Assembly: GCA_054600435.1 (NCBI GenBank)
Contig: BAAIJX010000008.1
Coordinates: forward strand, 124,001 to 188,000
Direction of reading: 5' to 3'
Length of the DNA stretch: 64,000 bases
Origin: Neophaeotheca triangularis
Taxonomy: Eukaryota
Made by a program: the position numbers and the translations under genes. Shown here piece after piece: positions 1-64,000 of the stretch; positions within the stretch are counted from its first letter, which is position 1; each line of letters begins with the position of its first letter. Under the pieces are notes generated by a model. It was not told the origin of the DNA. It saw only the letters and a program-made list of their open reading frames with translations, and ran no database searches.

Positions 1-237
1 GGACGGCGATACGGTGGAATCATGGCTGAGGTATGAGGTCCTTGTATCCGCGTGCACGGCAAATGTGTGCTTGTATTTTTTCGAAGACCTCCGATCTGAG
101 ACTACTGCGTTGTCGTTGGGCTTGATGTCTTGCTGTAGTCTTTTGGCTGTTGCGGTTCGAAAGTTGGCTTCGGTCGATTCGCAGCGAGCAGTGCTCGTGG
201 CAGTGCTGATTGCTGATGCCATTTGGGTGGTCTGCAT
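1..237 (-). CDS. MBOAT-family diacylglycerol/sterol O-acyltransferase (DGAT1-type), N-terminal part; gene runs off the left edge
   Basis: ATG at 237 opens MQTTQMASA...SKKYKHTFAVHADTRTSYLSHDSTVSPS to the window edge, resembling the KYxHxxAVH...LSHDS..PSF motif before TM1 of fungal DGAT1-like proteins. Not in the ORF track because no stop is in the window. Confidence 0.75.
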   Translation of the reverse strand, partial: MQTTQMASAISTATSTARCESTEANFRTATAKRLQQDIKPNDNAVVSDRRSSKKYKHTFAVHADTRTSYLSHDSTVSPS

Positions 238-945
238 GGCGCTCGAGGAGGTGTTGGTTCACCTATGCTATCCGCTCATTCGACAAAATGGCTCCAATTT
301 CACATGCTGAGGATCGCTCCCATTGAGGTCTGGAGTGACTGGGCGAGTCTTAGCTATTGGCCGGGTTCCGGCCTCGTTACGAGTGTCAAAGGGGCCGTGG
401 ATTGTTCGATAGCCTGTCACGGTCAAGGAAGTTGGTGCTGTAGATTTGACGAAAGGTCGACATGGCGGACGAGTCCAAGTTAAGGTATGCCCTGTAGGTA
501 CCCTACGCAGGTCCTGGCATTCGCGAATGACGACTGCTCCTTGGAAATGCTGGGCTGAGTGCAGCTGTTGGGAAAGTGGGGCAAGGTACAGACGAAGGGG
601 ATGGGAGCTTTCGTGTGCCTGAGCATTGAGAATGTATACCTCCACTGTCGTGACTTTGTACATGTCTCAAAGACAACCTATAGCATTAACTGTTTGTTGA
701 GCACAGCATTGATCAGAGATGCGAGGTCCACAATCAATTTTGTCGTTTTCCAATGCTTTAATTGAATATATCATCGAACCCTCGTGTCCCCTAAATTTAT
801 GTATCCTAGCTTCCAACACGTCTCCTAAGAAGGCTCTTGATACCAGAACCAAACCTCTCGTGCAATTCGGCCACTTTCAATCCAAGGTAATCCACTCTCC
901 GTTGGGAACGCCGAGCGCCCTCTATTTGTTCTCTCTGGGAAGAGA

Positions 946-2262
946 TCACACATAGCTGACCTTGACACCCATGCCCACCGTTTGCCTAACCTTGCCCCAA
1001 CTTTGCGCCAATGCCCTCCGTAAACGCATCCTCAAATCTCGTCTAGATATCAGGATCAAAAAGGCAAACAAAAACATCAAGAAGCGCGTCGAAATCGCGC
1101 TGACATTCAAATTCTGCCTTGCGTGGCTAAGCATGGCAATTGCACGGTTCAGCATAGTCGGCGAATTTGCCGGAGCAGAAGTAGGCGCAGTTCGTTTGTT
1201 CGTAGGACTGTTTCGGGCTTGATTGTTGGCCGCGCCATTCGGTTTCTGCGCGTTCCTTTGTGGCTTCTTCGACGCCGCTTCTCGTTCGGCCTTGTCTATT
1301 TGCCTACGCGCTTCTTCCGCTGCTCTCTGTTCTGCTTCATCCTTTTCCCTGCGCGCTCTTTCCTCTTCTTCCTTGTCGGCCGCGGCCTTCATCTCTTGTT
1401 CCCTTCTGGCAGCCAATTCCCTCTCCCTGAGCGCAGTTCCATCGCTCTCCTCCTTGAGCTCTTCCAACGCTCTAACAAAGTCTTCCCTCCGCTCCTCGTC
1501 CAAAAGTTCAGACATCTCGATGAAGCTGTGAGCGTAATCCCATTCCTGGTTCGCGGGTAAGACGTGCAGAGTGTATAGTTCCAGAATCTTCAACCTGGAC
1601 GCCAAAGTCTTTGGCGTATCAATAGCTGCAGAAGAAGATAGAGCAGGCGATGCAGTACCGTCGTGCTGGTGGAAGGAAACAGCAACAGCATTTGCCGGGG
1701 AAGCAGCCGCCAGCCAGCTTTCGAGTCTCTGCTGATTGAAGCGTTGACTCGGCATGTGTGAGATGAGCAGAGTCGCTAGATTGACCACGACTTCGGCATC
1801 CACTTCTCCCTCGTCTCCACCGTATCCATCCCGAACAATCTCCTCCCATATCCTGCCCTCCCTGACCTTCGCAGCCAGCTCTCTCCAGCGCGCAGCATCG
1901 CCATCGAACTGCGCCTTGCCTTCCTGCGATCCCAAATCCACAATAGCATGCAACAAGCTCAAATAAAAAACCCAGACCCTCGTGCGCGTGCTTGGTGGGG
2001 CGGCAGCGATGGGAGCGAGCTCCACAACATCTCCGTTTGTGCCATCATGTTGGATTTCCTGTGAGTCTTCTAAATTGCCGGGGGATATGATGGTCTCGAG
2101 GGCATCAAGGGCGTCCTTGAAGCGCTTGGTCAGGTAGAGCTGGGATGCCTGGCGATAGGTCCGTTTGATGAGGGATTGGGTGCTCCGAGAACGGGAGAGG
2201 GAGGACAAGGAACTGCTGAGGTATTCGGGGGGCGAGATAGTCGCAGTAGTGGAGGCCGCCAT
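946..2262 (-). CDS. PEX26: Peroxin 26 (tail-anchored Pex1/Pex6 anchor)
   Basis: Intronless ORF; first ATG at 2262 (the track start at 2304 is TTG). Motifs TYRQASQLYLTKRF, KILELYTLHVLPANQEWDYA, a charged coiled coil, a C-terminal TM helix and the KVRQTVGMGVKVSYV end are typical of filamentous fungal Pex26. Confidence 0.9.
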   Translation of the reverse strand: MAASTTATISPPEYLSSSLSSLSRSRSTQSLIKRTYRQASQLYLTKRFKDALDALETIISPGNLEDSQEIQHDGTNGDVVELAPIAAAPPSTRTRVWVFYLSLLHAIVDLGSQEGKAQFDGDAARWRELAAKVREGRIWEEIVRDGYGGDEGEVDAEVVVNLATLLISHMPSQRFNQQRLESWLAAASPANAVAVSFHQHDGTASPALSSSAAIDTPKTLASRLKILELYTLHVLPANQEWDYAHSFIEMSELLDEERREDFVRALEELKEESDGTALRERELAARREQEMKAAADKEEEERARREKDEAEQRAAEEARRQIDKAEREAASKKPQRNAQKPNGAANNQARNSPTNKRTAPTSAPANSPTMLNRAIAMLSHARQNLNVSAISTRFLMFLFAFLILISRRDLRMRLRRALAQSWGKVRQTVGMGVKVSYV

Positions 2263-2421
2263 GTTGGGCGATGGTGAGGATAATTGCTGAGGGAGTGGTG
2301 GCAATGGTAGAAAGGTGGTAGGAGCTGAAGGCTAGGTCAGGTACAGTACAGTACCTATACCTAGGTATGAAGAGTCGTGGCAGAAGCTCATGGGCAGAGA
2401 GGGCAGGGCTGCCGAGGTTGG

Positions 2422-2560
2422 GACTGTCGGCCATACTTACCTTCGGGACAATTCAGCGATTTTTCGATTTTCGAAATCCGAATTCTTGAATCTTAGATTC
2501 TTGAATTTATGTTTTGTGGTTAGAACAACAACAATCATTGCGGTTAGAACAACAATGGTT
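2422..2560 (+). repeat. Left terminal inverted repeat of the DNA transposon
   Basis: Aligns to the reverse complement of ~28720-28859 (gactgtcggccatac...gaaatccga...agattcttga...atgttttg..gttagaacaacaac). Confidence 0.9.
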
Positions 2561-3624
2561 GTAAGATTTTCAATTCTTTCGCAAATAGATCACCGAGCCT
2601 TCATTGTGCTAGTGGTTAGAACAACATATTAGCTCATAGTCATACTCGTAGGTAGAACAAGAAACCTAGTTAAATTCACGTTTTGTGTATAGAACATCAA
2701 ACTAACAACACACATAGCAGTTAGAACAACAATCGTAAGAAGGACATATTTGCTTATACGGAAAGGGATCTAAACCTATATCATAGTAGCAGTTAGAACA
2801 ACATTTCTAGTCTCCCTCGTTATAATAACAAACCTCTATTATGCTAAGGTTAGAACAACATATCAACTTTCTTCTACCGCCAATGCACCTATTCCCTTAA
2901 TTCCTAGCAGATTCCTTCTCACTTAGGAAAGACGACCTTCTCGAGAAGACTAGCATTGTCACGTCTAGCTACTACAACCTAGCTTCCTTCTCACTTATGT
3001 CCCTTTTTGTAGGTAGTTAGAACAAAAAGCCACCTCCCTTCCTAATTAGCTATATCCGTCTTGCGCTAGTTAATAGCTTTTCCTAGAACAAAAAGTATAC
3101 GTTAATGCACGTAGCGAGGGTATAACGTCTAGTTAGAATAACAATAATGTTTAGTTAGAACAACAATGTTTTTAAGTAGAACAACAACTTAAACAGTTAG
3201 AATAACAACGTTCTAGGTTCCTGATTAGCCGAGAGTCCTCGGCGTCTAGCTTACCCCGGACTACGCCGCATTTACTCAAGCCGTTTTCGGTTCTAGCTTT
3301 GCATTCCTTAACTTTTAGCTTCTTTATACAAACGTCACACTATCTTGCTATAAACAGCACTTTGACCATAAAATGTTCGACATTATAAGCTATAAGCGGC
3401 ATTGTCTTCTCCTCATTCATTTTCATGCGCCGCTTACGGCCTTAGGTATTATCTAACGCCTTAGGCGTTAAAAGCGCTCTCTATCTTACTTATCTCGTCG
3501 ACATTAACTCCGCCTTTACTACACGATTCACTGACTTAATATTCCGCGTAATATAGACACCTCTTTAACCGACGTAGAGGACATATAGACACTACTTAGC
3601 TTAGCGGGTAACGATAGGATAGAC

Positions 3625-4500
3625 ATAGCCGAAGAGTAGGTTTTCGCGCGTATTCCTTTACTAGTTCCTCTACTAGTTCCTCTACTGATTACGGCTCCTT
3701 GCCATAGTAATGCGACTTAACCGCCTACCCTTATTTTAACGAAGTAGTAATAACCCCGATCAAAAAGCTCTACGCCGCCACAGCTACCTAAGGACCTCTC
3801 CTACCTATAGCGACCGAAAACTACGGATACGGGCGCTTTCTAGTTTAGGAGCGAAGATGACTAGAATGCGTTAGTTATAGCAATAGCTTTAGAGTCTAAA
3901 AAGGCCGCCCTATAGCTACTTAAGAAGGTCGACGCTACTAGGCATATAATGGAGACAGAAGAGGGTATTAACGTACTAGTACCTTGCGATAAGTACGTTA
4001 GTCGTAAGGGGGTGCTCTACCGTATATTTAAGGACAAGAGCGAGGCATGCGCTTTTTGCCGTCGTAACGGCAAATCTGCCTATAACGCTCGTAAGAGCCC
4101 GAAGCCCCTTATAAACACTAAGCAGATTACTAGCCTAGAGGAGCTTGTCGAGAGCTTGTTAGATTAGCTATAGATAGTAAATCTACATATCGATAAGTTA
4201 GAGGAGTCGTTTAGGGAGGAGGTTGCAGATGTTAAGGGGGATATATAGCAAACATCGGTAGATCTCACTACTTTAGACAAGGAGTTAAATACTGACATTA
4301 TTAGTTTACACGATAGCTTTAAGGGTTTTAAGGGGGAGATAAAGGTAGTAGTCACAAATATCAGCTCTTAGCTTAAGAAGTTAAGGAGTGCGGTATTAAG
4401 TAGAGAGGATACTACTACGGAGATTTTAGAGTAGGTCGGGGATGTTTATTAGTCGCTTTAAGCGATTACTACTGCGAATACCTAGCGAACGGCCTTGATT
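3625..4500 (+). pseudogene. Transposon accessory gene A: Zn2Cys6-like cluster + long coiled coil, RIP-degraded
   Basis: One frame broken only by TAG/TAA codons. 3985-4083 reads C-DK-Y-VSRKGVL-Y-RIFKDKSEA-C-AF-C-RRNGKSA-Y, where the Y codons TAC/TAT revert to TGC/TGT by G>A RIP. Followed by heptad-rich LEELVESLLD...IDKLEESFREEVADVKGD. Ends approximate. Confidence 0.7.
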
Positions 4501-4712
4501 TACTATAGACATGTGGTCTATAGCCTAGAAGCCTTTGAATTATATATCAACTTCTTTTTTCTACTCGACCTTTATCGGTAAATGTCTTTTATCGATGCCG
4601 TTCGAGCCTAAACTTAGACCCTAATTTAACCGGTAGACGTTATTCATACTTTTTGTTCTAAGAGCCATTAATTACGACCGCATTTGCGCGCTAGCCTATT
4701 ACAAGGCCCCTA

Positions 4713-5080
4713 ATTTGTTGTTCTAACTAAAGACATTATTGTTCTAACTACGCTATTCCCGCGTAATACCGCGCGAGATATGCGCGGGATTCTACGCTAC
4801 AAAACAGTGCCTAGGGTTTTTGTTCTAAGAACAGCTATCCACTAGCGCGTCTGTCTCTCGACCTATTATAACGCTTCAGATTTGTTGTTCTAACTAAAGA
4901 CATTATTGTTCTAACTACGCTATTCCCGTGTACCGCGCGAGATGTGCGTAGGATTCTATACTACAAAACAGTGCCCGGGGTTTTTGTTCTAAGAATAGCT
5001 ACCTACTAGCGCGTCTATCTCTCGACCTATCATAAAGCTTTAGATTTGTTGTTCTAACTAACATACATTGTTGTTCTAAT
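4713..5080 (-). repeat. ~165-bp tandem duplication rich in reverse-oriented AGAACAACAA motifs
   Basis: atttgttgttctaactaaagacattattgttctaactacgctattcccg starts at ~4713 and ~4880, with a partial third unit at ~5044. Confidence 0.85.
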
Positions 5081-5315
5081 TAGGGCTGTAATGTTTAATC
5101 TCCTACGGAATCCGTAGGGGAATATACCGAACTATACGCTAAAACATTACGAGATCCGTAGCGCGTCCTTAGGAGTTAAAAAAGTCGAAAACATCCTATC
5201 ACTAGCGTAGAACTTAAGTTGATCAAGAAAAGGTTCAAAAACTACGAATAGCTACCTAACTAAGTAAAACGGACAACATATAGTAGTAGTAGTACCTAGC
5301 ACACCGGTATACCAC

Positions 5316-6322
5316 TTAATCGGTACACGCGGCGCCGTCGAAACGGCACTACGAGCACTTCCCCTTCCCCTTCTTCCCCTCCTATTACTACTACGCAGCT
5401 ACCGTATAAACACGGTAGCCTACGTAGCCGCGCTCGTAGTAGCGAGTATAAGCTGAGGGGCGGGGGACCCCTTCGCCCCCTACCTCCTTAATATAACCTA
5501 CGTGGGTTAGGCGACGGCGAAAGGCGTCGTTACGCCCTATAAGGAAAAGATTAGTACTAGAACAACAATCGGAACCGCTTAGGGTTTAACTTACTATCCT
5601 ACGCGTTCGTAGCGAAGGTATACTAGGTTACGCTACCCCCTATAGGGCGGCGGAAGGCGAAAGTACTACCCGGAGGGCGGCTAGGGGTCCTTAGTATACC
5701 CGTAGGCATAGGAGTTACCGAGGTAGGGGCGGCGGGAGTCGTGGGGGCCGGGGGGGTAGGCGTAGGAGTAGCGGTAGTAGGAGTAGCGGTAGTAGGGGTA
5801 GCGGTAGTAGGGGTAGCGGTAGTAGCGGTAGTAGGGGTAGGCGTAGGCGTAGTAGTAGTAGGAGTAAAAAGACTAATAGGAGTAGGGGCGAAGAGAGTAG
5901 TAGGGCTAGTAGGAGTAGTAGGGCTAGTAGGAGTAGTAGGGCTAGTAGGGGAAGGCGAAGACGAGGGCGTAGGGGAGGGAGTACGCGAGCGGAAAGGGGA
6001 GCTACCCCTATCGTCCGAGTCGCCCCCGAAGGGGATAGGCCCGTCTAGGGGTAAGCCCCCCTCCGTCGCTAACTCCGTCTCCCTAGTAGGAGTAGGAGTA
6101 GTAGCGGTAGTAGTAGTAGCGCCTAGTAGCCTACCGACGGCACGACTATTAGTCTCGTTAGTTATTAAGCTTAAAAGGTTATAGTAGGTTTAGAACTTAC
6201 GCGACGCGTACCGTCCTACTACGTAAACTACCGCGAGGAAGAGCACTAGTAAGCTAGAGTACGACCGGCTCGTACTACTCTACGCGCGACTACTGTCGCG
6301 CGCGAGCGCGGAACTCGGACAT
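5316..6322 (-). pseudogene. Transposon accessory gene B: spliced, Pro/Ala(Thr)-rich, with C-terminal Cys6 cluster, RIP-degraded
   Basis: ATG at 6322. Intron 5594-5537 (GTAAGT...ACTAAT...TAG) preserves the frame. The last exon reads RRRLTHVGYIKEVGGEGVPRPSA-Y-TR-Y-YERGYVG-Y-RVY..(x19)..C-S*-C-RFDGAA-C. The low-complexity ACT/CCT tract probably derives from GCT/CCT by RIP. Confidence 0.65.
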
Positions 6323-6472
6323 AGTAGTAGTAGTAGTAGTAGTGGTGATGTTAGTGTTAGTGTTAGTGTTAGTGTTAGTAGTAGTGTTAGTTACTAGTAA
6401 AGGCAAGAGGGTGAAAATCGCTAAGGCGAGAAAGAGAAAGAGGAAGAGAGTGGTTTAAGCGAAGGAGCTTAG

Positions 6473-6930
6473 TGTTACGATCCTATAAGGTAGTCTTACG
6501 GGTAGAGCTCGTAGCGGAAGAGGAGAGATATCGAAGAAGGCTAGCAAGGGTGTTTCCTTTATCGTAAGGATTTCAAAGATACGTAAAGTGTCGCTATAGA
6601 CCTTTTAGTAAGATTGTAACATAAGTTAAACACAAATCTCTATCTAGGAAATGTCGCTTCCTAAATACAAAGGAGATTCGTGTTAATCATCCTAATTAGT
6701 AGTGCTTAGTTCTATTAAGCGTCGCTAAGCAAAAGGCATACTTAGTGCTTAAGACTAATCAGTAGTAATTAGTTCAACTAAGCATTACTAAGTAGGAGGC
6801 TACTTAGTTCTTAGCGTGCTTAGTTCTTAGTAAGCTCCGTATGCTTAGCCTCGGAGTCCTACCGTTAGCGTCTTTAGTCTTTATCTAATAATCTCTTCCT
6901 TCCTGTCCTAATCATGTGTTGTCCGTAACA
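6473..6930 (-). repeat. 3' LTR of gypsy copy 1
   Basis: Direct repeat of 13265-13722; about 14 differences by eye, all but one transitions. Confidence 0.97.
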
Positions 6931-7030
6931 CTATCCCCCTTCTAGCTTAGCGTCGTCTCGACGCTAACGTTATAAGTCTCGTGGCTCGCCCTACTCTTTC
7001 TTTTTAGCTAAATCATGGTTTCCTCTTAGC

Positions 7031-7645
7031 ATGCCTAACAACTAGCCTAGCCGCAGCACTATCCGTCGTCGCGAATTAGCAACTTTTGTCGAAACTTACG
7101 GAAAGGATATAGTGAAGCCATATAGAACGTACTCTAAGCATAAGCGTATATGTCGGGTCTATATTCGTTCGGGAAAGTGTAGCGAGTGTCTTCGTCGGGG
7201 TTAGAGGTGTGATCTCTAGGTTTCATCATCGGAATAGGATAGGTTAAAGCGGGAGCGGACGAAACTTTAGTCGTCTATTAAGGAGGCGTTCGAGGCGTAA
7301 CTCTCTACTCGCGTAGTAGAAGAAGAGGCTCGACGGGCTAAAAATGCTACCCGCGAGGCTTTGTCTTCCGCCTTTACTAAGGAATAGCGCTTACGTCGAC
7401 AACTCGATCTCCTAGAGAAACGAGAGGTAGAGGCAATAGCTGTAGAGGAGGCTAGTATCGAGGCTAAAGAGGAGAAGGAAAAGGAGGGCGAAAACGTAAC
7501 GCTCCCTCTCGAGGATTTAGATCCGGGTCTAGGCATCATTCTTTCTCCTTCTACGTAGAATACGTTAGACGGTAGTTTTAATCTCTCGGCCGACTTCTAG
7601 AATTTTAGTGCTAGCGATATTGTTATAGGGCCCTCTAGTAGTTAA
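7031..7645 (+). pseudogene. Antisense ORF of gypsy copy 1: Zn2Cys6-like cluster + coiled coil
   Basis: 205-codon frame: MPNN*PSRSTIRRRELATFVETYGKDIVKP-Y-RT-Y-SKHKRI-C-RVYIRSGK-C-SE-C-LRRG*R-C-DL (CX2CX6CX8CX2CX6C after reverting two TAY codons), then a charged coiled coil RLRRQLDLLEKREVEAIAVEE. Confidence 0.8.
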
Positions 7646-10600
7646 GTAGGTTATCCTTAGGTTCCTAAGTGTTCTCGCTTTAGGATACCCTTTCCACTTT
7701 ACGAGGTAGTTCTAACCGTCTTTGTCTAGAATCTTTTCGACCTCATACTCGGCTTCTTCCTCTAGTAGATCGTGGTGAAAGGTGTCTTAGATTAGTGTTT
7801 CGGCGTCTACTAGCTCAAGTAGGGATATATAAAAGACTAGGTAGACTCTAGCGTCTTTTAGGAGTTAGAGGAGGTAGTTAACCTTTCCTCTTTATTCCTT
7901 AACCAGAAACGGTCCGACTTTAACATAGTCTAGTTTTCGTGTTCGTCTCCTTGTCTTTAGGTTTTTCGTAAGTAGGTACACCTTATCCCCCTTCTTAAGC
8001 TAAGGTGCCGTTTTAGAGTCCTTATGTCTCTATAACTCGAGTCGCCGTTACGACTATGTGATCTTGTCCTTCGCCTATTAGTGTGCTTCTTATAGCTACG
8101 AAGACGTCTGTAGGGCTCTTTCTACGAGCGGTCCTAGCTTTAGTTCTATAAATGTGTTTAGATCCTTTCCGAAATTTGCATAGAACGGTGTTAAGCCTAT
8201 CGTTTCTAAGGCATTGTTGTTAAGTGCGAGCTATGCTATAGGTAAGAGCGCTACCTAATTGTCCTAAGCGTAGTTAACGTAATGCCGCAAATACGTTTCG
8301 AGGGATTAGTTTAAGCGTTCCGTCTATCTATTAGTTTCGGGGTAAAATGCCGTCGAGAGCTTATGTTTTACTCCTATCGCTAATATCAAGGTCTTCTAGT
8401 AATTAGATGTGAAGAGCTTGTCTCTATCCGTAATTAGAACCGTTAGAATGCTGTAGTATCGTACTAGTCTGTTAAGAACGAGATATCCGAGTTCCTCTAT
8501 AGTGATTGTCTCGTTACAGGGAACAAAATGTAAGTACTTCGTGAGTCTGTCGACCATAACTAAAATTGAATCGTAGTCCTTACTTGTCGACGGGTCCTTA
8601 GATCTTAGTAGTTTAACAATAAAATCCATTATAACCTCGTTCTATAGTAGATCCGGTAGCTCTTAGAATTGTAGATTTCTATACTTAGCGTGTCTTAAAG
8701 CTTTGTTTTACTAGTAGCTCGTACATTTCTTGATATACTCTAAGACTTTCTGTCTTATTCCGGGGAACACGAAGTTATGTCTAATGTATTCTACTGTTCT
8801 AGTAATTCCTAGATGTCCGTTAGTAGGTCTATCGTAGTGATCCTAGATGTACTAGCGTTCCTTCTCGTTTAGAACCCTAAACTTCCTATGTTCGACAGGG
8901 AATTCCTCGGTATTATCCCTAAGTACTCGTAGTACTAAGTTAAACTCTTAGGGGTTAGCGCTTAGGCTTCCGTCCTTATTAACCTTCAGTATACGGTGTT
9001 GTTATAGAAGGTATCCTTCTATATAGTCGCTTCTTCTACTTAGCGCGTCGGCGCGCCTATTGTCTTTTCCGGGAGTGTAAACTATGTCGAACTTGTATTG
9101 TCCGAGTAGCTCTAACTATCTGCATTGTTAGCGTAATAGTTCCTTAGTAGTTATGAAATATTGTAGGTTCTTATAATCCGAGTAAATAGTTAGTCCGGTT
9201 ACTCCTTCACAGTATACTCTCTAGTATCGTAATACTATAACAATTGCGAGTAGTTCTTTGTCGTAGATCTCGTAATTCTGTTCCGCTAGTGACATTTTCC
9301 TTAAGAAGTAGGCGATAGGGTGTCGTTTGCTTTTAACCTCCTACGTAAGGTAAGCTCCTATTGCTCTATCGGAGGCATTAGTCTCGATTTAGATAGGTCT
9401 CTTAGGGTTAAACATCCTTAGCGTAGGGGCAGTCGTACATAACTCCTTAAGCTTATCGAAGGATTATTGTTAAATCTTTCCCTATACGAATAGTGTATCC
9501 TTTTTCGTAAGGTTAGTTAGAGGTATAGCGAGCCTTAAGTAATCCTTTACGAATTTCCGATTGTAGTTAGCTAATCCGAGGAATGCTTAAATGTCTTTAA
9601 CTGATTTAGGTGTCGGCTATTCCTCGATCGATTAAGTTTTCTTCGGGTCTATTCGGATCCTAGTAGTACTAATCACAAAACCTAGAAAGTCGACTTCCTT
9701 CTTATAGAACTCGCATTTCTCTAGTGCTGTTCTGAAGTCTACTTTATCGAGTCGTTCGAATACTGCGTGTACGTCCTTTATATACTATTCTCGTGATCCT
9801 TTCGTGAAGACTAATATGTCGTCGATATAAGCGATGATAGTAATGTCGAGTAGGTCTCGTAGGATGTCGTTAACGAGTTGCTAACAGGTTACTAGGGCGT
9901 TTGTAAGTCCTATAGGCATAACCTAGAATTCGTAAAGTCCGTAGCGCGTTCGAAAAGCTGTTTTCTACTCTTCCCCCCTTGCTATTCTAACTAAGTAGAA
10001 TGTATCTCGGAGATCGATTTTAGTAAACTAGTGTAAACCGGTGAGTCGATCTCTTATCTCGTCGATGTTAGGTAGTGGATAACGGTTTTTAGTAGTGATC
10101 GCATTAAGTCGTCTAAAATCGATAACCATTCGTAGTTTTCCTCCTTTTTTCGGAACGAAAAACGGTAGTAAAGCGGCTAATGAAGTAGAGGGTCAAATCT
10201 ATCCTTTCTTCATTTTCTCATCTAGCCATTATCGTTACTCTTCGAGCTCTTTTTCGGATAGCGCGTAAAGTGGCCCCTATAGTATCTTCGTACCGGGCTA
10301 AATGTCGATTCGGTAGTCCTATAGTTAATGTCTAGGTAGAGCGGCTACTCCTCCCTCTTCCTAGAAAAGGCGCTTCTATTTCCTGAATTCTCTAGGGATA
10401 TCCGAAGGTACGTGACTTCCTTCCTTAACTCTTACCTGTTAGTCCGTTTAGGCTAGTTCGGTACCTGTAGAGTCCGATCTAATTCGTATTAGTATCGTGG
10501 TCGATTAGCGATACGTTTCGTTAATCTGCCTTCTCTTATCTACCGTCGATCGCTGCCGGCGCGTAGGGTAGGTTGTAGTGACGTAACTATACCTGTCGAA

Positions 10601-13224
10601 TATAAGTACTCGTTTTCTCTAATCTACTATAGGATTATGTCGTTCTAACTAAGGAGTGCCTAGAACGACGTCATGTCTAGCTATAGGCATAACGTCTAGG
10701 ATAATTCGCTCGTGATGCTTTTAGAAGACAAGTAGTAGCGGTACTGTTTCGCTATCTACGTCGGGTAGTAATAAGCCGTCTACGGCTATTAGTTCGTACC
10801 CGCTATCTATTTTCTTCTAGGTAGCTAGCCTATACTAACGTACGAAGGTTTCCAAGATAAAGTTTCCGCTAGCTCTAGAATCTATTATAGCGAGGGTTTC
10901 GTATCTGTTAACAGTACATGTTGTTCGGAAGACCGTTCCTAATACTATTTCATGTTAAGTATTTGTGTTGTTTAGTTCCTAACGCTCGCTCTTAGCGATA
11001 GGTCCTATTCGTTTTTTGAGAAGTAGGTAGATGAATCCGCTGTTTCGAGAGAGACTTCCTAATAAAGGGGTCCGTCCCGAGGTCTAATCGTAACCTTTCC
11101 TTAGATCGCGTGTACGGTAATAGGTCCTCGTGTAGTTGCTTTAATATGTCCGAGAATCATCTTTCGGTCGACTAGTAGTAAAAACTTGTCGCGCGGTACT
11201 ATAGTCTATTAGTCTAAGGAATACTATGCTTACTTCTTCATTTCTTGTAGCGTGATTTCTTCTTCTCTCCATTACTCCTAGATAAGCTAGAATTCTCTAT
11301 AACGATTCTTAACTATTTTGACTCTTTGTCTTATAGAATGTGGGATCCGTATCCCGTCTAGCGTAATGTAGCCGTTTTCTCCGTGAAAAGTGCTTCCTAT
11401 CGGTAGCCTGTCCTAGATAAAGGTAGCGGCGTTATACTCGACGGCGACCTTTCGGTAGTCCTAGAACATTGCTCGTAGTCGTATAAGTATAGCTTCGAAT
11501 TAGTTAGGTTCTAAGCGTCGTTTGCCTTAGATCATTAGGAACACTTCTTCGTACGATCGTGTAATGTGAATGACCATTTTCTTAATTAGGTTTAGTCCGT
11601 GCATAATGAACTCTACTACGTCGTTGTCGTCTAGTTCGTTATCGTCGGTGTAGTCGTATTCGGAGTCGTCTTTAGAATCTATCACTGTCGTATCCTCTTA
11701 CGATTCTAGAATCTCTAGAGGCATTAATAGTCTTAAAGGGCTAACCTCCGGTATTAGTACGATCGTAGTAAGTTCCGGTGTCTAAGATATATCTTCGTTT
11801 TCTAAGTTAGGTGTCGGTAGTGCTATCGTCGATAATAGTACTTAGTTTTCTTGCAGTTTGTCGTCCTCCTATGCAAATAGAGGTAGGGACCTTCCTCGGG
11901 CTACGTTACCGTCGTCCCTTGACTGCTATAATGGTTAGCGTCTTAACATCATGTTAAGTTCCTTCTAAGGCTTACGTAGTTACTTAGATTCTTCGTCTGC
12001 TATAGCCTTAATCCTATTATTTAGATCTGCTATCTAATCGGCTACTTAGATTATAAGGTTAAAGTGTTCTTTAGTCTACTCCTTATGACTAACTAAGTCG
12101 TCGTGAAACTCCCTAAGCTTCTAGTATTACTCGATTAGCGCGTCCGTTCCGGACTTCGGGGTAACTCGTTTAATAACATTTACTTCCTTCCGAGGTCTAA
12201 TAGGTATTCCGTTAGTTACTAGTCCCTGACTTTTGTGTACTAAATAGTAATCCCTCTTACAAAACCTCTAGTAAAGTTCGTCGTGTTCCGGTTCTTCGTA
12301 GGTTCCGGTAATGTCGTAAGCTCCGTAGCTCTTATCGGTAGGAGAGTCGTTATCCTATCGGGTTAAAATCGCATTGACCTCCTAGCGTAGGCGCATCTAT
12401 TTCCTACGGCAGTCTCGTGTATAGTGCCCTATCTTATAGTAGTTATAGCATTCTAGTCCGTTCCGTTTCTTGCCTAGGGCGTTCTGTTTGCCCCGTCCTC
12501 TATCCCTACCCTTCCTAGGACGTTATTACGTAGAGTCGAGTTCTATCGTATTAGGATCGCGACATTACTAACCGATAGGCCGGCTGCCGGTAGCATAGCT
12601 AGTTCGTCCGCGAAATTGTCTAGTGTAGCGTTTTTCTATAAACCGTTTGTAGAGAGCGTTATTAACCTCGATCGCCGATCTAATTATACCGGGGAGAGTT
12701 GACTAATCGCCTCCGTAGCGTATAAGTTCGTCCTTCACGTTGTCCTTAAGTCCTCGGTAGTATATAGTTATAAGAGCGTTGTCGTCCTAGTCGGTCTTAG
12801 CTAAGTACTCTTAAAACTTAGTAGTGTACTAAGAGGTAGACGTTTTCTACGTGAGGTGCTAAATCATTCGGATAGCAACTTGTCGATCGTTACTCAATCC
12901 GTAGACGTTACGGATAACCTTAACAAAAGACTTCTAGTTCGAGAATAGTCCTTTAGGGTCGATTCGTTCTATAAGGAAATCCGTAAGCTTAGGGCGGATC
13001 TAGTGTTAAGCTTCTCCTCGAAGGAACGAAGTAGTAGTAAGAGGTTACTTCTACTTACTAACGCTTTCTATAAGGAAGAATATCATTATCTAGTTAACCT
13101 AGTCGTCTAGCTTATTACGTTCGCCGTAGAAGTAGTCCGGTTTAGTAACCTTGTTAGTAGTTATAGTTAATACTCCTCATTAGGTGCTAGCGACGCTTGC
13201 GTCTCGGTTATCGGATAGGGACAT
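7560..13224 (-). pseudogene. gag (13224-11005) and -1-frameshifted pol (PR-RT-RNaseH-IN-chromodomain) of gypsy copy 1
   Basis: Reverse complement is co-linear with copy 2 gag-pol; integrase fragment MDFIVKL...ITDRDKLFTS at 8396-8629; many TAA/TAG RIP stops. The pol end is approximate. Confidence 0.93.
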
Positions 13225-13264
13225 ACTTGCCTATTAATCTCTCCTTCCTAGAGGGTATTCAAAG

Positions 13265-13722
13265 TGTTACGATCCTATAAGGTAGTCTCACGGGTAGAGC
13301 TCGTAGCGGAAGAGGAGAGATATCGAAGAAGGCTAGTAAGGGTGTTTCCTTTATCGTAAGGATTTCAAAGATACGTGAAGTGTCGCTATAGACCTTTTAG
13401 TAAGATTATAACATAAGTTAAACACAAATCTCTATCTAGGAAATGTCGCTACCTAAATACAAAGGAGATTCGTGTTAATCATCCTAATTAGTAGTGCTTA
13501 GTTCTATTAAGCGTCGCTAAGCAAAAAGCATGCTTAGTGCTCGAGACTAATCAGTAGTGATTAGTTCAACTAAGCATTACTAAGCAGGAGGCTACTTAGT
13601 TCTTAGCGTGCTTAGTTCTTAGTAAGCTCCGTGTACTTAGCCTCGGAGTCCTACCGTTAGCGTCTTTAGTCTTTATCTAATGATCTCTTCCTTCCTGTCC
13701 TAATCATGTGTTGTCCGTAACA
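13265..13722 (-). repeat. 5' LTR of gypsy copy 1
   Basis: Followed on the minus strand by CTTTGAATACCCTC (PBS position) and the gag ATG at 13224. Confidence 0.97.
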
Positions 13723-14149
13723 CTTAGTTTTAACGCTGTCTAAAGTTCACTTGAAGTGAGTTAGAACAAGTGAGGTAGAATAATAACCTTATAGGTAGAA
13801 CAATAACGACCATTGTTCCTACGCCCTTTATCGCGGCTACATGCGGCGAGGTAAGGTTAAAAGGTAAGGAGAGGTAGAGAGGCGAGGTTAAGGTGTCTTT
13901 ATGTCGCCCGTCTCTTTAGCTGCATATAGCAATTCGGGACCTTAGGAATGTTGTTCTAACTAGGCGACGTTATTGTTCTAGCTAACAAGGATATCGCCGT
14001 CACGCCTAGATTAGGGAACATTAATAGGAAACTCGGTTCACTCGTTAACTTACCGTGCCTTGCTTAGAACAACAATTGATTAGGTTAGAATGAAAATGAA
14101 ACTAAGAGGGTACATTTACAGAGTAAATAGACAAACCCGTATTGTATAC

Positions 14150-15860
14150 CTTCTATCCTAATGTGCCCTTCTACCTATATCCTCTATTAAAGAGTCGGCG
14201 ACTTGTGAAGTAGCTCTACCTCTTCTCTCTACCTCTTCTTTCGTAGAGCTCTTCTGCCTATAGCGGGACTAGAGGGTCTCTTCCGTTTCACGACAGGTAA
14301 TTCGGAGGGAGGGTCTAAAAGATTAGAAGAGTCTACTAGTTAAGAGTCTACTAGTTAAGAGCCTACTAGTTAAGAGTCTACTGGTTAAGAGTCTCTAGAT
14401 AGGGACAACTAGGGTTCGCTACCGGTTCGTGCCTCTATTTACTCGCCTTCGCGTGTAGTGTTAGTAGGGTCGCTATATGTAGTGCTAACACTACCGCTAA
14501 AGTCTAGCGCGGAGATAGCAGTTTTAGTATAGCCACGGCTATTCAATAGTTAGCCGTCCTCTTCGGCTAGTTGTTTAGGTAGTATTCGCCGTACTACTCG
14601 CTTCGCTCGCGGGGTCGGTTTATCGACAAGGTTAATAAACTCCGGTAGCTTTGTCGGATTAATGTCGACGTGTGACTACTCTCTTTAAAACGGCTCCTAC
14701 TTGATAATAGTCTTTGTACTGCTACTAGCCTCTATACTTTAGCGTACTGTTGCCGATTAAGTACCTACCGCCCTCGGTCTCTTTGCCCTTAGAGTCCTTA
14801 GAGTCCTTAGTGCTTTTAGTGTAGGAGGAGCTCGACGAGGGGATACGTGTAGTGGTAGAGCAGCGTGCATATTAATGTCGTCGTCGTCGTCGTCGACGAC
14901 CTACTCCTCTTTAAATTGGACTGCGATAAGGACGGTAATGTGGGTACTCTTCTTCTTCTTCTTAAGGAACGGTATAAGGATCTAGCTAAGGTCCCTAGAG
15001 GCAGTAACGTTCCGACCGTATTTCTCGGGCTTATATGTCGTCTTGTCGAATCTAGAGACTAACAAGGTAGTATAATGGAGTGGATTTGCGGCCTTAGGCC
15101 ACCGTAGATCGTCATCATTGCTTTAATCTATAAGGAAGTCTATAAAGTCCTGACAAGCGAGAGAGAAAGTCTCTTCGGTAAAGCCGAAGGTAATCTTGTT
15201 AACCTTCTCCTCTTCCTCGAACTCCTAACACATCTTGTTACCATTCTTATACCAGATAACCGTCTAGTGGTATATAAGGAGATCGACGGCATAAGAAGGG
15301 CTAGAAGGTACTAGTGTTAGTGCTTAAGACTAATGTTTGTTAGTTAAGCTCTATCGCTATCCTCTAAAACTAAAGCCTATAGCGCCTACATTGCTTCTCC
15401 CTTAGCCATAGAGGGTCGTAGTTCGAACGCCTAACGAGAGCCATATAGTATTAGTAGTACTACTTATAGTAGACTACGGACGAGTAATAAAGGTCTCGTG
15501 TCTAACACCTTACGAAGATCCCCCGTGATCGCTACCTAATCGCTACAGACGAATTAGGCCTAGCACTAGAGCTTACTAGTAGCGTGGCTAGGTTATAGGC
15601 GTACGAGGAACTTCTCGTCATATAGGGGGTTAGGCGCCGCTCCTTTATTCTCCGCTTAGTTAGGGTAGTAGTCGCGCGACAGCCTTAGGTAGTAGAATAG
15701 TCGATTGTCGTGTTAACATTCTCTCGTGACGAGGGTATAGATTAGCAAGAGAGCATATTAGATAGTTGTCGTAGCTCTTAACGACGACTTCATGTTTAAA
15801 TCTAGCTAAGGCGTAGTAAGATAATTTTTGCCATATATCTTGTTCATGTTAGTTAGCCAT
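14150..15860 (-). pseudogene. Transposon accessory gene C of unknown function, RIP-degraded
   Basis: A long frame with only RIP-type stops around 15300-14700 (TVIWYKNGNKMC*EFEEEEKVNKITFGFTEETFSLACQDFIDFL...ILIPFLKKKKKSTHITVLIAVQFKEE*VVDDDDDD). No family recognised; boundaries uncertain. Confidence 0.45.
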
Positions 15861-16521
15861 GATCCTAACAAGCTATGTAAATAGTATAGTATTAGGTAGC
15901 GAATAGCGTAAAGTTAGGGCACATAACCGAGTAAAAACAAAAGAGTTAGAGGAGACAAAAAGTAGATACGATAAACGAGGCGGGGAGGGCCTTAATATAG
16001 AACAGCGCGGCTAGCTGTCCTTTGCGATTAACACGGCGAACCAAATATAGTTGATCGTAGAACGCTAGTTAACCCTATAGCCAATACCGAGGCTCTATAG
16101 AACGTTAATCATGTACGTACTCTACACTAAAAACGTCCTTATACACTATTAGCTGCCTAATAACGCTAGCATTAGCAAATACTTGCTACGCGGCTCCTTA
16201 TACTAGCCAATCTCTTAGGTATAGCTTCTCTAGCTTAGTAAGGATAGGATCGTTACCACTAAGATCGTATATACGGACTTGATCGCAAAGAGCAGTATAT
16301 ACTAAGTAGTGTACTTTCTAACCGTCTGCGGCTACATCGTCGCCTTTAACGCTATCGAAACCGAGCCCTTAAAGCGTTTATTAGTACTAGTCAAAGGTCG
16401 CTTAGGGGAGATATGCGTTAATAGCTTACGTAAATTAGTACAAGACCCTTAACTCGGTTATTCGCCCTATGTTTGTATAGTACTCACAAAAGTCCTCGAG
16501 GCTCTCTACTAAAGGGCGTAG

Positions 16522-17005
16522 TGTTACGAACACTACGCTGCGCCTAGCGTACAATAGGGAATGCTCAGTGGAACCCACGGTCACAGGACAGAGCACATTC
16601 AGGTCACGTGATATGCTTACCTCTGCTTAGTGCTTACCTTTAACTGAGCACTACTAAGCGATAGAGTAGTGCTTACCTCTACTTAGTGCTTACCTTTAAC
16701 TAAGCACTACTAAGCGACAGAGTAATGCTCACCTCTGCTTAGTGCTTACCTTTAACTAAGCACTACGGAGCGACAGATTATAGCGATTAGAGACACGGAT
16801 CTCCTTTGTATTTAGGTAGCGGTATTTCCTAGATAGAGATATGTGTTTAACTCATGTTACAATCTTACTGAAAGGTCTACAGTAACACTTCACGTATCTT
16901 TGAAATCCTTACGATAAAGGAAACACCCTTACTAGCCTTCTTCGATATCTCTCCTCTTCCGCTACGAGCTCTAAACCCGTGAGACTACCTTATAGGATCG
17001 CAACA
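16522..17005 (+). repeat. 5' LTR of gypsy copy 2 (U3 contains 3 x 56-bp tandem repeat, ~16614-16780)
   Basis: Direct repeat of 23311-23794; repeat units start at 16614, 16670 and 16726. Confidence 0.97.
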
Positions 17006-17045
17006 CTTTGAATACCCTCTAGGAAAGAGAGATTAATAGGCAAGT

Positions 17046-19265
17046 ATGTCCCCATCCGATAACCGAGACGTAAGCGTCGCCAGCACTTAACGAGGAGTAT
17101 CGACTATAGTTACTAGCAAGGTTACCAAACCGGACTACTTCTATGGCGAACGCAACAAGCTAGACGACTAGGTTAACCAGATAATGATGTTCTTTCTCAT
17201 AGAAAGCGTTAGTGAGCAGAAGCAACCTCTTACTACTGCTTCGTTCCTTCGAGGAGAAGCTTAATACTAGATCCGCCCTAAGCTTACGGATTTCCTTATA
17301 GAACGAATCGACCCTAAAGGACTGTTCTCGAACTAGAAGTCTTTTGTTAAGGTCATCCGCAACGTCTATGGATTAAGCAACGATCGACAAGTTGCTATCC
17401 GAATAATTTAGTACCTCACGCAGAAAACGTCTGCCTCTTAGTACACTGCTAAATTTCAGGAGCACTTAGCCAAGACTGACTAGGACGACAACGCTCTTAT
17501 AACTATGTACTACCGAGGACTTAAGGACAACGTGAAGGACGAACTTATGCGCCACGGAGGCGATTAGTCAACTCTCCCCGGTATGATCAAATCGGCGATT
17601 AAAGTTGATAACGCTCTCTACGAACGGTTTATGGAAAAACGCCACACTAGACAATTTCGCGGACGAACTAGCTATGCTACCGGCAGCCGGCCTATCGGTC
17701 AGTAACGTCGCGATCCTAATGCGATAGAACTCGACTCCACGCAATAGCGTCCTAGGAAGGGCAGGGATGGAGGACGGGGCAAACAGAACGCCCTAGGCAA
17801 GAAACGGAACGGACCGGAATGCTATAACTGCCACAAGATAGGGCACTATACACGAGACTGCCGTGGGAAACAGATGCGCCCACGACAGGAGGTTAATGCG
17901 ATTTTGACCCGACAGGATAACGACTCTCCTACCGATAAGAGCCGCGGAGCTTACGACATTACCGGAACATACGAAGAACCGGAACACGACGAACTTTACT
18001 AGAGGTTTTGCGAAAGGGATTATTGCTTAGTGCACAAAAGTCAAGGACTAGTAACTAACGGTATATCTACTAAACCTCGGAAGGAAGTGAACGTTATCGA
18101 ACGAGTTACCCCGAAGTCCGGAACGGACGCGCTAATCGAGCAATACTAGAAGCTTAGGGAGTTTCACGACGACTTAGTTAGTCATGAGGAGTAGACTAAA
18201 GAATACTTCAACCTCATGATTTAAGTAGCCGATCAGATGGCAGATCTGAACGACAGGATCAAGGCCATAGCAGACGAAGAATCTAAGTAACTACGTAAGC
18301 CTTAGAAGGAACTCAACATGATGTTAAGACGCTAACCACTATAGCAGTCAAAGGACGACGGCAACGCAGCCCGAGGAAGGTCCCTACCTCTATTTGCATA
18401 GGAGGACGACAAACTGCAAGAAAACTAAGCACCATTAACGACGATGGCACTACCGATACCTGACTTAGAAAACGAAGACATACCTTAGACACCGGAACTC
18501 ACTGCGATCGTACCTACACCGGAGATTAGCCCTTTAAGACTATCTATGCCTCTAGAAATTCCAGAATCGCAAGAAGATACGACAGTGACGGATTCCGAAG
18601 ACGACTCCGAATACGAATACACCGACGACGAAGAACCCGACGACAACGATACCTTAGAGTTCATTGCGGAAGGACCCGCACCAATTAAGAAGATGGTCAC
18701 CCACATCGCACGATCGTATGAAGAAGTGTTCCTAAGGATCTAAGGCAAACGACGCTTAGAACCTAACTAATTCGAAGCTATACTTACGCGATTACGAGCA
18801 ATGTTCTAGGATTACCGAAAGGTCGCCGTCGAGTATGACGCCGCCACCTTTATCTAGGACAGGCTACTAATAGGAAGCACATTCCACGGAGAAAACGGTT
18901 ACATCACACCAGATAGGATACGTATCCTACACACGATGAGACAACGAGTCAAAACAGTCAAGAATCGTTACAGAGAATTCTAGCTTATCTAGGAGCAGTA
19001 GAGAGAAGAAGAAATCACGCTACAAGAAATGAAGAAACAAGCACAGGATTCCTTGGACCAATAGACACTAGTACCACGCGACAAGTTCCTACTACTAGTA
19101 GACCGAAAGATGATTCTCGGACACATTAAAGCAACTACACGAGGACTAATCACAGCACACGCAATCCAAGGAAAAGTCACAATCAGACCTCGGGACGGAC
19201 CCCTTTACTAGGAAGTCTCTCTCGAGACAGCGGATTTATCTACCTACTTCTCAAAAAACGAATAG
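17046..19265 (+). pseudogene. gag of gypsy copy 2 (740 codons, CCHC knuckle, long C-terminal extension)
   Basis: ATG 17046; KPDYFYGERNKLDD(W); CYNCHKIGHYTRDC at ~17820; ends AAA AAC GAA TAG at 19265. Confidence 0.9.
19253..19259 (+). promoter_or_regulatory. -1 ribosomal frameshift slippery site A AAA AAC (also 11011-11017 minus in copy 1)
   Basis: Heptamer just before the gag stop; pol lies in the -1 frame. Confidence 0.8.
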
Positions 19266-22200
19266 GACCTGTCGCTAAGAGCGAGCGTTAGGAACTAAAC
19301 AACACAAATGCTCAACACGAAATAGCATTAGGAACGGTCTTCCGAACAACATGTACTGTCGACAGATACGAAACCTTTACTATGATAGATTCCGGAGCTA
19401 GCGGAAACTTTATCTCGGAAACGTTCGTACGTTAGCATAGGTTAGCTACCCAGAAGAAAACAGATAGCGGGTACGAACTGATAGCCGTAGACGGTTCATC
19501 ACTACCCGACGTGGATAGCGAAACAGTACCGCTACTACTTGTCTTCCAAAAGCATCACGAGCGAATTGTCCTAGACGTTATGCCTATGGCTAGACATGAC
19601 GTCGTTCTGGGCACTCCTTAGTTAGAACGACACAATCCTACAGTGGATTGGAGAAAACGAGTACTCACATTCGACAGGTGTAGTTACGTTACTACAACCT
19701 ACCCTGCGCGCCGGTAGCAATCGACGGCAGATGAGAGAAGGTAGATCAACGAAACGTATCGCTAATCGACCACGATACCAATACGAATTGGATCGGACTC
19801 TATAGGTACCGAACTAGCCTAAACGGACCAAGAAGTGAGAGTTAAGGAAGGAAGTCACGTACCTTCGGATATCCCTAGAGAATTCAGAAAATAGAAGCGC
19901 CTTTTCTAGGAAGAGGAAGGAGCAGCCGCTCTACCTAGACATCAACTATAGGACTACCGAATCGACATTCAGCCCGGTGCGAAGATACTATAGGGGCCAC
20001 TTTACGCGCTATCCGAAAAAGAGCTCGAAGAGCAACGACGATAGCTAGATGAGAAAATGAAGAAAGGATGGATTCGACCCTCCACTTTATTAGCCGCTTC
20101 ACTACCGTTTTTCGTTCCGAAGAAAGGAGGAAAATTACGAATGGTTATCGATTTCAGACGACTCAATGCGATCACTACCAAAAACCGTTATCCACTGCCT
20201 AACATCGACGAGATGAGAGATCGACTCACCGGTTCACACTGGTTCACTAAAATCGATCTCCGAGATGCATTCTATTCAGTTAGAATAGCAAGGGGGGAAG
20301 AGTAGAAAACAGCTTTTCGAACGCGCTACGGACTATACGAATTCCAGGTTATGCCTATAGGACTCACGAATGCCCTAGCAACCTGTTAACAACTCGTTAA
20401 CGACATTCTACGAGACCTACTCGACATCACTGTCATCGCCTACATCGACGACATATTAGTCTTTACGAAAGGATCACGAGAACAGCATACTAAGGACGTA
20501 CACGCAGTATTCGAACGACTCGACAAAGTAGACTTCAGGACAGCACTAGAGAAGTGCGAGTTCTACAAGAAGGAAGTCGACTTTCTAGGCTTTGTGATTA
20601 GCACTACCGGGATCCGAATAGACCCGAAGAAAACTTAATCGATCGAGGAATAGCTAACACCCAAGTCAGTTAAAGACATCTAAGCATTCCTCGGATTAGC
20701 TAACTACAATCGGAAATTCGTAAAGGATTACTTAAGGCTCGCTACGCCTCTAACTAACCTCACGAAGAAGGACATACCATTCGTATAGGGAAAGATTCAA
20801 CAACAATCCTTCGATAAGCTTAAGGAGTTATGCACGACTGCCCCTACGCTTAGGATGTTTGACCCTAAGAGACCTATCCAAATCGAAACCGATGCCTCCG
20901 ATAGAGTAATAGGAGCTTGCCTCACGTAGGAGGTTAAAAGCAAACGACACCCTATCGCTTACTTCTCGAGGAAGATGTTACTAGCAGAACAGAATTACGA
21001 GATCTACGACAAAGAACTACTCGCAATCGTTACAGCATTACGATACTAGAGAGTGTACTGTGAAGGAGCAACCGGACTGACTATTTACTCGGATTACAAG
21101 AACCTACAATACTTTACAACTACTAAGGAACTGTCACGCCGACAATACAGATAGTTAGAGCTACTCGGACAATACAAGTTCGACATAATCTACACTCCCG
21201 GAAAAGATAATGGGCGCGCCGACGCGCTAAGCAGAAGAAGCGACTACATAGAAGGACACCTTCTATAGCAACACCGCATACTGAAGGTTAATAAGGACGG
21301 AAGCCTAAGCGCTAACCCCTAAGAATTTAACTTAGTACTGCGAGTACTTAGGGATAACACTAAGGAATTCCCTGTCGAACATAGGAAGTTCAGGGTTCTA
21401 AACGAGAAGGAACGCTAGTACATCTAGGACTACCACGATAGACCTACTAACGGACATCTAGGAATCGCTAGAACAGTAGAACACATTAGACGCAACTTTA
21501 TGTTCCCCGGAATGAGACAGAAGGTCTTAGAGTACATCAAGAAATGTACGAGCTGCTAACAGAACAAGGCTTTAAGACACGCTAAATATAGAAATCTACA
21601 ATTCTAGGAGCTACCGGATCTACTATAGAACGAGGTTATAATGGATTTTATCGTTAAGCTACCGAGATCTAAAGACCTATCGACAAACAAGGACTACGAC
21701 TCGATTCTAGTCATGGTCGACAGACTCATAAAGTATTCACATTTCGTTCCCTATAACGAGATAATTACTACAGAAGAACTCGGATACCTCGTTCTCGACA
21801 GATTAGTACGATACCACGGCATTCTAACGGTTCTGATTACGGACAGAGACAAGCTCTTCACATCTAACTACTAGAAGACCTTGATATTAGCGATAGGAGT
21901 GAAACACAAGCTCTCGACAGCATTTCACCCCGAAACCGATAGACAGACAGAACGCTCAAACTAATCCCTCGAGGTGTACTTAAGACATTACGTTAACTAC
22001 GCTTAGGACAATTAGGTAGTACTCTTACCTATAGCACAGCTCGCACTTAACAACAATGCCTTAGAAACGACAGGCATAACTCCGTTCTACGTAAACTTCG
22101 GAAAAGATCTAAACACGTTTATAGAACTAAAGCTAGGACCGCTCGCAGAAAGAGCCCTGCAAACGTCTTCGCAGCTACAGGAAGCATATAAATAGGCAAA

Positions 22201-22717
22201 GGACAGAATTACACAGTCGTAACGGCGACTCGAGTCACAAAGACATAAAGACTCTAAAACGGCACCTTAGCTTAAGAAGGGGGATAAGGTATACCTGCTT
22301 ACGAAAAACCTGAAGACAAGGAGACGAACACGAAAACTAGACTATGTCAAAGTCGGACCGTTTCTAGTTAAAGAACAAAGAGGAAAAGTCAACTACCTCC
22401 TCTAACTCCTAAAAGACGCTAGAATCCACCTAGTATTCTATGTTTCCTTGCTCGAACTAGTAGACGCCGAGACACTAATCTAAGACACCTTCCACTACGA
22501 TCTACCTAAGGAAGAAGCCGAGTACGAGGTCGAAAAGATTCTAGATAAGGACGGTTAGAACTACCTCGTAAAGTGGAAAGGGTATCCTATAAGCGAGAAC
22601 ACTTAGGAACCTAAAGACAACCTACTTAACTGCTAGAGGATCCTACGGCAATATCACTAGGAATTAGACCAAGGTCCCAAAACTCGTTAGGTAGGCCGTC
22701 TATCGAAGTCTAAGTAA
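19259..22717 (+). pseudogene. pol of gypsy copy 2: protease, RT, RNase H, integrase, chromodomain
   Basis: MIDSGASGNFIS (protease); [14 protein letters not shown] and YIDDIL (RT); IETDASD (RNase H); MDFIVKLP...TDRDKLF (integrase); EYEVEKIL...YLVKWKGY (chromodomain, ~22520-22630). Confidence 0.95.
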
Positions 22718-23246
22718 GAGGATTTAAAGCCAGATCGGGACCCGGCTAATCAGGAGGAAAATCGGGATTAAAGAGCTCGTTACCGCCTTCCTTAAGCTCG
22801 AGGAGCTCGATGTTACGCTCTTTAACAGCTATAGCCTCTCCCTCCTTCTCCTGCAAACGGTCTATTTGTTTCCGAAGACGCATTTCCTTAGACAGCGAAC
22901 GATTTGCTTCCTCTTAAGCCTCAGCTACCTTTTGCTAAGCAACAACGGACACACACCGAGCCTCTTCTATCGCCTTGCGAAGACGCTCGTGATTACGACG
23001 AAGGCGAGCGAACTCGTTCTCCGTCACTCTTACATCGCAAGAAGAAATGTTTCGCCGTACGTAGGCGGCACACTTTCTAGACCGAATGTGTACCTTGCAC
23101 ACACGACCCGCCTCCCGGCATTGCGTACATTTTCGAACTATGTTAAGAACCGTTCCGTGCGAATCCAGGAAATTGAATAACTCGTGGCGACGAGTAGTGG
23201 AAGACTTCTTTGTTTTAGGCATCGCGTTAATAAAGGAAGATGCCAT
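22626..23246 (-). pseudogene. Antisense ORF of gypsy copy 2: Zn2Cys6-like cluster + coiled coil
   Basis: 207-codon frame; 23129-23037 reads C-TQ-C-REAGRV-C-KVHIRSRK-C-AA-Y-VRRNISS-C; continues past RIP stops as KEMRLRKQIDRLQEKEGEAIAV. Confidence 0.82.
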
Positions 23247-23310
23247 TAACTATGGAACGAAAGACAAGTGGAGAATAAGCTCGGGACGAGCTAGACTAGG
23301 AGGGGGATGG

Positions 23311-23794
23311 TGTTACGAATACTACGCTGCGCCTAGCGTACAATGGGGAATGCTTAGTAGAACCCACGGTCATAGGACAGAGCACATTCAGGTCACGTGA
23401 CATGCTCACCTCTGCTTAGTGCTTACCTTCAACTAAGCACTACTAAGCGACAGAGTAGTGCTTACCTCTGCTTAGTGCTTACCTTCAACTAAGCACTACT
23501 AAGCGACAGAGTAATGCTCACCTCTGCTTAGTGCTTACCTTTAACTAAGCACTACGGAGCGATAGATTACAGCGATTAGAGACACGGATCTCCTTTGTAT
23601 TTAGGTGGCGGTGTTTCCTAGATAGAGATGTGTGTTCAACTCATGTTACAATCTTACTAAAAGGTCTACAGTAACACTTCACGTATCTTTGAAATCCTTA
23701 CGACAAAGGAAACACCCTTGCTAGCCTTCTTCGATATCTCTCCTCTTCCGCTACGAGCTCTAAACCCGTGAGACTACCTTGTAGGATCGTAACA
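23311..23794 (+). repeat. 3' LTR of gypsy copy 2
   Basis: Preceded by the PPT and followed by TSD CGTAG. Confidence 0.97.
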
Positions 23795-25928
23795 CGTAGG
23801 AGCTCGGTAGGTACTACGACTCTATAGTCTCTCTTCCCGTGAACTTAAGGGAACTCATAAAGCATGTTTAGCACACCCGATACTACGCTTAGCCGGGCCT
23901 TTTGCTTCCTAATCTTATAGTTATTCTAGAGGGCTACATACTAGAAGTAGGCGTCTCGAATAATGGGCATATAGACAGCTAAAAAAGCAATGCAATGGCG
24001 AAAGTTGCTAGGCTAGTATTAACCGTCGATAACAAGCCTTTTAAAGTAACTCTTCTACTATTAGCTAATAGCGAGAAAGGATTTTCCCTACTAGACCTCG
24101 ATACGTTAGTTCTATTTGCTAGTACCGTATCGAAAGGCGTCTTCGAAGATAAGAGGCTCTTTATCGTCGCCCCTCTATAGGCTATTTGCAAGGTAATACT
24201 ACGCGTCTACGAGCATGACTGTTTCGGCCCCTTTATTAGAGGTCACTACTTAAGGCATTACGCCCCCGTCGCGAACACTCTAGAGGTACTATGCGCTAAT
24301 AGATACCGACGTACGCGCCGTAATACTAATGTATAGCTAGATCACCTTACGAGAGAAGGCGTTAATATAGCTATACACCTAGATACTATAACTCTCGAAC
24401 TTATATATAGCGTTAATCGACTAGACGTAGTTTAGACTAGGTATGTCTACTGTCCGCACGTGCCGAGTTGTGCGTAGGCGTCTTTCGAAACCGGCCGGAT
24501 TTATCTCTTTCGCGATCCTCTAGAGCCGGTTCCTATATAGGTGTCTAGTTAGCGATCAGTAGGCGATTATGGTGCGAACGACTCGTGTTATCCTATGCAT
24601 GTATTAAGTAGCGAACTCACCTTCCTACTACGTTGTATTTCGAGCGTAGGGTCACATAAAGTGACTCGAGCCCGAGGTCCTTAACCCTTCTACCCTCTAG
24701 TTCTTATGTATAGACATCTCGTGTCCATTACTCTATTGCTACACCGAGCTCTATGTCATCTATATATCTCTTGCGTAGTCCTATTAATGCCCTTAACTTA
24801 GCGATCTACCGTACTACTAAATTACCGTGACCGTCGTGTTTTAGGACTATGGCAATCTCTAGATCCGTGAGGCGCCGCTCACTAAATAACATGTGTAGAC
24901 GCGCGCGCATTGCCTCTATATCTAAGAGAGCGATAATAGGCCGGCGACGGGGTAATTACTATTCTACGACCCTTCTACGGAGACACTTTTAGTTAATAAC
25001 TATACCGTATCGTGTAAGTAAGTGTGCGCGAACGTAGTTATAGGTATAGGAGTTCGTAAGTAACTAAGTGATTTCCTCGCGATAAGGCTCTAGGTCGATC
25101 TTTCGATAGGGTATAGTAGTAGAGAGCTCGACATACTCGGAGGGCGAGAGAATAGTAGTAGAGAGCTCGACACACTCGGAGGGCGAGAGAACTTTAGTAT
25201 GTTAAAGGCAGGATGTAATCCTGTTAGGTACGAAGGTATAGTGGCTTAGTTAGAACAACAATGTCCCTTAGTTAGAACATTAATGGCCTCCGGTTAGGAT
25301 AACAACTTAGAAGCCCATTCCCCTCGATAGCCGCGAGGGATTTGCGGGAAGCATTCCCTTTTAGGAGTCTACCTATTGCCCGGTAATAGGTTAGCATTCC
25401 GGCCCTAGTTAGAACAACAACCTAGAAGCCTAGTAATAGGTTAGCATTCCGGCCCCGGTTAGAACAACAACCTAGAAGCCCGGTAATAGGTCGGTATGCC
25501 ACGCGCTAGTGAGCGGCTATTCCTAGAACAAAAATGTCCCTAGTTAATAACAATGTCCCTTAGTTAGAACAATAACTTAAAAGCCTAGTGATAGGTCAGC
25601 ACGCCACGCGCTAGTAAGCGGCTATTTCTAGAACAAAAATGTCACTAGCTGACAACAATGTCTTCTAGTTAGAACATAAATGCCTACCGGTTAGAACAAT
25701 AACCTAAAAGCCCTATGATTAGTCAAAATAAGACCACGCTAGTAAATGGCGGTTTTTAGAATAGAAACCCTACGGCTTTTTCTAGTTTTTCTTTTCTACC
25801 TAGTTAGAATAACAACTTCCTCTACATATAGAAACGAAGCAGGCATTAAGAAAGAGATAGACTACCTCTACTCCCGTATAGACGGGCCCTACTCTAAACC
25901 CCTCCTCTAAGGGTAAGGTCGAAGATAC

Positions 25929-26245
25929 GGGGTTTACGGACGGTATAGGAGTAGAGGCCCTCGTTGTCGGAGGAGGGGTTTACGGACGGTGTAGGAGTAG
26001 AGGCCCTTGTTGTCGGAGGAGGGTTTACGGACGGTATAGGAGTAGAGGCCCTCGTTGTCGGAGGAGGGGTTTACGGATAGTGTAGGAGTAGAGGCCCTTA
26101 TTGTCGGAGGAGGGTTTACGGACGGTATAGGAGTAGAGGCCCTTGTTATCGGAGGAGGGTTTATAGACGGTGTAGGAGTAGAGGCCCTCGTTATCGGAGG
26201 AGGGGTTTACGGATAGTATAGGAGTAGAGGACCCCGTTATCGAGG
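25929..26245 (+). repeat. Minisatellite, 7 x 45-46 bp (ggtttacggacggtataggagtagaggccctcgttgtcggagga)
   Basis: Units start at 25931, 25977, 26022, 26068, 26113, 26158 and 26204. Confidence 0.95.
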
Positions 26246-26609
26246 AAGCCGACTAGTAAGCCGACTAGTAAGCGAACTCGCCGCCATAAAAGCCTAACAC
26301 GTACGGACTCGCTACCATAATACATAGTCGCCTAGTAGTATGTAGAGCCCCTTACGTAGGCTTAGAGCTAGGATGTAGATAAGGATAAAGTGTAGCGACG
26401 TAGGCAAACGACTAGCTACTATTAGGCGCGTCCTAGCGGAGTACGACGAGGATAGGTCTATATTGTCGGCGGCGACGTCAATTAAGGATACAGTCTGCCT
26501 TAGGGGCGGTAACCTTATAGTTAGCGCTATAGTTAATCATCTAGGCACACCCTACTACCTAAGCGAACTCGCCGCCATAAAAGCCTACTACGAGCGGATA
26601 GTGTCGAGG

Positions 26610-26930
26610 GTCGCTTCTACGTCTAAGCTACGTCTTCATTACCTCTAAGCGCTTACTAGGATTGCTCCTACGTCCTAAGCTACGTCTCTATTGCTCCCTT
26701 AGGCCGTTACTAGGGTTACTCCCTCGGGCGCTTACTAGGATTACTCCTACGTCCTAAGCTACGTCTCTATTGCTCCCTTAGGCCGTTACTAGGGTAGCTC
26801 CCTCGGGCGCTTACTAGGGTTACTCCCTCGTACGCTTACTAGGATTACTTCTACATCCTAAACTACGTCTCTATTACTCCCTAGGGCGCTTACTAGGGTA
26901 GCTCCCTCGGCTCCTTACTAGGATTGCTTC
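26610..26930 (+). repeat. Composite tandem array (cgcttactagg.ttactccctcggg / ctacgtcctaagctacgtctctattgctcc units)
   Basis: Interleaved ~24-30-bp units visible by eye. Confidence 0.8.
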
Positions 26931-27500
26931 CCTATACTAGAGTAGCTCTACTAAACTAAGCTTCCTCTTCTAGAGTAGTCGCTACTATTGCTTTAAGGCG
27001 CGTAAGGCAAGGGCGGCCCGTAATAGGACGCTTACCTCGCTACGAGGCGGACAAGGCGGCGCTGATTTGATAATAGCGGTGTGCTAGGTCTATCATGTCG
27101 ATGTAGACTTTCTAGCCTAAAAGGTATAGACGTACTCGGGGGGGCGAAGCGACTTAGGTCTACTCGATAGAAAGGTAATCCCTAGGGGCTATATCCCCGG
27201 GGGGTAGGGGGGGCGGTAGAAGGTTAGAATAATAATCTCCCTTAGTTAGAACAATAACTTAGGACACCTAAGATTAGTCGACAGGAAACCACGCTAATAA
27301 AGGGCTATATTTAGAACAAAAACCCTACGGCTTTCTTCTACATACTACTATCCTAGTTAGAATAGCAATCTATCCTAGTTAGAACAATAACACATAACGC
27401 TTATGTAGCCGGTTTACGGCATGCTATCTCGCGGCTCCTAACCCTCGACGGTTAAGCGGATCGGTATACCTTTACGGCGTAGTCGTTTGTCGTGGCTCTA

Positions 27501-27650
27501 GGTAATGTTCCTCGTCTTTATCTACGGTAATGTTCCTCGTCTTTATCCGCGGTAATGTTCCTCGTCTTTATCTGCGGTGATATTCCTCGTCTTTATCCGC
27601 GGTAATGTTCCTCGTCTTTATCCGCGGTAATGTTCCTCGTCTTTATCCGC
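27501..27650 (+). repeat. Minisatellite, 6 x 25 bp (ggtaatgttcctcgtctttatccgc)
   Basis: 25-bp period starting at 27501. Confidence 0.95.
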
Positions 27651-27778
27651 GTCGCTCCTAGGGCTTCTAGACCGGTGCGTAGAATAGTGGTGTCGTACCG
27701 TCCCTCCTAGGAGTTTTCTCGTGAGAAGGAAGGTCCGCTAACTCTTATAGTCGCTACGTATTTATCGACGCAGCTTCT

Positions 27779-28185
27779 ATGGTTAGCCGTAGTGTCGGTA
27801 GTGTGTTAATACGTACTTGCGTCTTACGCCGTAGTAACTATCCGTCCTATAGTTAGCCGTAGTGTTAGTAGTATGTTAATGCGTGCTTACGTCTTACGCC
27901 GTGGTAACTGTCCGTCCTATAGTTAGCCGTAGTGTCGGTAGTGTGTTAATACGTGCTTACGTCTTACGCCGTAGTAACTGTCCGTCCTAGAAGTTCTCTC
28001 GTGAGAAGTAAGGTCCGCCGGCTCTCGTAGTCGCTACGTATTCATCGACGTAGCGTCTATAGTTAGCCGTAAGGTCAGTAGTATGTTAATGCGTGCTTAC
28101 GTCTTACGCCGTAGTAACTATCCGTCCTATAGTTAGCCGTAGTGTCGGTAGTGTGTTGATGCGTGCTTACGTCTTGCGCCGTGTA
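27779..28185 (+). repeat. ~70-bp tandem array (~5 units, one interruption)
   Basis: atagttagccgtagtgtcggtagtgtgttaatacgtgcttacgtcttacgccgtagtaactatccgtcct recurs at ~27779, 27849, 27919, 28059 and 28129. Confidence 0.9.
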
Positions 28186-28329
28186 GAAAAGGTTCGAGAT
28201 TATAGAGCGTGACTTTAGCAAATACACGTACCGATGTTATTCTACCTATGAAAGGAGATCGGTAGAATTCGTAAGAAGAGGCTATCCTTTCCATTATAGC
28301 GCGCTTTTATAAAAGGACTAGAAAGGGAA

Positions 28330-28640
28330 TTATTATTCTTACTACAATCCTAGTTGTTATTCCTACTGCAAAATCAGTTGTTATTCTTACTGCAAAATCA
28401 GTTGTTGTTCTTACTACAAAATTAGTTGTTGTTCTTACTACAATCCTAGTTGTTATTCCTACTATAAAATTAGTTGTTGTTCTTACTACAATCCTAGTTG
28501 TTGTTCCTACTACAAAATTAGTTGTTATTCTTACTACAAAATCAGTTGTTGTTCTTACTATAAAATCAGTTGTTGTTCTTACTGCAAAATTAGTTGTTAT
28601 TCTTACTGCAAAATCAGTTGTTGTTCTTACTATAAAACAC
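28330..28640 (-). repeat. Subterminal array, 13 x 24 bp (ttgttgttcttactacaaaatcag)
   Basis: 24-bp period; each unit carries the reverse-oriented AGAACAACAA motif. Confidence 0.95.
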
Positions 28641-28719
28641 GAACCTATGAATCCGGCTAGAATTTTAAGAATTGCTGTGAATAAGATTGTTGTTCTAACT
28701 GTGACACGCCTCTATTAGG

Positions 28720-28859
28720 AACTACAAATCATATTGTTGTTCTACCTACTAATGTGTTGTTGTTCTAACTGCAAAACATGAAATCAAGAATCTATGTTTC
28801 GAGAAATCGGATTTCGGAAAATCATAATATTGTCCCCAAGGTAGGTATGGCCGACAGTC
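28720..28859 (-). repeat. Right terminal inverted repeat of the DNA transposon
   Basis: Ends ...attgtccccaaggtaggtatggccgacagtc, followed by TSD ttgg. Confidence 0.9.
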
Positions 28860-29369
28860 TTGGCTCGCGGACGGTCCGATGACGGCCAGATATATATACA
28901 GTACCATATACCTACCTCATCTTATGCATGTTACCGTTTATTAGACCGATACAGTAGAAAGGCACCTGGGCAGGTTAGGAGCAATCTAAAACACACACAT
29001 TGTGCTTCTGCTTGTTGCTCTTCGTTGTCATCTATTCGCATTGTGTATCCTTATCCTCATCCTTCTGCTCCTAGATTGAAGATGCAGATGCAGCAAGTAG
29101 CAGGCAGGTTTGCTGCTGGCGGTCGCTTCACTCTTATCACTAGTATTAACCGTCACCCGCCTTTGCCATCATCCTCATCATCTTCATCACCACCTGCGCC
29201 ACCTTGACTCCCAACTAGCCGCGCCTTTTCATTCCTCGCGACGGTCAAGAAGCTTCTGAAGCCTTCTACAAACCTCCCGCCACCTACCACCTCTCCTCTA
29301 ACCCGTCCTCCATCGACAGAGCAACCCAAGTCAGTCCAAAAGCAAGCCAGTCAAGCCAGTACAGCCAAA

Positions 29370-31190
29370 ATGGACATCACCAACACTGCTTTCTACCCGC
29401 TCCTGCTGGACATGCTCAGAGACATCTCCAACTCTCACTTTGTCGCTTTCGATCTCGAACTCTCCGGCGTCCCGTCCAAGCAATCCGCATTTGCAGCACA
29501 GAAGCCCGGTACCTCCCCAGGCAAACCCACCTTGCAACAGCGCTATACCGAGACCAAAGAAGCCGCCGAACGCTACCAGATCTTGCAGATCGGTCTCACA
29601 TGCGTGCAACAAGACAAGGAGCACAACAAGTACATTTGCATGCCATACAACTTCAATATCAATCCGGTGGTGCAGGAGAGAGGTCTGGACATTGAGCGTA
29701 TCTTCAGCTTCCAGTCAGGCGCGGTGGAGTTTTTGCTAAAGGTCGGCTTCGACATTGCCAAACCGTTCACAAAGGGCATACCCTATCTCTCGCGAGTGGA
29801 GGCAAGACGGGCGCGGGCAAATGCAGCACGACGAAACGACAAGACAGCGGTGGCGGACATTGCTGTCAAGCCTACAGAGACGGAGACTCTTGCTTTCCTC
29901 GAGAGGGTTCGAGAAGAGGTGTCGGCATGGCACAGATCAAACGGACCGTCCGCGCCCACGTACCTCAACATCGGTCCAGGTGGAACTTCAGAAGGTCAAT
30001 TCGCAGACTCCACGGAAGAACTCAGCCGCTTCGAGAAACGTCTCGTACATCAGCTGGTTCGCGCAGAGTTCCCCGACCTCGTCACAATCAGTAGGAGAGG
30101 CTTCATCCAGATCGTTCAGTACGATCAAGAGCGCGAGGATCGGATCGCCGCAGACAGGAAGAAGGAAGCCAACGAACGCATCAACAAGCAGAAAGGTTTC
30201 AGATGGATCATCGAAGCACTTTTGGGCGGCGATATCTCGGCAATCGATCTCAAAGAATGCGCCAGAGACCCAAACACAGGCAGTCCGATTGCCGCCGACT
30301 TGACGACCTATCGTCGCGAACTCCACGCTGTTCAAAGCCGACTACGCCACAAAGCTACCGTTATGGTTGGCCACAATTGCTTCCTTGATCTTGTCTACTT
30401 GTACCACCATTTTCTCGGACCCCTCCCAGAGAAGGTCGAGGACTTCCAACGCCTCATCCACGACTACTGGCCAATCGTCGTCGATACCAAGTATATGGCA
30501 ACTCACAACTGCGGGTCGATCAACCCCGCATCCTCGCTCGAGCAAATCGCCTCGCAGCTGAGCGAGGAAAAAGAGCCTGTTCTGGAATTGAGCCCAAACC
30601 ACGATGCCTACGAAAAAGTCGAATCCTTCCACGAAGCCGGCTACGACAGCTGGTTGACAAGCCAAATCGCCGTCCGTCTGAGCGCAAAACTGGAGAGAGA
30701 AGGCGCCTACATTGAAACCGAGGGCGGCGAAGAGGAAGCCAGTGGGGGAGAAGAGTTTGGTCAGGGGGGCGTTAGCCTGAATTCCAGCTCGGACCAAAAG
30801 AAGACGGCATCAGGCACGCAGAACAGCATCGTTGGGGGCGTGAAGAATTTGCTCTCCCCTCTCACAAACGGCTGGGCTACCACAGCACCGCCACAGGAAG
30901 AGGAGCCCTGGGTCCCCTCTGCCGAATCTGATCGCAGTGCTTGGAAGCGCAAAGGTGGGGATCCTTCCATCGTCGGCGCGGAAGCTACAATCGACGGACC
31001 CGACGAAACTCCTGTTGTGCCGAAGGAGTTCGAGACTGAGACGATCGAGGGGGGCATGCCGAAATGGAATAGTGATTTTTGGAGGGTCTATGGTAATCGG
31101 TTTAGAGTGTTTGGGACTGAGGAAGGGGAGTGTGTATTTGGGAGGATTGACGGCGACGATGGAGGTGTGAAAGGGGAGAAGAAGGGTTGA
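29370..31190 (+). CDS. CAF1-family DEDD ribonuclease (PARN-like deadenylase)
   Basis: 606 aa; FVAFDLELSG, YQILQIGL, VGHNCFLDL, VDTKY and HEAGYDS motifs; R3H-like FEKRLVHQLV segment. Confidence 0.92.
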   Translation: MDITNTAFYPLLLDMLRDISNSHFVAFDLELSGVPSKQSAFAAQKPGTSPGKPTLQQRYTETKEAAERYQILQIGLTCVQQDKEHNKYICMPYNFNINPVVQERGLDIERIFSFQSGAVEFLLKVGFDIAKPFTKGIPYLSRVEARRARANAARRNDKTAVADIAVKPTETETLAFLERVREEVSAWHRSNGPSAPTYLNIGPGGTSEGQFADSTEELSRFEKRLVHQLVRAEFPDLVTISRRGFIQIVQYDQEREDRIAADRKKEANERINKQKGFRWIIEALLGGDISAIDLKECARDPNTGSPIAADLTTYRRELHAVQSRLRHKATVMVGHNCFLDLVYLYHHFLGPLPEKVEDFQRLIHDYWPIVVDTKYMATHNCGSINPASSLEQIASQLSEEKEPVLELSPNHDAYEKVESFHEAGYDSWLTSQIAVRLSAKLEREGAYIETEGGEEEASGGEEFGQGGVSLNSSSDQKKTASGTQNSIVGGVKNLLSPLTNGWATTAPPQEEEPWVPSAESDRSAWKRKGGDPSIVGAEATIDGPDETPVVPKEFETETIEGGMPKWNSDFWRVYGNRFRVFGTEEGECVFGRIDGDDGGVKGEKKG

Positions 31191-31814
31191 AGGAGGGGGT
31201 GGTGATGCAAGAGCAGTGGCAGTGATGGGAAGAGAGACAGTACCGTTGCTGCGGACAGCACGCATGATTGCACACGTGATATGATACCCAGGTGACCCGG
31301 CATCGGATGGGATGCATCTCCATCAGTTGGCTGAAAGAGGCAGCTCGTCAACATTTGACAATCTAGCTAGAGCTGCGACGCCGTATATCAACTACGACCG
31401 TCCACTCGATGAAGTTGAAACCTCTTTTCCGTTCTTCTCCCTCGCCTCCACTCCATCCCCAATCCCTCCTCCGCCTCCGCACCCTCCTACAGCTCCCTAA
31501 CCCCCCTCTCCCCCGCCCAAACCGCTCTCCCTAACCAATCAAACCCACCACGCAAAACATCCTCCCTTGCCCCCGCCCTACCCCAGGCCACTCACAAGAC
31601 CCAGCCAGCTAGCCAGCCAGCCAGCCCTTAGCAGAACTCCAGCAGCCAAAAATCTGAATAAAACGAGCCCTACAACCCCTTCCCTCCCCCGCCGCTCGCA
31701 AAAAGCCGGGCTCCCGACCGAGTCGTGCAGCCGGCCGGCTGGCTAGCTGGATTGCTTGGCGGCTTTTTCGCTGTCGTGGAAGGGGGGAGTAAAGGTCTTA
31801 TTCTTTTACTCGAA

Positions 31815-31851
<37 letters not shown>

Positions 31852-34800
31852 GATGGGGGTTTCGAAGCGCGGGGAGTGGGGTTCGGTAATCGGCCGGAGG
31901 TTTTGGCGGGGAGGGGGGAGTAGTTATTGTTTGTTGTTTGTTATTATTGCTGTTATTGTTATTGTTGTTATTATTGTCTGGAGTCGCTAGCCTAACAGAT
32001 GGTCTAGGGTAGGGAGGTTGCCGTTACTGAGTCCGGGTGGGAGGAGATTTTCGTCGGAGTTTTGTAGGGGTAGTCAGGGGGGAAGGAGAGAAGGGAGGTA
32101 GGAGGTAAATAGGTAAAATAGTCGGTATAAAGTAATCAATCGTATAAGTAGGTTATAGGGAACGAGGAAGCAGTTAGAGAGGCTTATTTCGCGCGAGAAG
32201 GGTGTTATAGAGTTGTTGATTTTCGCCGGGGTGGAGAATTAGTGAGTGCTTTAGTATGCGGGTTTGATTCTTATGTGTTTTTTTTTTTTTGTTTCAGGGG
32301 TTTTGTTTTCGCTGTCGTAGTGGTTAGTGTATGCTTTTTGCTATGGAGTCGCTTAAGGTGGTTGTTTGCAAAGACCAGGATACGTCGGCAGCACTCTTAC
32401 GGATGCTTTTGGCAAAAAGGCTACGATTGCATCTTACTGCAGGTTGGCTGCGGGCATCACGTCGCTTGGTCATGCGTTGCTAGGGATTGAGTTTGATTGT
32501 TGTCGGGACTTGGGGGTTCGTGGCGAGCTGCGAGGGTTTTGCGAAAGCGGTTGATGGAATGTGCGAGCAGACTGCTGGTTGCGAGCCAGGTTACTGGATG
32601 GGAAGAGAGAATGCGTGGGTATGGATGAGTATAGGTTGCTGCTACCTTTTCCGGTCGCAATAGGCTTCGATGCGATATGCTTGACGGTTTACGAGAGCCT
32701 GGTGTTGCGATCGAACGAGGGCTCAACAGCGTCGGGCGACCGGCCAATGTTGACGTTTCTTCTTTCGCAGCCGCGCGCAACCGAGTCCCTTCTATTCGCG
32801 ACACACCGAACCCGCGCCTACTTGGGGGATAGACGGTGGGGAAAGCAAATTGCCACAATCTAGTGCTCTCGGTATCCCGTCTGTACGCTGATAACGCAGC
32901 TACAAGACTTACCAGATTTCGGAGCGTCGAAAATCTTACAAGCGTGTCGGCGCAACTTCTGCCGTTTCTTGCTAATCCACGGGATGTGTCTGCGAAAGTC
33001 CTAGCTCCCAGGAAGACAGACCATAAGAGAATGCCCATCCCTAGTGTAACCGGGCAGCTTTGAAAAGGCCTCGCTCCTCAAGGGGTGAAAAGGAGATTTT
33101 CAAGTGAACGAGCTGCGGTCGTGCTGAGTTCACCTACCTATCGGGGACAGCTCCACTCAAAGTACTGCGGTTCCATCGGTACAGGCCGACTCGACAGCTG
33201 CAAGGTTCTCTGCCAATCGACGGCGCTACGGGTCTTGATAACACTTGCGAGCGCCGCAACCTCACCGCCTGTCACCGAGCCGCAAGTCCGCGATAGACAC
33301 ACAAGGTCTTGTGTATAAGCCCCTCGCCACCAATTTCCGGCGTCGCCAAAGCAAAGTCAGCGCGTAACCCCAGGAAGCAAAAACCATACCCATATGCAAG
33401 CATGTATAGTCACGACGCATAATGACCGCTTCCGCGCTCTACCAAGTCTCAAACAAGAGCAGACGGGTGCGAGAACAAAGGAGGTACAATAGGCTGGCGA
33501 AACCGGCACGGCGTCCGGGAAGGCAGCCGACTGCTTCGGGATGTCTACCATGGCATCTACACAGCGCGGGAAACTGGTTGTGGCCATGCATGGTGTCGAA
33601 GACCCCCGGGCCTGGTACCGAGGCAAACCTTTGACCCCAGACGCAGGAGACAGGTCCGAAATCAAGAAGGCATTTGCGCGGCAGAAAGCGTGGGAGTTAG
33701 GTTCTAGACTTCCAATCAGAAGAGCTCGCGGACGTAGGGCCGGTGGAGGGAGAAGGGGAATCCTTCTGATTGCGAGACGGTTGGTGTCGGCTTGGTGGGC
33801 GTTTGTTCCTCTGCATGGATTGCTCTGGCGATCAGACAGTCTGAATCGTCAATTTCCGATAGGGTGGGGGAGTGAGAGCTCACGACTGCGGCGCGGCATC
33901 TAAGACAACACTTTCACCGCTGTTGGCGGGATTTGCCGCGGATGGAAATGTTCCGTAAGGTTGCCGAGAAGGGCAGGGCAGCAATTTGGCAGCAGTCTGC
34001 AGATGGGCTGAAGAGTTGTGAAGACGGCATGACATATTCAACGTCCTTTTGTGTTGCAGATGATGGTCAAGAGCTGTGGTGTCCACGCCTCGCGAGATTG
34101 GCTGTGTTTGATGTCTCGATGGATGCCGGCATGAGCAGAGTCGCATCGTTCGATGGAGTGCATTCTCGGCCCTGAACGTACGTGTATGTGTGTGTGTGTG
34201 TGTGTGAATGGGAAACGCGTCAGGACTCGTCTGCACTCCGTCGCTGGAGAGGAGCAGGGGAGGCGAGGTTGGTAGTGACGAAGGATCGGGCCATTCGGCG
34301 CAAATGCCCGCTTCCTGAAGATCGATCGGCATGGATGCGTCAGAGCGTGCTACAGCCTAAGGTACCCCCGGACAGGACAGGGCAGGCCAGGTACGGCGTT
34401 GTGACATCAGTTGTTGAAGCCGGGCATGATTCCAGTAAGGTAGTGGTGTGTGATACAGTAGCAAGGTATTCTGAGCCCAAGTGTTCTTCTTCATCGTCTG
34501 CAGTTACAGTATGTAGCGATAGCGAGCCGGGATACCACCTAGCTATACCTTGTAACCAGGGCTAGCACGTGGCTGCGGCGTCTTTGATTGCTGAGTGAGT
34601 ACAGGTCTCCTCCCTGCGTCTGCCTGCTCGATCTTCATGAGCTGTAAGGGTGAGCAGGGTTACCTGGACGGAGGGTTGGGTTAGTTGGCAATCTTGATGT
34701 TTGACGGCTCGGTTGCGAAAGAACTGCAGTCTGCAGTCTGCAGAGCGGGGGGCAAGAGGGAAACTTGGAGGAGGCGTTTTCGTTGGACCAACCAACCTGG

Positions 34801-34994
34801 ACTTGTTGTTTGATGAGGAGAGAGTGGGCGCGCCGACTTGGGGCTCCGTATGGCTGTTCTGTCTGTCTGTCTGTCTGTCTGTCTGTCGATGTGAGAGCGA
34901 GACTATTGAAGTCCATACCTACTCGCCATACTCTAGCCTGATGCTTCCAAATCACGACTCGCAATACTACCTAATAACACAGAGGATGATTAAC

Positions 34995-35027
<33 letters not shown>
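34995..35027 (+). repeat. (GAT)11 microsatellite
   Basis: Seen directly. Confidence 0.95.
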
Positions 35028-35028
<1 letters not shown>

Positions 35029-38000
35029 CCGCACTTACTACGCGACTTGTGCCGCATGATGGTCGTGGGACGTTGGACTTGCGGAATCGAACGAATCGGC
35101 GGGGAGCCCGTTGGAGATTCCTGCTGGTATAGATTAGTAGTATCTCAGGTAGTGATGCACGACCTTGCGCGAGTCGAGCGTCGACGATCTCTCCCTCACT
35201 CTCTGGTCGAGATGGGGGAGTTGTACCGTGGGATGAAGATGTCACAAGCGTGACGAACAGTCGGACACGTGGGTGAGAGTCTGGTACGTATAGTATGTAC
35301 TGTGTATATCTCTAGGGCATGTCAATGTCAACCTTGGATCCTAGGTACCTCTTACCACTAGCCAGCATTCATTCATCCATCAATAATATTATTGATACTA
35401 CTGACGGCGTCGGCAACGTTGCCCTGCTCAGAATCGCTTCCAAGCTTGTTTCTTTATTCGTCATGATTCTGCGAGTCGACGGGAAGTTTGGAACGACGCC
35501 AACGAGATAAGGCAAACTGGCCGTCTCTGTACGACGGGACACCAGCGAGCGGAGCCAAATCCGCCCTGTGTGACATGTACATTGTTAAGTTACAGACTGA
35601 AAGCGTGCCTTGCATGCCACAGGAGGTTCGCCCGAGTCCGTCATGCGCGCATCTCATCAATTAATTAATTGAATTACAAGTAGACGGGAGATTGCATATG
35701 GGCCGCACTATTGATGAGTAACTGTCTGATTGTTGGCACTGCTCTTCCCAGCCCTCTCAACATGGGCGACAAACACCCAAACCATACTACTACTACTACT
35801 ACTACTGAAGCAAAACAAATCGAGCACGCCGTTTACGTCCGCGCTGTGCCAAGTCGGATATGCTGCATAAATGTCAAGGGTGAGGATAAATCCGGTGCAC
35901 GCCGAAGCCGGACTTTTACTGCTACAGTAGTTCAAGCCCGATAGCGTTGTATGTCAAGTTAGGAGTAGTGGCGCCCGAAATCTAACAACCCATCTCCTTG
36001 CTCTAGACAGACAGTAGGCTGAGAAACAGTTGGTCCGTCGACGCATCTTTTAAGTAGTACGAGACAAGGGCGTGCGCGACAGCAGCCGGGTAGTAGTAGT
36101 AACAGTACTCGACCCAGACAAGCTCCTTATGCGATTGTGCAGAACCTTGTTAGATGTCGTAAGATGATATGCTGCGGGACACTGGAGAGCTATCGCGACA
36201 TAGAGAACCGTGACGCCTTCTGACGCATTTACATGGAGCTGGCTATCTGGGGATGGATTTGGAGGGAACCAAACACTCGTTCGAGTCGTTCCCGCGCTCA
36301 AAATCGCTCAACTGTGGCTGACGGTGCAGGCAATGGGAAGACTTACCGGGCGTTGCCGGGGCTTCTCGGTGAGCAGAATAATGCCCTATAGAAAGACCAT
36401 TGCTACTTTCCATGCCATCGGGAAACGATAGTGTAGGTGTTCGTGGATCTGGATCGCGCAGTTCGCCGGCACTGGATGGGTGGCAGCATATCCGACTTGG
36501 GTAATGACTCGGCGAGCGTCAGTACTTGTGAACGCTCATGTCGGTATTGTCGACCGTGGTAGTGCATATTTTCTCAACGAGGTTCCCCTTGCTGTTCCTC
36601 TTCAATTTCGAAGTCGACGAAAGGCACAAAAGGAACGGCGGGAGGCGGCATGATGGGCACCGATGATGGTCGAACTCGAGTCAAACGAACTGGGTTTCCG
36701 TACCTGTGCCACGTACATTCTTGCTTGGCCAACCTGGCTACGCCATCGGCCTGGCCTTACGCCTCCCTCCCTCCCTCCCTTCCCTCACTCGTCTTTTCTC
36801 CAATGGTTTGGTCCTCTCGGGAGGCGGGGAGCAGCCACTGCAGAGACGCGGGTTTGCAAGGCTCACGGGATGGGGTAGGGAGACATGACTCTGACGTCGA
36901 TTTGACAAGAAGTCAACGGCCGTGCAGGGCCGATCATCTAGGAAATGTCATCTTGATAGGTCCCGGAGGATGAGCTATCGTTCCACTGGAAAACCAATTT
37001 CTCCAAGACCGTCACGTGAAGCATCTCACCAAGGGAAGGATCTGAGTGACACTTGTAGGGAAGTAAATTCAACTATGCTTGAGATGGTGACCGTGACGAA
37101 GCAGAGTTTTCTTCTTCTCTTCTTCTTCTTCCTGGCTCCATTTGGCCCTACCCACGGCATCTCCAGGGGTATAAAATTTTCATGCCCGCCGTTGTCGACA
37201 GCTGGAAGCTTAAGATTGGCAACAAGTGTGGCGGTGCTTTGGTTGAAGATTGAGTGTTCGCATGCGATCCTCGTGGCGTGGCGTGACACGCAGAAGTAAG
37301 GTAGGTTTGAAGAAAGAGAGGTAAGGTACGGTACTGCGCGGAGGGCTGGGTTGTTCGGCTACAGGCGAGTCGGGAGTCGGGAGCGAAGGAACAAGGTTGT
37401 TACTAACAACATAGCAGTAGTAGTAGTAGCACTACTATTCTATTAGTATGTAGCTTATTGGTACTAGACTATACCTGTAGCGTTGTTAGCTCGAGTGCTA
37501 GAGGGCGATAGTGCGGACGACCAACGCAGCCGCTGTCACTGTAGGTTTGGTTGTCGGGTCGGATTAAGCGTCAATGGAACCAGACAATAAATAAATGAAG
37601 GAATAAATAGGTACCTGGGCGTTTTGAACTCCTGGATAGGCCGTTTCGCTGCCTTTGAGAGCTGGTCGACGACTGGAGTTACCTTGTTGACGGGCCCCAA
37701 TACGACTGCTCCTCTTCACCAATCAGGCGTCGGAGCGAGCCTGTGCGTGAAGAGAAAGTCGCCATCCCCACCGTTCCCGTCTGCGTGCGTGCAGAGCTAG
37801 AAAGTGTCGAGAAAGATGCAAGAAGAAAGGTTGCGCGCTCCATTATTATTATTATTATTATCGCTGTCGCTGCTCGTCCCCACAACAAGCAGCACGCCCG
37901 GGTGATCAGCATCGCTGTTGATTGTTGATAGTTCATGTAGCACAGTCGTCCTGACAAGCTTGGCTGTTGAACACGCCCCCTTCGTAACGTGCGAAACGTC

Positions 38001-38543
38001 GCATGAATGTCAAGGTCTAAAGTAAATTGACCAGAAATACCACTTCCACCGCCATGCCATGCCATTCCGGGGCTGGCCAGAAAAAATCCCATGTCGTCGA
38101 AACTTCGGACAACTCCACCCTCGTGCATGCTCGACTTTGCATTGGTCTTTCGGGATAGATTTGACTACAGTAGTAAGTAGTATTAGTAGTGGTGGTGGTG
38201 TTCGCTGCCCACCCGTCGACACTAGCACCTTACTAGTCGCCTACACGTTTTCACGGCTTTGCCGGATCGTCAACCTTTGCGTAGTGGTTGGGGGAGAGCG
38301 GTTCGCCGACGGGAAGCCAGTAGTAGCCACCTACTAGCACGCACGGTAAGGTACCCAGGGCTGCGGAGAGAGAGGGTCAACGGTCTCGAAGAACGTGCAG
38401 GGGTACCGGATGACCTGCGCCTATCACTCCATCATGGAAGTGGAAGCTTCCCGCATGCTTGCTTGCTTGCGTCAAAGGGCATGGACTGGGCATGGACCGC
38501 ACAAACCGCAGTCACAGTGGTTCGACGGCCCAAGGTAGCAAGT

Positions 38544-38544
<1 letters not shown>

Positions 38545-38588
<44 letters not shown>

Positions 38589-38604
38589 CTACTACTACTA
38601 CTAC
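38545..38604 (+). repeat. (ACT/TAC)n microsatellite, ~20 units, imperfect
   Basis: Seen directly. Confidence 0.95.
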
Positions 38605-39159
38605 TCGTTGACTCGTGCTAGCTGCCCTGTCCATCGGAGCCAGTCCGTCGTCACTGCGAGCTTTTAGAGTTGCATACCCTGGCATGTCCGCCGCTGCAGG
38701 CAGGCCTCCCAAGTACCAAGGTGGGTGTGCCCTTCGCTACTACGATGTGCTGCGTTAGCGGCCCCTGCGGTCTTCATCGTCGTTTCCTGTCTACTCTCCC
38801 CTCTACCCTACCTTGCCCTCGTCCCACCCGCACTGACCGACGGCCGAGTTTGGTAGATCGTACATTATTGTACATACATATGTAAATGCCAAACTATACC
38901 CTCGCCCCACGCTCCCTGAATCCGTTCTCTGCTCTAGCGCGCATGCCAGCCTACCTATAATCCCGGCATAGATCTCTATCAAAGGATCCGCTTTCATCGA
39001 AAACGTCCATCGATCTGTCTCGACGCACTCTCTTTCTCTTTCTACTAACCCAAACCCCCCCTTCACGCTGGGCACTGAGACTTTGACACATCAAACCGTT
39101 GGACACATCAAACCTTTCGACACATCGAATCGTTCGACACATCAGATCCCTCCGACGCA

Positions 39160-40105
39160 ATGGCCTTGATGATGAGCTCTCCACCACAACACACCAGTCC
39201 AAGGGACGACCGGATGTCGATAGGCAGACTCCTGGTCGACGACAACGAAATCACACATCAAACCCCAAGTCGACCGCCGTACAGCCGCAAAAACACCTAC
39301 TTCAGCTCCGACACATCACCAACAAGCTACGTTACTCCACGAACATCATCGATCCGCTTCGACAACAGCGCCCAGAGCTCCTGCCCACGCACCGCTCCCT
39401 GGTGGAGCGCGGCCGCCGCACCGCCTTCAGAACCCTGCTCGTCGCGCTCAAACTCCTTCAGCCGTCACGACAGCGTGCACTATGGCTCCGTCTCATCCAA
39501 AACTTACCTCAACCGCCACGACAGCGTGCACCACTACGGACCCGTCTCGCCAACAGCATCGATCGAAAGCGAAGAATCGCGCTGCCACCAGATCAACCCC
39601 CACCCCCACCACCACCACCACCAGCACAACCACAGCAACAACAACAACAGCAGCAGCAGCAGCAGCATCAACAGCCGGAAAATGCCCCGGCCCCCTCGCC
39701 CCTCGTACAACGAGGAGCAGCGCTTCTGCATCATGTACCTTCGCATCGTACGCGACAAGTCCTGGCCCGAGATCGAAGACAAGTTCGCCGAGCTCTTCAA
39801 CACGCGCAGCAAAGGCGGCCTCACCTCGGTCTACTACCGCATCCGCAAAAGCTGGGGGCTCAAGGACGTTTTGCGAAGGTGAGTTTTTTTTTTTTTTTTC
39901 CCTCTTCGACTCAGTCTGCATCCATCGTTGTCGTTTTTAGACATGATGGGGGGTTTTTTTCTATTCGTTATATACTGACTCTTCCAGCAGTGGACCGGAC
40001 AAATTCGACAGCGATCGCAGAGTCGTGATACGTCGGGCGACCAACTTCTCTCACGATTTCCTCGCCGCGCTGGGTTACTTTGATCTACCCTCCTGGTCGC
40101 GATGA
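39160..40105 (+). CDS. Putative transcriptional regulator with Myb/HTH-like domain; exons 39160-39878, 39991-40105
   Basis: RPSYNEEQRFCIMYLRIVRDKSWPEIEDKFAELFNTRSKGGLTSVYYRIRKSWG three-helix motif; His/Asn/Ser tracts; intron GTGAGT...CTGAC...CAGCAG keeps the frame. Confidence 0.75.
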
Positions 40106-40674
40106 GGGAGTTTTTTCTTTCCCCCCATCGACTGTAATGTTTATTGAAATTTTGTGCTTGCGGGGGCAGAAAGGGGCGGGGGACGTGAGGGGGCCAAAAA
40201 AGTTTGTACAGATTGGCTTCTGGCAAACTCTCACTCGGGGTGGCGTTTTTCGGGTTTGCTTGTTCGGGGGAGTTCGCAGTTGGGAGTTTTTCAACCAGGC
40301 GAGGTTTTGTAACACCATCCCAAGGGATCAGGTTTCGGTGAATTGGGGGGGTTGAGAGGTCAAACGAAATACGATACGCTGGGATAGCCAAGCATGCAAA
40401 AGGTTCTTTTCAAGAAGGTTTTTTTTCTTCTTCCCCTATGTATCTAGATACCAAAGGCGTTCGGAGCGGAAACCCGGCGGTTGTGTCCGAATAGGATACT
40501 CTTTTGTTTGGCTGGGGGAAAGAAAGAGGGGGCTATAGACGGAGGCTGATGAGCGATAGAAGGACAGCGTCCATTGGCCGCGTGGCAAGCAATAGTAGTC
40601 CGTGGTATAATTAGCATCTGCATGCTTTTCGTGAACTGCACTCACCCTTCTCATCGTACGCTAAGTTACGCAAA

Positions 40675-42033
40675 CTACTCATCGTCACTGTCGCTGTCCT
40701 TGGTGTTGCCATTGGGAGCTCTCTTCCAGGGACGGCTAGCCCACTGGTCCGCCTCATCATCGTCGTCGTCGCTCCAAGTGGCGCGATCGTACTCTTCGTC
40801 ATCAGAGCCCCCCGCGCGATACTGGTAGGCGCCGCGATCGTACTCGTCGTCAGAAGCCAATTCATCGTCGGGATAGTCTGCGCCGTAGAAGTCCTCCGCA
40901 TTCTCATCCTCCTCCTCGCTGTTCCAGTCCTTGTCGCTCTTGTCGTCTTCCATGAACTCCTCCCAGTAGGGCTGATCCTCCGCCGTGATCAGGATGTAGC
41001 CGACGTCACCCAGCTCGCTTTGAACTCTCTCACGAGCAGCGGGGTCTTCGACTAGAAGGTACGTGTCATAGACATAGTCGCCATCAGAGTCAACGTCCAT
41101 GGCGGCGGCATCCTTCGCCTGCGCCTGTCTCTGCTGTTCGGCCTGAAGCCTTCTTCGCTCGTGGATCTCCCGGCTTCGCGCCGCGGAGAGCTTAGGCATG
41201 GTCATGCGCTTGGGTTTCTCTTCCTCACCCGATACCTCGAGAGCAAACTCATGGAGCTGGTTGGCCAGAGACTTCACCTGCGCATGATCCTCGCTTGCAG
41301 CAAGTTTGCCCGGGGGCCTGGGAATCGCCGAACCCTTTCCGGGGCGCTTGAAGACCGGAGCAGCCGATCCTTTTCCGGATTCGTGCTCTTCGGGTGAGGC
41401 CTGCTTTGGGGATTGGACGGCTTGGGGCGGCTGACTTTGCCCGATGTCTGGGCCAGAATAATCTTTTAAAGTTGTGCTGTGCAAGATTTCCTGATTGGAA
41501 AGTTGATTCACAGCTGAGTTTACTGGTTGATCTGTTTGGTTTTTGGTTGTTGGAACACAAGATGGATCTGTCTTTCGGACCCTCTTGACGCCTTCTTCGA
41601 CCAGAGTTGGCATTCTTCGCTTGCTTTCACCTGCAGCACCCTGCTGACGAGTCTCATCTTCGATCTCAAGCCTGAATACTGGACCTTTGCGCTTCTCTTC
41701 TGGGGCCTGGCCATTCTTCGTAGCGGCGGTTGCGTCAGGTGTGGGCTGTTTAGGAGCTTTGCCACTGGCTTTGCGTGCGCCTTGCGGTTCGATGATTTTG
41801 CGCTGATAGAAGAAGTTGGGCTGAGAGACTTCTTTTCGCTGGTAGTATTCACCGGCAAAGAAATTGTGGCCGTCGCCTTGAGATGTTTTCCCCTTTTTCG
41901 CTGCGTGCTCAACAGCCTCGTCCTCGCCGCTTAAGCCACGCTTAGTCGCTGCTTTGGTCACAAGGAGCCTCTCCGGCGCATGGCTGTCCTTGAGCCGCCT
42001 GACCCTCACTTCCGTAGGCCTGTAACCCGACAT
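40675..42033 (-). CDS. IWR1: Iwr1, RNA polymerase II nuclear import factor
   Basis: ATG 42033; basic N-terminus VRVRRLKDSHAPERLLV; C-terminal DYVYDTY...EEEDENAEDFYGADYPDDE Iwr1 signature. Confidence 0.88.
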   Translation of the reverse strand: MSGYRPTEVRVRRLKDSHAPERLLVTKAATKRGLSGEDEAVEHAAKKGKTSQGDGHNFFAGEYYQRKEVSQPNFFYQRKIIEPQGARKASGKAPKQPTPDATAATKNGQAPEEKRKGPVFRLEIEDETRQQGAAGESKRRMPTLVEEGVKRVRKTDPSCVPTTKNQTDQPVNSAVNQLSNQEILHSTTLKDYSGPDIGQSQPPQAVQSPKQASPEEHESGKGSAAPVFKRPGKGSAIPRPPGKLAASEDHAQVKSLANQLHEFALEVSGEEEKPKRMTMPKLSAARSREIHERRRLQAEQQRQAQAKDAAAMDVDSDGDYVYDTYLLVEDPAARERVQSELGDVGYILITAEDQPYWEEFMEDDKSDKDWNSEEEDENAEDFYGADYPDDELASDDEYDRGAYQYRAGGSDDEEYDRATWSDDDDDEADQWASRPWKRAPNGNTKDSDSDDE

Positions 42034-44060
42034 GTCGCCTGGCACGTTATCCGGTCGAGAATGGGTGGCAAGACGGCGAGCGCCAGTAACTCAAGGCACC
42101 ACTTACACACGGTCAAGCAACGGCGCGAGCTTGGCAGATCGTGACTCGTCGGCGATGCAAGCAAGAAATTGTGCTGCTCCGGCCCGGAATCTGTAGCTCG
42201 CTCGCTCGCTCGCTGCCCAACGTAGGAGGGGAGGTACCCTACTACTCTTACTAACTGAAGTTACTGAACTATCCACTTTAATCCACAGCGACTTATGCAC
42301 GCCGTGGTGACTCGCATAAGAGCTGGCCGAGCGAGTCCGACAAAGCTTTGCTTTTGCTGCAGCAGCAGATCCCGGATGCTCCTTTCCGCGGAATCGGATT
42401 CTGCAGGCTTGCAATAACTCAGTGCTAGTGGAGGCGGTGGAGAGTGGTTTGGCCGTGGTACTGGTACCTAGAGTACCGTGTGCGAAGGGTTTGTGTAGAT
42501 GCTCGGTCGTCGTGTCGCTTGCGGGTGTTGTGTGAAGTTTAGCATGAAAGTAGTAGTAACACAATAACGTCGAGCGGACGGATACCTGGTAAGTTTAGGT
42601 AGGTGTCGGGTAGTGGTAGTGGTAGTGGGTTGACGAGTTGCAAGTGGTGGTGGTGCTGTGGCTGGTGCATGGATGGCTTCGGATTCGGACTTGACCCGTC
42701 AACCGTGGAGAGTTTGTTAACCCCCAAGGTTCGCATTCGCTGCGCATTCGCTTCGCATTAGCCCTTCACCTCTACGCCTCGTCGCTCTGTACTATCACAT
42801 ATACCCAAGTTACCTTATTACCTAGTAGCTCCGTGCCTACGGCTGCACTGTAGCTCAAGCGTCAGATCTATAGTTGTTCGGCTCTGCTGCCCGTAAAGTG
42901 CTTGCATCTGAGCGCGTCCGGCATGGACCGTGCAGCCCTATAACATAGCTACAGCACGCGATGGTAGTCGTTGTAGTGGCATTGCGGCCGAAGAAGTGAC
43001 ATGATTGTTGTTGAACGACGTGCAAAAAGGCAATGCGCCGAACGCTGATGCTCGTATTATCCGACCACGGCTACTGTGGTATTGGACGACGATCTTATCC
43101 GACTGTAGGAGTATAGGTAGCAAGCACCCTCCTCCCACCCGTCCATCGCTCGAGGCATGGCCTCCTCCGAAGACTCTCCTCGTCTTGATCGAGAAACGTC
43201 CGGAGAGCCTCGAAAGGCCTCTTGATCCTAGAAATACTACCCCTAGCGGTCGAGCCATCAAACCAACCCTCCCTCCCTGGTGCCCGCACACACTCCGCCA
43301 ATCAAGGCTATAGGTGAACATTCCAATAGCGCTGCCTTGTTCCCGCCACAGCTTTGATCTACGCTTGACCTCTAGCGCTGGGTTCCCTGGCGAGAATCGT
43401 TCGTATTGGGCCTGCGAACTACGACGCCAACGCCAGCCATCACCGGCCTTGCCCGAGACCGCGTGCCGCACAACAACCGAGTGATGAGAGCATTTTGACC
43501 CTCCAGCAAAGGTTCTCCGATCATCATGAATCGCTGTCTGACTGACAGGGTGTGCCGCGCAAGAAAGCGAGTGCTGAGAGCATTTCGGCCCTCCTGCGAT
43601 GGTCCTCCAATCTTGATGGACCGCTTCTAGACCGAGAGAGCGTGCGTCACGAACACCAAGCATCGGGAGCTTCGCTAACGCCGCCAATCTCAACGGTGCC
43701 AGACGTCTGCCTCGTAACAAACAATAATCTCTTCCTGGTGAATTCCTTTTGCTGCGTGTTTCAGCAATCAGTCCTATTGCGCTCCCACCTTGACACAGCT
43801 GGTGACCAGATGTCGCTCGAAGTCTGAAGGGGAGGGTAATGCTGCTGCGCCCTGCAATCAACGGCCGACGCCCGAAGATTGTCGAATATTGTAGATGCTG
43901 GCGCTACAGTGTCTTTGATGGCCTTGATCGCGGAAGAGCTGCGCTGGAGGCTTTCGACCTTTCTTGTTCGGCCTGGCATGTATTTCGTTCTCAGTCCGAT
44001 CTAGGTGAGCAACCGACCACTCTGAAATGCACACAATAGTCCCATCGATTGTTCTCAAGT

Positions 44061-45440
44061 CTATGACCCAGCGGCGAAAAAGCTCGCAAGACTACCCACA
44101 GTCAAGCCCCCAACAAGACACAGGCCCATGAAACCACCGGCGGCCTCGCGCTCATGAGGCTCGACCCATTCTCCCGCCCCAACCATGCAAGTACTGCCCA
44201 GGAACCCATTAGTCAGACCGAACAACACCTGCACCACCACCAAATAGAACAAGTCGCTCTTGACCACCGCACCCTGACCTCGAATGTTGCACAAATAGTA
44301 GAGACCGACGAACCCCACCCTTGCGATGGAGAGTACAAGGACCAGCCGCGGCATCCGTACGAGTGATAGCTGAGGTATCGCGGTTGCGAGTCTCCCGAGT
44401 AAATCGCCTACGTTCCACAAAAGAAAGGCGAGAGGTATAAAGACGGGAGCTTGGAGAATCGGCGTTTGTTCGTCCAGTGGCCGCACGGACACGATGCGTT
44501 GCGTAAAGACTGGAAACATCATGGTGATGGCAAAGGTCACGAAGACCGCGCTTGCGAGCCAGAAGAGCTTTCGAGCAAGCGTGCTCAAGGGTACCGATTT
44601 GTGGTCAGCGGGGATCTCTTCATTATCTGGGGTATCGTCGTGTCGCAGCGGCGCGGAAGTTCGATTGCGACCGAGTAGATAGATGAAGGCGATCAAGGTG
44701 ATGACAGAAATGGCTGTCGCAGTGAGAAAATAAGCCAAAGCTGCATTGGACCGTATAGGGGGAGGGCTTTTTGGGTCGTGCGGCGGAGTGGCACCGTCTC
44801 TGGATGGCCCATCCTTTGGCGCACCGTCTGTCGCCTGCACTGAGAGCACCGATACGATCTGAGCAACACAAGGGAGTACACCAGCAACTGCCTGACCAGT
44901 CATGATGCCTTGAGTGTAGATAGGCTCGCCAAAACCTGACACGTACGCAAAGATGCCGTTCTGGCATAGGCCCGTGGCCAAGCTGGTCGCGAAGACGGTG
45001 ACGATCAAAAACGCAAAGTAGCCGCTTGCTGATATGTCGAGGAAGGCACTCGTGGACAGGGCTAAGAGAGCAAAGACCGCCATGTTGATGAACAGAGAGC
45101 TGATGATGCGCTTGGGATATGAGGCATGGGCCTGCAGCTTGGTCAAGACTAGCATCGAGACGAGATTTGTGATGGTTGATATGGATATCTCGGCGGCTTG
45201 GAAGTTTTCAGAGACCCAACCGTTAGATCTGAAGCGGTGTTGGAAGTAGGGACCAGCAGCAAGGAACATGTTCCAAGCCCAAAGCATCGATATGCCCAGC
45301 AGGAAGAAGATGCCATACTCGATGTAGGAGAAGGAGACTCTACTCTTTGGAAGTACATCTTCGGTTTCTTCTCTTTCTGACCCGTCGCCTATGGGCTCGT
45401 AGGGCTGCTCGTTCTGCCACAGTTTCCGTATGCGATCCAT
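44061..45440 (-). CDS. Equilibrative nucleoside transporter (ENT/SLC29, Fun26-like)
   Basis: ATG 45440 (MDRIRKLW); FFLLGISMLWAWNMF, GIMTGQAVAG, WNVGDLLGR and FGLTNGF motifs; about 11 hydrophobic segments. Confidence 0.93.
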   Translation of the reverse strand: MDRIRKLWQNEQPYEPIGDGSEREETEDVLPKSRVSFSYIEYGIFFLLGISMLWAWNMFLAAGPYFQHRFRSNGWVSENFQAAEISISTITNLVSMLVLTKLQAHASYPKRIISSLFINMAVFALLALSTSAFLDISASGYFAFLIVTVFATSLATGLCQNGIFAYVSGFGEPIYTQGIMTGQAVAGVLPCVAQIVSVLSVQATDGAPKDGPSRDGATPPHDPKSPPPIRSNAALAYFLTATAISVITLIAFIYLLGRNRTSAPLRHDDTPDNEEIPADHKSVPLSTLARKLFWLASAVFVTFAITMMFPVFTQRIVSVRPLDEQTPILQAPVFIPLAFLLWNVGDLLGRLATAIPQLSLVRMPRLVLVLSIARVGFVGLYYLCNIRGQGAVVKSDLFYLVVVQVLFGLTNGFLGSTCMVGAGEWVEPHEREAAGGFMGLCLVGGLTVGSLASFFAAGS

Positions 45441-45955
45441 GGCGATGAATGCGGACTGATGATGTGTAGGGAGAGGTACCAAGGGTATTGCACTCGGCTC
45501 GAGGTAGTGGATGGACGGCGGGCAGGGACAAGAGCAGGATCATTGCGAGAACATGTAGCGATATGAAGAGACTACCGCATGACCGGGCAGACAACGTGTC
45601 TCGAACGAGAAGATAGTTACACGAAATGGGCTCGTCACGAGCGCAAGGGATGCAGTCGGGATCTTCCAAGGTTGACTCTGTAATCGCAGACGGGCACACG
45701 CGGGCGGGAGGAGCCTTTTAGGCGATGGTCTTCGCTCCAAAACACGGGGCGATAGGGCAGGGGAGCGCGATTGTGGCTGCGGGGCACGAGTCTTGAGTCC
45801 ATCTTCACGGGTTGAGGTAACCTCGGTTCATGATGGTGTCCCTTTGTCATTTGGTAATCTTCTGTAACTGCTTCTCGTGAATGTAACCATAGCGACAACT
45901 GCTCTCCAACAACAGGTTCTCCCCCTCAACGCTCACTGATCAATCCCCAAAGGCC

Positions 45956-46674
45956 ATGGCTTCCGCTAGCAGACGGCTTGGTATGCCTCCTACTGTCCGC
46001 GTCTGCAAACCCTCTCGCTGACCATACACAGCCCGTCCCACTATCTTGTACGCACCAACCCATCTCTCTATGCCGCCCCAAGGCTGACGACCTGCCATAG
46101 TATCTGCGACCTTCAAGAAAAGTTCCGCAATGCCATCTTCGAATTCCCCAAAGTCGTCTCGACCACGCAAAAGCTGCTAAAGGCCAGCCAAGTCCTCGAC
46201 ATCCCAGTCTTTGCGACGACACAGATGCGGGCGAAATTGGGAGAGACCTGCCCCGAGCTAGGCCTTGACGCTGAGAACGGCATTGCGACCAAAGCGCACG
46301 TGGACAAATCCGCATTCTCCATGTTCGTACCGGAGCTCCAGAAGGCCTTCCACGAGTTGGGAAGTGAAAAGAGAGAGGTCGTAATAGTTGGAATCGAGAC
46401 ACACATTTGCGTCACTCAGACTACGCTCGATTTGTTGAGGGAGGGACACAAGGTCTACGTTCTCGCCGATGGCGTGTCTAGCTGCAATCCCCAGGAGATA
46501 CCCATTGCTCTGGATCGTTTGCGGGCTGAAGGCGCCATTGTGACTACGTCTGAGAGCTTTCTTTATGAATGCATGGGCGATGCTGGCATCCCGGCGTTCA
46601 AGGGAATCGCTGGGATTGTGAAGGAATTTAGTGGTAAGACAAAGGAGAATCTGCAAGCGCTGTGCAAGTTTTGA
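45956..46674 (+). CDS. Isochorismatase-family hydrolase (ISOC1/2-like); exons 45956-45980, 46032-46047, 46101-46674
   Basis: Spliced reading MASASRRLARPTIFICDLQEKFRNAI...DKSAFSM...VGIETHICVTQT...ADGVSS; both introns GT..CTGAC..AG. Confidence 0.9.
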
Positions 46675-47860
46675 GGGTACATACTTAGCAAAGATATTGT
46701 AAGGGTGGTCCTGGCATGAAAGTTCGCTCCGCCGAGGTTCACTGCTAGCACCTGGATAATGTCCGTATTGCTCTTCTCGGCCGACATAGGGTGTGCCTCT
46801 TGAAGCCGCAGAATGAGAGGGTTGGCCAAGGAGCACGCGGACGCTCCGACTAGCCTTTAAACGTGACGACGGCTAGAGTACAATGCGGCAATACTGGCCT
46901 TTGTTGTGACTGTCTGCAGTAGAGTGAAGATGGCAACGATCTCCAACGCAGTCGGGTGTTTCTTAACGGGCCAGAGACATGTCGGACAGTGCTGCAGTAG
47001 GCCGTAATGGTAGCAGGACTCCGACTCGACTGGTAGAGTCTAGTCTCTCTCTCTACCTTTGTGAAATTGTTGTGTAGTACATTAGGGAGTCGACAGGCCG
47101 GGGTGCGTTTTCTTTGACAGCATTTCAGCATTTATTTCGAGCACATGGGAGAAGGTGGAAGCAGGTTGCCTCCCGAAGCGCGAACGGCGGCCGCTGCACG
47201 ATTCCTCCGGGCTGCTGCTCGCGAAACACTCCACCACCACCTCCTACCTGACCTTGCCTTTCCCATGTCACCTGAGTTATATGCACAAGCACAAGGACCT
47301 CCAGTCGACCATACACACACGCACACACACTACATCATATTAGTCAAACCCCCAACGGGAAAGGAGCCAGCAAACCACGCCCATTCATTCATTCTTCTTC
47401 CTCTTTCATCCGGCGGCCATTGTACTCTCCGCGCAAGCCACCGCCGGCTGAGACTTTTGGCTTGAGGAAACCCGTTACGGCTGCTCCTACAGGGGCGATA
47501 CTACCCTCTCTCCTCACCTCTCCTCACCTTACATCACCACCACTACCAATTCTAGCATTCCAACTAGCTCCCTCCTGTCAACGCCAACCCGATCTAGCAC
47601 ATCTCCCGCCTTCGTTGCTCCTGGCATCATTTATCCGCTACACACGCCTCTTGTTCTTGGCCACCGGCTACAACACCGCGCGCTACCACCTCGCTCACGC
47701 CCCTCCGGACAACCCACATATCTCTAATACGACCTCTCTCTGATCACGACTTACGCTGCCCCGGCACACGACCATCTCTCGTTCTGAAACAAATGGGAAG
47801 ACGAGTGCCCCATACCGTCAACCCGGAATTGCGCGCGTGACACCGGCGTACACGGCCAAA

Positions 47861-50800
47861 ATGGCGGGTTTATCGAATGGGGGCCTTAGCAAGCCCTTTC
47901 CCCCAAGACCTCCTTTCGCTTCACAAGCCTCCAGCTCAGTGCCCTCGACTCCCCACCAACAGCCCCACGACATACGATTCACCTCGCGATCACCATCTCC
48001 AACCCGCAACCTGTTGAATCAAAGTCCCAGGTCTGTTGCTAGCGAAGCGGTTGGGCGGCATGTGGGCGCCCCTCCGAGAAATACGCCCAGAGTTTGTAAG
48101 TTCGAGTCTGGACCAGAATTTAGGAAAAGGCGGATACCGTACGTTGAAGGAGGTGACAAGGAGCTGGGCCCGCCCAAGAAGGAGCCAAAGAGGACGCTGG
48201 ACCCACAAGAGGAGGGGAAATTGAGTGGTGACATGCGCGAGCTATACGACCGGTTACTGCCATCGGAGGAGAGCGAGCAAAGAAGACGGCAGTTGGTGCA
48301 GAAACTGGACAGGATACTGAATGAGAAATGGCCTGGCAACGATATCAAGGTGAACGTCTTTGGGTCGTCTGGGAACCTATTGAGCTCAACCGACTCCGAT
48401 GTGGACATATGCGTAACAACGCCTCTGAGAGAGCTTGAGTCCATGCATTCGCTGGCCACGCTGCTCCACAGTCGTAAGTCGCCTTCGTAGCGCTTAGTAA
48501 TGGGTATCAGCGAGCTAATTGGAGTCATAGATGGCATGGAAAGAGTGGAGTGTCGTTCAGCAGCCAAGGTGCCCATTGTGAAGTGCTGGGATCCCGAGCT
48601 GATGCTCGCTGCGGACTTGAACGTGAACAATCCGCTGGCGCTTGAGAACACGCGGATGATCAAGACGTACGTGCAGCTTGACGAAAGGGTGAGACCTCTG
48701 GCAAAGATCGTCAAGTACTGGACGAAGCAAAGAATTCTCAATGATGCCGGTAAGTTGCCATCACCTAATCCAACAAGCAGCTGAATATTGACCTTGTTTG
48801 TGAAGCATATGGTGGAACGATCTCATCATACACCTGGATTTGCATGATAATCAGCTTCCTCCAACGGCGCAAGCCTCCATTGCTCCCTTCACTGCAGAAG
48901 AAGACTGACTGCAAACGGTCAACAGTCAATGGCCAGCCCTCTGCCTTTGCCGATGATATCCCGGCGCTCCAAGGTTGTGGCGAGGCGAACAAGGAGTCAC
49001 TGTCTGAGCTATTGTTCCAATTCTTCCGCCACTATGGATACGAGTTTGATTACGCAAAGGACGTGGTTTCTGTCAGAGAGGGCCGGTTGTTATCCCGCAG
49101 GGAGAAGGGCTGGGATGGCGCGGTCAAGGAGGCAGGGAACCGGCTGTGTGTCGAGGAACCCTTCAATCCGGAGCGCAATCTTGGCAACTCCGCAGACGTC
49201 TACGCATGGACTGGGGTTCACGAGGAAATTCGGCGGGCATTCGATTTGCTAGCCGACGGTGGTCGACTGGCGGAGTGCTGTGAACAGTACGAATTTCCGG
49301 TGGAGAAGACTCCAGTCTTTCAGAGGCCGCCGCCCAAACCCAAGCCCACCTTGACGCGAAGCGCATCGCAGCACGCCCGAGCGAACAATGAGTCCGGAAC
49401 TCCTCGTCCCCGTACCAGGAGCAATCGCAACCAGTCTGCTCAGAGAGCCGGCAACAGACGAGCTTCTAGTGGAGCCTCATTCAGTAGCCAGCGAGCACCT
49501 CTGCTGCACAGCCCGCCCCCGACAATGGCCCACAGCGACTACTTTTCAGCAAGAAGTAACCTCCACGACCAACTGTTTCAACAGTATCAGTACCTGCAGG
49601 CCCAGCAAGACGCACTCCGATCCCAACTTGCGCAGCAATCGCAAGGCCCTTCGCAAGTTGGACCTCGGGCTGGCGACCTGGCTGCATCCCCCCATCAGCG
49701 TCAATACGTCAATGGAATGACGAACGGCAGACCCTACGACAACCCGCCTCCGAGTGCACCACTGCCACTGATGCCCAACTATCTGTACCAGTATCCCGCA
49801 CAGTATCAGCCAGCATCAAATCGGCAGGCACGCCAACGAGAAGGCACCAATACCAACCCATCTTCGCCATCGATGGTTGCCGCAGTTCCTGCCCTTGGTA
49901 GACAGATCCAACGAGGCCCGATGCCAGAAAGCTCAACAGGCTCAATTAGATCTCAGTCCCAGCCCGGGAGAACACTCCCGAACACGTCGATGCCATATCA
50001 GGGGTACTCTCAGCCAATGTACGACGCCTCTGGCACTCTTGTTGGCCATTTCCCGGGACCGCGACCTACATACCTACACCAGCAAGGATCGCAATTGCCA
50101 TATCCATCTTTGAACCCGATGCACATGGGACAAAGAGATCTCTCCGATAGCACCGTGCCCAAGGAGTACATGGGCTATTACGTCGGACAGTCGCCACAGA
50201 TGGGGCCACAGTACACTGCAAACCAGATGCAGCCTCCCAATTTGACGCTGCGTGATCCCCCGCCGCAGAGACGGCGCAGGCCTACGCCGGAACTTGCGCC
50301 ACCCATGCCGAATGGAAGGCACGCTTCAAGATCACCCTCTCCCTTGGGCCACCAACGGAGCTACTCCACCAGTGGCCAGTCACTCGATACTTCTGTTGCC
50401 TCTGGGCCGCCTACGGACAGTGAAGCCGAACCAGCACAGGGAGGTCCGGTCCCGCCAGTGAACACTGGTGCGCCACTGATCGTGAATGGATCCACGCCCT
50501 CCGTCAGCAAGAAGCCGGCCGAGAAGTCCAGTGGGGCTGTCGCCATGAGGACAGGTGGTCTTTCTAACGCGCTCCCTGAGATCACCAATGGGGTACACCA
50601 TTTACCTTCGCGGCCTGCAGCGCCCATGAGCTCGAGTCCAGAGTGTGCAGAAGGAGAGGCGCGATTGGCAATATCATCGTCCCCAAACCTTCGAGGCAAA
50701 AACACCCCTCGACTCAGCCTGTCGCCAAACGGTAGTCAACACCACAGCAATGGCACGACCGAGCATAGCCGCGATGCATCGCCCCTCACCGCACAGAGCG

Positions 50801-51246
50801 CAACACAGAACGCGCCCCTTCTATCGCCTGTCGCGGAGCTACGCACGCCATCTCCGACCCAGCAACGCGCCTTTGAACACCAGCATTCACCGCAGGCCAA
50901 CGGTTTCGTAAAGCAAGCTCAAATCCAGAACGCGCGCCACACGACGGACCAGAAAGAGAACGCGGAGACTGGGTACTCCCATGCTCGTAACGAGCAAAGC
51001 CATACGCGGAAGCAAAGCGCGCCGAACCCAGGACAGAACAGACACGGCAAAAATCAATCTTCGACTCACTACAATACTTCAGGGAAGGGTGAATCGGTGT
51101 CGCAGAAGTCGCAACAGCAGAATAGCAGTCAATGGCAGCAGGCTACCGGGAAGAGGGGACACAAGAAGAGCAAGTCTGCGGTCCCGCCGAAAGCGACTTC
51201 TGGACAACCAATGCCTGCGAATGAGGCTGAGAGGAAAGGTGGCTGA
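47861..51246 (+). CDS. Non-canonical poly(A)/(U) polymerase, Cid1/Cid13-like; exons 47861-48473, 48531-48749, 48806-51246
   Basis: VFGSSGN...SDVDIC nucleotidyltransferase motif; AKVPIVK, DLNVNN and GGTISSY motifs; PAP-associated LCVEEPFNPERNLG; long disordered tail. Confidence 0.92.
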
Positions 51247-52367
51247 GGCGCATGGAAAGATGTTTCTGATCACTGTTCGCGCAATTGCTCCACCGTCAAT
51301 GATGGAATTTGATGGTTTGAGCTCGCCATGTCTGCCTCCGCTTGAAGCTGTTGGGATTGACTAGCAGCCTGAGTCGATGCCTTTGTTGCCGGCGCACACT
51401 GCAGGGATGGGCAATTTGGGAAAGTAGACGATCAAATCGGCTCTCCGCGAAGGCCTACCCAGCAGCAGCTCTTCGCGCACACGCTCTCGAGCCCCAGCAG
51501 AAACGTGCGAATTCGACAGGGCCATGTGTGTTGAGCAAGGCGCTACACAGGAGAAGGATGGATCTAGACGGTGGTCGAGGGCGCGCGCAGACACTGGATG
51601 TCCTGTACTGTAGATGAACAAACACAGCGTATTGAAAAGCCGAAAAGGCTTCTTTTGAAAGCGATGCGAATGGATCCTTGAGCGAAGATGTTGCGATGAG
51701 GTACTTTTTGACAGTACCTTGACCTATACCGACCTCAAGTCGGAGCGTGAGTGAAGTCGAACGTGTAGAGTTCATTTTGGACGAATCCTCGAAGATGCCG
51801 GGCAGTTGTAATGATACATCTTGGAGAAAGAGCCCTTGCACAAAGAACCTTGCCAGCGATCTTCACGGATCGAGCCTCACGTTTCTTGTAGATTTATTAG
51901 CGCCAGGCACGAAGGAAGGGGGTTTTACATAAAGTTTGGTTGTTTCATCTTCTTTCCGGAAACGCGCAACGACCTTTTTGTTTCTTGGCAGGAGCAACGA
52001 TACCTCGAGACTCTCTTCTTTTTCTTTTTTGGTCCAATTTGATCCAAGAAATTTTCTCGGGGGGTTGAGGGATGTGTGATACGACCGATACAAATTGACC
52101 CTGGACTGGACCGGATTGGAGTGGATATTGATGCGCTGGTGGCTTCCTTTAACACATCTTTGATTAAAAGCTCGGCTGGGACCTTGCTAAGCTACGACAA
52201 GCATTGCTTCAAGCATTGCAGACTCACTCTCCGATCCAAGTAAAGCCAGTAATATACAGGGACCATCATACTGTGGATCAAATAGATATCTCCAGGCGAA
52301 TGCGAACAGCCGCATACCCAGCTAACAGCGCAGCAATTTCGCAAGATTGCCGCAACCAAAACCTAGC

Positions 52368-54158
52368 ATGGTGAACTTCACCTGCAACTCGACGCTCGCC
52401 GAGCAATGGATTGACGAAGAACCGCTTTGGAAAGGTTACACCTTCCACCACTTCGGCCTCTTCCTTGCCGCAGTCTTCGGCGGCCTCTCGCTCCTCATAA
52501 CCTTCTACCTCATCCTTCGCCACGCCACGCACTACCTCCGGCCATGGGAGCAAAAACACATCATCCGCATCCTGCTGATGATGCCCATCTACGCCACCGT
52601 CTCCTTCCTCTCCTACCTCTACTACCGCCACGCCGTCTACTTTGAAGTCTTGCGCGACTGCTACGAGGCCTTCGCCATTGCGAGCTTCTTCACCCTCCTC
52701 TGCCATTACATCGCTCCCAATCTGCACGACCAGAAGGAGTATTTTCGCGGTTTGCAGCCCGTGAATTGGTTCTGGGGGGTTTTTGGTCTGCAGCTTTGCA
52801 CGGGTGGGAAAGACAAAGGACCCTTTCGCCTACCCCGAAGTGGGCTCACTTGGTTCAATGTAGGGTTTTCCACCGCATGTATGAGCGGGACCCCAAGGCT
52901 AAGCAGTCCCCGTGTAGGTCATCTGGATCGGCGTCTTCCAATACTGCCTCGTCCGCGTCGTCTGCACCATCGTCTCCGTGCTAGCGGAGGTCGGGGGTCG
53001 GTACTGCGAAGGGTCTGTCAGCCCCGTTTTCGCGCACGTCTGGGTCATGGTCTTCGAAGGCGTCAGCGTTACTATAGCCATGTTCTGTCTGGTGCAATTC
53101 TACATCCAGCTCAAAGACGACCTGGCCCAGCATAGGCCCTTTCTCAAAGTCCTCTGCATCAAGCTCGTCATTTTCTTTTGTTTCTGGCAAGGTGTAGGTC
53201 GTGCACTGATCCGGCACTGTTCTCTGCCAAATATGACCCGTCCGGCTAACTCGAGCAATAGATCCTCATCTCAATCCTAACCTCAGACGGCGGACCCCTA
53301 CACCCAACCCCCCAACTCAGCTACCCAGATATCAAGATCGGCATCCCATCAGTTCTACTCTGCATCGAAATGTCCATCTTCGCCGTAATGCACCTCTGGG
53401 CCTTCCCCTGGAAACCTTACTCACTCAAACACCGCCCGAAAGCCCTCGAACCCCCACCAGCAACAACAATAATAACAACAACAACAGCCGCCGCAAACAA
53501 CAACAACACTTATCCCAACCACTCCCCCCACCACAGCTACCAAGGCGGTCTCTGCGGTCTCAAAGCCCTCGCCGACGCCTTCAACCCCTGGGACATCGTC
53601 AAAGCGAGCGCGCGCGGTTTCCGATGGCTGTGCGTCGGCGCTAGACACCGCCACCAGGACCGGAGCTATCAAATGACAGTCTCTGCCAGCAAAACCGATA
53701 CTGCCAGAAAAAGCGGCGATGTGGATATCGAGGAGACTGTCGCCGACGGTGGCGGCTGGACAAGAGCCGGCGCGACGGCGGAGTCGTCTGAAGACGACCG
53801 TGAGGCTTTGCTGAGGCCTTCGCAGGGCTTGGCGGGGCTGCCTGGCTTTTCTGGGGGTCCGAGCCGGGGCCCGCGTGGTTCAATGGTTGGTTTGGCTGGT
53901 TCGGATGGGTTTGAGACGCTGGCGGGTGATTGGCCGCTTCCTGCCCCGAGGGGGGATACCTTTGGTCGGCGGCACGGAGGCTTGGATGGAGTTGCAGGGT
54001 ATGGGAAACTGGGGGAGGAGACTGGGGACCATTGTGCTGCGGTTGGGGGCGATGGTGCTTTACGGGATGGGGATCATTGGGCTGGTCCGGCAGTGGTTAA
54101 TGGTGGGGAGCATGTGCGTCCTTGTCAGTCTCGACGGCCGGAAGGTGCTGGGGGCTAG
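52368..54158 (+). CDS. TMEM184/OST-alpha (DUF300) membrane protein; exons 52368-52859, 52918-53193, 53262-54158
   Basis: HATHYLRPWEQKHIIRIL, RDCYEAFAIASFF, KVLCIKLVIFFCFWQ and CIEM...HLWAFPWKPY motifs; canonical introns. Confidence 0.92.
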
Positions 54159-54376
54159 ACTCTGAGCGCGCGGAGGCCAAGGTGGCGTGGCGGTATGCCA
54201 TTCCGCGGGCTACATGTGCTTATTTCATGGGGCTTGCGAGACGGGTTGTATCTGGCAGATAACTCAACGTAGGACGGAAGTTATTGCTCGCGCCTCGCTA
54301 TTGGTTAACGGCACCTTCGGGATGAAATTTGCTCGTCTCGACCGTCGTGAACATGCATCAGGAAAATCCATCACCA

Positions 54377-56070
54377 TCATCCCGTCGTCTCCCCCTCACC
54401 GCCCTCTTCCGCCCCCTTCCTAGCCCGCTCCCTCTTCTCCCTAGCCCCCTTTTGCAGCTCAAGCCATTTAGCCTCATACCTCTGCAACTTCTTCTCCTGC
54501 TTAGCGCTCTTAGCCGCCAGCTTTTCCCTCTCGTCCTCCAGCGCCCGTATCCGCATCTGTCCCTCGCCGCCACCATCTTCAGCTGCAGCCGCCTCCGCAC
54601 TCTCCGATCGTGGCAGAGGTGAAGCCGCCTGATATTGATGATGCTGCTGCTGTCGCTTCTGGTCAGCAGCCACGGGGCGCAAGCCGGCCATACTCTGCGT
54701 CAGCGCGGCCATACTAGCATCTTGTGCGTGTGCTTCAAAAGCCGCCAGCCGCCCGGCCAAGTGTTCGAGCGTCTGCTTCAGCGTCGCGTTCTCCAGCTCG
54801 AGTTCCTCGATTGTTTGGCCTTTGCCGAAAGTGCCACGGCGTTGGGGATCGCCAGCCGAAGACGATGAGCGCGAGTGGCGCGGTGAAGAAGACGAAGCGG
54901 GGTGCGGGACTTCACGCGCGTCTACGAAAGCGTCTTCATCGCCTTGTTCGCCAATTTCCGAGAGGGGGGGTTGGTGCGGTCTGGTTATGTCGGCGTAGCT
55001 ATAGCTCCCCCCACCTTTTTGGACGACGTAGAAGCTTTCAGCGGGACCGAAAAAGTGGCCTTGATTTCCTCTTTTGCGGCGGTGTTCGGCTTCCACGGCG
55101 TCGAGGGCGGCCTTGGAAAAGATTTTGGTGACGTCTGGCTCGTTGGTCGCACTGACGGTGCGTTTATTTGGGGACGGTTGATCTTTGCTTGATGAGGATG
55201 GGTTGTCTTGTTGAGTTAGAGGCATGCCGGCAAAGGCCATGGCTGAGGAGAGTTTGGACATGGTGCCTGTGGTGATGCTGTTGTAGAATTTGCCAAAGGC
55301 ATCGTCATCTTCGGTCTTCTTGTTCGCTCGGACCTTCTTTAGCTCTGCCTGGCTGTCGACTATAGAGGGGGGTATCTTGAGTTGTGTGGAGGGTGATGAA
55401 GCGCTTGATCTGTCGCGATGACGTGATTCTGGCGATAGCGGCCTTGTCCTTGCTTGAGCCGCTGGAGAGAATTGAGTCCGGCCTGGAGCGGGTATGCCGC
55501 GGCGGGATGCAATGTCTTTGGCCAACGCGGGCGATGAGTCTCTCGGCGCGCAAACTGCCCGAGCTGCAGCCAAAGCGGAAGTGGTCGGTTTCGACAAGGT
55601 GCTACTGCTAGTATTGCTCTTCTTGTCGGGTTTGGCGTCGGTCAGAGGCATTTCTAGCTCACTTGTAGCAGCGGTGGAAGTGTCATGGCTCTTATCCTGC
55701 TCGCCGTTGGCCACCCGTGCAGCTCTCGCCTCGTCCTCTGTTCTGATGATGCGAGCAAGTCTGAGGTGTTGCTCTTCAAGAAGTTTGAGAACCCGCAGTG
55801 CCTGTTGAAGGCATCAGCAAGGGATTTGAGGGGGCAAGAGAAAAAGGCACACAATTCCCTACCTCGTCGTCGCTAGTCGCTCGAGCCGACTTTGCAAAGT
55901 TGCTTGCTGCATGCTGGTGCTCTACCGCCGCTTTAGTCCAAGCGGCCTGGCCGGTCTCTTTTGCGGCTTTGCGAGCATGTGCGTGTGCCTCGAAACGGTC
56001 AGTATGGTATCCGTCAAGTGCCAGTTGAACAGACCTCACGTACAGATGTTATTGGCGCCTTTTCTGCCAT
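54377..56070 (-). CDS. MIT-like helical N-terminus + C-terminal coiled-coil protein (Atg38/NRBF2-like architecture); exons 56070-56044, 55988-55863, 55801-54377
   Basis: Spliced N-terminus MAEKAPITSAHAHARKA...AAVEHQHAASNF...ALRVLKLLEEQHLRLA; ESFYVV motif; TIEELELENATLKQTLEHLAGRL coiled coil. Confidence 0.75.
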
Positions 56071-56971
56071 GGTGTCGGCAGCGATGGTGCAAGGACAAAG
56101 TTTGATCTGGAAATATAGCGCGCTCTACGGCTCACAGAACTTCAGGGTCGTGTCCGGTACGTTTGAGCATGTGGTGATGGAGTTAGTGAACAAGATCTAA
56201 GTTGTGAGGCGTGATATGGCTGTGATGTGTCGTAAGTGCCAGGCCTTGGATAAGGTACCTAATGTAGGTGTATGTACGTACAAATCGATACCTGTGTATG
56301 GATGTAGTTCACACAGGCACGTGATGAGGCCCGTCTAGGGCTAGTGCGGCGGCCCCGCAGTGTGCAGTGAGGAGGAATAGTGGAGGTCCCGGACCTTGTA
56401 GACTGTACACTGTACAGTGTGTGTACAGTACTACTATAGGTAGTCTGCTGTCTTCAATAATAATAAGTTCCAGAGGTATCGAGTGCCTAATAAATCCTAT
56501 AGGCTGTAACTAGAAGCGGCAACGCTAGGATCAACACAACAACCCTAGGTAAAGGTAAGGTACCCGACTGTCACCTACCTAGGTAAGCGAGACAAGATTC
56601 CCTGCCATGCCACATCACGCAAGGTACCTTACCAGCCATCCCTGATAAGGTAACTCCTCTTCGTACTTCCAACTTCCTAGGCACCCAAGGTACTCTATGT
56701 AATACCGTCATACAACAAACCTCACTACATGGTAAGGTCCAATGACCTCAAATTTCGACAACTGCAGGTGCCCCGCGTCTCAAACAAGAACCTTGGAATC
56801 TGGAATTTGATTCCCGTGTCCGCCTACACAATCCGTCTTTGCACGTCAATACTGAACCCGACAGCGACATGGAGAATTGACTTTACTATCTAATCCTCGT
56901 GGCCTTCCGTCAAACTAAGTCCTCCCTTTACTTGTAGTTGCCGGCCCCAGACGACGCGCCCAGATTGCAAC

Positions 56972-59900
56972 ATGCCAGAAACTGGACCAGATGAACCTTC
57001 GCCACGGAGGACGCTGTCGAGGCTGCGCCGCGACAAAAAGCACACGAATGAATCCTCGACCTCCCTCGCTAGCAGCTTGAGTACTGGAGATGATTCTGTC
57101 AGCGGTGTCAATCGCTTGCGGCACTCAATGGACACGGCCTTGGACAGAGTCAAGGATCGCACGCGCAAAACCATTGACAAACGTGCTCACACGCCTGAAG
57201 GGGAATCAAGACGTCTATCAAATCTTGTGCCGGGGAGCCACAAGCGGCGAGAGAAGCGCAACTCGATCCATCAAGACGACCGCCAATTGAGTGTGCAATC
57301 TGGTGACTCGGGTTTGCCAGCAGAAGGCAATTACGAGCTCGGCAGTCGCTCTGGAAGTTCGCTGCTCGGTGGTGGCAGTGGTCGCAGCAGTCTTCTGACA
57401 GATGAGGAGCCTGACGAGGCGACGGCGAGTGCTGGGTACGTATCATTCATTCATTCATCCTTCCCGAGGTCCTGCCTTGCCGTGTTATTTTTCATCCATG
57501 GATGTTTTGCATTGGCCTGGATTGTAGCCGTTGGGCTGAGCTCTCGGTACGAGCCGAGTCGGACCTGAAACCCTGGTGCAACTGCAAGCACCTCCTCTGG
57601 CGTGTCTGGCCCACACCATTATACAACTAAGTAAGCTGCTCACGGACTGCCTAGACCGGTGCGGTAGTCACTGACATCAAGCCCTGCTCTGCTCTACATA
57701 CGATTAATCGTATCGTGGGTTGCATTCTGCTGCAGGTTTAATTGCCTCGTGCTCTTCCTCTTTGCACCATTCACAGCTGCAGCCTCGCGACATCCATTGT
57801 TAACATCCACCCTATAGGAAGCCTGTCAGACCGTCCTTCTCCCCTCATCAGTCCCACGTCGGCTACCTAACCCTCACATCACCCGAGCTGAACGCACAGG
57901 CTGCCGCTTCCGCACAGGCTATCGAAAGCACCAGCAACTCGCCCAACACAGCCGCAACCACGGAGACCCAAGACATACCGAGCATCGTCGAGCATCTCGA
58001 CACCGAGGGCGACTCTGCCCCACCGCCATCAGAGCTCGGGCGTTCGCAGTCGCCTGCAGAGAAATTCAAATCAGCTTTCAGTTTGCCGAGAAAGAAGTCT
58101 GGAGGGGATACCGATTCAGTAAAGTCCGGCGGACTTGGGGCGCTGGGAGACTTTATTCGATCCAATCCTACCAGCAGAAGAGGGAGCGTGAATGCCCCAC
58201 CGGATCCTTCAAGCTCTCAGACCTCGCTGCCTTCTACTATCGCAGCAGAGTCTAGCCCAGGTCCCGTGCCAAGCGCAGATCGTCCGCAAACGCCCGGTAA
58301 GAAGAAGTCGGATAAGCACAGGATAAACACCGAACCCCCACCCTCGACCCCTCCAAATACGGTTGATACGCCTCAAACCTTGGTGACCCCTCCTACCCCT
58401 ACGGACCCTCATCACAATAGTGGCACGTTCCCGAAGAGAGACAAACAAAATCCAGTTGTAGAGAAGCCAGCGAGCACGGCGCGCGATACTGCTCTGGGGT
58501 CTATAAGCAGCATTGGAAGGCGAAGGGGCCATTCAACGGCTCTTCCACCTAGCAAGCTATCCAGCTCCCTTCCAGCACCCCTAACACCGACTGTAGAGGA
58601 AGCAAAAACACCTGGAGGGACCCTCACCCAGCCAACTAGCGCAACTGGATTCTTCAGTTCTGTCTTCTCAGCTGCGCAAAAGGCCGCAGACCAGCTTACT
58701 AACAGTATCAATTCGTCTGGCGGGCCGAATCAAAAAGCGAAGGCTGCTCAGGAAGAAGCGGGCGAAGAAGGAGGCGAAGAAGTCATCCCTGGGCCAGAAA
58801 GTGGGACGGACTTCTCGGGTATTGCGAGCGAAGGTAGTCAGCCTGCGGTGGAAACTTTGGGGAGAGGAGACCTAAGCTTGAGTCATCTTGGGATCTCAGT
58901 GCCCAGTCAGCACAGTCCAATGACATCCGCGACCGACCTCGCGAAGCCAGATGAGCAGTCGCAACATGAAGGTCCAGCGAGCAGGACAGAGGAGGAGGCA
59001 GCCATGCGGGCGGTATCGGTGGCATACGAGAAACCTGTTCAGAACACAGTCAGCCAAGCTATTGGTGGCCGACCTCAATCGGTGGCTTCGATGGATCGAT
59101 TAACTTTGGCCGGCGAGCGGAGTCCTTCCAGAGCGGGCGAGCACGACGTCGACTCTTTGAAAAGAGCGGGCAGCATGCGGTCGAAGCTTAGTGGTCGTCG
59201 ACGGCATCGAAGGAGCTCTGCCACAACTGCAACCAATGGTACAAGTGCTATAGCTACCGGTCTCAGCGCCAGCATGAGCGGACTTGCAAATACGCCTCAA
59301 AGTGGAAGTGGGCACAGGCTGACCGGTTTCGCTGTAGCGAGCAGCCGTCGAAACAAAGACTTCCACCAGCTCTTCCGCAGTGTTCCCGAGGACGACTACC
59401 TGATTGAGGATTACAGTGCAGCTTTACAGCGCGACATTCTGCTACACGGAAGACTTTATGTGTCGGAAGGCCACATTTGCTTCTCCAGCAATATTCTAGG
59501 CTGGGTGACGAACCTTGTCATCAGCTTTGAAGAGGTTGTTACGGTGGAAAAGAAGAATACGGCAGTGATTTTCCCAAACGCCATTGTCATTGCCACCTTA
59601 CAGGCGCGAAACACGTTTGCCAGTTTTGTAGCGCGTGATTCAACGTACGACCTCTTGATAGGAATATGGAAGTTGACTCACCCGAATTTGAAGAGTTCTC
59701 TCAATGGAGTCGCAATTGATGAAGCGAACGGGACGGGCGACAAGACAGAAAAGGCTGACTCTCTGGCGTCCGATGGCGCTTCCGGGACCGGTTCGGAGGA
59801 TGAAGTCTATGATGAAGACGACGAGGAAGACGATACTGGCAGTTTCACCGACGCTGGCAACGGAAGCGTCGTTGATAGCGAAGTTGGCGATTTATCGCTC

Positions 59901-61234
59901 AGTCGCAAGACGTCTGCTGTGCCCATCAACGGAACCCCCCAAGCGAACGGGAGCGCCGTGATGAAGGGTCCAGAGGGTGCCGATAGTGCTCCAGCAGGCC
60001 CTGCCGCTGGCAGCGATTTTCCTGGGCCCGCCACACATCCACCAACCGAGTGTTCAGACGGAGCAGAACATTACGACAGACCATTGGCAGACACAACTAT
60101 CCCAGCACCGCTGGGAAAGGTGTACTCATTGATGTGGGGGCCAGCTTCGAGCGCGTTTATGCGTAGATGGTTGGTTGAAGACCAAAAGTCTCGAGAGCTC
60201 GAGTACCCCGAAGACAAGACTGGTTTGGACAATGACCACAAGACGGTGACCTTTTCCTACATCAAACCACTGAACGCGCCTGTCGGTCCAAAGCAGACAA
60301 AGTGCATCACGAGCAACACACTGGAGACTTTTGATTTGGAACAGGCCGTCACGGTGAGGTGCAGTACGCAGACACCAGACGTACCCAGTGGCGGTGTGTT
60401 TACTACCAAAACGCTGTATTGCTTGATGTGGGGCCCAAACAACTCTACTCGAATGATTGCAAACTGCACCATCGAGTGGACTGGCAAGAGTTGGTTAAAA
60501 GGTGAGCGACAGAATATCAACAATTGGTGCTAGTTGCTTCCCATACTGACAAACTCCCCTCAGGTCCCATTGAAAAAGGCGCCAACGACGGCCAAATTCA
60601 ATATGTCAAGGACATTACTGCCGCGCTAAAAGCCGCTGTCAGCAGTAAACCCACCGCCAAATCCGCGGGCGGGCGCAGAGGCAAAGGCAAGAAAAAGAAG
60701 GGCGACGCCCTCGACGAAAGCTCCGCTCACCCCGCGCGCGAGATCGCAGCCACCAAACAGCAAGAAGCGGCAAACTGGGGCCTCTTCGAGCCGGCTCGCC
60801 CCTTCCTCGAGCCTATCACCTCTATGCTAAACCCGTGGCTCATCGTCATCTTCCTGATCGGTTTCATGATGGCCTTCTATATGATGTCCCCAAGATTCGC
60901 CCGCACCACTGGCCTCGGCCTCCCCGGCTCTCCCACCCGTTTGACCGCTTACGAAGACCTCTGGCGGCGAGAGGAAAGCGAGCTCTGGCAATGGCTCGAA
61001 GATCGCGCGGGTCTGGATGGCGTCTATGGCTCTAGCATGCCCTCAGGCGCGGATTCGGAGAGGCTCAGGCAGCGCCAGAAGGTTCTTGCGGCTAGGGGCA
61101 TGGAGCAGAAGTTGCTCGACGATGGAATGCGGGATAGGGCGGTAGATGATGCTATTAGAGTTACTGAGGAGAGGCTGGAGGTGCTTAAAGAGGCTGTCGG
61201 GCGGAAGAAGGGGAAGAGCGAGGGAGGGGGTTGA
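56972..61234 (+). CDS. GRAM + VASt/StART-like membrane-anchored sterol transfer protein (LAM/Ysp2 family); exons 56972-57435, 57818-60501, 60564-61234
   Basis: GRAM domain RNKDFHQLFRSVPEDDYLIEDYSAALQRDILLHGRLYVS; VASt motifs YIKPL...TPDVPSG...SWLKGPIEKG; C-terminal TM helix. Confidence 0.93.
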
Positions 61235-61675
61235 GTTGAGTCGAGTCTAGGGGGCGGTTGTTGAGGAAGCGTTGTACTTTTGGGACCGCGTCGAGATAAT
61301 TGGTGCGTCTGTCGAATGTACAAGTGTACGTGCATGGCAAATGAGCGTTTTGTTGTCCGTCTGTCTGTATTATGAGATGATGTTCTCGTGCATTAACATC
61401 GTCCGAAGCAGACTACGGTATGGATAAATGACAATCACGTGACCTCAAAATGCCCTAGCCGAATGCTTGACTCGTACATTCCTCCGCAGCCGACAACCTC
61501 TCATGATCTCGGCATACTTTTTTGCCCCTACTTAACCACCCATATAACTTCTATGATAATACATCTTCTTTCCAGCAAAACCTTGACCAAGAACCCGAAC
61601 ACTACCTCACTAATGCATCACGACCAACCCACCTAGCACTCGCTCCGCAACAATGGCCCTGCAGCGACAACGACA

Positions 61676-64000
61676 ATGCTCCCCACCCAAGCCACAACGA
61701 CCGCACGCCGTCCCCACGTACCCTCCAAACCCGCTCTCCGCGTGCTTTACCAGCTGGCCTACATCTCCTCCGGAGCCGCTCTGGGCATCGCAACGCTCTG
61801 CGCTGAAGAGCGCCGGCGCCGCACCAAAGTCCTTCAGCGCATCGCCGATAATGCGAAACTTATAAGGCAGAGTCCTAGGTATTATTCCGCTGGGGCCCAG
61901 GTTGTGGCTAGGGGCGAGGAGGATGGGGAGTGGTGGACCAAGCTTGGGGAGGTGGAGGCGGGGGCTGGTGTTGGTGGGAATGGGAAGAGGGAGGGCGCGA
62001 TTAAAGGCCCGGAATTGCCGAGTGTGGTCGAGCAGGAGTTTGAGGAGTTGGATCGGAGGGATTATAAGAGGGTCAGGCGGAGATCTGGGGGCCGGGTCGG
62101 AGATGGGGTAGAGAGGGGTGCATCTGCTTCACGAAAGGCTCCTGCAGCAGCACTGCACGCCACAAGACGACCCGGCGCAGCGAGCATTGCTAGAGAAGAG
62201 CGAGTGAAAGATAACCATGACACGGAGGTACGACAGCGAACTTCCATCCGTAGCCATGGTAGTGAGGATGGGGCAGGCCAGTCTTTGGTCAGGGGCTATC
62301 GGACTCGATCTTTTTGGCGCTCGGGAGCTTTGCATGGCGGCCATGACAAGCCCGGCATGGAAATACAGAATCCGAGCTCAGATGCGATCAATCAGGATGT
62401 GAGTGTCTTCCTCCGGCAGAAGAAACATGAGAAGAGTGGGCACGTTGCTGCCAATCTCCTCGAACTCGCCCTCCATCACGGATCCGCCAATTGGTCGGAA
62501 TCAATGCTAGCTTTCTACCTCATGAATGCGGAAAATGACGGTACCATTGCCGACAGGGATTTCCATGACGTTGTCCGCTATACCATGTCGACTGCCTTGG
62601 CTCAAAGCGCGTCTAGAACCGAAGAAGAATTTAATCGACTGTTGGATATCATCTTCGCTTCACAGAAGTTTGCACGATTCTCTGAATTGCGTCGGGTCAA
62701 ATTGCTGATCCAAGCCGGATCTGAGGCTGCCAGCCGTGCCGTGTCGTGCGAGGCTTTCCGTCGTGCCCTCAACGATGTGGACGTCGGAATGCTCGATGCT
62801 TCCGTAGAGACAACTTGTCGTCGGCTGGTGCTGAACGGGAAAGTTGCCCGTGCTACCGATTTGGCAATCAACATTCACGAACGCACATTGTTGTCGGGGC
62901 ACGTACTTGACGATGTGTTCACAGCAGCTTTGACGCAGCGCAACGCTTCTTGTGCTTGGCGAGTATTGTCGTGCAAGCAAAGACGGGGCCAGGCGAATAT
63001 GACTGAATGGGACGACATGCTCGAGCTGTGCCAAAAGACGGGGGCTCATGACATGCTGTCAAAGGATATTGAACGAAAATCTGCCACTGGCGCTGAGTGG
63101 GATACCATTATCGCATTCTGCAGTCGTATTGAGGCTCAAGACCTGCTGGTGAAGATCATTGCTCATGCTTACGACATCGGACCCGCGCACCGGCGCAAGA
63201 AGGCCGCACATGGTGTGTTTCCAGCGGGCGAGCTTCGACAGGAAAGCTATGTGGTCCTGGCACGAGCTTGTATTACTGCGGAACCTATGATCGACAAACG
63301 GATTTTCATCGATATCTTTCGCAGACTGCCGCACAGCATGCGCGATACTGTCATTGACTCTAGCAGCGCTGCGATTACTAGAGAGTTGAGCGCCGTCTGG
63401 ACCTCTACTCGCAACTTCACTACCGCTCTCAACCTAAGTCGTAACCGTATCAACCAATTGCGAGCACGTGGAAGCGAGGAGGCCGTAGTCAAAGTACGCG
63501 TTGCGTTGGTTGATCTATTACTGAGTGCTGGCAAGGTTGCTCCTGCTCAGCGATTGCTTTCGGTGCTACATGCCGGCAAGAGAGCGGATCGTCATGTCGG
63601 CGGTCTTGCGGCGGTCTCTTTTGCTAGAAAGAAAGACTGGGCATCGCTGGAAAGGCTCTTCGAAATCATGCAACGCGAGGGTCGACTGCTCTCAAGCCCA
63701 GATCTACGGCGGCACTTCAATCGAGTTCTATGTCTCTACGCGAGTGAACACTCGGCGGATGAGTTGCTTGTATTGTCGACAAGATTGACCACGAAGCTGG
63801 GTTTCAAAGCAGATATGGCGACCAACACCATCATGCTGCAAGCCTTTGCGAAAAGCCAACGTCTGGATCTCATAAACGCTTGGTCTGCCAACGTGCGGCA
63901 AACGTCCCCGGGGCTGCAATCTTCGTCGCGGACGGCGGCCGAAGTGCTCAAGGCATACTACCTCCAACACAGACCTTCGCACGTCCTAGTCATGTGGTAC
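61676..64000 (+). CDS. Pentatricopeptide-repeat-like (probably mitochondrial) protein; runs off the right edge
   Basis: Frame from ATG 61676 (MLPTQATTTARRPHVPSKPALRVLYQL...EERRRR) appears to run to the window end; helical repeats such as GFKADMATNTIMLQAFAKSQRLD. Confidence 0.7.
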   Translation, partial: MLPTQATTTARRPHVPSKPALRVLYQLAYISSGAALGIATLCAEERRRRTKVLQRIADNAKLIRQSPRYYSAGAQVVARGEEDGEWWTKLGEVEAGAGVGGNGKREGAIKGPELPSVVEQEFEELDRRDYKRVRRRSGGRVGDGVERGASASRKAPAAALHATRRPGAASIAREERVKDNHDTEVRQRTSIRSHGSEDGAGQSLVRGYRTRSFWRSGALHGGHDKPGMEIQNPSSDAINQDVSVFLRQKKHEKSGHVAANLLELALHHGSANWSESMLAFYLMNAENDGTIADRDFHDVVRYTMSTALAQSASRTEEEFNRLLDIIFASQKFARFSELRRVKLLIQAGSEAASRAVSCEAFRRALNDVDVGMLDASVETTCRRLVLNGKVARATDLAINIHERTLLSGHVLDDVFTAALTQRNASCAWRVLSCKQRRGQANMTEWDDMLELCQKTGAHDMLSKDIERKSATGAEWDTIIAFCSRIEAQDLLVKIIAHAYDIGPAHRRKKAAHGVFPAGELRQESYVVLARACITAEPMIDKRIFIDIFRRLPHSMRDTVIDSSSAAITRELSAVWTSTRNFTTALNLSRNRINQLRARGSEEAVVKVRVALVDLLLSAGKVAPAQRLLSVLHAGKRADRHVGGLAAVSFARKKDWASLERLFEIMQREGRLLSSPDLRRHFNRVLCLYASEHSADELLVLSTRLTTKLGFKADMATNTIMLQAFAKSQRLDLINAWSANVRQTSPGLQSSSRTAAEVLKAYYLQHRPSHVLVMWY

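Follow-up and report, generated by a model that had tools for sequence, protein, structure and literature searches.

The 64-kb window (the whole stretch of Neophaeotheca triangularis DNA analysed here) contains, between positions 2422 and 28859, a single DNA transposon insertion bounded by terminal inverted repeats (TIRs) and flanked by a 4-bp target-site duplication. It very probably represents an old insertion of an autonomous cut-and-paste element with a transposase of the IS3EU/GingerRoot lineage, measuring 11,905 bp once two nested LTR retrotransposons are excised (host segments of 4051, 2794 and 5060 bp; ~11.9 kb in an earlier sequence-only reading). This family of fungal transposons is little studied. 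Features are collected in Table 1.

The two TIR tips are identical over 15 of 15 positions and then match at 29 of 31, and about 135 nt can be aligned with small indels; a repeat search recovers the arms as two pairs (2422-2474/28807-28859, 53 nt, 79%; 2468-2533/28755-28820, 66 nt, 86%). The left TIR is in register with the tips of related elements (ACCTT at 18-22, GACAA at 26-30). The sequence-only reading had placed imperfect TIRs of ~130 bp at exactly these ends, with TTGG on both flanks, and had predicted an empty site (..gccgagg TTGG ctcgcgg..), which we found in a second isolate. In run X2, a different sample under the same organism label, a contig of 3,690 nt aligns to window 28860-30871, and its overhang before 28860 matches window 2388-2417 at 29 of 30 letters, so that the left flank there leads through one TTGG directly into the right flank. 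Read depth in X2 is zero over 23903-25708. The source assembly contains one copy only at 80% likeness or more, so the ends and content of the element are read from that copy alone. From this single copy, and from internal motif blocks that could hint at several units, it might be argued that the TIRs are two independent short elements bracketing unrelated DNA by chance. We regard this as extremely improbable, since the whole block is missing from X2 with exactly one TTGG remaining, elements with the same transposase family have homologous TIRs, and the repeated motif TAGTTAGAACAACAA is found nowhere outside the block.

Table 1. Features of the insertion and its flanks, in window coordinates.
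Feature	Position	Strand	Remarks
Target-site duplication, left copy TTGG	2418-2421		Flank letters; single TTGG at the X2 empty site
Left TIR, tip GACTGTCGGCCATAC	2422-2560	+	Repeat search, alignment, register with relatives' tips
Subterminal block	2519-3208	+	13 copies of motif TAGTTAGAACAACAA, forward orientation
Candidate ORF 'gene A'	3640-4500	+	Cys pattern, then coiled-coil-like stretch; pattern only
Internal block	4650-5100	-	9 motif copies, reverse orientation, inside ~165-bp repeats (families D14, D20)
Array, G+C-richer, 9/15-bp period (D2, D5)	5700-6140		Both strands open; Thr/Pro-rich on minus
Ty3/Gypsy LTR retrotransposon 1, nested	6473-13722	-	5-bp duplication CTTAG at 6468-6472 and 13723-13727
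ORF2, the family's second gene (most probably)	14420-15833	-	RIP-damaged CHCC finger 15833-15738, semi-open frame to ~14420
Transposase, C-terminal part (..IDxYLP..C..L..GF.. region)	16200-16521	-	tblastn to L005/L006/L010
Ty3/Gypsy chromovirus-type LTR retrotransposon 2, in transposase gene	16522-23794	+	Duplication CGTAG at 16517-16521 and 23795-23799
Transposase exon with DDE core	23800-24532	-	21 in-frame stops
Transposase intron, 88 nt	24533-24620	-	GTGAGT .. CTAAC .. AG; removal restores homologue register
Transposase exon 1	24621-25114	-	Clr5-like HTH and second HTH-like region; start codon now ATA
Right arm	25225-28710		14 forward motif copies (25249-27390) and five tandem arrays
Right TIR	28722-28859	-	Repeat search and alignment
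Target-site duplication, right copy TTGG	28860-28863		Flank letters; X2 contig alignment begins exactly at 28860

The two nested LTR elements that had been proposed are present, with corrected coordinates. They belong to one family (91% alike over 5,615 nt), copy 1 being inverted relative to copy 2, which shows on its coding strand the Pfam order RVT_1, RNase H, Integrase_H2C2, Chromo. Transitions account for 471 of the 511 differences between them, and the TpA/ApT index is 2.0-2.2 within the insertion against 0.6-0.9 in the flanks, bearing out the RIP damage already suspected. RIP destroyed the transposase: two of its three catalytic residues changed from D to N, its ATG became ATA, and 36 in-frame TAA/TAG stops lie within ~515 codons. 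The gene is also split by LTR element 2; once this is excised, the reading frame carries on across the junction. Both Ty3/Gypsy elements arrived after the insertion itself, which is probably old.

As judged from profiles and homologues, the element encodes a transposase with predicted Clr5-like HTH domains at its N-terminus and a DDE core of the RNase-H fold (rva_4/rve). On the window's own damaged copy Pfam rva_4 barely passes its cut-off (26.9 bits, cut-off 26), and Clr5 lies below it (E=0.0022, 18.6 bits, cut-off 22.3). A search against 1.84 billion representatives returned 571 proteins at E<=1e-3, including 17 at <=1e-30 (best 2.4e-42); rva_4 was found in 16 of the 16 homologues scanned, a weak rve match in 13 and Clr5 in three. 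The N-terminus is collinear with the homologues (30% identity to P0004), and in locus L006 the gene is interrupted by an intron at the corresponding position. An intron-containing gene of this composition had been read from the bare sequence, and the catalytic positions lie exactly where that reading put them: AAC at 24414-24412, AAT at 24237-24235 (both D>N) and GAG at 24099-24097 (E retained). The signature it named equals the homologue consensus, PGPN..WSID..SDxGxE..NQRIExWW, and agrees with the three IS3EU rows of Repbase displayed from the published alignment (Data S3, PMC10045372), which share with the window the blocks W.ID / IDGFSR / xDxGxEN / NQRIE..W.

Assignment to IS3EU was made by comparing core motifs with these three displayed rows, and the tree was built from the window and metagenome loci; in it the window transposase is sister to L005/6 (SH-aLRT 92), nested among the metagenome loci. 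Among 42 such loci examined, the transposase is enclosed by inverted repeats in 15, of which 14 are distinct; the tips are mostly TACGG, TACAG or TATGG. Exact 6-bp duplications flank two distinct relatives (L046 and L051/52), a clean duplication being absent in 11 of the 13 distinct elements with both flanks, all on metagenome contigs (the right flank of L014 is missing). Passenger ORFs occur in L046 (a weak Tet_JBP match) and L008 (DUF3716). Together with the match to the Repbase IS3EU motifs, the TAYGG tips, 6-bp duplications and passengers of the relatives thus place the transposase lineage in IS3EU/GingerRoot.

IS3EU termini are described as 'always' TA..TA and duplications as 'usually' 6 bp (PMC10045372). 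The window copy departs from these norms in two ways, having GA..TC ends and a 4-bp duplication. Neither departure had been remarked upon in the sequence-only reading. A short duplication would suit another integrase-type superfamily, with published values of 4 bp in Ginger1, 4-5 bp in Ginger2 and ~4 bp in some IS481EU (PMC10045372), and the window element shares with Ginger1 and Ginger2/TDD an integrase-fold transposase and TIRs. Membership in one of these groups (Ginger1, Ginger2/TDD or IS481EU) instead of IS3EU nevertheless appears very unlikely. The TG..CA termini and gypsy-integrase-like cores of the Ginger elements are absent, and the N-terminus is an HTH, with no HHCC zinc domain such as Ginger1 has. 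Among Pfam families rva_4 fits best, rve being weak in homologues, and the core motifs fit the three displayed IS3EU rows, whereas the one displayed Ginger2 row differs in signature. Moreover, relatives in the same tree carry TAYGG tips and 6-bp duplications, and IS481EU is reported from parabasalids only. The IS3EU/GingerRoot assignment is also consistent with the published description of GingerRoot (PMC6839031) in the DDE transposase, which has the blocks W.ID / IDxxSR / xDxGxE / NQRIE..W but lacks an HHCC domain, the long TIRs (100-150 bp in GingerRoot, ~135 bp here), the two-gene core, and the tips and duplications of the relatives. The differences, besides the termini and a duplication of 4 instead of 6-8 bp, are a length above that of the measured relatives and the presence of >50 copies of one short motif.

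ORF2, the second gene that is usual in this family, is most probably present in the element and would encode a CHCC-finger protein. Ordinary HMMs did not find the finger in the window. A RIP-aware pattern, based on a family motif derived from 19 loci and in part adjusted to the window itself (by allowing a W-to-C spacing of 4), matches once in the whole 64 kb, any match being obtained in 3 of 200 shuffles. Position and strand agree with the relatives, just downstream of the transposase on the same strand. By scan, position and strand, one presumed accessory gene would thus be this standard ORF2.

Most of what remains of the 11.9 kb consists of motif blocks and tandem arrays; several of the arrays had been noticed before and were recovered by repeat search (periods in the right arm: 45/46, 79/25, 25, 70/210 and 24 bp). 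Motif TAGTTAGAACAACAA has 58 matches in the window against 1.45 expected, all inside 2422-28859; neighbouring copies are often spaced by 22-24 bp, and those at one end are oriented opposite to those at the other. When active, the transposase would have used its HTH domains to bind the ends, 54 copies of this 13-15-bp motif being likely binding sites; it would have cut both ends and inserted the element with a 4-bp stagger, the target being the stretch of ~600 bp that separates two divergent genes.

Much of the 11.9 kb may have been acquired after integration, by internal duplication, array growth or further unrecognised nested insertions; the active ancestor would then have been an ordinary two-gene IS3EU element of 4-7 kb. 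We consider this quite possible, if just short of probable. At least five tandem arrays fill the arms together with several repeat families of 105-165 bp, the internal motif blocks (4650-5080, 25249-27390) resemble duplicated subterminal sequence, two family-typical genes are recognisable and no more, and the 14 related elements measured span 2.65-9.3 kb, all below the window element. However, a tip search allowing up to three mismatches returns, apart from the two ends, a single chance site, located in LTR element 1, so that no further TIR tips lie inside; motif-bearing sequence is present in all three host segments and hence belongs to the element itself; and no further nested piece has empty-site evidence.

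The sequence-only reading had also claimed at least three accessory genes, two of them with Cys6 clusters, and regulators carried by the element itself. One further gene, ORF2, is picked up by the RIP-aware scan only; the others are unsupported, and Cys6 cargo genes are not demonstrated. Outside tandem repeats there is one six-position Cys pattern only, at 3985-4083 in gene A, with three Cys and three Tyr (C-x2-[C/Y]-x7-[C/Y]-x9-C-x2-C-x7-[C/Y]). RIP turns Cys codons into Tyr, and the Tyr at pattern positions may be its product. The spacing resembles the six-Cys layout of the L008 DUF3716 ORF, and a second candidate perhaps lies at 3339-3172. The element might then be a multi-gene 'Styx-like' transposon with, besides transposase and ORF2, one or more extra DNA-binding genes regulating element or host. 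Its length beyond all measured relatives would fit, as would the published 36-nt Styx TIR, which holds GGTAGAACAATAG, one letter off window motif copies; DUF3716 is reported in Styx/REP9-1 and REP9-2 (PMC8232023). We find this unlikely. Gene A has no Pfam match even at E<=10, no homologue among 2,194 candidates, and a BLASTP E of 16 against the L008 ORF. Neither Zn_clus nor DUF3716 matches in the window, where a profile of 116 DUF3716 proteins also finds nothing, and when all 18 frames of the host element were compared with 80 related loci by tblastn, the hits were confined to transposase parts. One match to the loose Cys pattern is found in the control DNA too, and stop-codon density, which does not separate coding from non-coding frames in this element, is uninformative. 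The proposed regulators are thus without profile, homologue or conservation in the 80 loci.

Styx/REP9 of Zymoseptoria tritici is described as a 7.9-kb element of four defined genes, two of them with DUF3716, that has 43-bp TIRs, makes 6-bp duplications and occurs in many active copies (PMC8232023, PMC10853768). According to these descriptions, it resembles the window element in its IS3EU-related integrase-type transposase, in having more sequence than a two-gene element, in RIP-degraded copies in some species, and in a published TIR (Data S1) holding a near-copy of the TAGAACAA-core motif. The window element differs in having no detectable DUF3716, a 4-bp duplication, TIRs ~3x longer and a single dead copy. 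With Styx proteins known here by description, the shared short motif is the one feature that may indicate kinship beyond superfamily level; its 8-mer core shows no enrichment among the 80 other relatives (9 occurrences in 392 kb, ~12 expected). The TET/JBP-carrying families described in Pucciniales and Tuber (PMC12730594) belong to the same superfamily and have passenger genes between their TIRs, whereas the window element has no detectable TET/JBP or alpha-kinase gene. Among the metagenome relatives, L046 looks like these families, with TACGG tips as well as its 6-bp duplication and weak Tet_JBP ORF.

Two public sequencing runs were compared over 23000-32000: X1, the probable source run of the window, and X2, another sample from the same study under an identical organism label. 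We found in X2 a contig of 3,690 nt that matches 28860-30871, an alignment of 2,012 nt in which 16 differences occur, and the last 30 letters of its overhang correspond to window positions 2388-2417 except for one base. The left flank is therefore joined in X2 to a single TTGG followed by the right flank, which is the empty site that the sequence-only reading had foretold. X2 depth is zero over the transposase (23903-25708), element parts without X2 cover being counted as evidence only where a contig joins across the site. The empty site indicates that the whole 26.4-kb block arrived as a single unit and left a 4-bp duplication, and the comparison of filled and empty sites fixes the target-site duplication as TTGG. 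In the window, inverted repeats lie exactly at the two limits of the insertion (two pairs of arms, 79% alike over 53 nt and 86% alike over 66 nt), with TTGG directly before the left tip and after the right tip. In a global alignment of the terminal inverted repeat (TIR) arms, bases 1-15 are identical, 29 of 31 positions agree at the tips and about 135 nt are alignable; the tip sequence was not found elsewhere in the window at up to two mismatches.

Coordinates of the features of the insertion and its surroundings (window-based)
Feature	Position	Strand or orientation	Detail
461-aa ORF	946-2331	minus	no Pfam family
Insertion	2422-28859		
Motif block	2519-3208	forward	
Gene A (candidate ORF)	3640-4500		
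Cys pattern	3985-4083		
Motif block	4650-5080	reverse	
LTR1	6473-13722		5-bp duplication CTTAG
Candidate ORF2 match	15833-15738	minus	
Transposase part (tblastn)	16207-16422		
LTR2	16522-23794		5-bp duplication CGTAG
Transposase part (tblastn)	23800-25276		
rva_4 frame	24438-23893	minus	
Transposase intron	24620-24533		88 nt
Transposase N-terminal part	25114-24621		
Motif block	25249-25815	forward	
Motif block	27223-27390	forward	
24-bp tandem array	28269-28709		at least 13 copies
Motif block	28378-28769	reverse	
CAF1-family ribonuclease gene	29370-31190	plus	

G+C content is 0.38-0.51 in the block at ~2.4-28.9 kb versus mostly 0.50-0.60 outside. In the three host segments, that is, the insertion minus its two nested LTR retrotransposons, the RIP index TpA/ApT is 2.0-2.2 versus 0.6-0.9 in the flanks, and (CpA+TpG)/(ApC+GpT) is 0.44-0.45 versus 1.1-1.4. 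The nested elements, LTR1 and LTR2, belong to a single LTR family, lie in opposite orientation and are 91% alike over 5,615 nt. Pfam identifies RVT_1, RT_RNaseH, Integrase_H2C2 and Chromo in that order on the plus strand of copy 2 (LTR2) and has no match on its minus strand; this order of reverse transcriptase, RNase H, integrase and chromodomain points to a Ty3/Gypsy chromovirus-type element, and the LTRs and 5-bp duplications are likewise those of Ty3/Gypsy. The differences between the two copies are transitions in 471 of 511 cases, mostly in CpA/TpG context, which indicates that RIP acted after their arrival. The transposase frame is uninterrupted across the LTR2 excision point (..VVVPTELLRPLVESLEDF..), an independent confirmation of the LTR2 boundary. 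Without LTR1 and LTR2 the host element measures 11,905 bp, and the anatomy that had been proposed for it before any database search proved remarkably accurate. In both isolates the nested chromovirus family is strongly repetitive, with a summed contig depth over its LTR of up to ~12,600 in X1 and ~10,800 in X2 versus ~120 for single-copy DNA, and both window copies are RIP-mutated.

With stops read as X in all translations, the minus-strand core frame of the transposase gene matches Pfam rva_4 (E=4.7e-6, 26.9 bits, cut-off 26), the only family to reach its curated cut-off among all 18 host-frame translations, the others having E≥0.013 and lying far below cut-off. A search with 24513-23803 against 1.84 billion representatives returned 571 proteins at E≤1e-3; 181 of these lie at ≤1e-10 and 17 at ≤1e-30, and the top one reaches E=2.4e-42 with 37% identity. 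All 16 homologues scanned have rva_4, 13 a weak rve match and three Clr5; we found no literature linking IS3EU with Clr5. The homologue consensus reads PGPNYxWSIDAHCKLE .. IDAYSR .. RSDRGxET .. YGTSKxNQRIExWW. In the window, the codon of the first Asp has become AAC (Asn) and that of the second AAT (Asn), while GAG (Glu) is kept, and these codons lie where the candidate catalytic residues had been placed by eye. The N-terminal part matches the N-terminal regions of its homologues in collinear order (30% identity to P0004, one of these), its own Clr5 match being sub-threshold (E=0.0022), and lies in a different frame from the core. An intron (GTGAGT .. CTAAC .. AG) joins the two parts into ..NVVGR/NRLxRIAKEINPAGFERR.., and the product after its removal has the register and length of the homologues; an intron in this position is also found in L006, the closest relative. 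The HTH-type N-terminus, with no HHCC zinc domain before the core, is that of IS3EU/GingerRoot. The gene is dead several times over, with 36 in-frame TAA/TAG stops in ~515 codons and a start codon that is now ATA.

Metagenome contigs were scanned for relatives of this transposase, which gave 80 loci, 42 of which were inspected for inverted repeats around it; such repeats bracket the transposase at 15 loci, 14 of them distinct. The tips of these relatives are mostly TACGG, TACAG, TACCG or TATGG. Exact 6-bp duplications are present in two distinct elements (TCCCTG in L046, TGTGCC in L051/52), the other 11 relatives with both flanks showing none, which is unsurprising for metagenome contigs of repeats. 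Among 36 ORFs scanned, three have matches, including a weak Tet_JBP in L046 and a DUF3716 in L008. In the published descriptions, IS3EU elements have TA..TA termini and usually a 6-bp duplication (PMC10045372), TAYGG..CCRTA ends and TET/JBP passengers (PMC12730594), and REP9/Styx carries DUF3716 genes (PMC8232023); the tips, duplications and passenger genes of the relatives correspond to these printed IS3EU hallmarks. Compared by eye, three Repbase entries of a published alignment (IS3EU-1_CGi, _CVi and _DR) have the same four sequence blocks as the homologue consensus. Moreover, the window TIR is in register with those of the relatives (ACCTT at 18-22, GACAA at 26-30), which argues that the TIRs are cognate to the transposase family. 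A tree of 63 rows places the window as sister to L005/6 (SH-aLRT 92), and both fall in a clade of 25 rows (93) to which L003/L004 also belong; the tree thereby nests the window among metagenome loci with IS3EU hallmarks. The transposase lineage is IS3EU/GingerRoot, as indicated jointly by the core match, the tree position, the hallmarks of the relatives, the Repbase blocks and the cognate TIRs.

The element nevertheless departs from its lineage at the ends. Both tips are GAC..GTC instead of the TA..TA termini (TAYGG..CCRTA in fungal families), the G at position 1 aligning with the T of TAC in the relatives, and the duplication is the 4-bp TTGG instead of the 6 bp of IS3EU (6-8 bp in GingerRoot). 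Because of its GA..TC tips and 4-bp duplication, we file it as a variant and not as a typical IS3EU member. A 6-bp duplication masked by misplaced boundaries was rejected, since shifted boundaries and the TIR register of the relatives fit neither the filled nor the empty site. Ginger1/2 or IS481EU, to which a 4-bp duplication could point, were rejected as its class: the tips are GA..TC and not the TG..CA of Ginger1 and Ginger2, and an HTH-type N-terminus stands in place of the HHCC domain of Ginger1, while reports of IS481EU are confined to parabasalids.

Two near-identical relatives, L003:106 and L004:4415, differ at the first base, with GACGG at both ends of the former versus TACGG in the latter, which suggests that the terminal T is replaceable by G within one family; the flanks of L003 have only ATA in common. 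The element at L046:6555-13106 is complete, measures 6.55 kb and lies in a metagenome contig of 67 kb, with TACGG tips and the duplication TCCCTG; its Tet_JBP match (25.5 bits) is below the cut-off of 34.9, and it resembles the TET-carrying IS3EU families of PMC12730594. At L074:10648-13116 (also L075 and L076), the transposase relative has nearby a large ORF that matches DUF3638, DUF3645 and, weakly, a DEAD helicase; the inverted repeats around it are probably not element ends.

Concerning accessory genes, every one of the 116 tblastn matches between the 18 host-frame translations and the 80 loci lies in the two transposase parts. Clustering of 805 ORFs from these loci identified one conserved accessory family, present in 19 of the 80, which usually begins 150-200 bp past the transposase on the same strand and has the N-terminal motif W-x3-C-x6,7-H-x6-10-C-x2-C-x3-N-P. 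After this CHCC finger, the protein has an ..IIDLSGDSPP.. motif and then a Lys/Glu-rich tail, and it belongs to no Pfam family; the loci include L003, L010, L013, L014, L017, L019-L021, L023-L025, L027, L029, L033 and L043. Ordinary profiles for this family have no significant match in the window, and HMMs built from 11 clusters of accessory ORFs of these loci found nothing significant in the host frames, the single strong match being the antisense of the transposase. A RIP-aware scan, in which each T may have been C and each A may have been G, gave exactly one match in the 64-kb window, all six frames included. This match lies ~300 bp beyond the transposase, and its frame continues as a semi-open stretch to ~14420; three of 200 shuffles of the RIP block gave any match. 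ORF2, the second gene of the family, is probably present in the window element, a grade that we do not raise because the RIP-aware pattern was partly fitted after the fact.

The sequence-only reading had further proposed cargo genes encoding Cys6 zinc clusters. A cysteine pattern does exist within gene A, but it consists of three Cys and three Tyr, with a first spacing of 7, and all homology tests were negative. The other six matches to the pattern fall in the 24-bp tandem array. Zn_clus (C-x2-C-x6-C-x5-12-C-x2-C-x6-8-C) has no match at E≤10 in the 65-aa segment or in whole frames. Gene A itself gives only noise in Pfam at E≤10, E=16 in BLASTP against the DUF3716 ORF of L008, and 1.8 against the CHCC-finger HMM, no better than control DNA; in a word-indexed homologue search (lengths 157-503 only), none of 2,194 candidates scored. 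Stop-codon density is useless here as a coding measure, since another frame has fewer stops than the genuine transposase frame, and so cannot rescue the Cys6 claim. No support is left for the claim that made this dead element look exciting, a multi-gene transposon family carrying its own Cys6 regulators.

The motif GTTAGAACAACAA has, at up to two mismatches, 58 matches in the window versus 1.45 expected, with 54 in the host element, four in the LTR elements and none outside. These copies form forward and reverse blocks, are often 22-24 bp apart, and we infer that they are candidate protein-binding sites of the element. The 8-mer core of the motif is not enriched in the 80 relatives. The 36-nt Styx TIR given in Data S1 of PMC10853768 contains GGTAGAACAATAG; this match, confined to a short motif, is a lead to a possibly closer Styx kinship. 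The 24-bp tandem array, built from the motif variant GTAAGAACAACAA, lies just inside the right TIR, with no left-end counterpart of that size.

According to published descriptions, Styx/REP9 has four genes including two DUF3716 proteins, whereas we detected no DUF3716 in the window either by Pfam or with a profile of 116 DUF3716 proteins, though RIP damage could hide one; the same descriptions give it 43-bp TIRs and a 6-bp duplication, as opposed to the ~135-bp TIRs and 4-bp duplication found here. It seems unlikely that the element belongs to a Styx-related IS3EU sub-lineage outside Zymoseptoria with GA..TC ends and a 4-bp instead of a 6-bp stagger, whose transposase would be recruited via dozens of TAGTTAGAACAACAA sites about two helical turns apart, and which would have reached ~12 kb through extra DNA-binding genes beyond the standard two.

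IS3EU is among the least characterised eukaryotic transposon superfamilies, and the cited papers describe its features mostly on the basis of Repbase entries, with a small number of cases from fungi and plants. The present locus adds a fungal member with clean limits, for which a filled site can be set against its empty counterpart, a rarity among RIP-degraded elements. It shows that the IS3EU lineage can make 4-bp duplications and end in GA..TC, so that pipelines requiring TA..TA ends and 6 bp would miss such copies. To this are added the conserved CHCC-finger second gene shown across 19 metagenome loci and a candidate transposase-binding motif that has a match in the TIR of Styx, an active element associated with pathogenicity. 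The remaining interest of the locus is that of an atypical (4-bp, GA..TC) but well-delimited member of a little-known superfamily, and of its candidate binding motif.

The transposase region is at single-copy depth in X1, so that the X1 assembly has no second full copy at ≥80% likeness. Both runs do have short diverged fragments of the element at other places: ~100 nt of the right arm (26352-26443) are matched by a contig from another locus in X1 and X2 alike, as are the bins 25709-26009, 26913-27213 and 27816-28116. Over 26352-26443 the ~20 differences are nearly all T>C or A>G, and this contig is therefore a less strongly mutated piece of that repeat family from a different genomic location. 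The metagenome run X3 matched small portions of the right flank and a single diverged fragment of 270 nt but spanned no junction, and run X5, which has the organism label of X1 and X2, contributed two short pieces only. The insertion site is a divergent intergenic region of ~600 bp, between the 461-aa ORF and the CAF1-family ribonuclease gene, and in the carrier isolate these two flanking genes are 26.4 kb further apart.

What the first reader, a model, noticed from the sequence alone, without database searches (positions are those of the whole stretch)
22626..23246. Gypsy copy 2 has a homologous but strongly diverged antisense Cys6 gene
Seen: same position, orientation and length (207 codons). 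The protein aligns to copy 1 (STTRRHELFNF/STIRRRELATF; CKVHIRSRKC/CRVYIRSGKC; RLRKQIDRL..EAIAV/RLRRQLDLL..EAIAV; PLT(W)TSIDG/PST(W)NTLDG) although the DNA is hard to align. Protein-level conservation with DNA divergence implies purifying selection on a real gene rather than a shadow ORF.
Basis: partly seen in the sequence, partly recalled or inferred. Interest (0 to 1): 0.78.

Follow-up and report, generated by a model that had tools for sequence, protein, structure and literature searches.

The report
Dead antisense zinc-cluster gene in retrotransposon
The stretch is a mutation-killed copy of a real extra gene that fungal Gypsy retrotransposons carry backwards behind pol, and the two neighbouring elements share the same gag-pol but carry very different versions of this gene and of the adjoining promoter region.

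Summary
Window 22626-23246 (-) and 7031-7645 (+) are homologous reading frames: 37% identity, E 2e-21 and z = 39 against shuffles. Each lies antisense between the pol stop and the 3' LTR of a RIP-mutated chromovirus, with 4 and 9 stops.

Intact relatives are many: 151 cluster representatives. They have six invariant cysteines at Zn2Cys6 spacing, a long helix and a C-terminal aromatic motif. dN/dS is 0.08-0.10 in the reading frame only. All 29 metagenome loci with enough flank lie inside LTR elements; 27 abut pol tail-to-tail.

The specific point here is a mosaic. The two elements differ in gag-pol almost only by transitions (479 ts, 40 tv). The block of antisense gene plus U3 is 45-48% identical, and the two genes fall in different well-supported clades. 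This indicates cassette exchange by recombination, not divergence in place.

The layout is already known from brtn of Botrytis Boty. Function as a DNA-binding regulator of the element's own U3 is inferred, not shown.

The parts
16517..16521 (+). target-site duplication CGTAG, left of copy 2
   Evidence: the same 5-mer is at 23795-23799
16522..17005 (+). copy 2 5' LTR (TGTTAC...GTAACA). The U3 part to about 16792 is unlike copy 1; the rest is shared.
17006..22660 (+). copy 2 internal region with gag-pol, RIP-mutated. RT, RNase H, integrase, SH3 and chromodomain are recognised in 19700-22657 read with X at stops.
   Evidence: Compared with copy 1: 5652 columns, 90.8% identical, 479 transitions, 40 transversions, 1 gap.
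22626..23246 (-). the finding: antisense zinc-cluster-like gene of copy 2, a pseudogene with 4 stops and one Cys to Tyr. The family-type start is probably at 23222. The last ~10 codons overlap the end of pol tail-to-tail.
22660..23580 (.). block in which copy 2 is unlike copy 1 (antisense gene + spacer + U3): 45-48% identity with transversions above transitions
23299..23307 (+). polypurine tract GGAGGGGGA just before the 3' LTR; it lies about 50 nt outside the antisense ATG
23311..23794 (+). copy 2 3' LTR. U3 23311-23580 is lineage-specific; 23581-23794 (TATA-like block, R-U5) is shared with copy 1.
23402..23566 (+). 2.9 tandem copies of a 56-bp unit in U3 of copy 2; each holds an inverted repeat of the type TAGTGCTTA / TAAGCACTA
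23795..23799 (+). target-site duplication CGTAG, right of copy 2
6473..6930 (-). copy 1 3' LTR. U3 6685-6930 is unlike copy 2 and has 2.0 copies of a 63-bp unit at 6692-6813. The TSD CTAAG is at 6468-6472 and 13723-13727.
7031..7645 (+). antisense gene of copy 1 (the comparison partner): a pseudogene with 9 stops and two Cys to Tyr, belonging to a different clade of the family
7612..13264 (-). copy 1 gag-pol, the same as copy 2 apart from RIP-type transitions
13265..13722 (-). copy 1 5' LTR

Best explanation
Window 22626-23246 (-) is a RIP-inactivated copy of an accessory gene that a large group of ascomycete Ty3/Gypsy chromoviruses carries on the antisense strand, tail-to-tail with pol and about 60-100 nt inside the 3' LTR.

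The intact protein is about 175-210 aa. It has four parts:
- a conserved N-terminal helix (S-T-x-R-R);
- a six-cysteine cluster with the spacing C-x2-C-x6-C-x8-C-x2-C-x6/7-C of Zn2Cys6 binuclear clusters;
- an ~80-residue helix predicted to pair two chains;
- an acidic stretch ending in a conserved aromatic motif (L-A-L-x-P-x-T-W ... F-W).

Inferred mechanism. The gene is transcribed inward from the U3 side of the 3' LTR. The protein dimerises, binds DNA through the zinc cluster, and regulates the element's own U3 enhancer. I favour an element-specific activator or copy-number regulator.

The two elements in this window have the same gag-pol and the same R-U5/TATA part of the LTR, but carry different [antisense gene + PPT spacer + U3] cassettes from two old clades. 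This is what an intermolecular minus-strand transfer plus one template switch at the end of pol would produce between co-packaged RNAs of two lineages.

What is shown: homology, gene reality, purifying selection, retroelement linkage, the mosaic structure, RIP decay. What is inferred: zinc binding, DNA binding, the target being U3, the promoter in U3, the recombination mechanism.

The confidence of 0.6 is for the whole statement. By part it is 0.95 for a dead copy of a real retroelement gene, 0.85 for cassette exchange, and 0.45 for a DNA-binding regulator of U3.
For: Homology of the two copies: 37% identity, E 2e-21; z = 39.

Family size: 8 hits, 151 representatives at E <= 1e-3, and 206 at E <= 1e-5 with the profile.

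Cysteines and zinc-cluster likeness:
- Six Cys are invariant in the 35 diverse sequences I picked.
- Zn_clus is the Pfam family matched by most members, 14 of 35 at E <= 1.
- The best solved-structure sequence hits are Leu3 (E 0.07) and Lac9 (E 0.12).
- UniRef names 5 members 'Zn(2)-C6 fungal-type domain-containing protein'.
- The AF2 model has pLDDT 86.9. With the domain-only model, 16 of the 22 Foldseek rows shown, including ranks 1-12, are Zn2Cys6 DNA-binding domains; the best is Pho7, E 0.13, prob 0.89.

Homodimer: score 0.45 against a best control of 0.00. The runs agree in >= 76% of contacts and partner pLDDT is >= 72. The mark was reached by 21 of 30 proteins solved as pairs of one chain and 0 of 23 solved as single chains; on eukaryotes, 17 of 29 and 0 of 30.

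Selection: dN/dS is 0.08-0.10 in the six close pairs and only in this frame.

Context: 27 of 34 loci have pol abutting on the other strand. L030/L031 is a pol-deleted element with 330-bp LTRs and a gag remnant.

Mosaic:
- gag-pol has 479 transitions against 40 transversions, whereas the block is 45-48% identical with transversions above transitions.
- W2 groups with P0004/P0005 (100/95) and W1 falls inside a separate 24-row clade (97/97).
- The pol sequences of W1 and W2 are sisters (100/100).
- The same discordance occurs among metagenome elements: L032/L033 sit with L002/L007/L008/L009 in pol (100/99) but outside them in the ORF tree.

RIP: TpA/ApT is 1.58-1.88 against 0.75 in the neighbouring genes. 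All stops are TAG or TAA, and where the relatives agree they sit at their Gln or Trp.
Against: No member reaches Pfam's Zn_clus gathering score (best 13.9 bits against 21).

No structural match has E <= 0.001, and the domain-only model is of middling confidence (pLDDT 66).

The loop between Cys3 and Cys4 lacks the proline usual in Gal4-type clusters and instead holds a conserved His and Ser-Gly (that the proline is usual is recalled).

In the dimer model the contacts sum to about 194 (100 with 96, 108 with 86, 83 with 111). That is an antiparallel pairing and would put the two clusters at opposite ends, unlike Gal4.

There is no expression evidence for the window copies.

Co-transfer of gene and U3 is equally expected from plain physical linkage in the 3' end of the RNA, so it does not by itself show a factor-site pair.
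Confidence: 0.6

Rival explanations
1. The protein is real and element-borne but is not a transcription factor. The cysteine cluster and long coiled coil would serve particle biology instead: binding the element's RNA or cDNA, binding gag or integrase, nuclear import, or integration-site choice.
For: The family fails Pfam's Zn_clus threshold. The dimer model is antiparallel, unlike Gal4. The whole-model search finds only generic coiled coils, Z <= 7.4. The conserved N-terminal helix and C-terminal aromatic motif have no assigned role.
Against: The Cys spacing, the weak but consistent sequence hits and the ranks 1-12 fold hits all point to DNA-binding Zn2Cys6 domains. An acidic stretch plus an aromatic motif at the C-terminus is typical of activators (inference).
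Confidence: 0.25
2. What matters is the antisense RNA. It overlaps the 3' end of the genomic RNA and would dampen the element by RNA interference; the reading frame would be secondary.
For: The gene ends between 13 nt beyond and about 136 nt inside the pol frame, so its mRNA must overlap pol mRNA.
Against: Frame-specific purifying selection (dN/dS 0.08-0.10 against 1.3-4.6 in other frames) and six invariant Cys over 35 diverse sequences show selection on the protein. The two roles do not exclude each other.
Confidence: 0.1
3. The two window genes diverged in place, by fast or diversifying evolution or hypermutation after the elements split, rather than by exchange of a cassette.
For: Accessory genes and U3 regions of retroelements do evolve fast (general knowledge). 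RIP adds many changes.
Against: gag-pol of the two elements differs by 40 transversions in 5652 columns, while the block has 250 transversions in 964 columns. Each gene has its own intact close relatives in separate clades with 95-100% support. The borders are sharp, at the chromodomain end and just upstream of the TATA-like block. RIP makes transitions only.
Confidence: 0.04
4. It is a shadow ORF or a chance frame on the strand opposite to coding sequence, or an ordinary host gene caught between repeats.
For: The wobble-sharing opposite frame also shows lowered dN/dS (0.18-0.28), which is the usual shadow effect.
Against: The sense strand does not code here beyond the last codons of pol. The lowest ratio is in the antisense-gene frame. 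All 29 of 29 loci with flank lie inside LTR elements.
Confidence: 0.01

Closest known systems
[quoted passage not shown] 2011, Virology 417:248). I saw it only as cited in passages of PMC8365987, PMC7264820 and PMC4227169; the paper itself is not held.
   Same: A fungal Ty3/Gypsy element with gag, zinc knuckle, PR, RT, IN and chromodomain. It carries an extra gene on the antisense strand between pol and the 3' LTR.
   Different: Sequence homology could not be tested, because no brtn sequence is in the text or in the two supplementary files held as text. The named members of the present family are all from Dothideomycetes: Cercospora, Elsinoe, Sporormia, Hortaea, Oleoguttula. No Botrytis or Sclerotinia name stands among the 120 best rows. 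None of the passages I saw mentions a zinc-cluster nature.
Antisense additional ORFs between pol and 3' LTR of plant LTR retrotransposons (Grande, RIRE2, Retand, PvRetro13; review PMC7264820, passages read)
   Same: Same place and orientation, conserved within families, function unknown.
   Different: Plants, non-chromovirus lineages in part. No sequence relation was tested or is expected.
Gal4-type Zn2Cys6 binuclear-cluster transcription factors (Pfam PF00172)
   Same: Six Cys with spacing inside the family's range, basic residues around the first Cys pair, and a helix predicted to pair chains directly after the cluster. The best sequence and fold hits are Leu3, Lac9, Pho7, Gal4, Put3, Hap1, Ppr1 and AlcR.
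   Different: Below Pfam's curated score. No proline before Cys4. Conserved His and Ser-Gly in the loop, and an extra conserved helix before the cluster. Only about 190 aa with no middle homology region. An 80-residue helix modelled antiparallel. Encoded by a retroelement.
HBZ of HTLV-1 (recalled, not looked up here): a dimerising basic-zipper regulator encoded antisense and transcribed from the 3' LTR
   Same: Works alike in outline: an antisense gene at the 3' end of a retroelement that encodes a small coiled-coil nuclear regulator.
   Different: Different DNA-binding fold, a vertebrate retrovirus, no homology. For the fungal gene, neither transcription from the LTR nor any regulatory effect has been shown.

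Membership tests
Antisense accessory gene of LTR retrotransposons (aORF between pol and 3' LTR; brtn type) | Lies between the pol stop and the 3' LTR, on the strand opposite to gag-pol | tested here: met
   Window copies. 27 of 34 related loci have pol abutting on the other strand; 5 have too little flank; 2 are a pol-deleted element with LTRs and gag.
Antisense accessory gene of LTR retrotransposons (aORF between pol and 3' LTR; brtn type) | Conserved as a coding sequence among copies and families | tested here: met
   dN/dS 0.08-0.10 in six close pairs, specific to the frame. 23 of 34 loci keep an uninterrupted frame of 173 aa or more.
Antisense accessory gene of LTR retrotransposons (aORF between pol and 3' LTR; brtn type) | Sequence homology to brtn itself | not testable with these tools
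   Zhao et al. 2011 is not held. No brtn sequence is in the supplements of PMC8365987 held as text.
Antisense accessory gene of LTR retrotransposons (aORF between pol and 3' LTR; brtn type) | Own transcript | not testable with these tools
   No usable RNA data could be obtained for this stretch.
Zn2Cys6 binuclear cluster (Pfam PF00172 Zn_clus) | Six Cys spaced C-x2-C-x6-C-x5-12-C-x2-C-x6-8-C (the range is recalled) | tested here: met
   C-x2-C-x6-C-x8-C-x2-C-x6/7-C, invariant in 35 of 35 aligned sequences. The window copies keep 5 and 4 of the 6.
Zn2Cys6 binuclear cluster (Pfam PF00172 Zn_clus) | Score at or above Pfam's gathering threshold (21 bits) | tested here: not met
   Best 13.9 bits. 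3 of 8 and 14 of 35 match only at E 0.037-1. The two window copies give no match.
Zn2Cys6 binuclear cluster (Pfam PF00172 Zn_clus) | Fold of the cluster domain | tested here: inconclusive
   Foldseek ranks 1-12 and 16 of the 22 rows shown are Zn2Cys6 domains, but E >= 0.13 and the model pLDDT is 66. With the full model, 4 of 13 rows are Zn2Cys6, E >= 1.2.
Zn2Cys6 binuclear cluster (Pfam PF00172 Zn_clus) | Dimerisation helix after the cluster, parallel as in Gal4 | tested here: inconclusive
   Homodimer model 0.45 against a best control of 0.00. The mark was reached by 21 of 30 proteins solved as pairs of one chain and 0 of 23 solved as single chains. However, the contacts are antiparallel.
Zn2Cys6 binuclear cluster (Pfam PF00172 Zn_clus) | Binds two zinc ions and CGG-type DNA sites | not testable with these tools
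   Needs metal analysis and DNA-binding assays.
Ty3/Gypsy chromovirus (the carrier element) | LTRs with TG..CA ends, 5-bp target duplication, polypurine tract, pol order PR-RT-RNase H-IN plus chromodomain | tested here: met
   (TSDs CGTAG and CTAAG; PPT). (RVT_1 5e-36, RT_RNaseH 2e-29, Integrase_H2C2 1.7e-16, Chromo 3.6e-11 in window 19700-22657 read with X at stops).

The most novel reading that the evidence does not exclude
The antisense gene and the U3 enhancer next to it form a matched, exchangeable regulatory cassette. On this reading each chromovirus lineage encodes its own small zinc-cluster factor that reads the repeats in its own U3. Recombination between co-packaged RNAs then swaps whole factor-plus-enhancer cassettes between gag-pol backbones, giving an element a new expression programme in one step. 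The window would hold a natural before-and-after pair of such a swap.
Probability: 0.22. Interest if true: 0.75.

Novelty: new member of a known kind. Interest (0 to 1): 0.5.

Why it matters
Extra antisense genes in LTR retrotransposons have been known for years in plants and in Botrytis, but none has a known function.

This family is large, clearly under selection and strictly element-bound. It looks like a miniature Gal4-type factor, which turns 'function unknown' into a concrete, cheap test: does it bind its own LTR?

The window adds a natural experiment. It holds two insertions with the same gag-pol but different gene-plus-U3 cassettes. Across metagenome elements, the pol and antisense-gene trees disagree with strong support. 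Both point to modular evolution of retroelement control regions in fungi.

For genome annotation, these frames should be masked as transposon genes. At present some carry names such as 'Zn(2)-C6 fungal-type domain-containing protein', 'galactokinase' or 'AcrA'.

Tried and rejected
Whole-genome search of the window's own assembly: no genome is held.

Pfam on the two RIP-mutated translations: nothing meaningful.

The search for related loci with the 35-sequence alignment: no conserved stretch was usable. It was repeated with 12 closer sequences.

Sequencing runs: no RNA holder is listed. The two coded runs (one sample) were laid. A single 221-nt contig covers only 23600-23795, the shared R-U5 part of the LTR, at 90-95% likeness; nothing lies on the gene. 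No conclusion on expression follows.

VIA-align of the whole model against 48,161 chains: only generic coiled coils, Z <= 7.4.

ESM Atlas: only unnamed Ascomycota clusters. The 'named' search of residues 1-70 gave scores of 0.80-0.86 with no family.

The pair is saturated, and natural intact relatives answer the question better.

Of the 171 pairs among 19 intact ORFs, only 8 had NG86 dS below 1.5. Two of these are nearly saturated pairs (dS 1.48) that gave 0.44 and 0.49, and I do not rely on them.

Earlier notes of this scan for this place or sequence: none.

Literature: four full-text searches found no paper describing a zinc-cluster antisense gene in fungal Gypsy elements. Zhao et al. 2011 could not be read, so it may say more than the citing passages do. 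The supplementary PDF with the Fig. S1 domain drawing of PMC8365987 gave no brtn text.

A motif search for CGG-type sites in U3 was not attempted on the window, because RIP has rewritten these sequences.
Full report
**What is there**

The window is fungal. Its left 29 kb is poor in G+C, and the two Gypsy copies in it carry RIP signatures. TpA/ApT is 1.58-1.88 in the two elements against 0.75 in the gene-rich right half. (CpA+TpG)/(ApC+GpT) is 0.39-0.63 against 1.19.

Two Ty3/Gypsy chromoviruses lie head to head.
- Copy 1 is on the - strand. Its LTRs are 6473-6930 and 13265-13722, and its target duplication is CTAAG.
- Copy 2 is on the + strand. Its LTRs are 16522-17005 and 23311-23794, and its target duplication is CGTAG.
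- Both have TGTTAC...GTAACA LTR ends and a GGAGGGGGA-type polypurine tract.

Read with X at stops, copy 2 pol shows RT, RNase H, integrase zinc domain, Tf2-type SH3 and a chromodomain, without frameshift from 19700 to 22657.

**The observation**

The frame 22626-23246 (-) begins 64 nt inside the 3' LTR border. It ends 32 nt inside the last chromodomain motif of pol, so it is tail-to-tail with pol. It has four stops; its partner in copy 1, 7031-7645 (+), has nine.

All stops are TAG or TAA. Where the intact relatives agree, they stand at the relatives' Gln or Trp. The missing cysteines are Tyr. All of these are CpA-to-TpA or TpG-to-TpA changes as RIP makes them.

The two translations align end to end at 37% identity, E 2e-21. 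The Smith-Waterman score is 262 against 34.7 +/- 5.8 in 2000 shuffles, and against 24-46 for the other five frames. Codon-aligned DNA identity is 50%, lowest at third positions (0.42), with more transversions (172) than transitions (120).

**Is it a real gene?**

A word-index search found 8 intact relatives of 158-199 aa. An exhaustive HMMER scan of 1.84 billion cluster representatives found 151 at E <= 1e-3 and 47 at E <= 1e-10, nearly all 150-230 aa. A profile search found 206 at E <= 1e-5.

I aligned 35 mostly full-length sequences picked from these lists. Six cysteines and one glycine are invariant.

A scan of JGI metagenome contigs gave 34 loci, and 23 of them keep an uninterrupted frame of 173 aa or more. 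Of the 171 pairs among 19 intact frames, eight had dS below 1.5.
- The six pairs with 82-90% protein identity give dN/dS 0.08-0.10.
- The two nearly saturated pairs give 0.44 and 0.49.
- For the six close pairs, four other frames give 1.3-4.6 and the wobble-sharing opposite frame gives 0.18-0.28.

Selection thus acts on the protein read from the antisense strand.

**Is it always in a retroelement?**

I searched the 34 loci with tblastn, using the pol of L005.
- 27 have pol on the opposite strand directly after the gene's stop. Pol either follows within about 13 nt or overlaps the gene by up to about 136 nt.
- Five loci end within 140 nt of the gene and cannot be judged.
- The remaining two (L030 and L031, one place in two assemblies) show no pol. 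The gene there sits between two 330-bp direct repeats that are 95% alike, next to a gag remnant on the other strand (E 1e-32). This is a pol-deleted derivative of an LTR element.

Named members come from Cercospora kikuchii (three loci), Elsinoe australis, Sporormia fimetaria, Hortaea werneckii (16 contigs) and Oleoguttula, all Dothideomycetes by my recollection of their taxonomy.

**What the protein looks like**

AlphaFold2 with the 35-row alignment gives pLDDT 86.9. The model has a helix at 9-23, a compact cysteine region with two short helices (32-37, 51-56), one helix from 66 to 146, and a short helix at 162-169 in the conserved L-A-L-x-P-x-T-W motif.

The cysteine spacing C-x2-C-x6-C-x8-C-x2-C-x6/7-C falls in the Zn2Cys6 range. 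Sequence evidence for that family is consistent but weak.
- Zn_clus is the Pfam family matched by most members: 3 of 8 and 14 of 35. The E-values are only 0.037-1 and the scores at most 13.9 bits against a cut-off of 21.
- The best solved-structure hits are Leu3 (E 0.07) and Lac9 (E 0.12).
- UniRef's automatic name for five members is 'Zn(2)-C6 fungal-type domain-containing protein'.

Fold evidence points the same way and is just as weak.
- With the whole model, Pho7, Ppr1 and Put3 take 4 of 13 rows, at E >= 1.2.
- With a domain-only model (pLDDT 66), ranks 1-12 and 16 of the 22 rows shown are Zn2Cys6 DNA-binding domains. The best is Pho7 at E 0.13.
- No match reaches E 0.001.

I therefore call it Zn2Cys6-like and do not file it as a Pfam member.

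A two-copy model of residues 25-150 scored 0.45 against 0.00 for the best of three controls. The runs agree in at least 76% of contacts and the partner pLDDT is at least 72. The mark was reached by 21 of 30 proteins solved as pairs of one chain and 0 of 23 solved as single chains; on eukaryotes the counts are 17 of 29 and 0 of 30. The contacts are antiparallel, which differs from Gal4, and the orientation of a modelled coiled coil is not reliable.

**The mosaic: the new point in this window**

I aligned the two elements column by column.

| Segment | Columns | Identity | Transitions | Transversions | Gap columns |
|---|---|---|---|---|---|
| Internal region, PBS to chromodomain | 5652 | 90.8% | 479 | 40 | 1 |
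| Outer ~214 bp of each LTR (TATA-like block, R-U5) | 216 each | 91-94% | 15; 11 | 3; 1 | 2; 2 |
| U3 | 276 | 44.6% | 56 | 65 | 32 |
| Spacer | 98 | 48.0% | 20 | 19 | 12 |
| Antisense gene | 590 | 47.3% | 109 | 166 | 36 |

Before RIP, the internal region and the outer LTR parts were practically the same sequence. The block between them (copy 2 22660-23580; copy 1 6685-7611) is not, and U3 of the 5' LTRs differs likewise.

In a maximum-likelihood tree of 48 family members, copy 2 groups with P0004 and P0005 (100/95), inside a clade with 99/94 support. Copy 1 sits in another clade of 24 rows (97/97) with P0009 and P0010. In a pol tree the two window elements are sisters (100/100).

This excludes divergence in place. 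It fits a recombinant formed during reverse transcription, because U3, the polypurine tract and the antisense gene are contiguous at the 3' end of the genomic RNA. An intermolecular first-strand transfer, followed by one switch back at the start of shared pol sequence, gives exactly these borders. This step is an inference from the established model of retroviral reverse transcription.

The exchange is not unique to this window.
- L032 and L033 group with L002, L007, L008 and L009 in pol (100/99). In the gene tree they group with L029, outside the clade that holds those four together with L003, L011, L020, L021 and L024.
- Over 104 pairs, identity in pol and identity in the gene are uncorrelated (Spearman 0.14, p 0.17). 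The window pair is the extreme case: 0.91 in pol against 0.41 in the gene.

**How it most likely works**

Shown: a selected, element-bound protein gene placed so that its start faces U3 of the 3' LTR and its end overlaps pol.

Inferred: transcription starts in or beside U3. The protein binds zinc, pairs through the long helix, and binds DNA. Its target is the element's own U3, which in both copies holds tandem enhancer-like repeats: 2.9 copies of 56 bp in copy 2 and 2.0 copies of 63 bp in copy 1. Both units carry a TAGTGCTTA / TAAGCACTA-type inverted repeat. The acidic stretch and aromatic end act as an activation or partner-binding motif.

My probabilities are:
- 0.95 that this is a dead copy of a real retroelement gene;
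- 0.85 for cassette exchange;
- 0.45 for a DNA-binding regulator of U3.

Rivals are a particle or integration cofactor (0.25) and a mainly RNA-level antisense role (0.1), which the frame-specific selection argues against as the sole role.

**Comparison with what is known**

The layout is that of brtn in Boty-like elements of Botrytis and Sclerotinia, and of plant antisense ORFs. I know this from passages in PMC8365987, PMC7264820 and PMC4227169. I could not read Zhao et al. 2011, and no brtn sequence was available to me, so homology with brtn is open.

Four full-text searches found no description of a zinc-cluster antisense gene in fungal Gypsy elements.

Earlier notes of this scan describe the same kind of gene in other genomes and also name brtn as the closest known. 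I treat them as leads only.

In outline the gene resembles HBZ of HTLV-1 (recalled): an antisense, 3'-LTR-side gene for a dimerising nuclear regulator.

**Verdict**

The finding is correct and the gene family is real, but both copies here are pseudogenes and the gene layout is known. The added value is twofold: a clean natural example of a swapped gene-plus-U3 cassette on one gag-pol backbone, and strongly supported disagreement between the pol and gene trees elsewhere. Interest is moderate.

Noticed in passing
window 23402-23566 and 6692-6813 (also the 5' LTR copies, e.g. 16613-16780): The U3 regions of the two elements cannot be aligned overall. Both nevertheless hold tandem repeats (56 bp x 2.9; 63 bp x 2.0) built around a similar inverted repeat of the TAGTGCTTA / TAAGCACTA type. 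These may be enhancer units; RIP has blurred them.
   Followed up: partly
L015, L016, L019, L020, L024, upstream of the antisense gene (alignment A5): In intact relatives the U3 between the TATA block and the LTR edge keeps 3-6 direct copies of CAGAGCA spaced 8 nt apart, inverted TGCTCTG copies and a GGTCACGTGACC palindrome. This holds although the adjoining gene has dS 0.6-1.4 between these elements. They are candidate binding sites.
   Followed up: no
L031 9575-11988 (= L030): A non-autonomous LTR element of about 2.4 kb that has lost pol. It keeps the antisense gene (175 aa, open) and a gag remnant between 330-bp LTRs.
   Followed up: partly
window 11127-11727 (copy 1) = 18543-19143 (copy 2): 21 of the 40 transversions between the two gag-pol regions fall in this 600-bp stretch of the gag/protease region. 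This may be a second small variable or exchanged segment.
   Followed up: no
window 24000-29000 and 2400-5100: AT-rich flanks are full of short tandem arrays: 24-nt period at 28269-28709, 25-nt at 27451-27675, 45/46-nt at 25885-26242, 79-nt at 26614-26949. Matching inverted pieces occur on both sides of the element pair (2468-2533 with 28755-28820). They are probably remains of other RIP-mutated repeats.
   Followed up: no
window 5623-6189: A GC-rich 15-nt-period repeat gives open frames on both strands (Thr/Pro-rich on the - strand), directly beside the 3' LTR of copy 1.
   Followed up: no
protein hits: Some metagenome members of the family carry automatic names that are surely wrong ('galactokinase' on 5 of 120 rows; 'multidrug efflux pump subunit AcrA'). 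Many members sit on contigs of 0.7-1.4 kb or of 6.2-7.4 kb, that is, of gene size or of element size.
   Followed up: no
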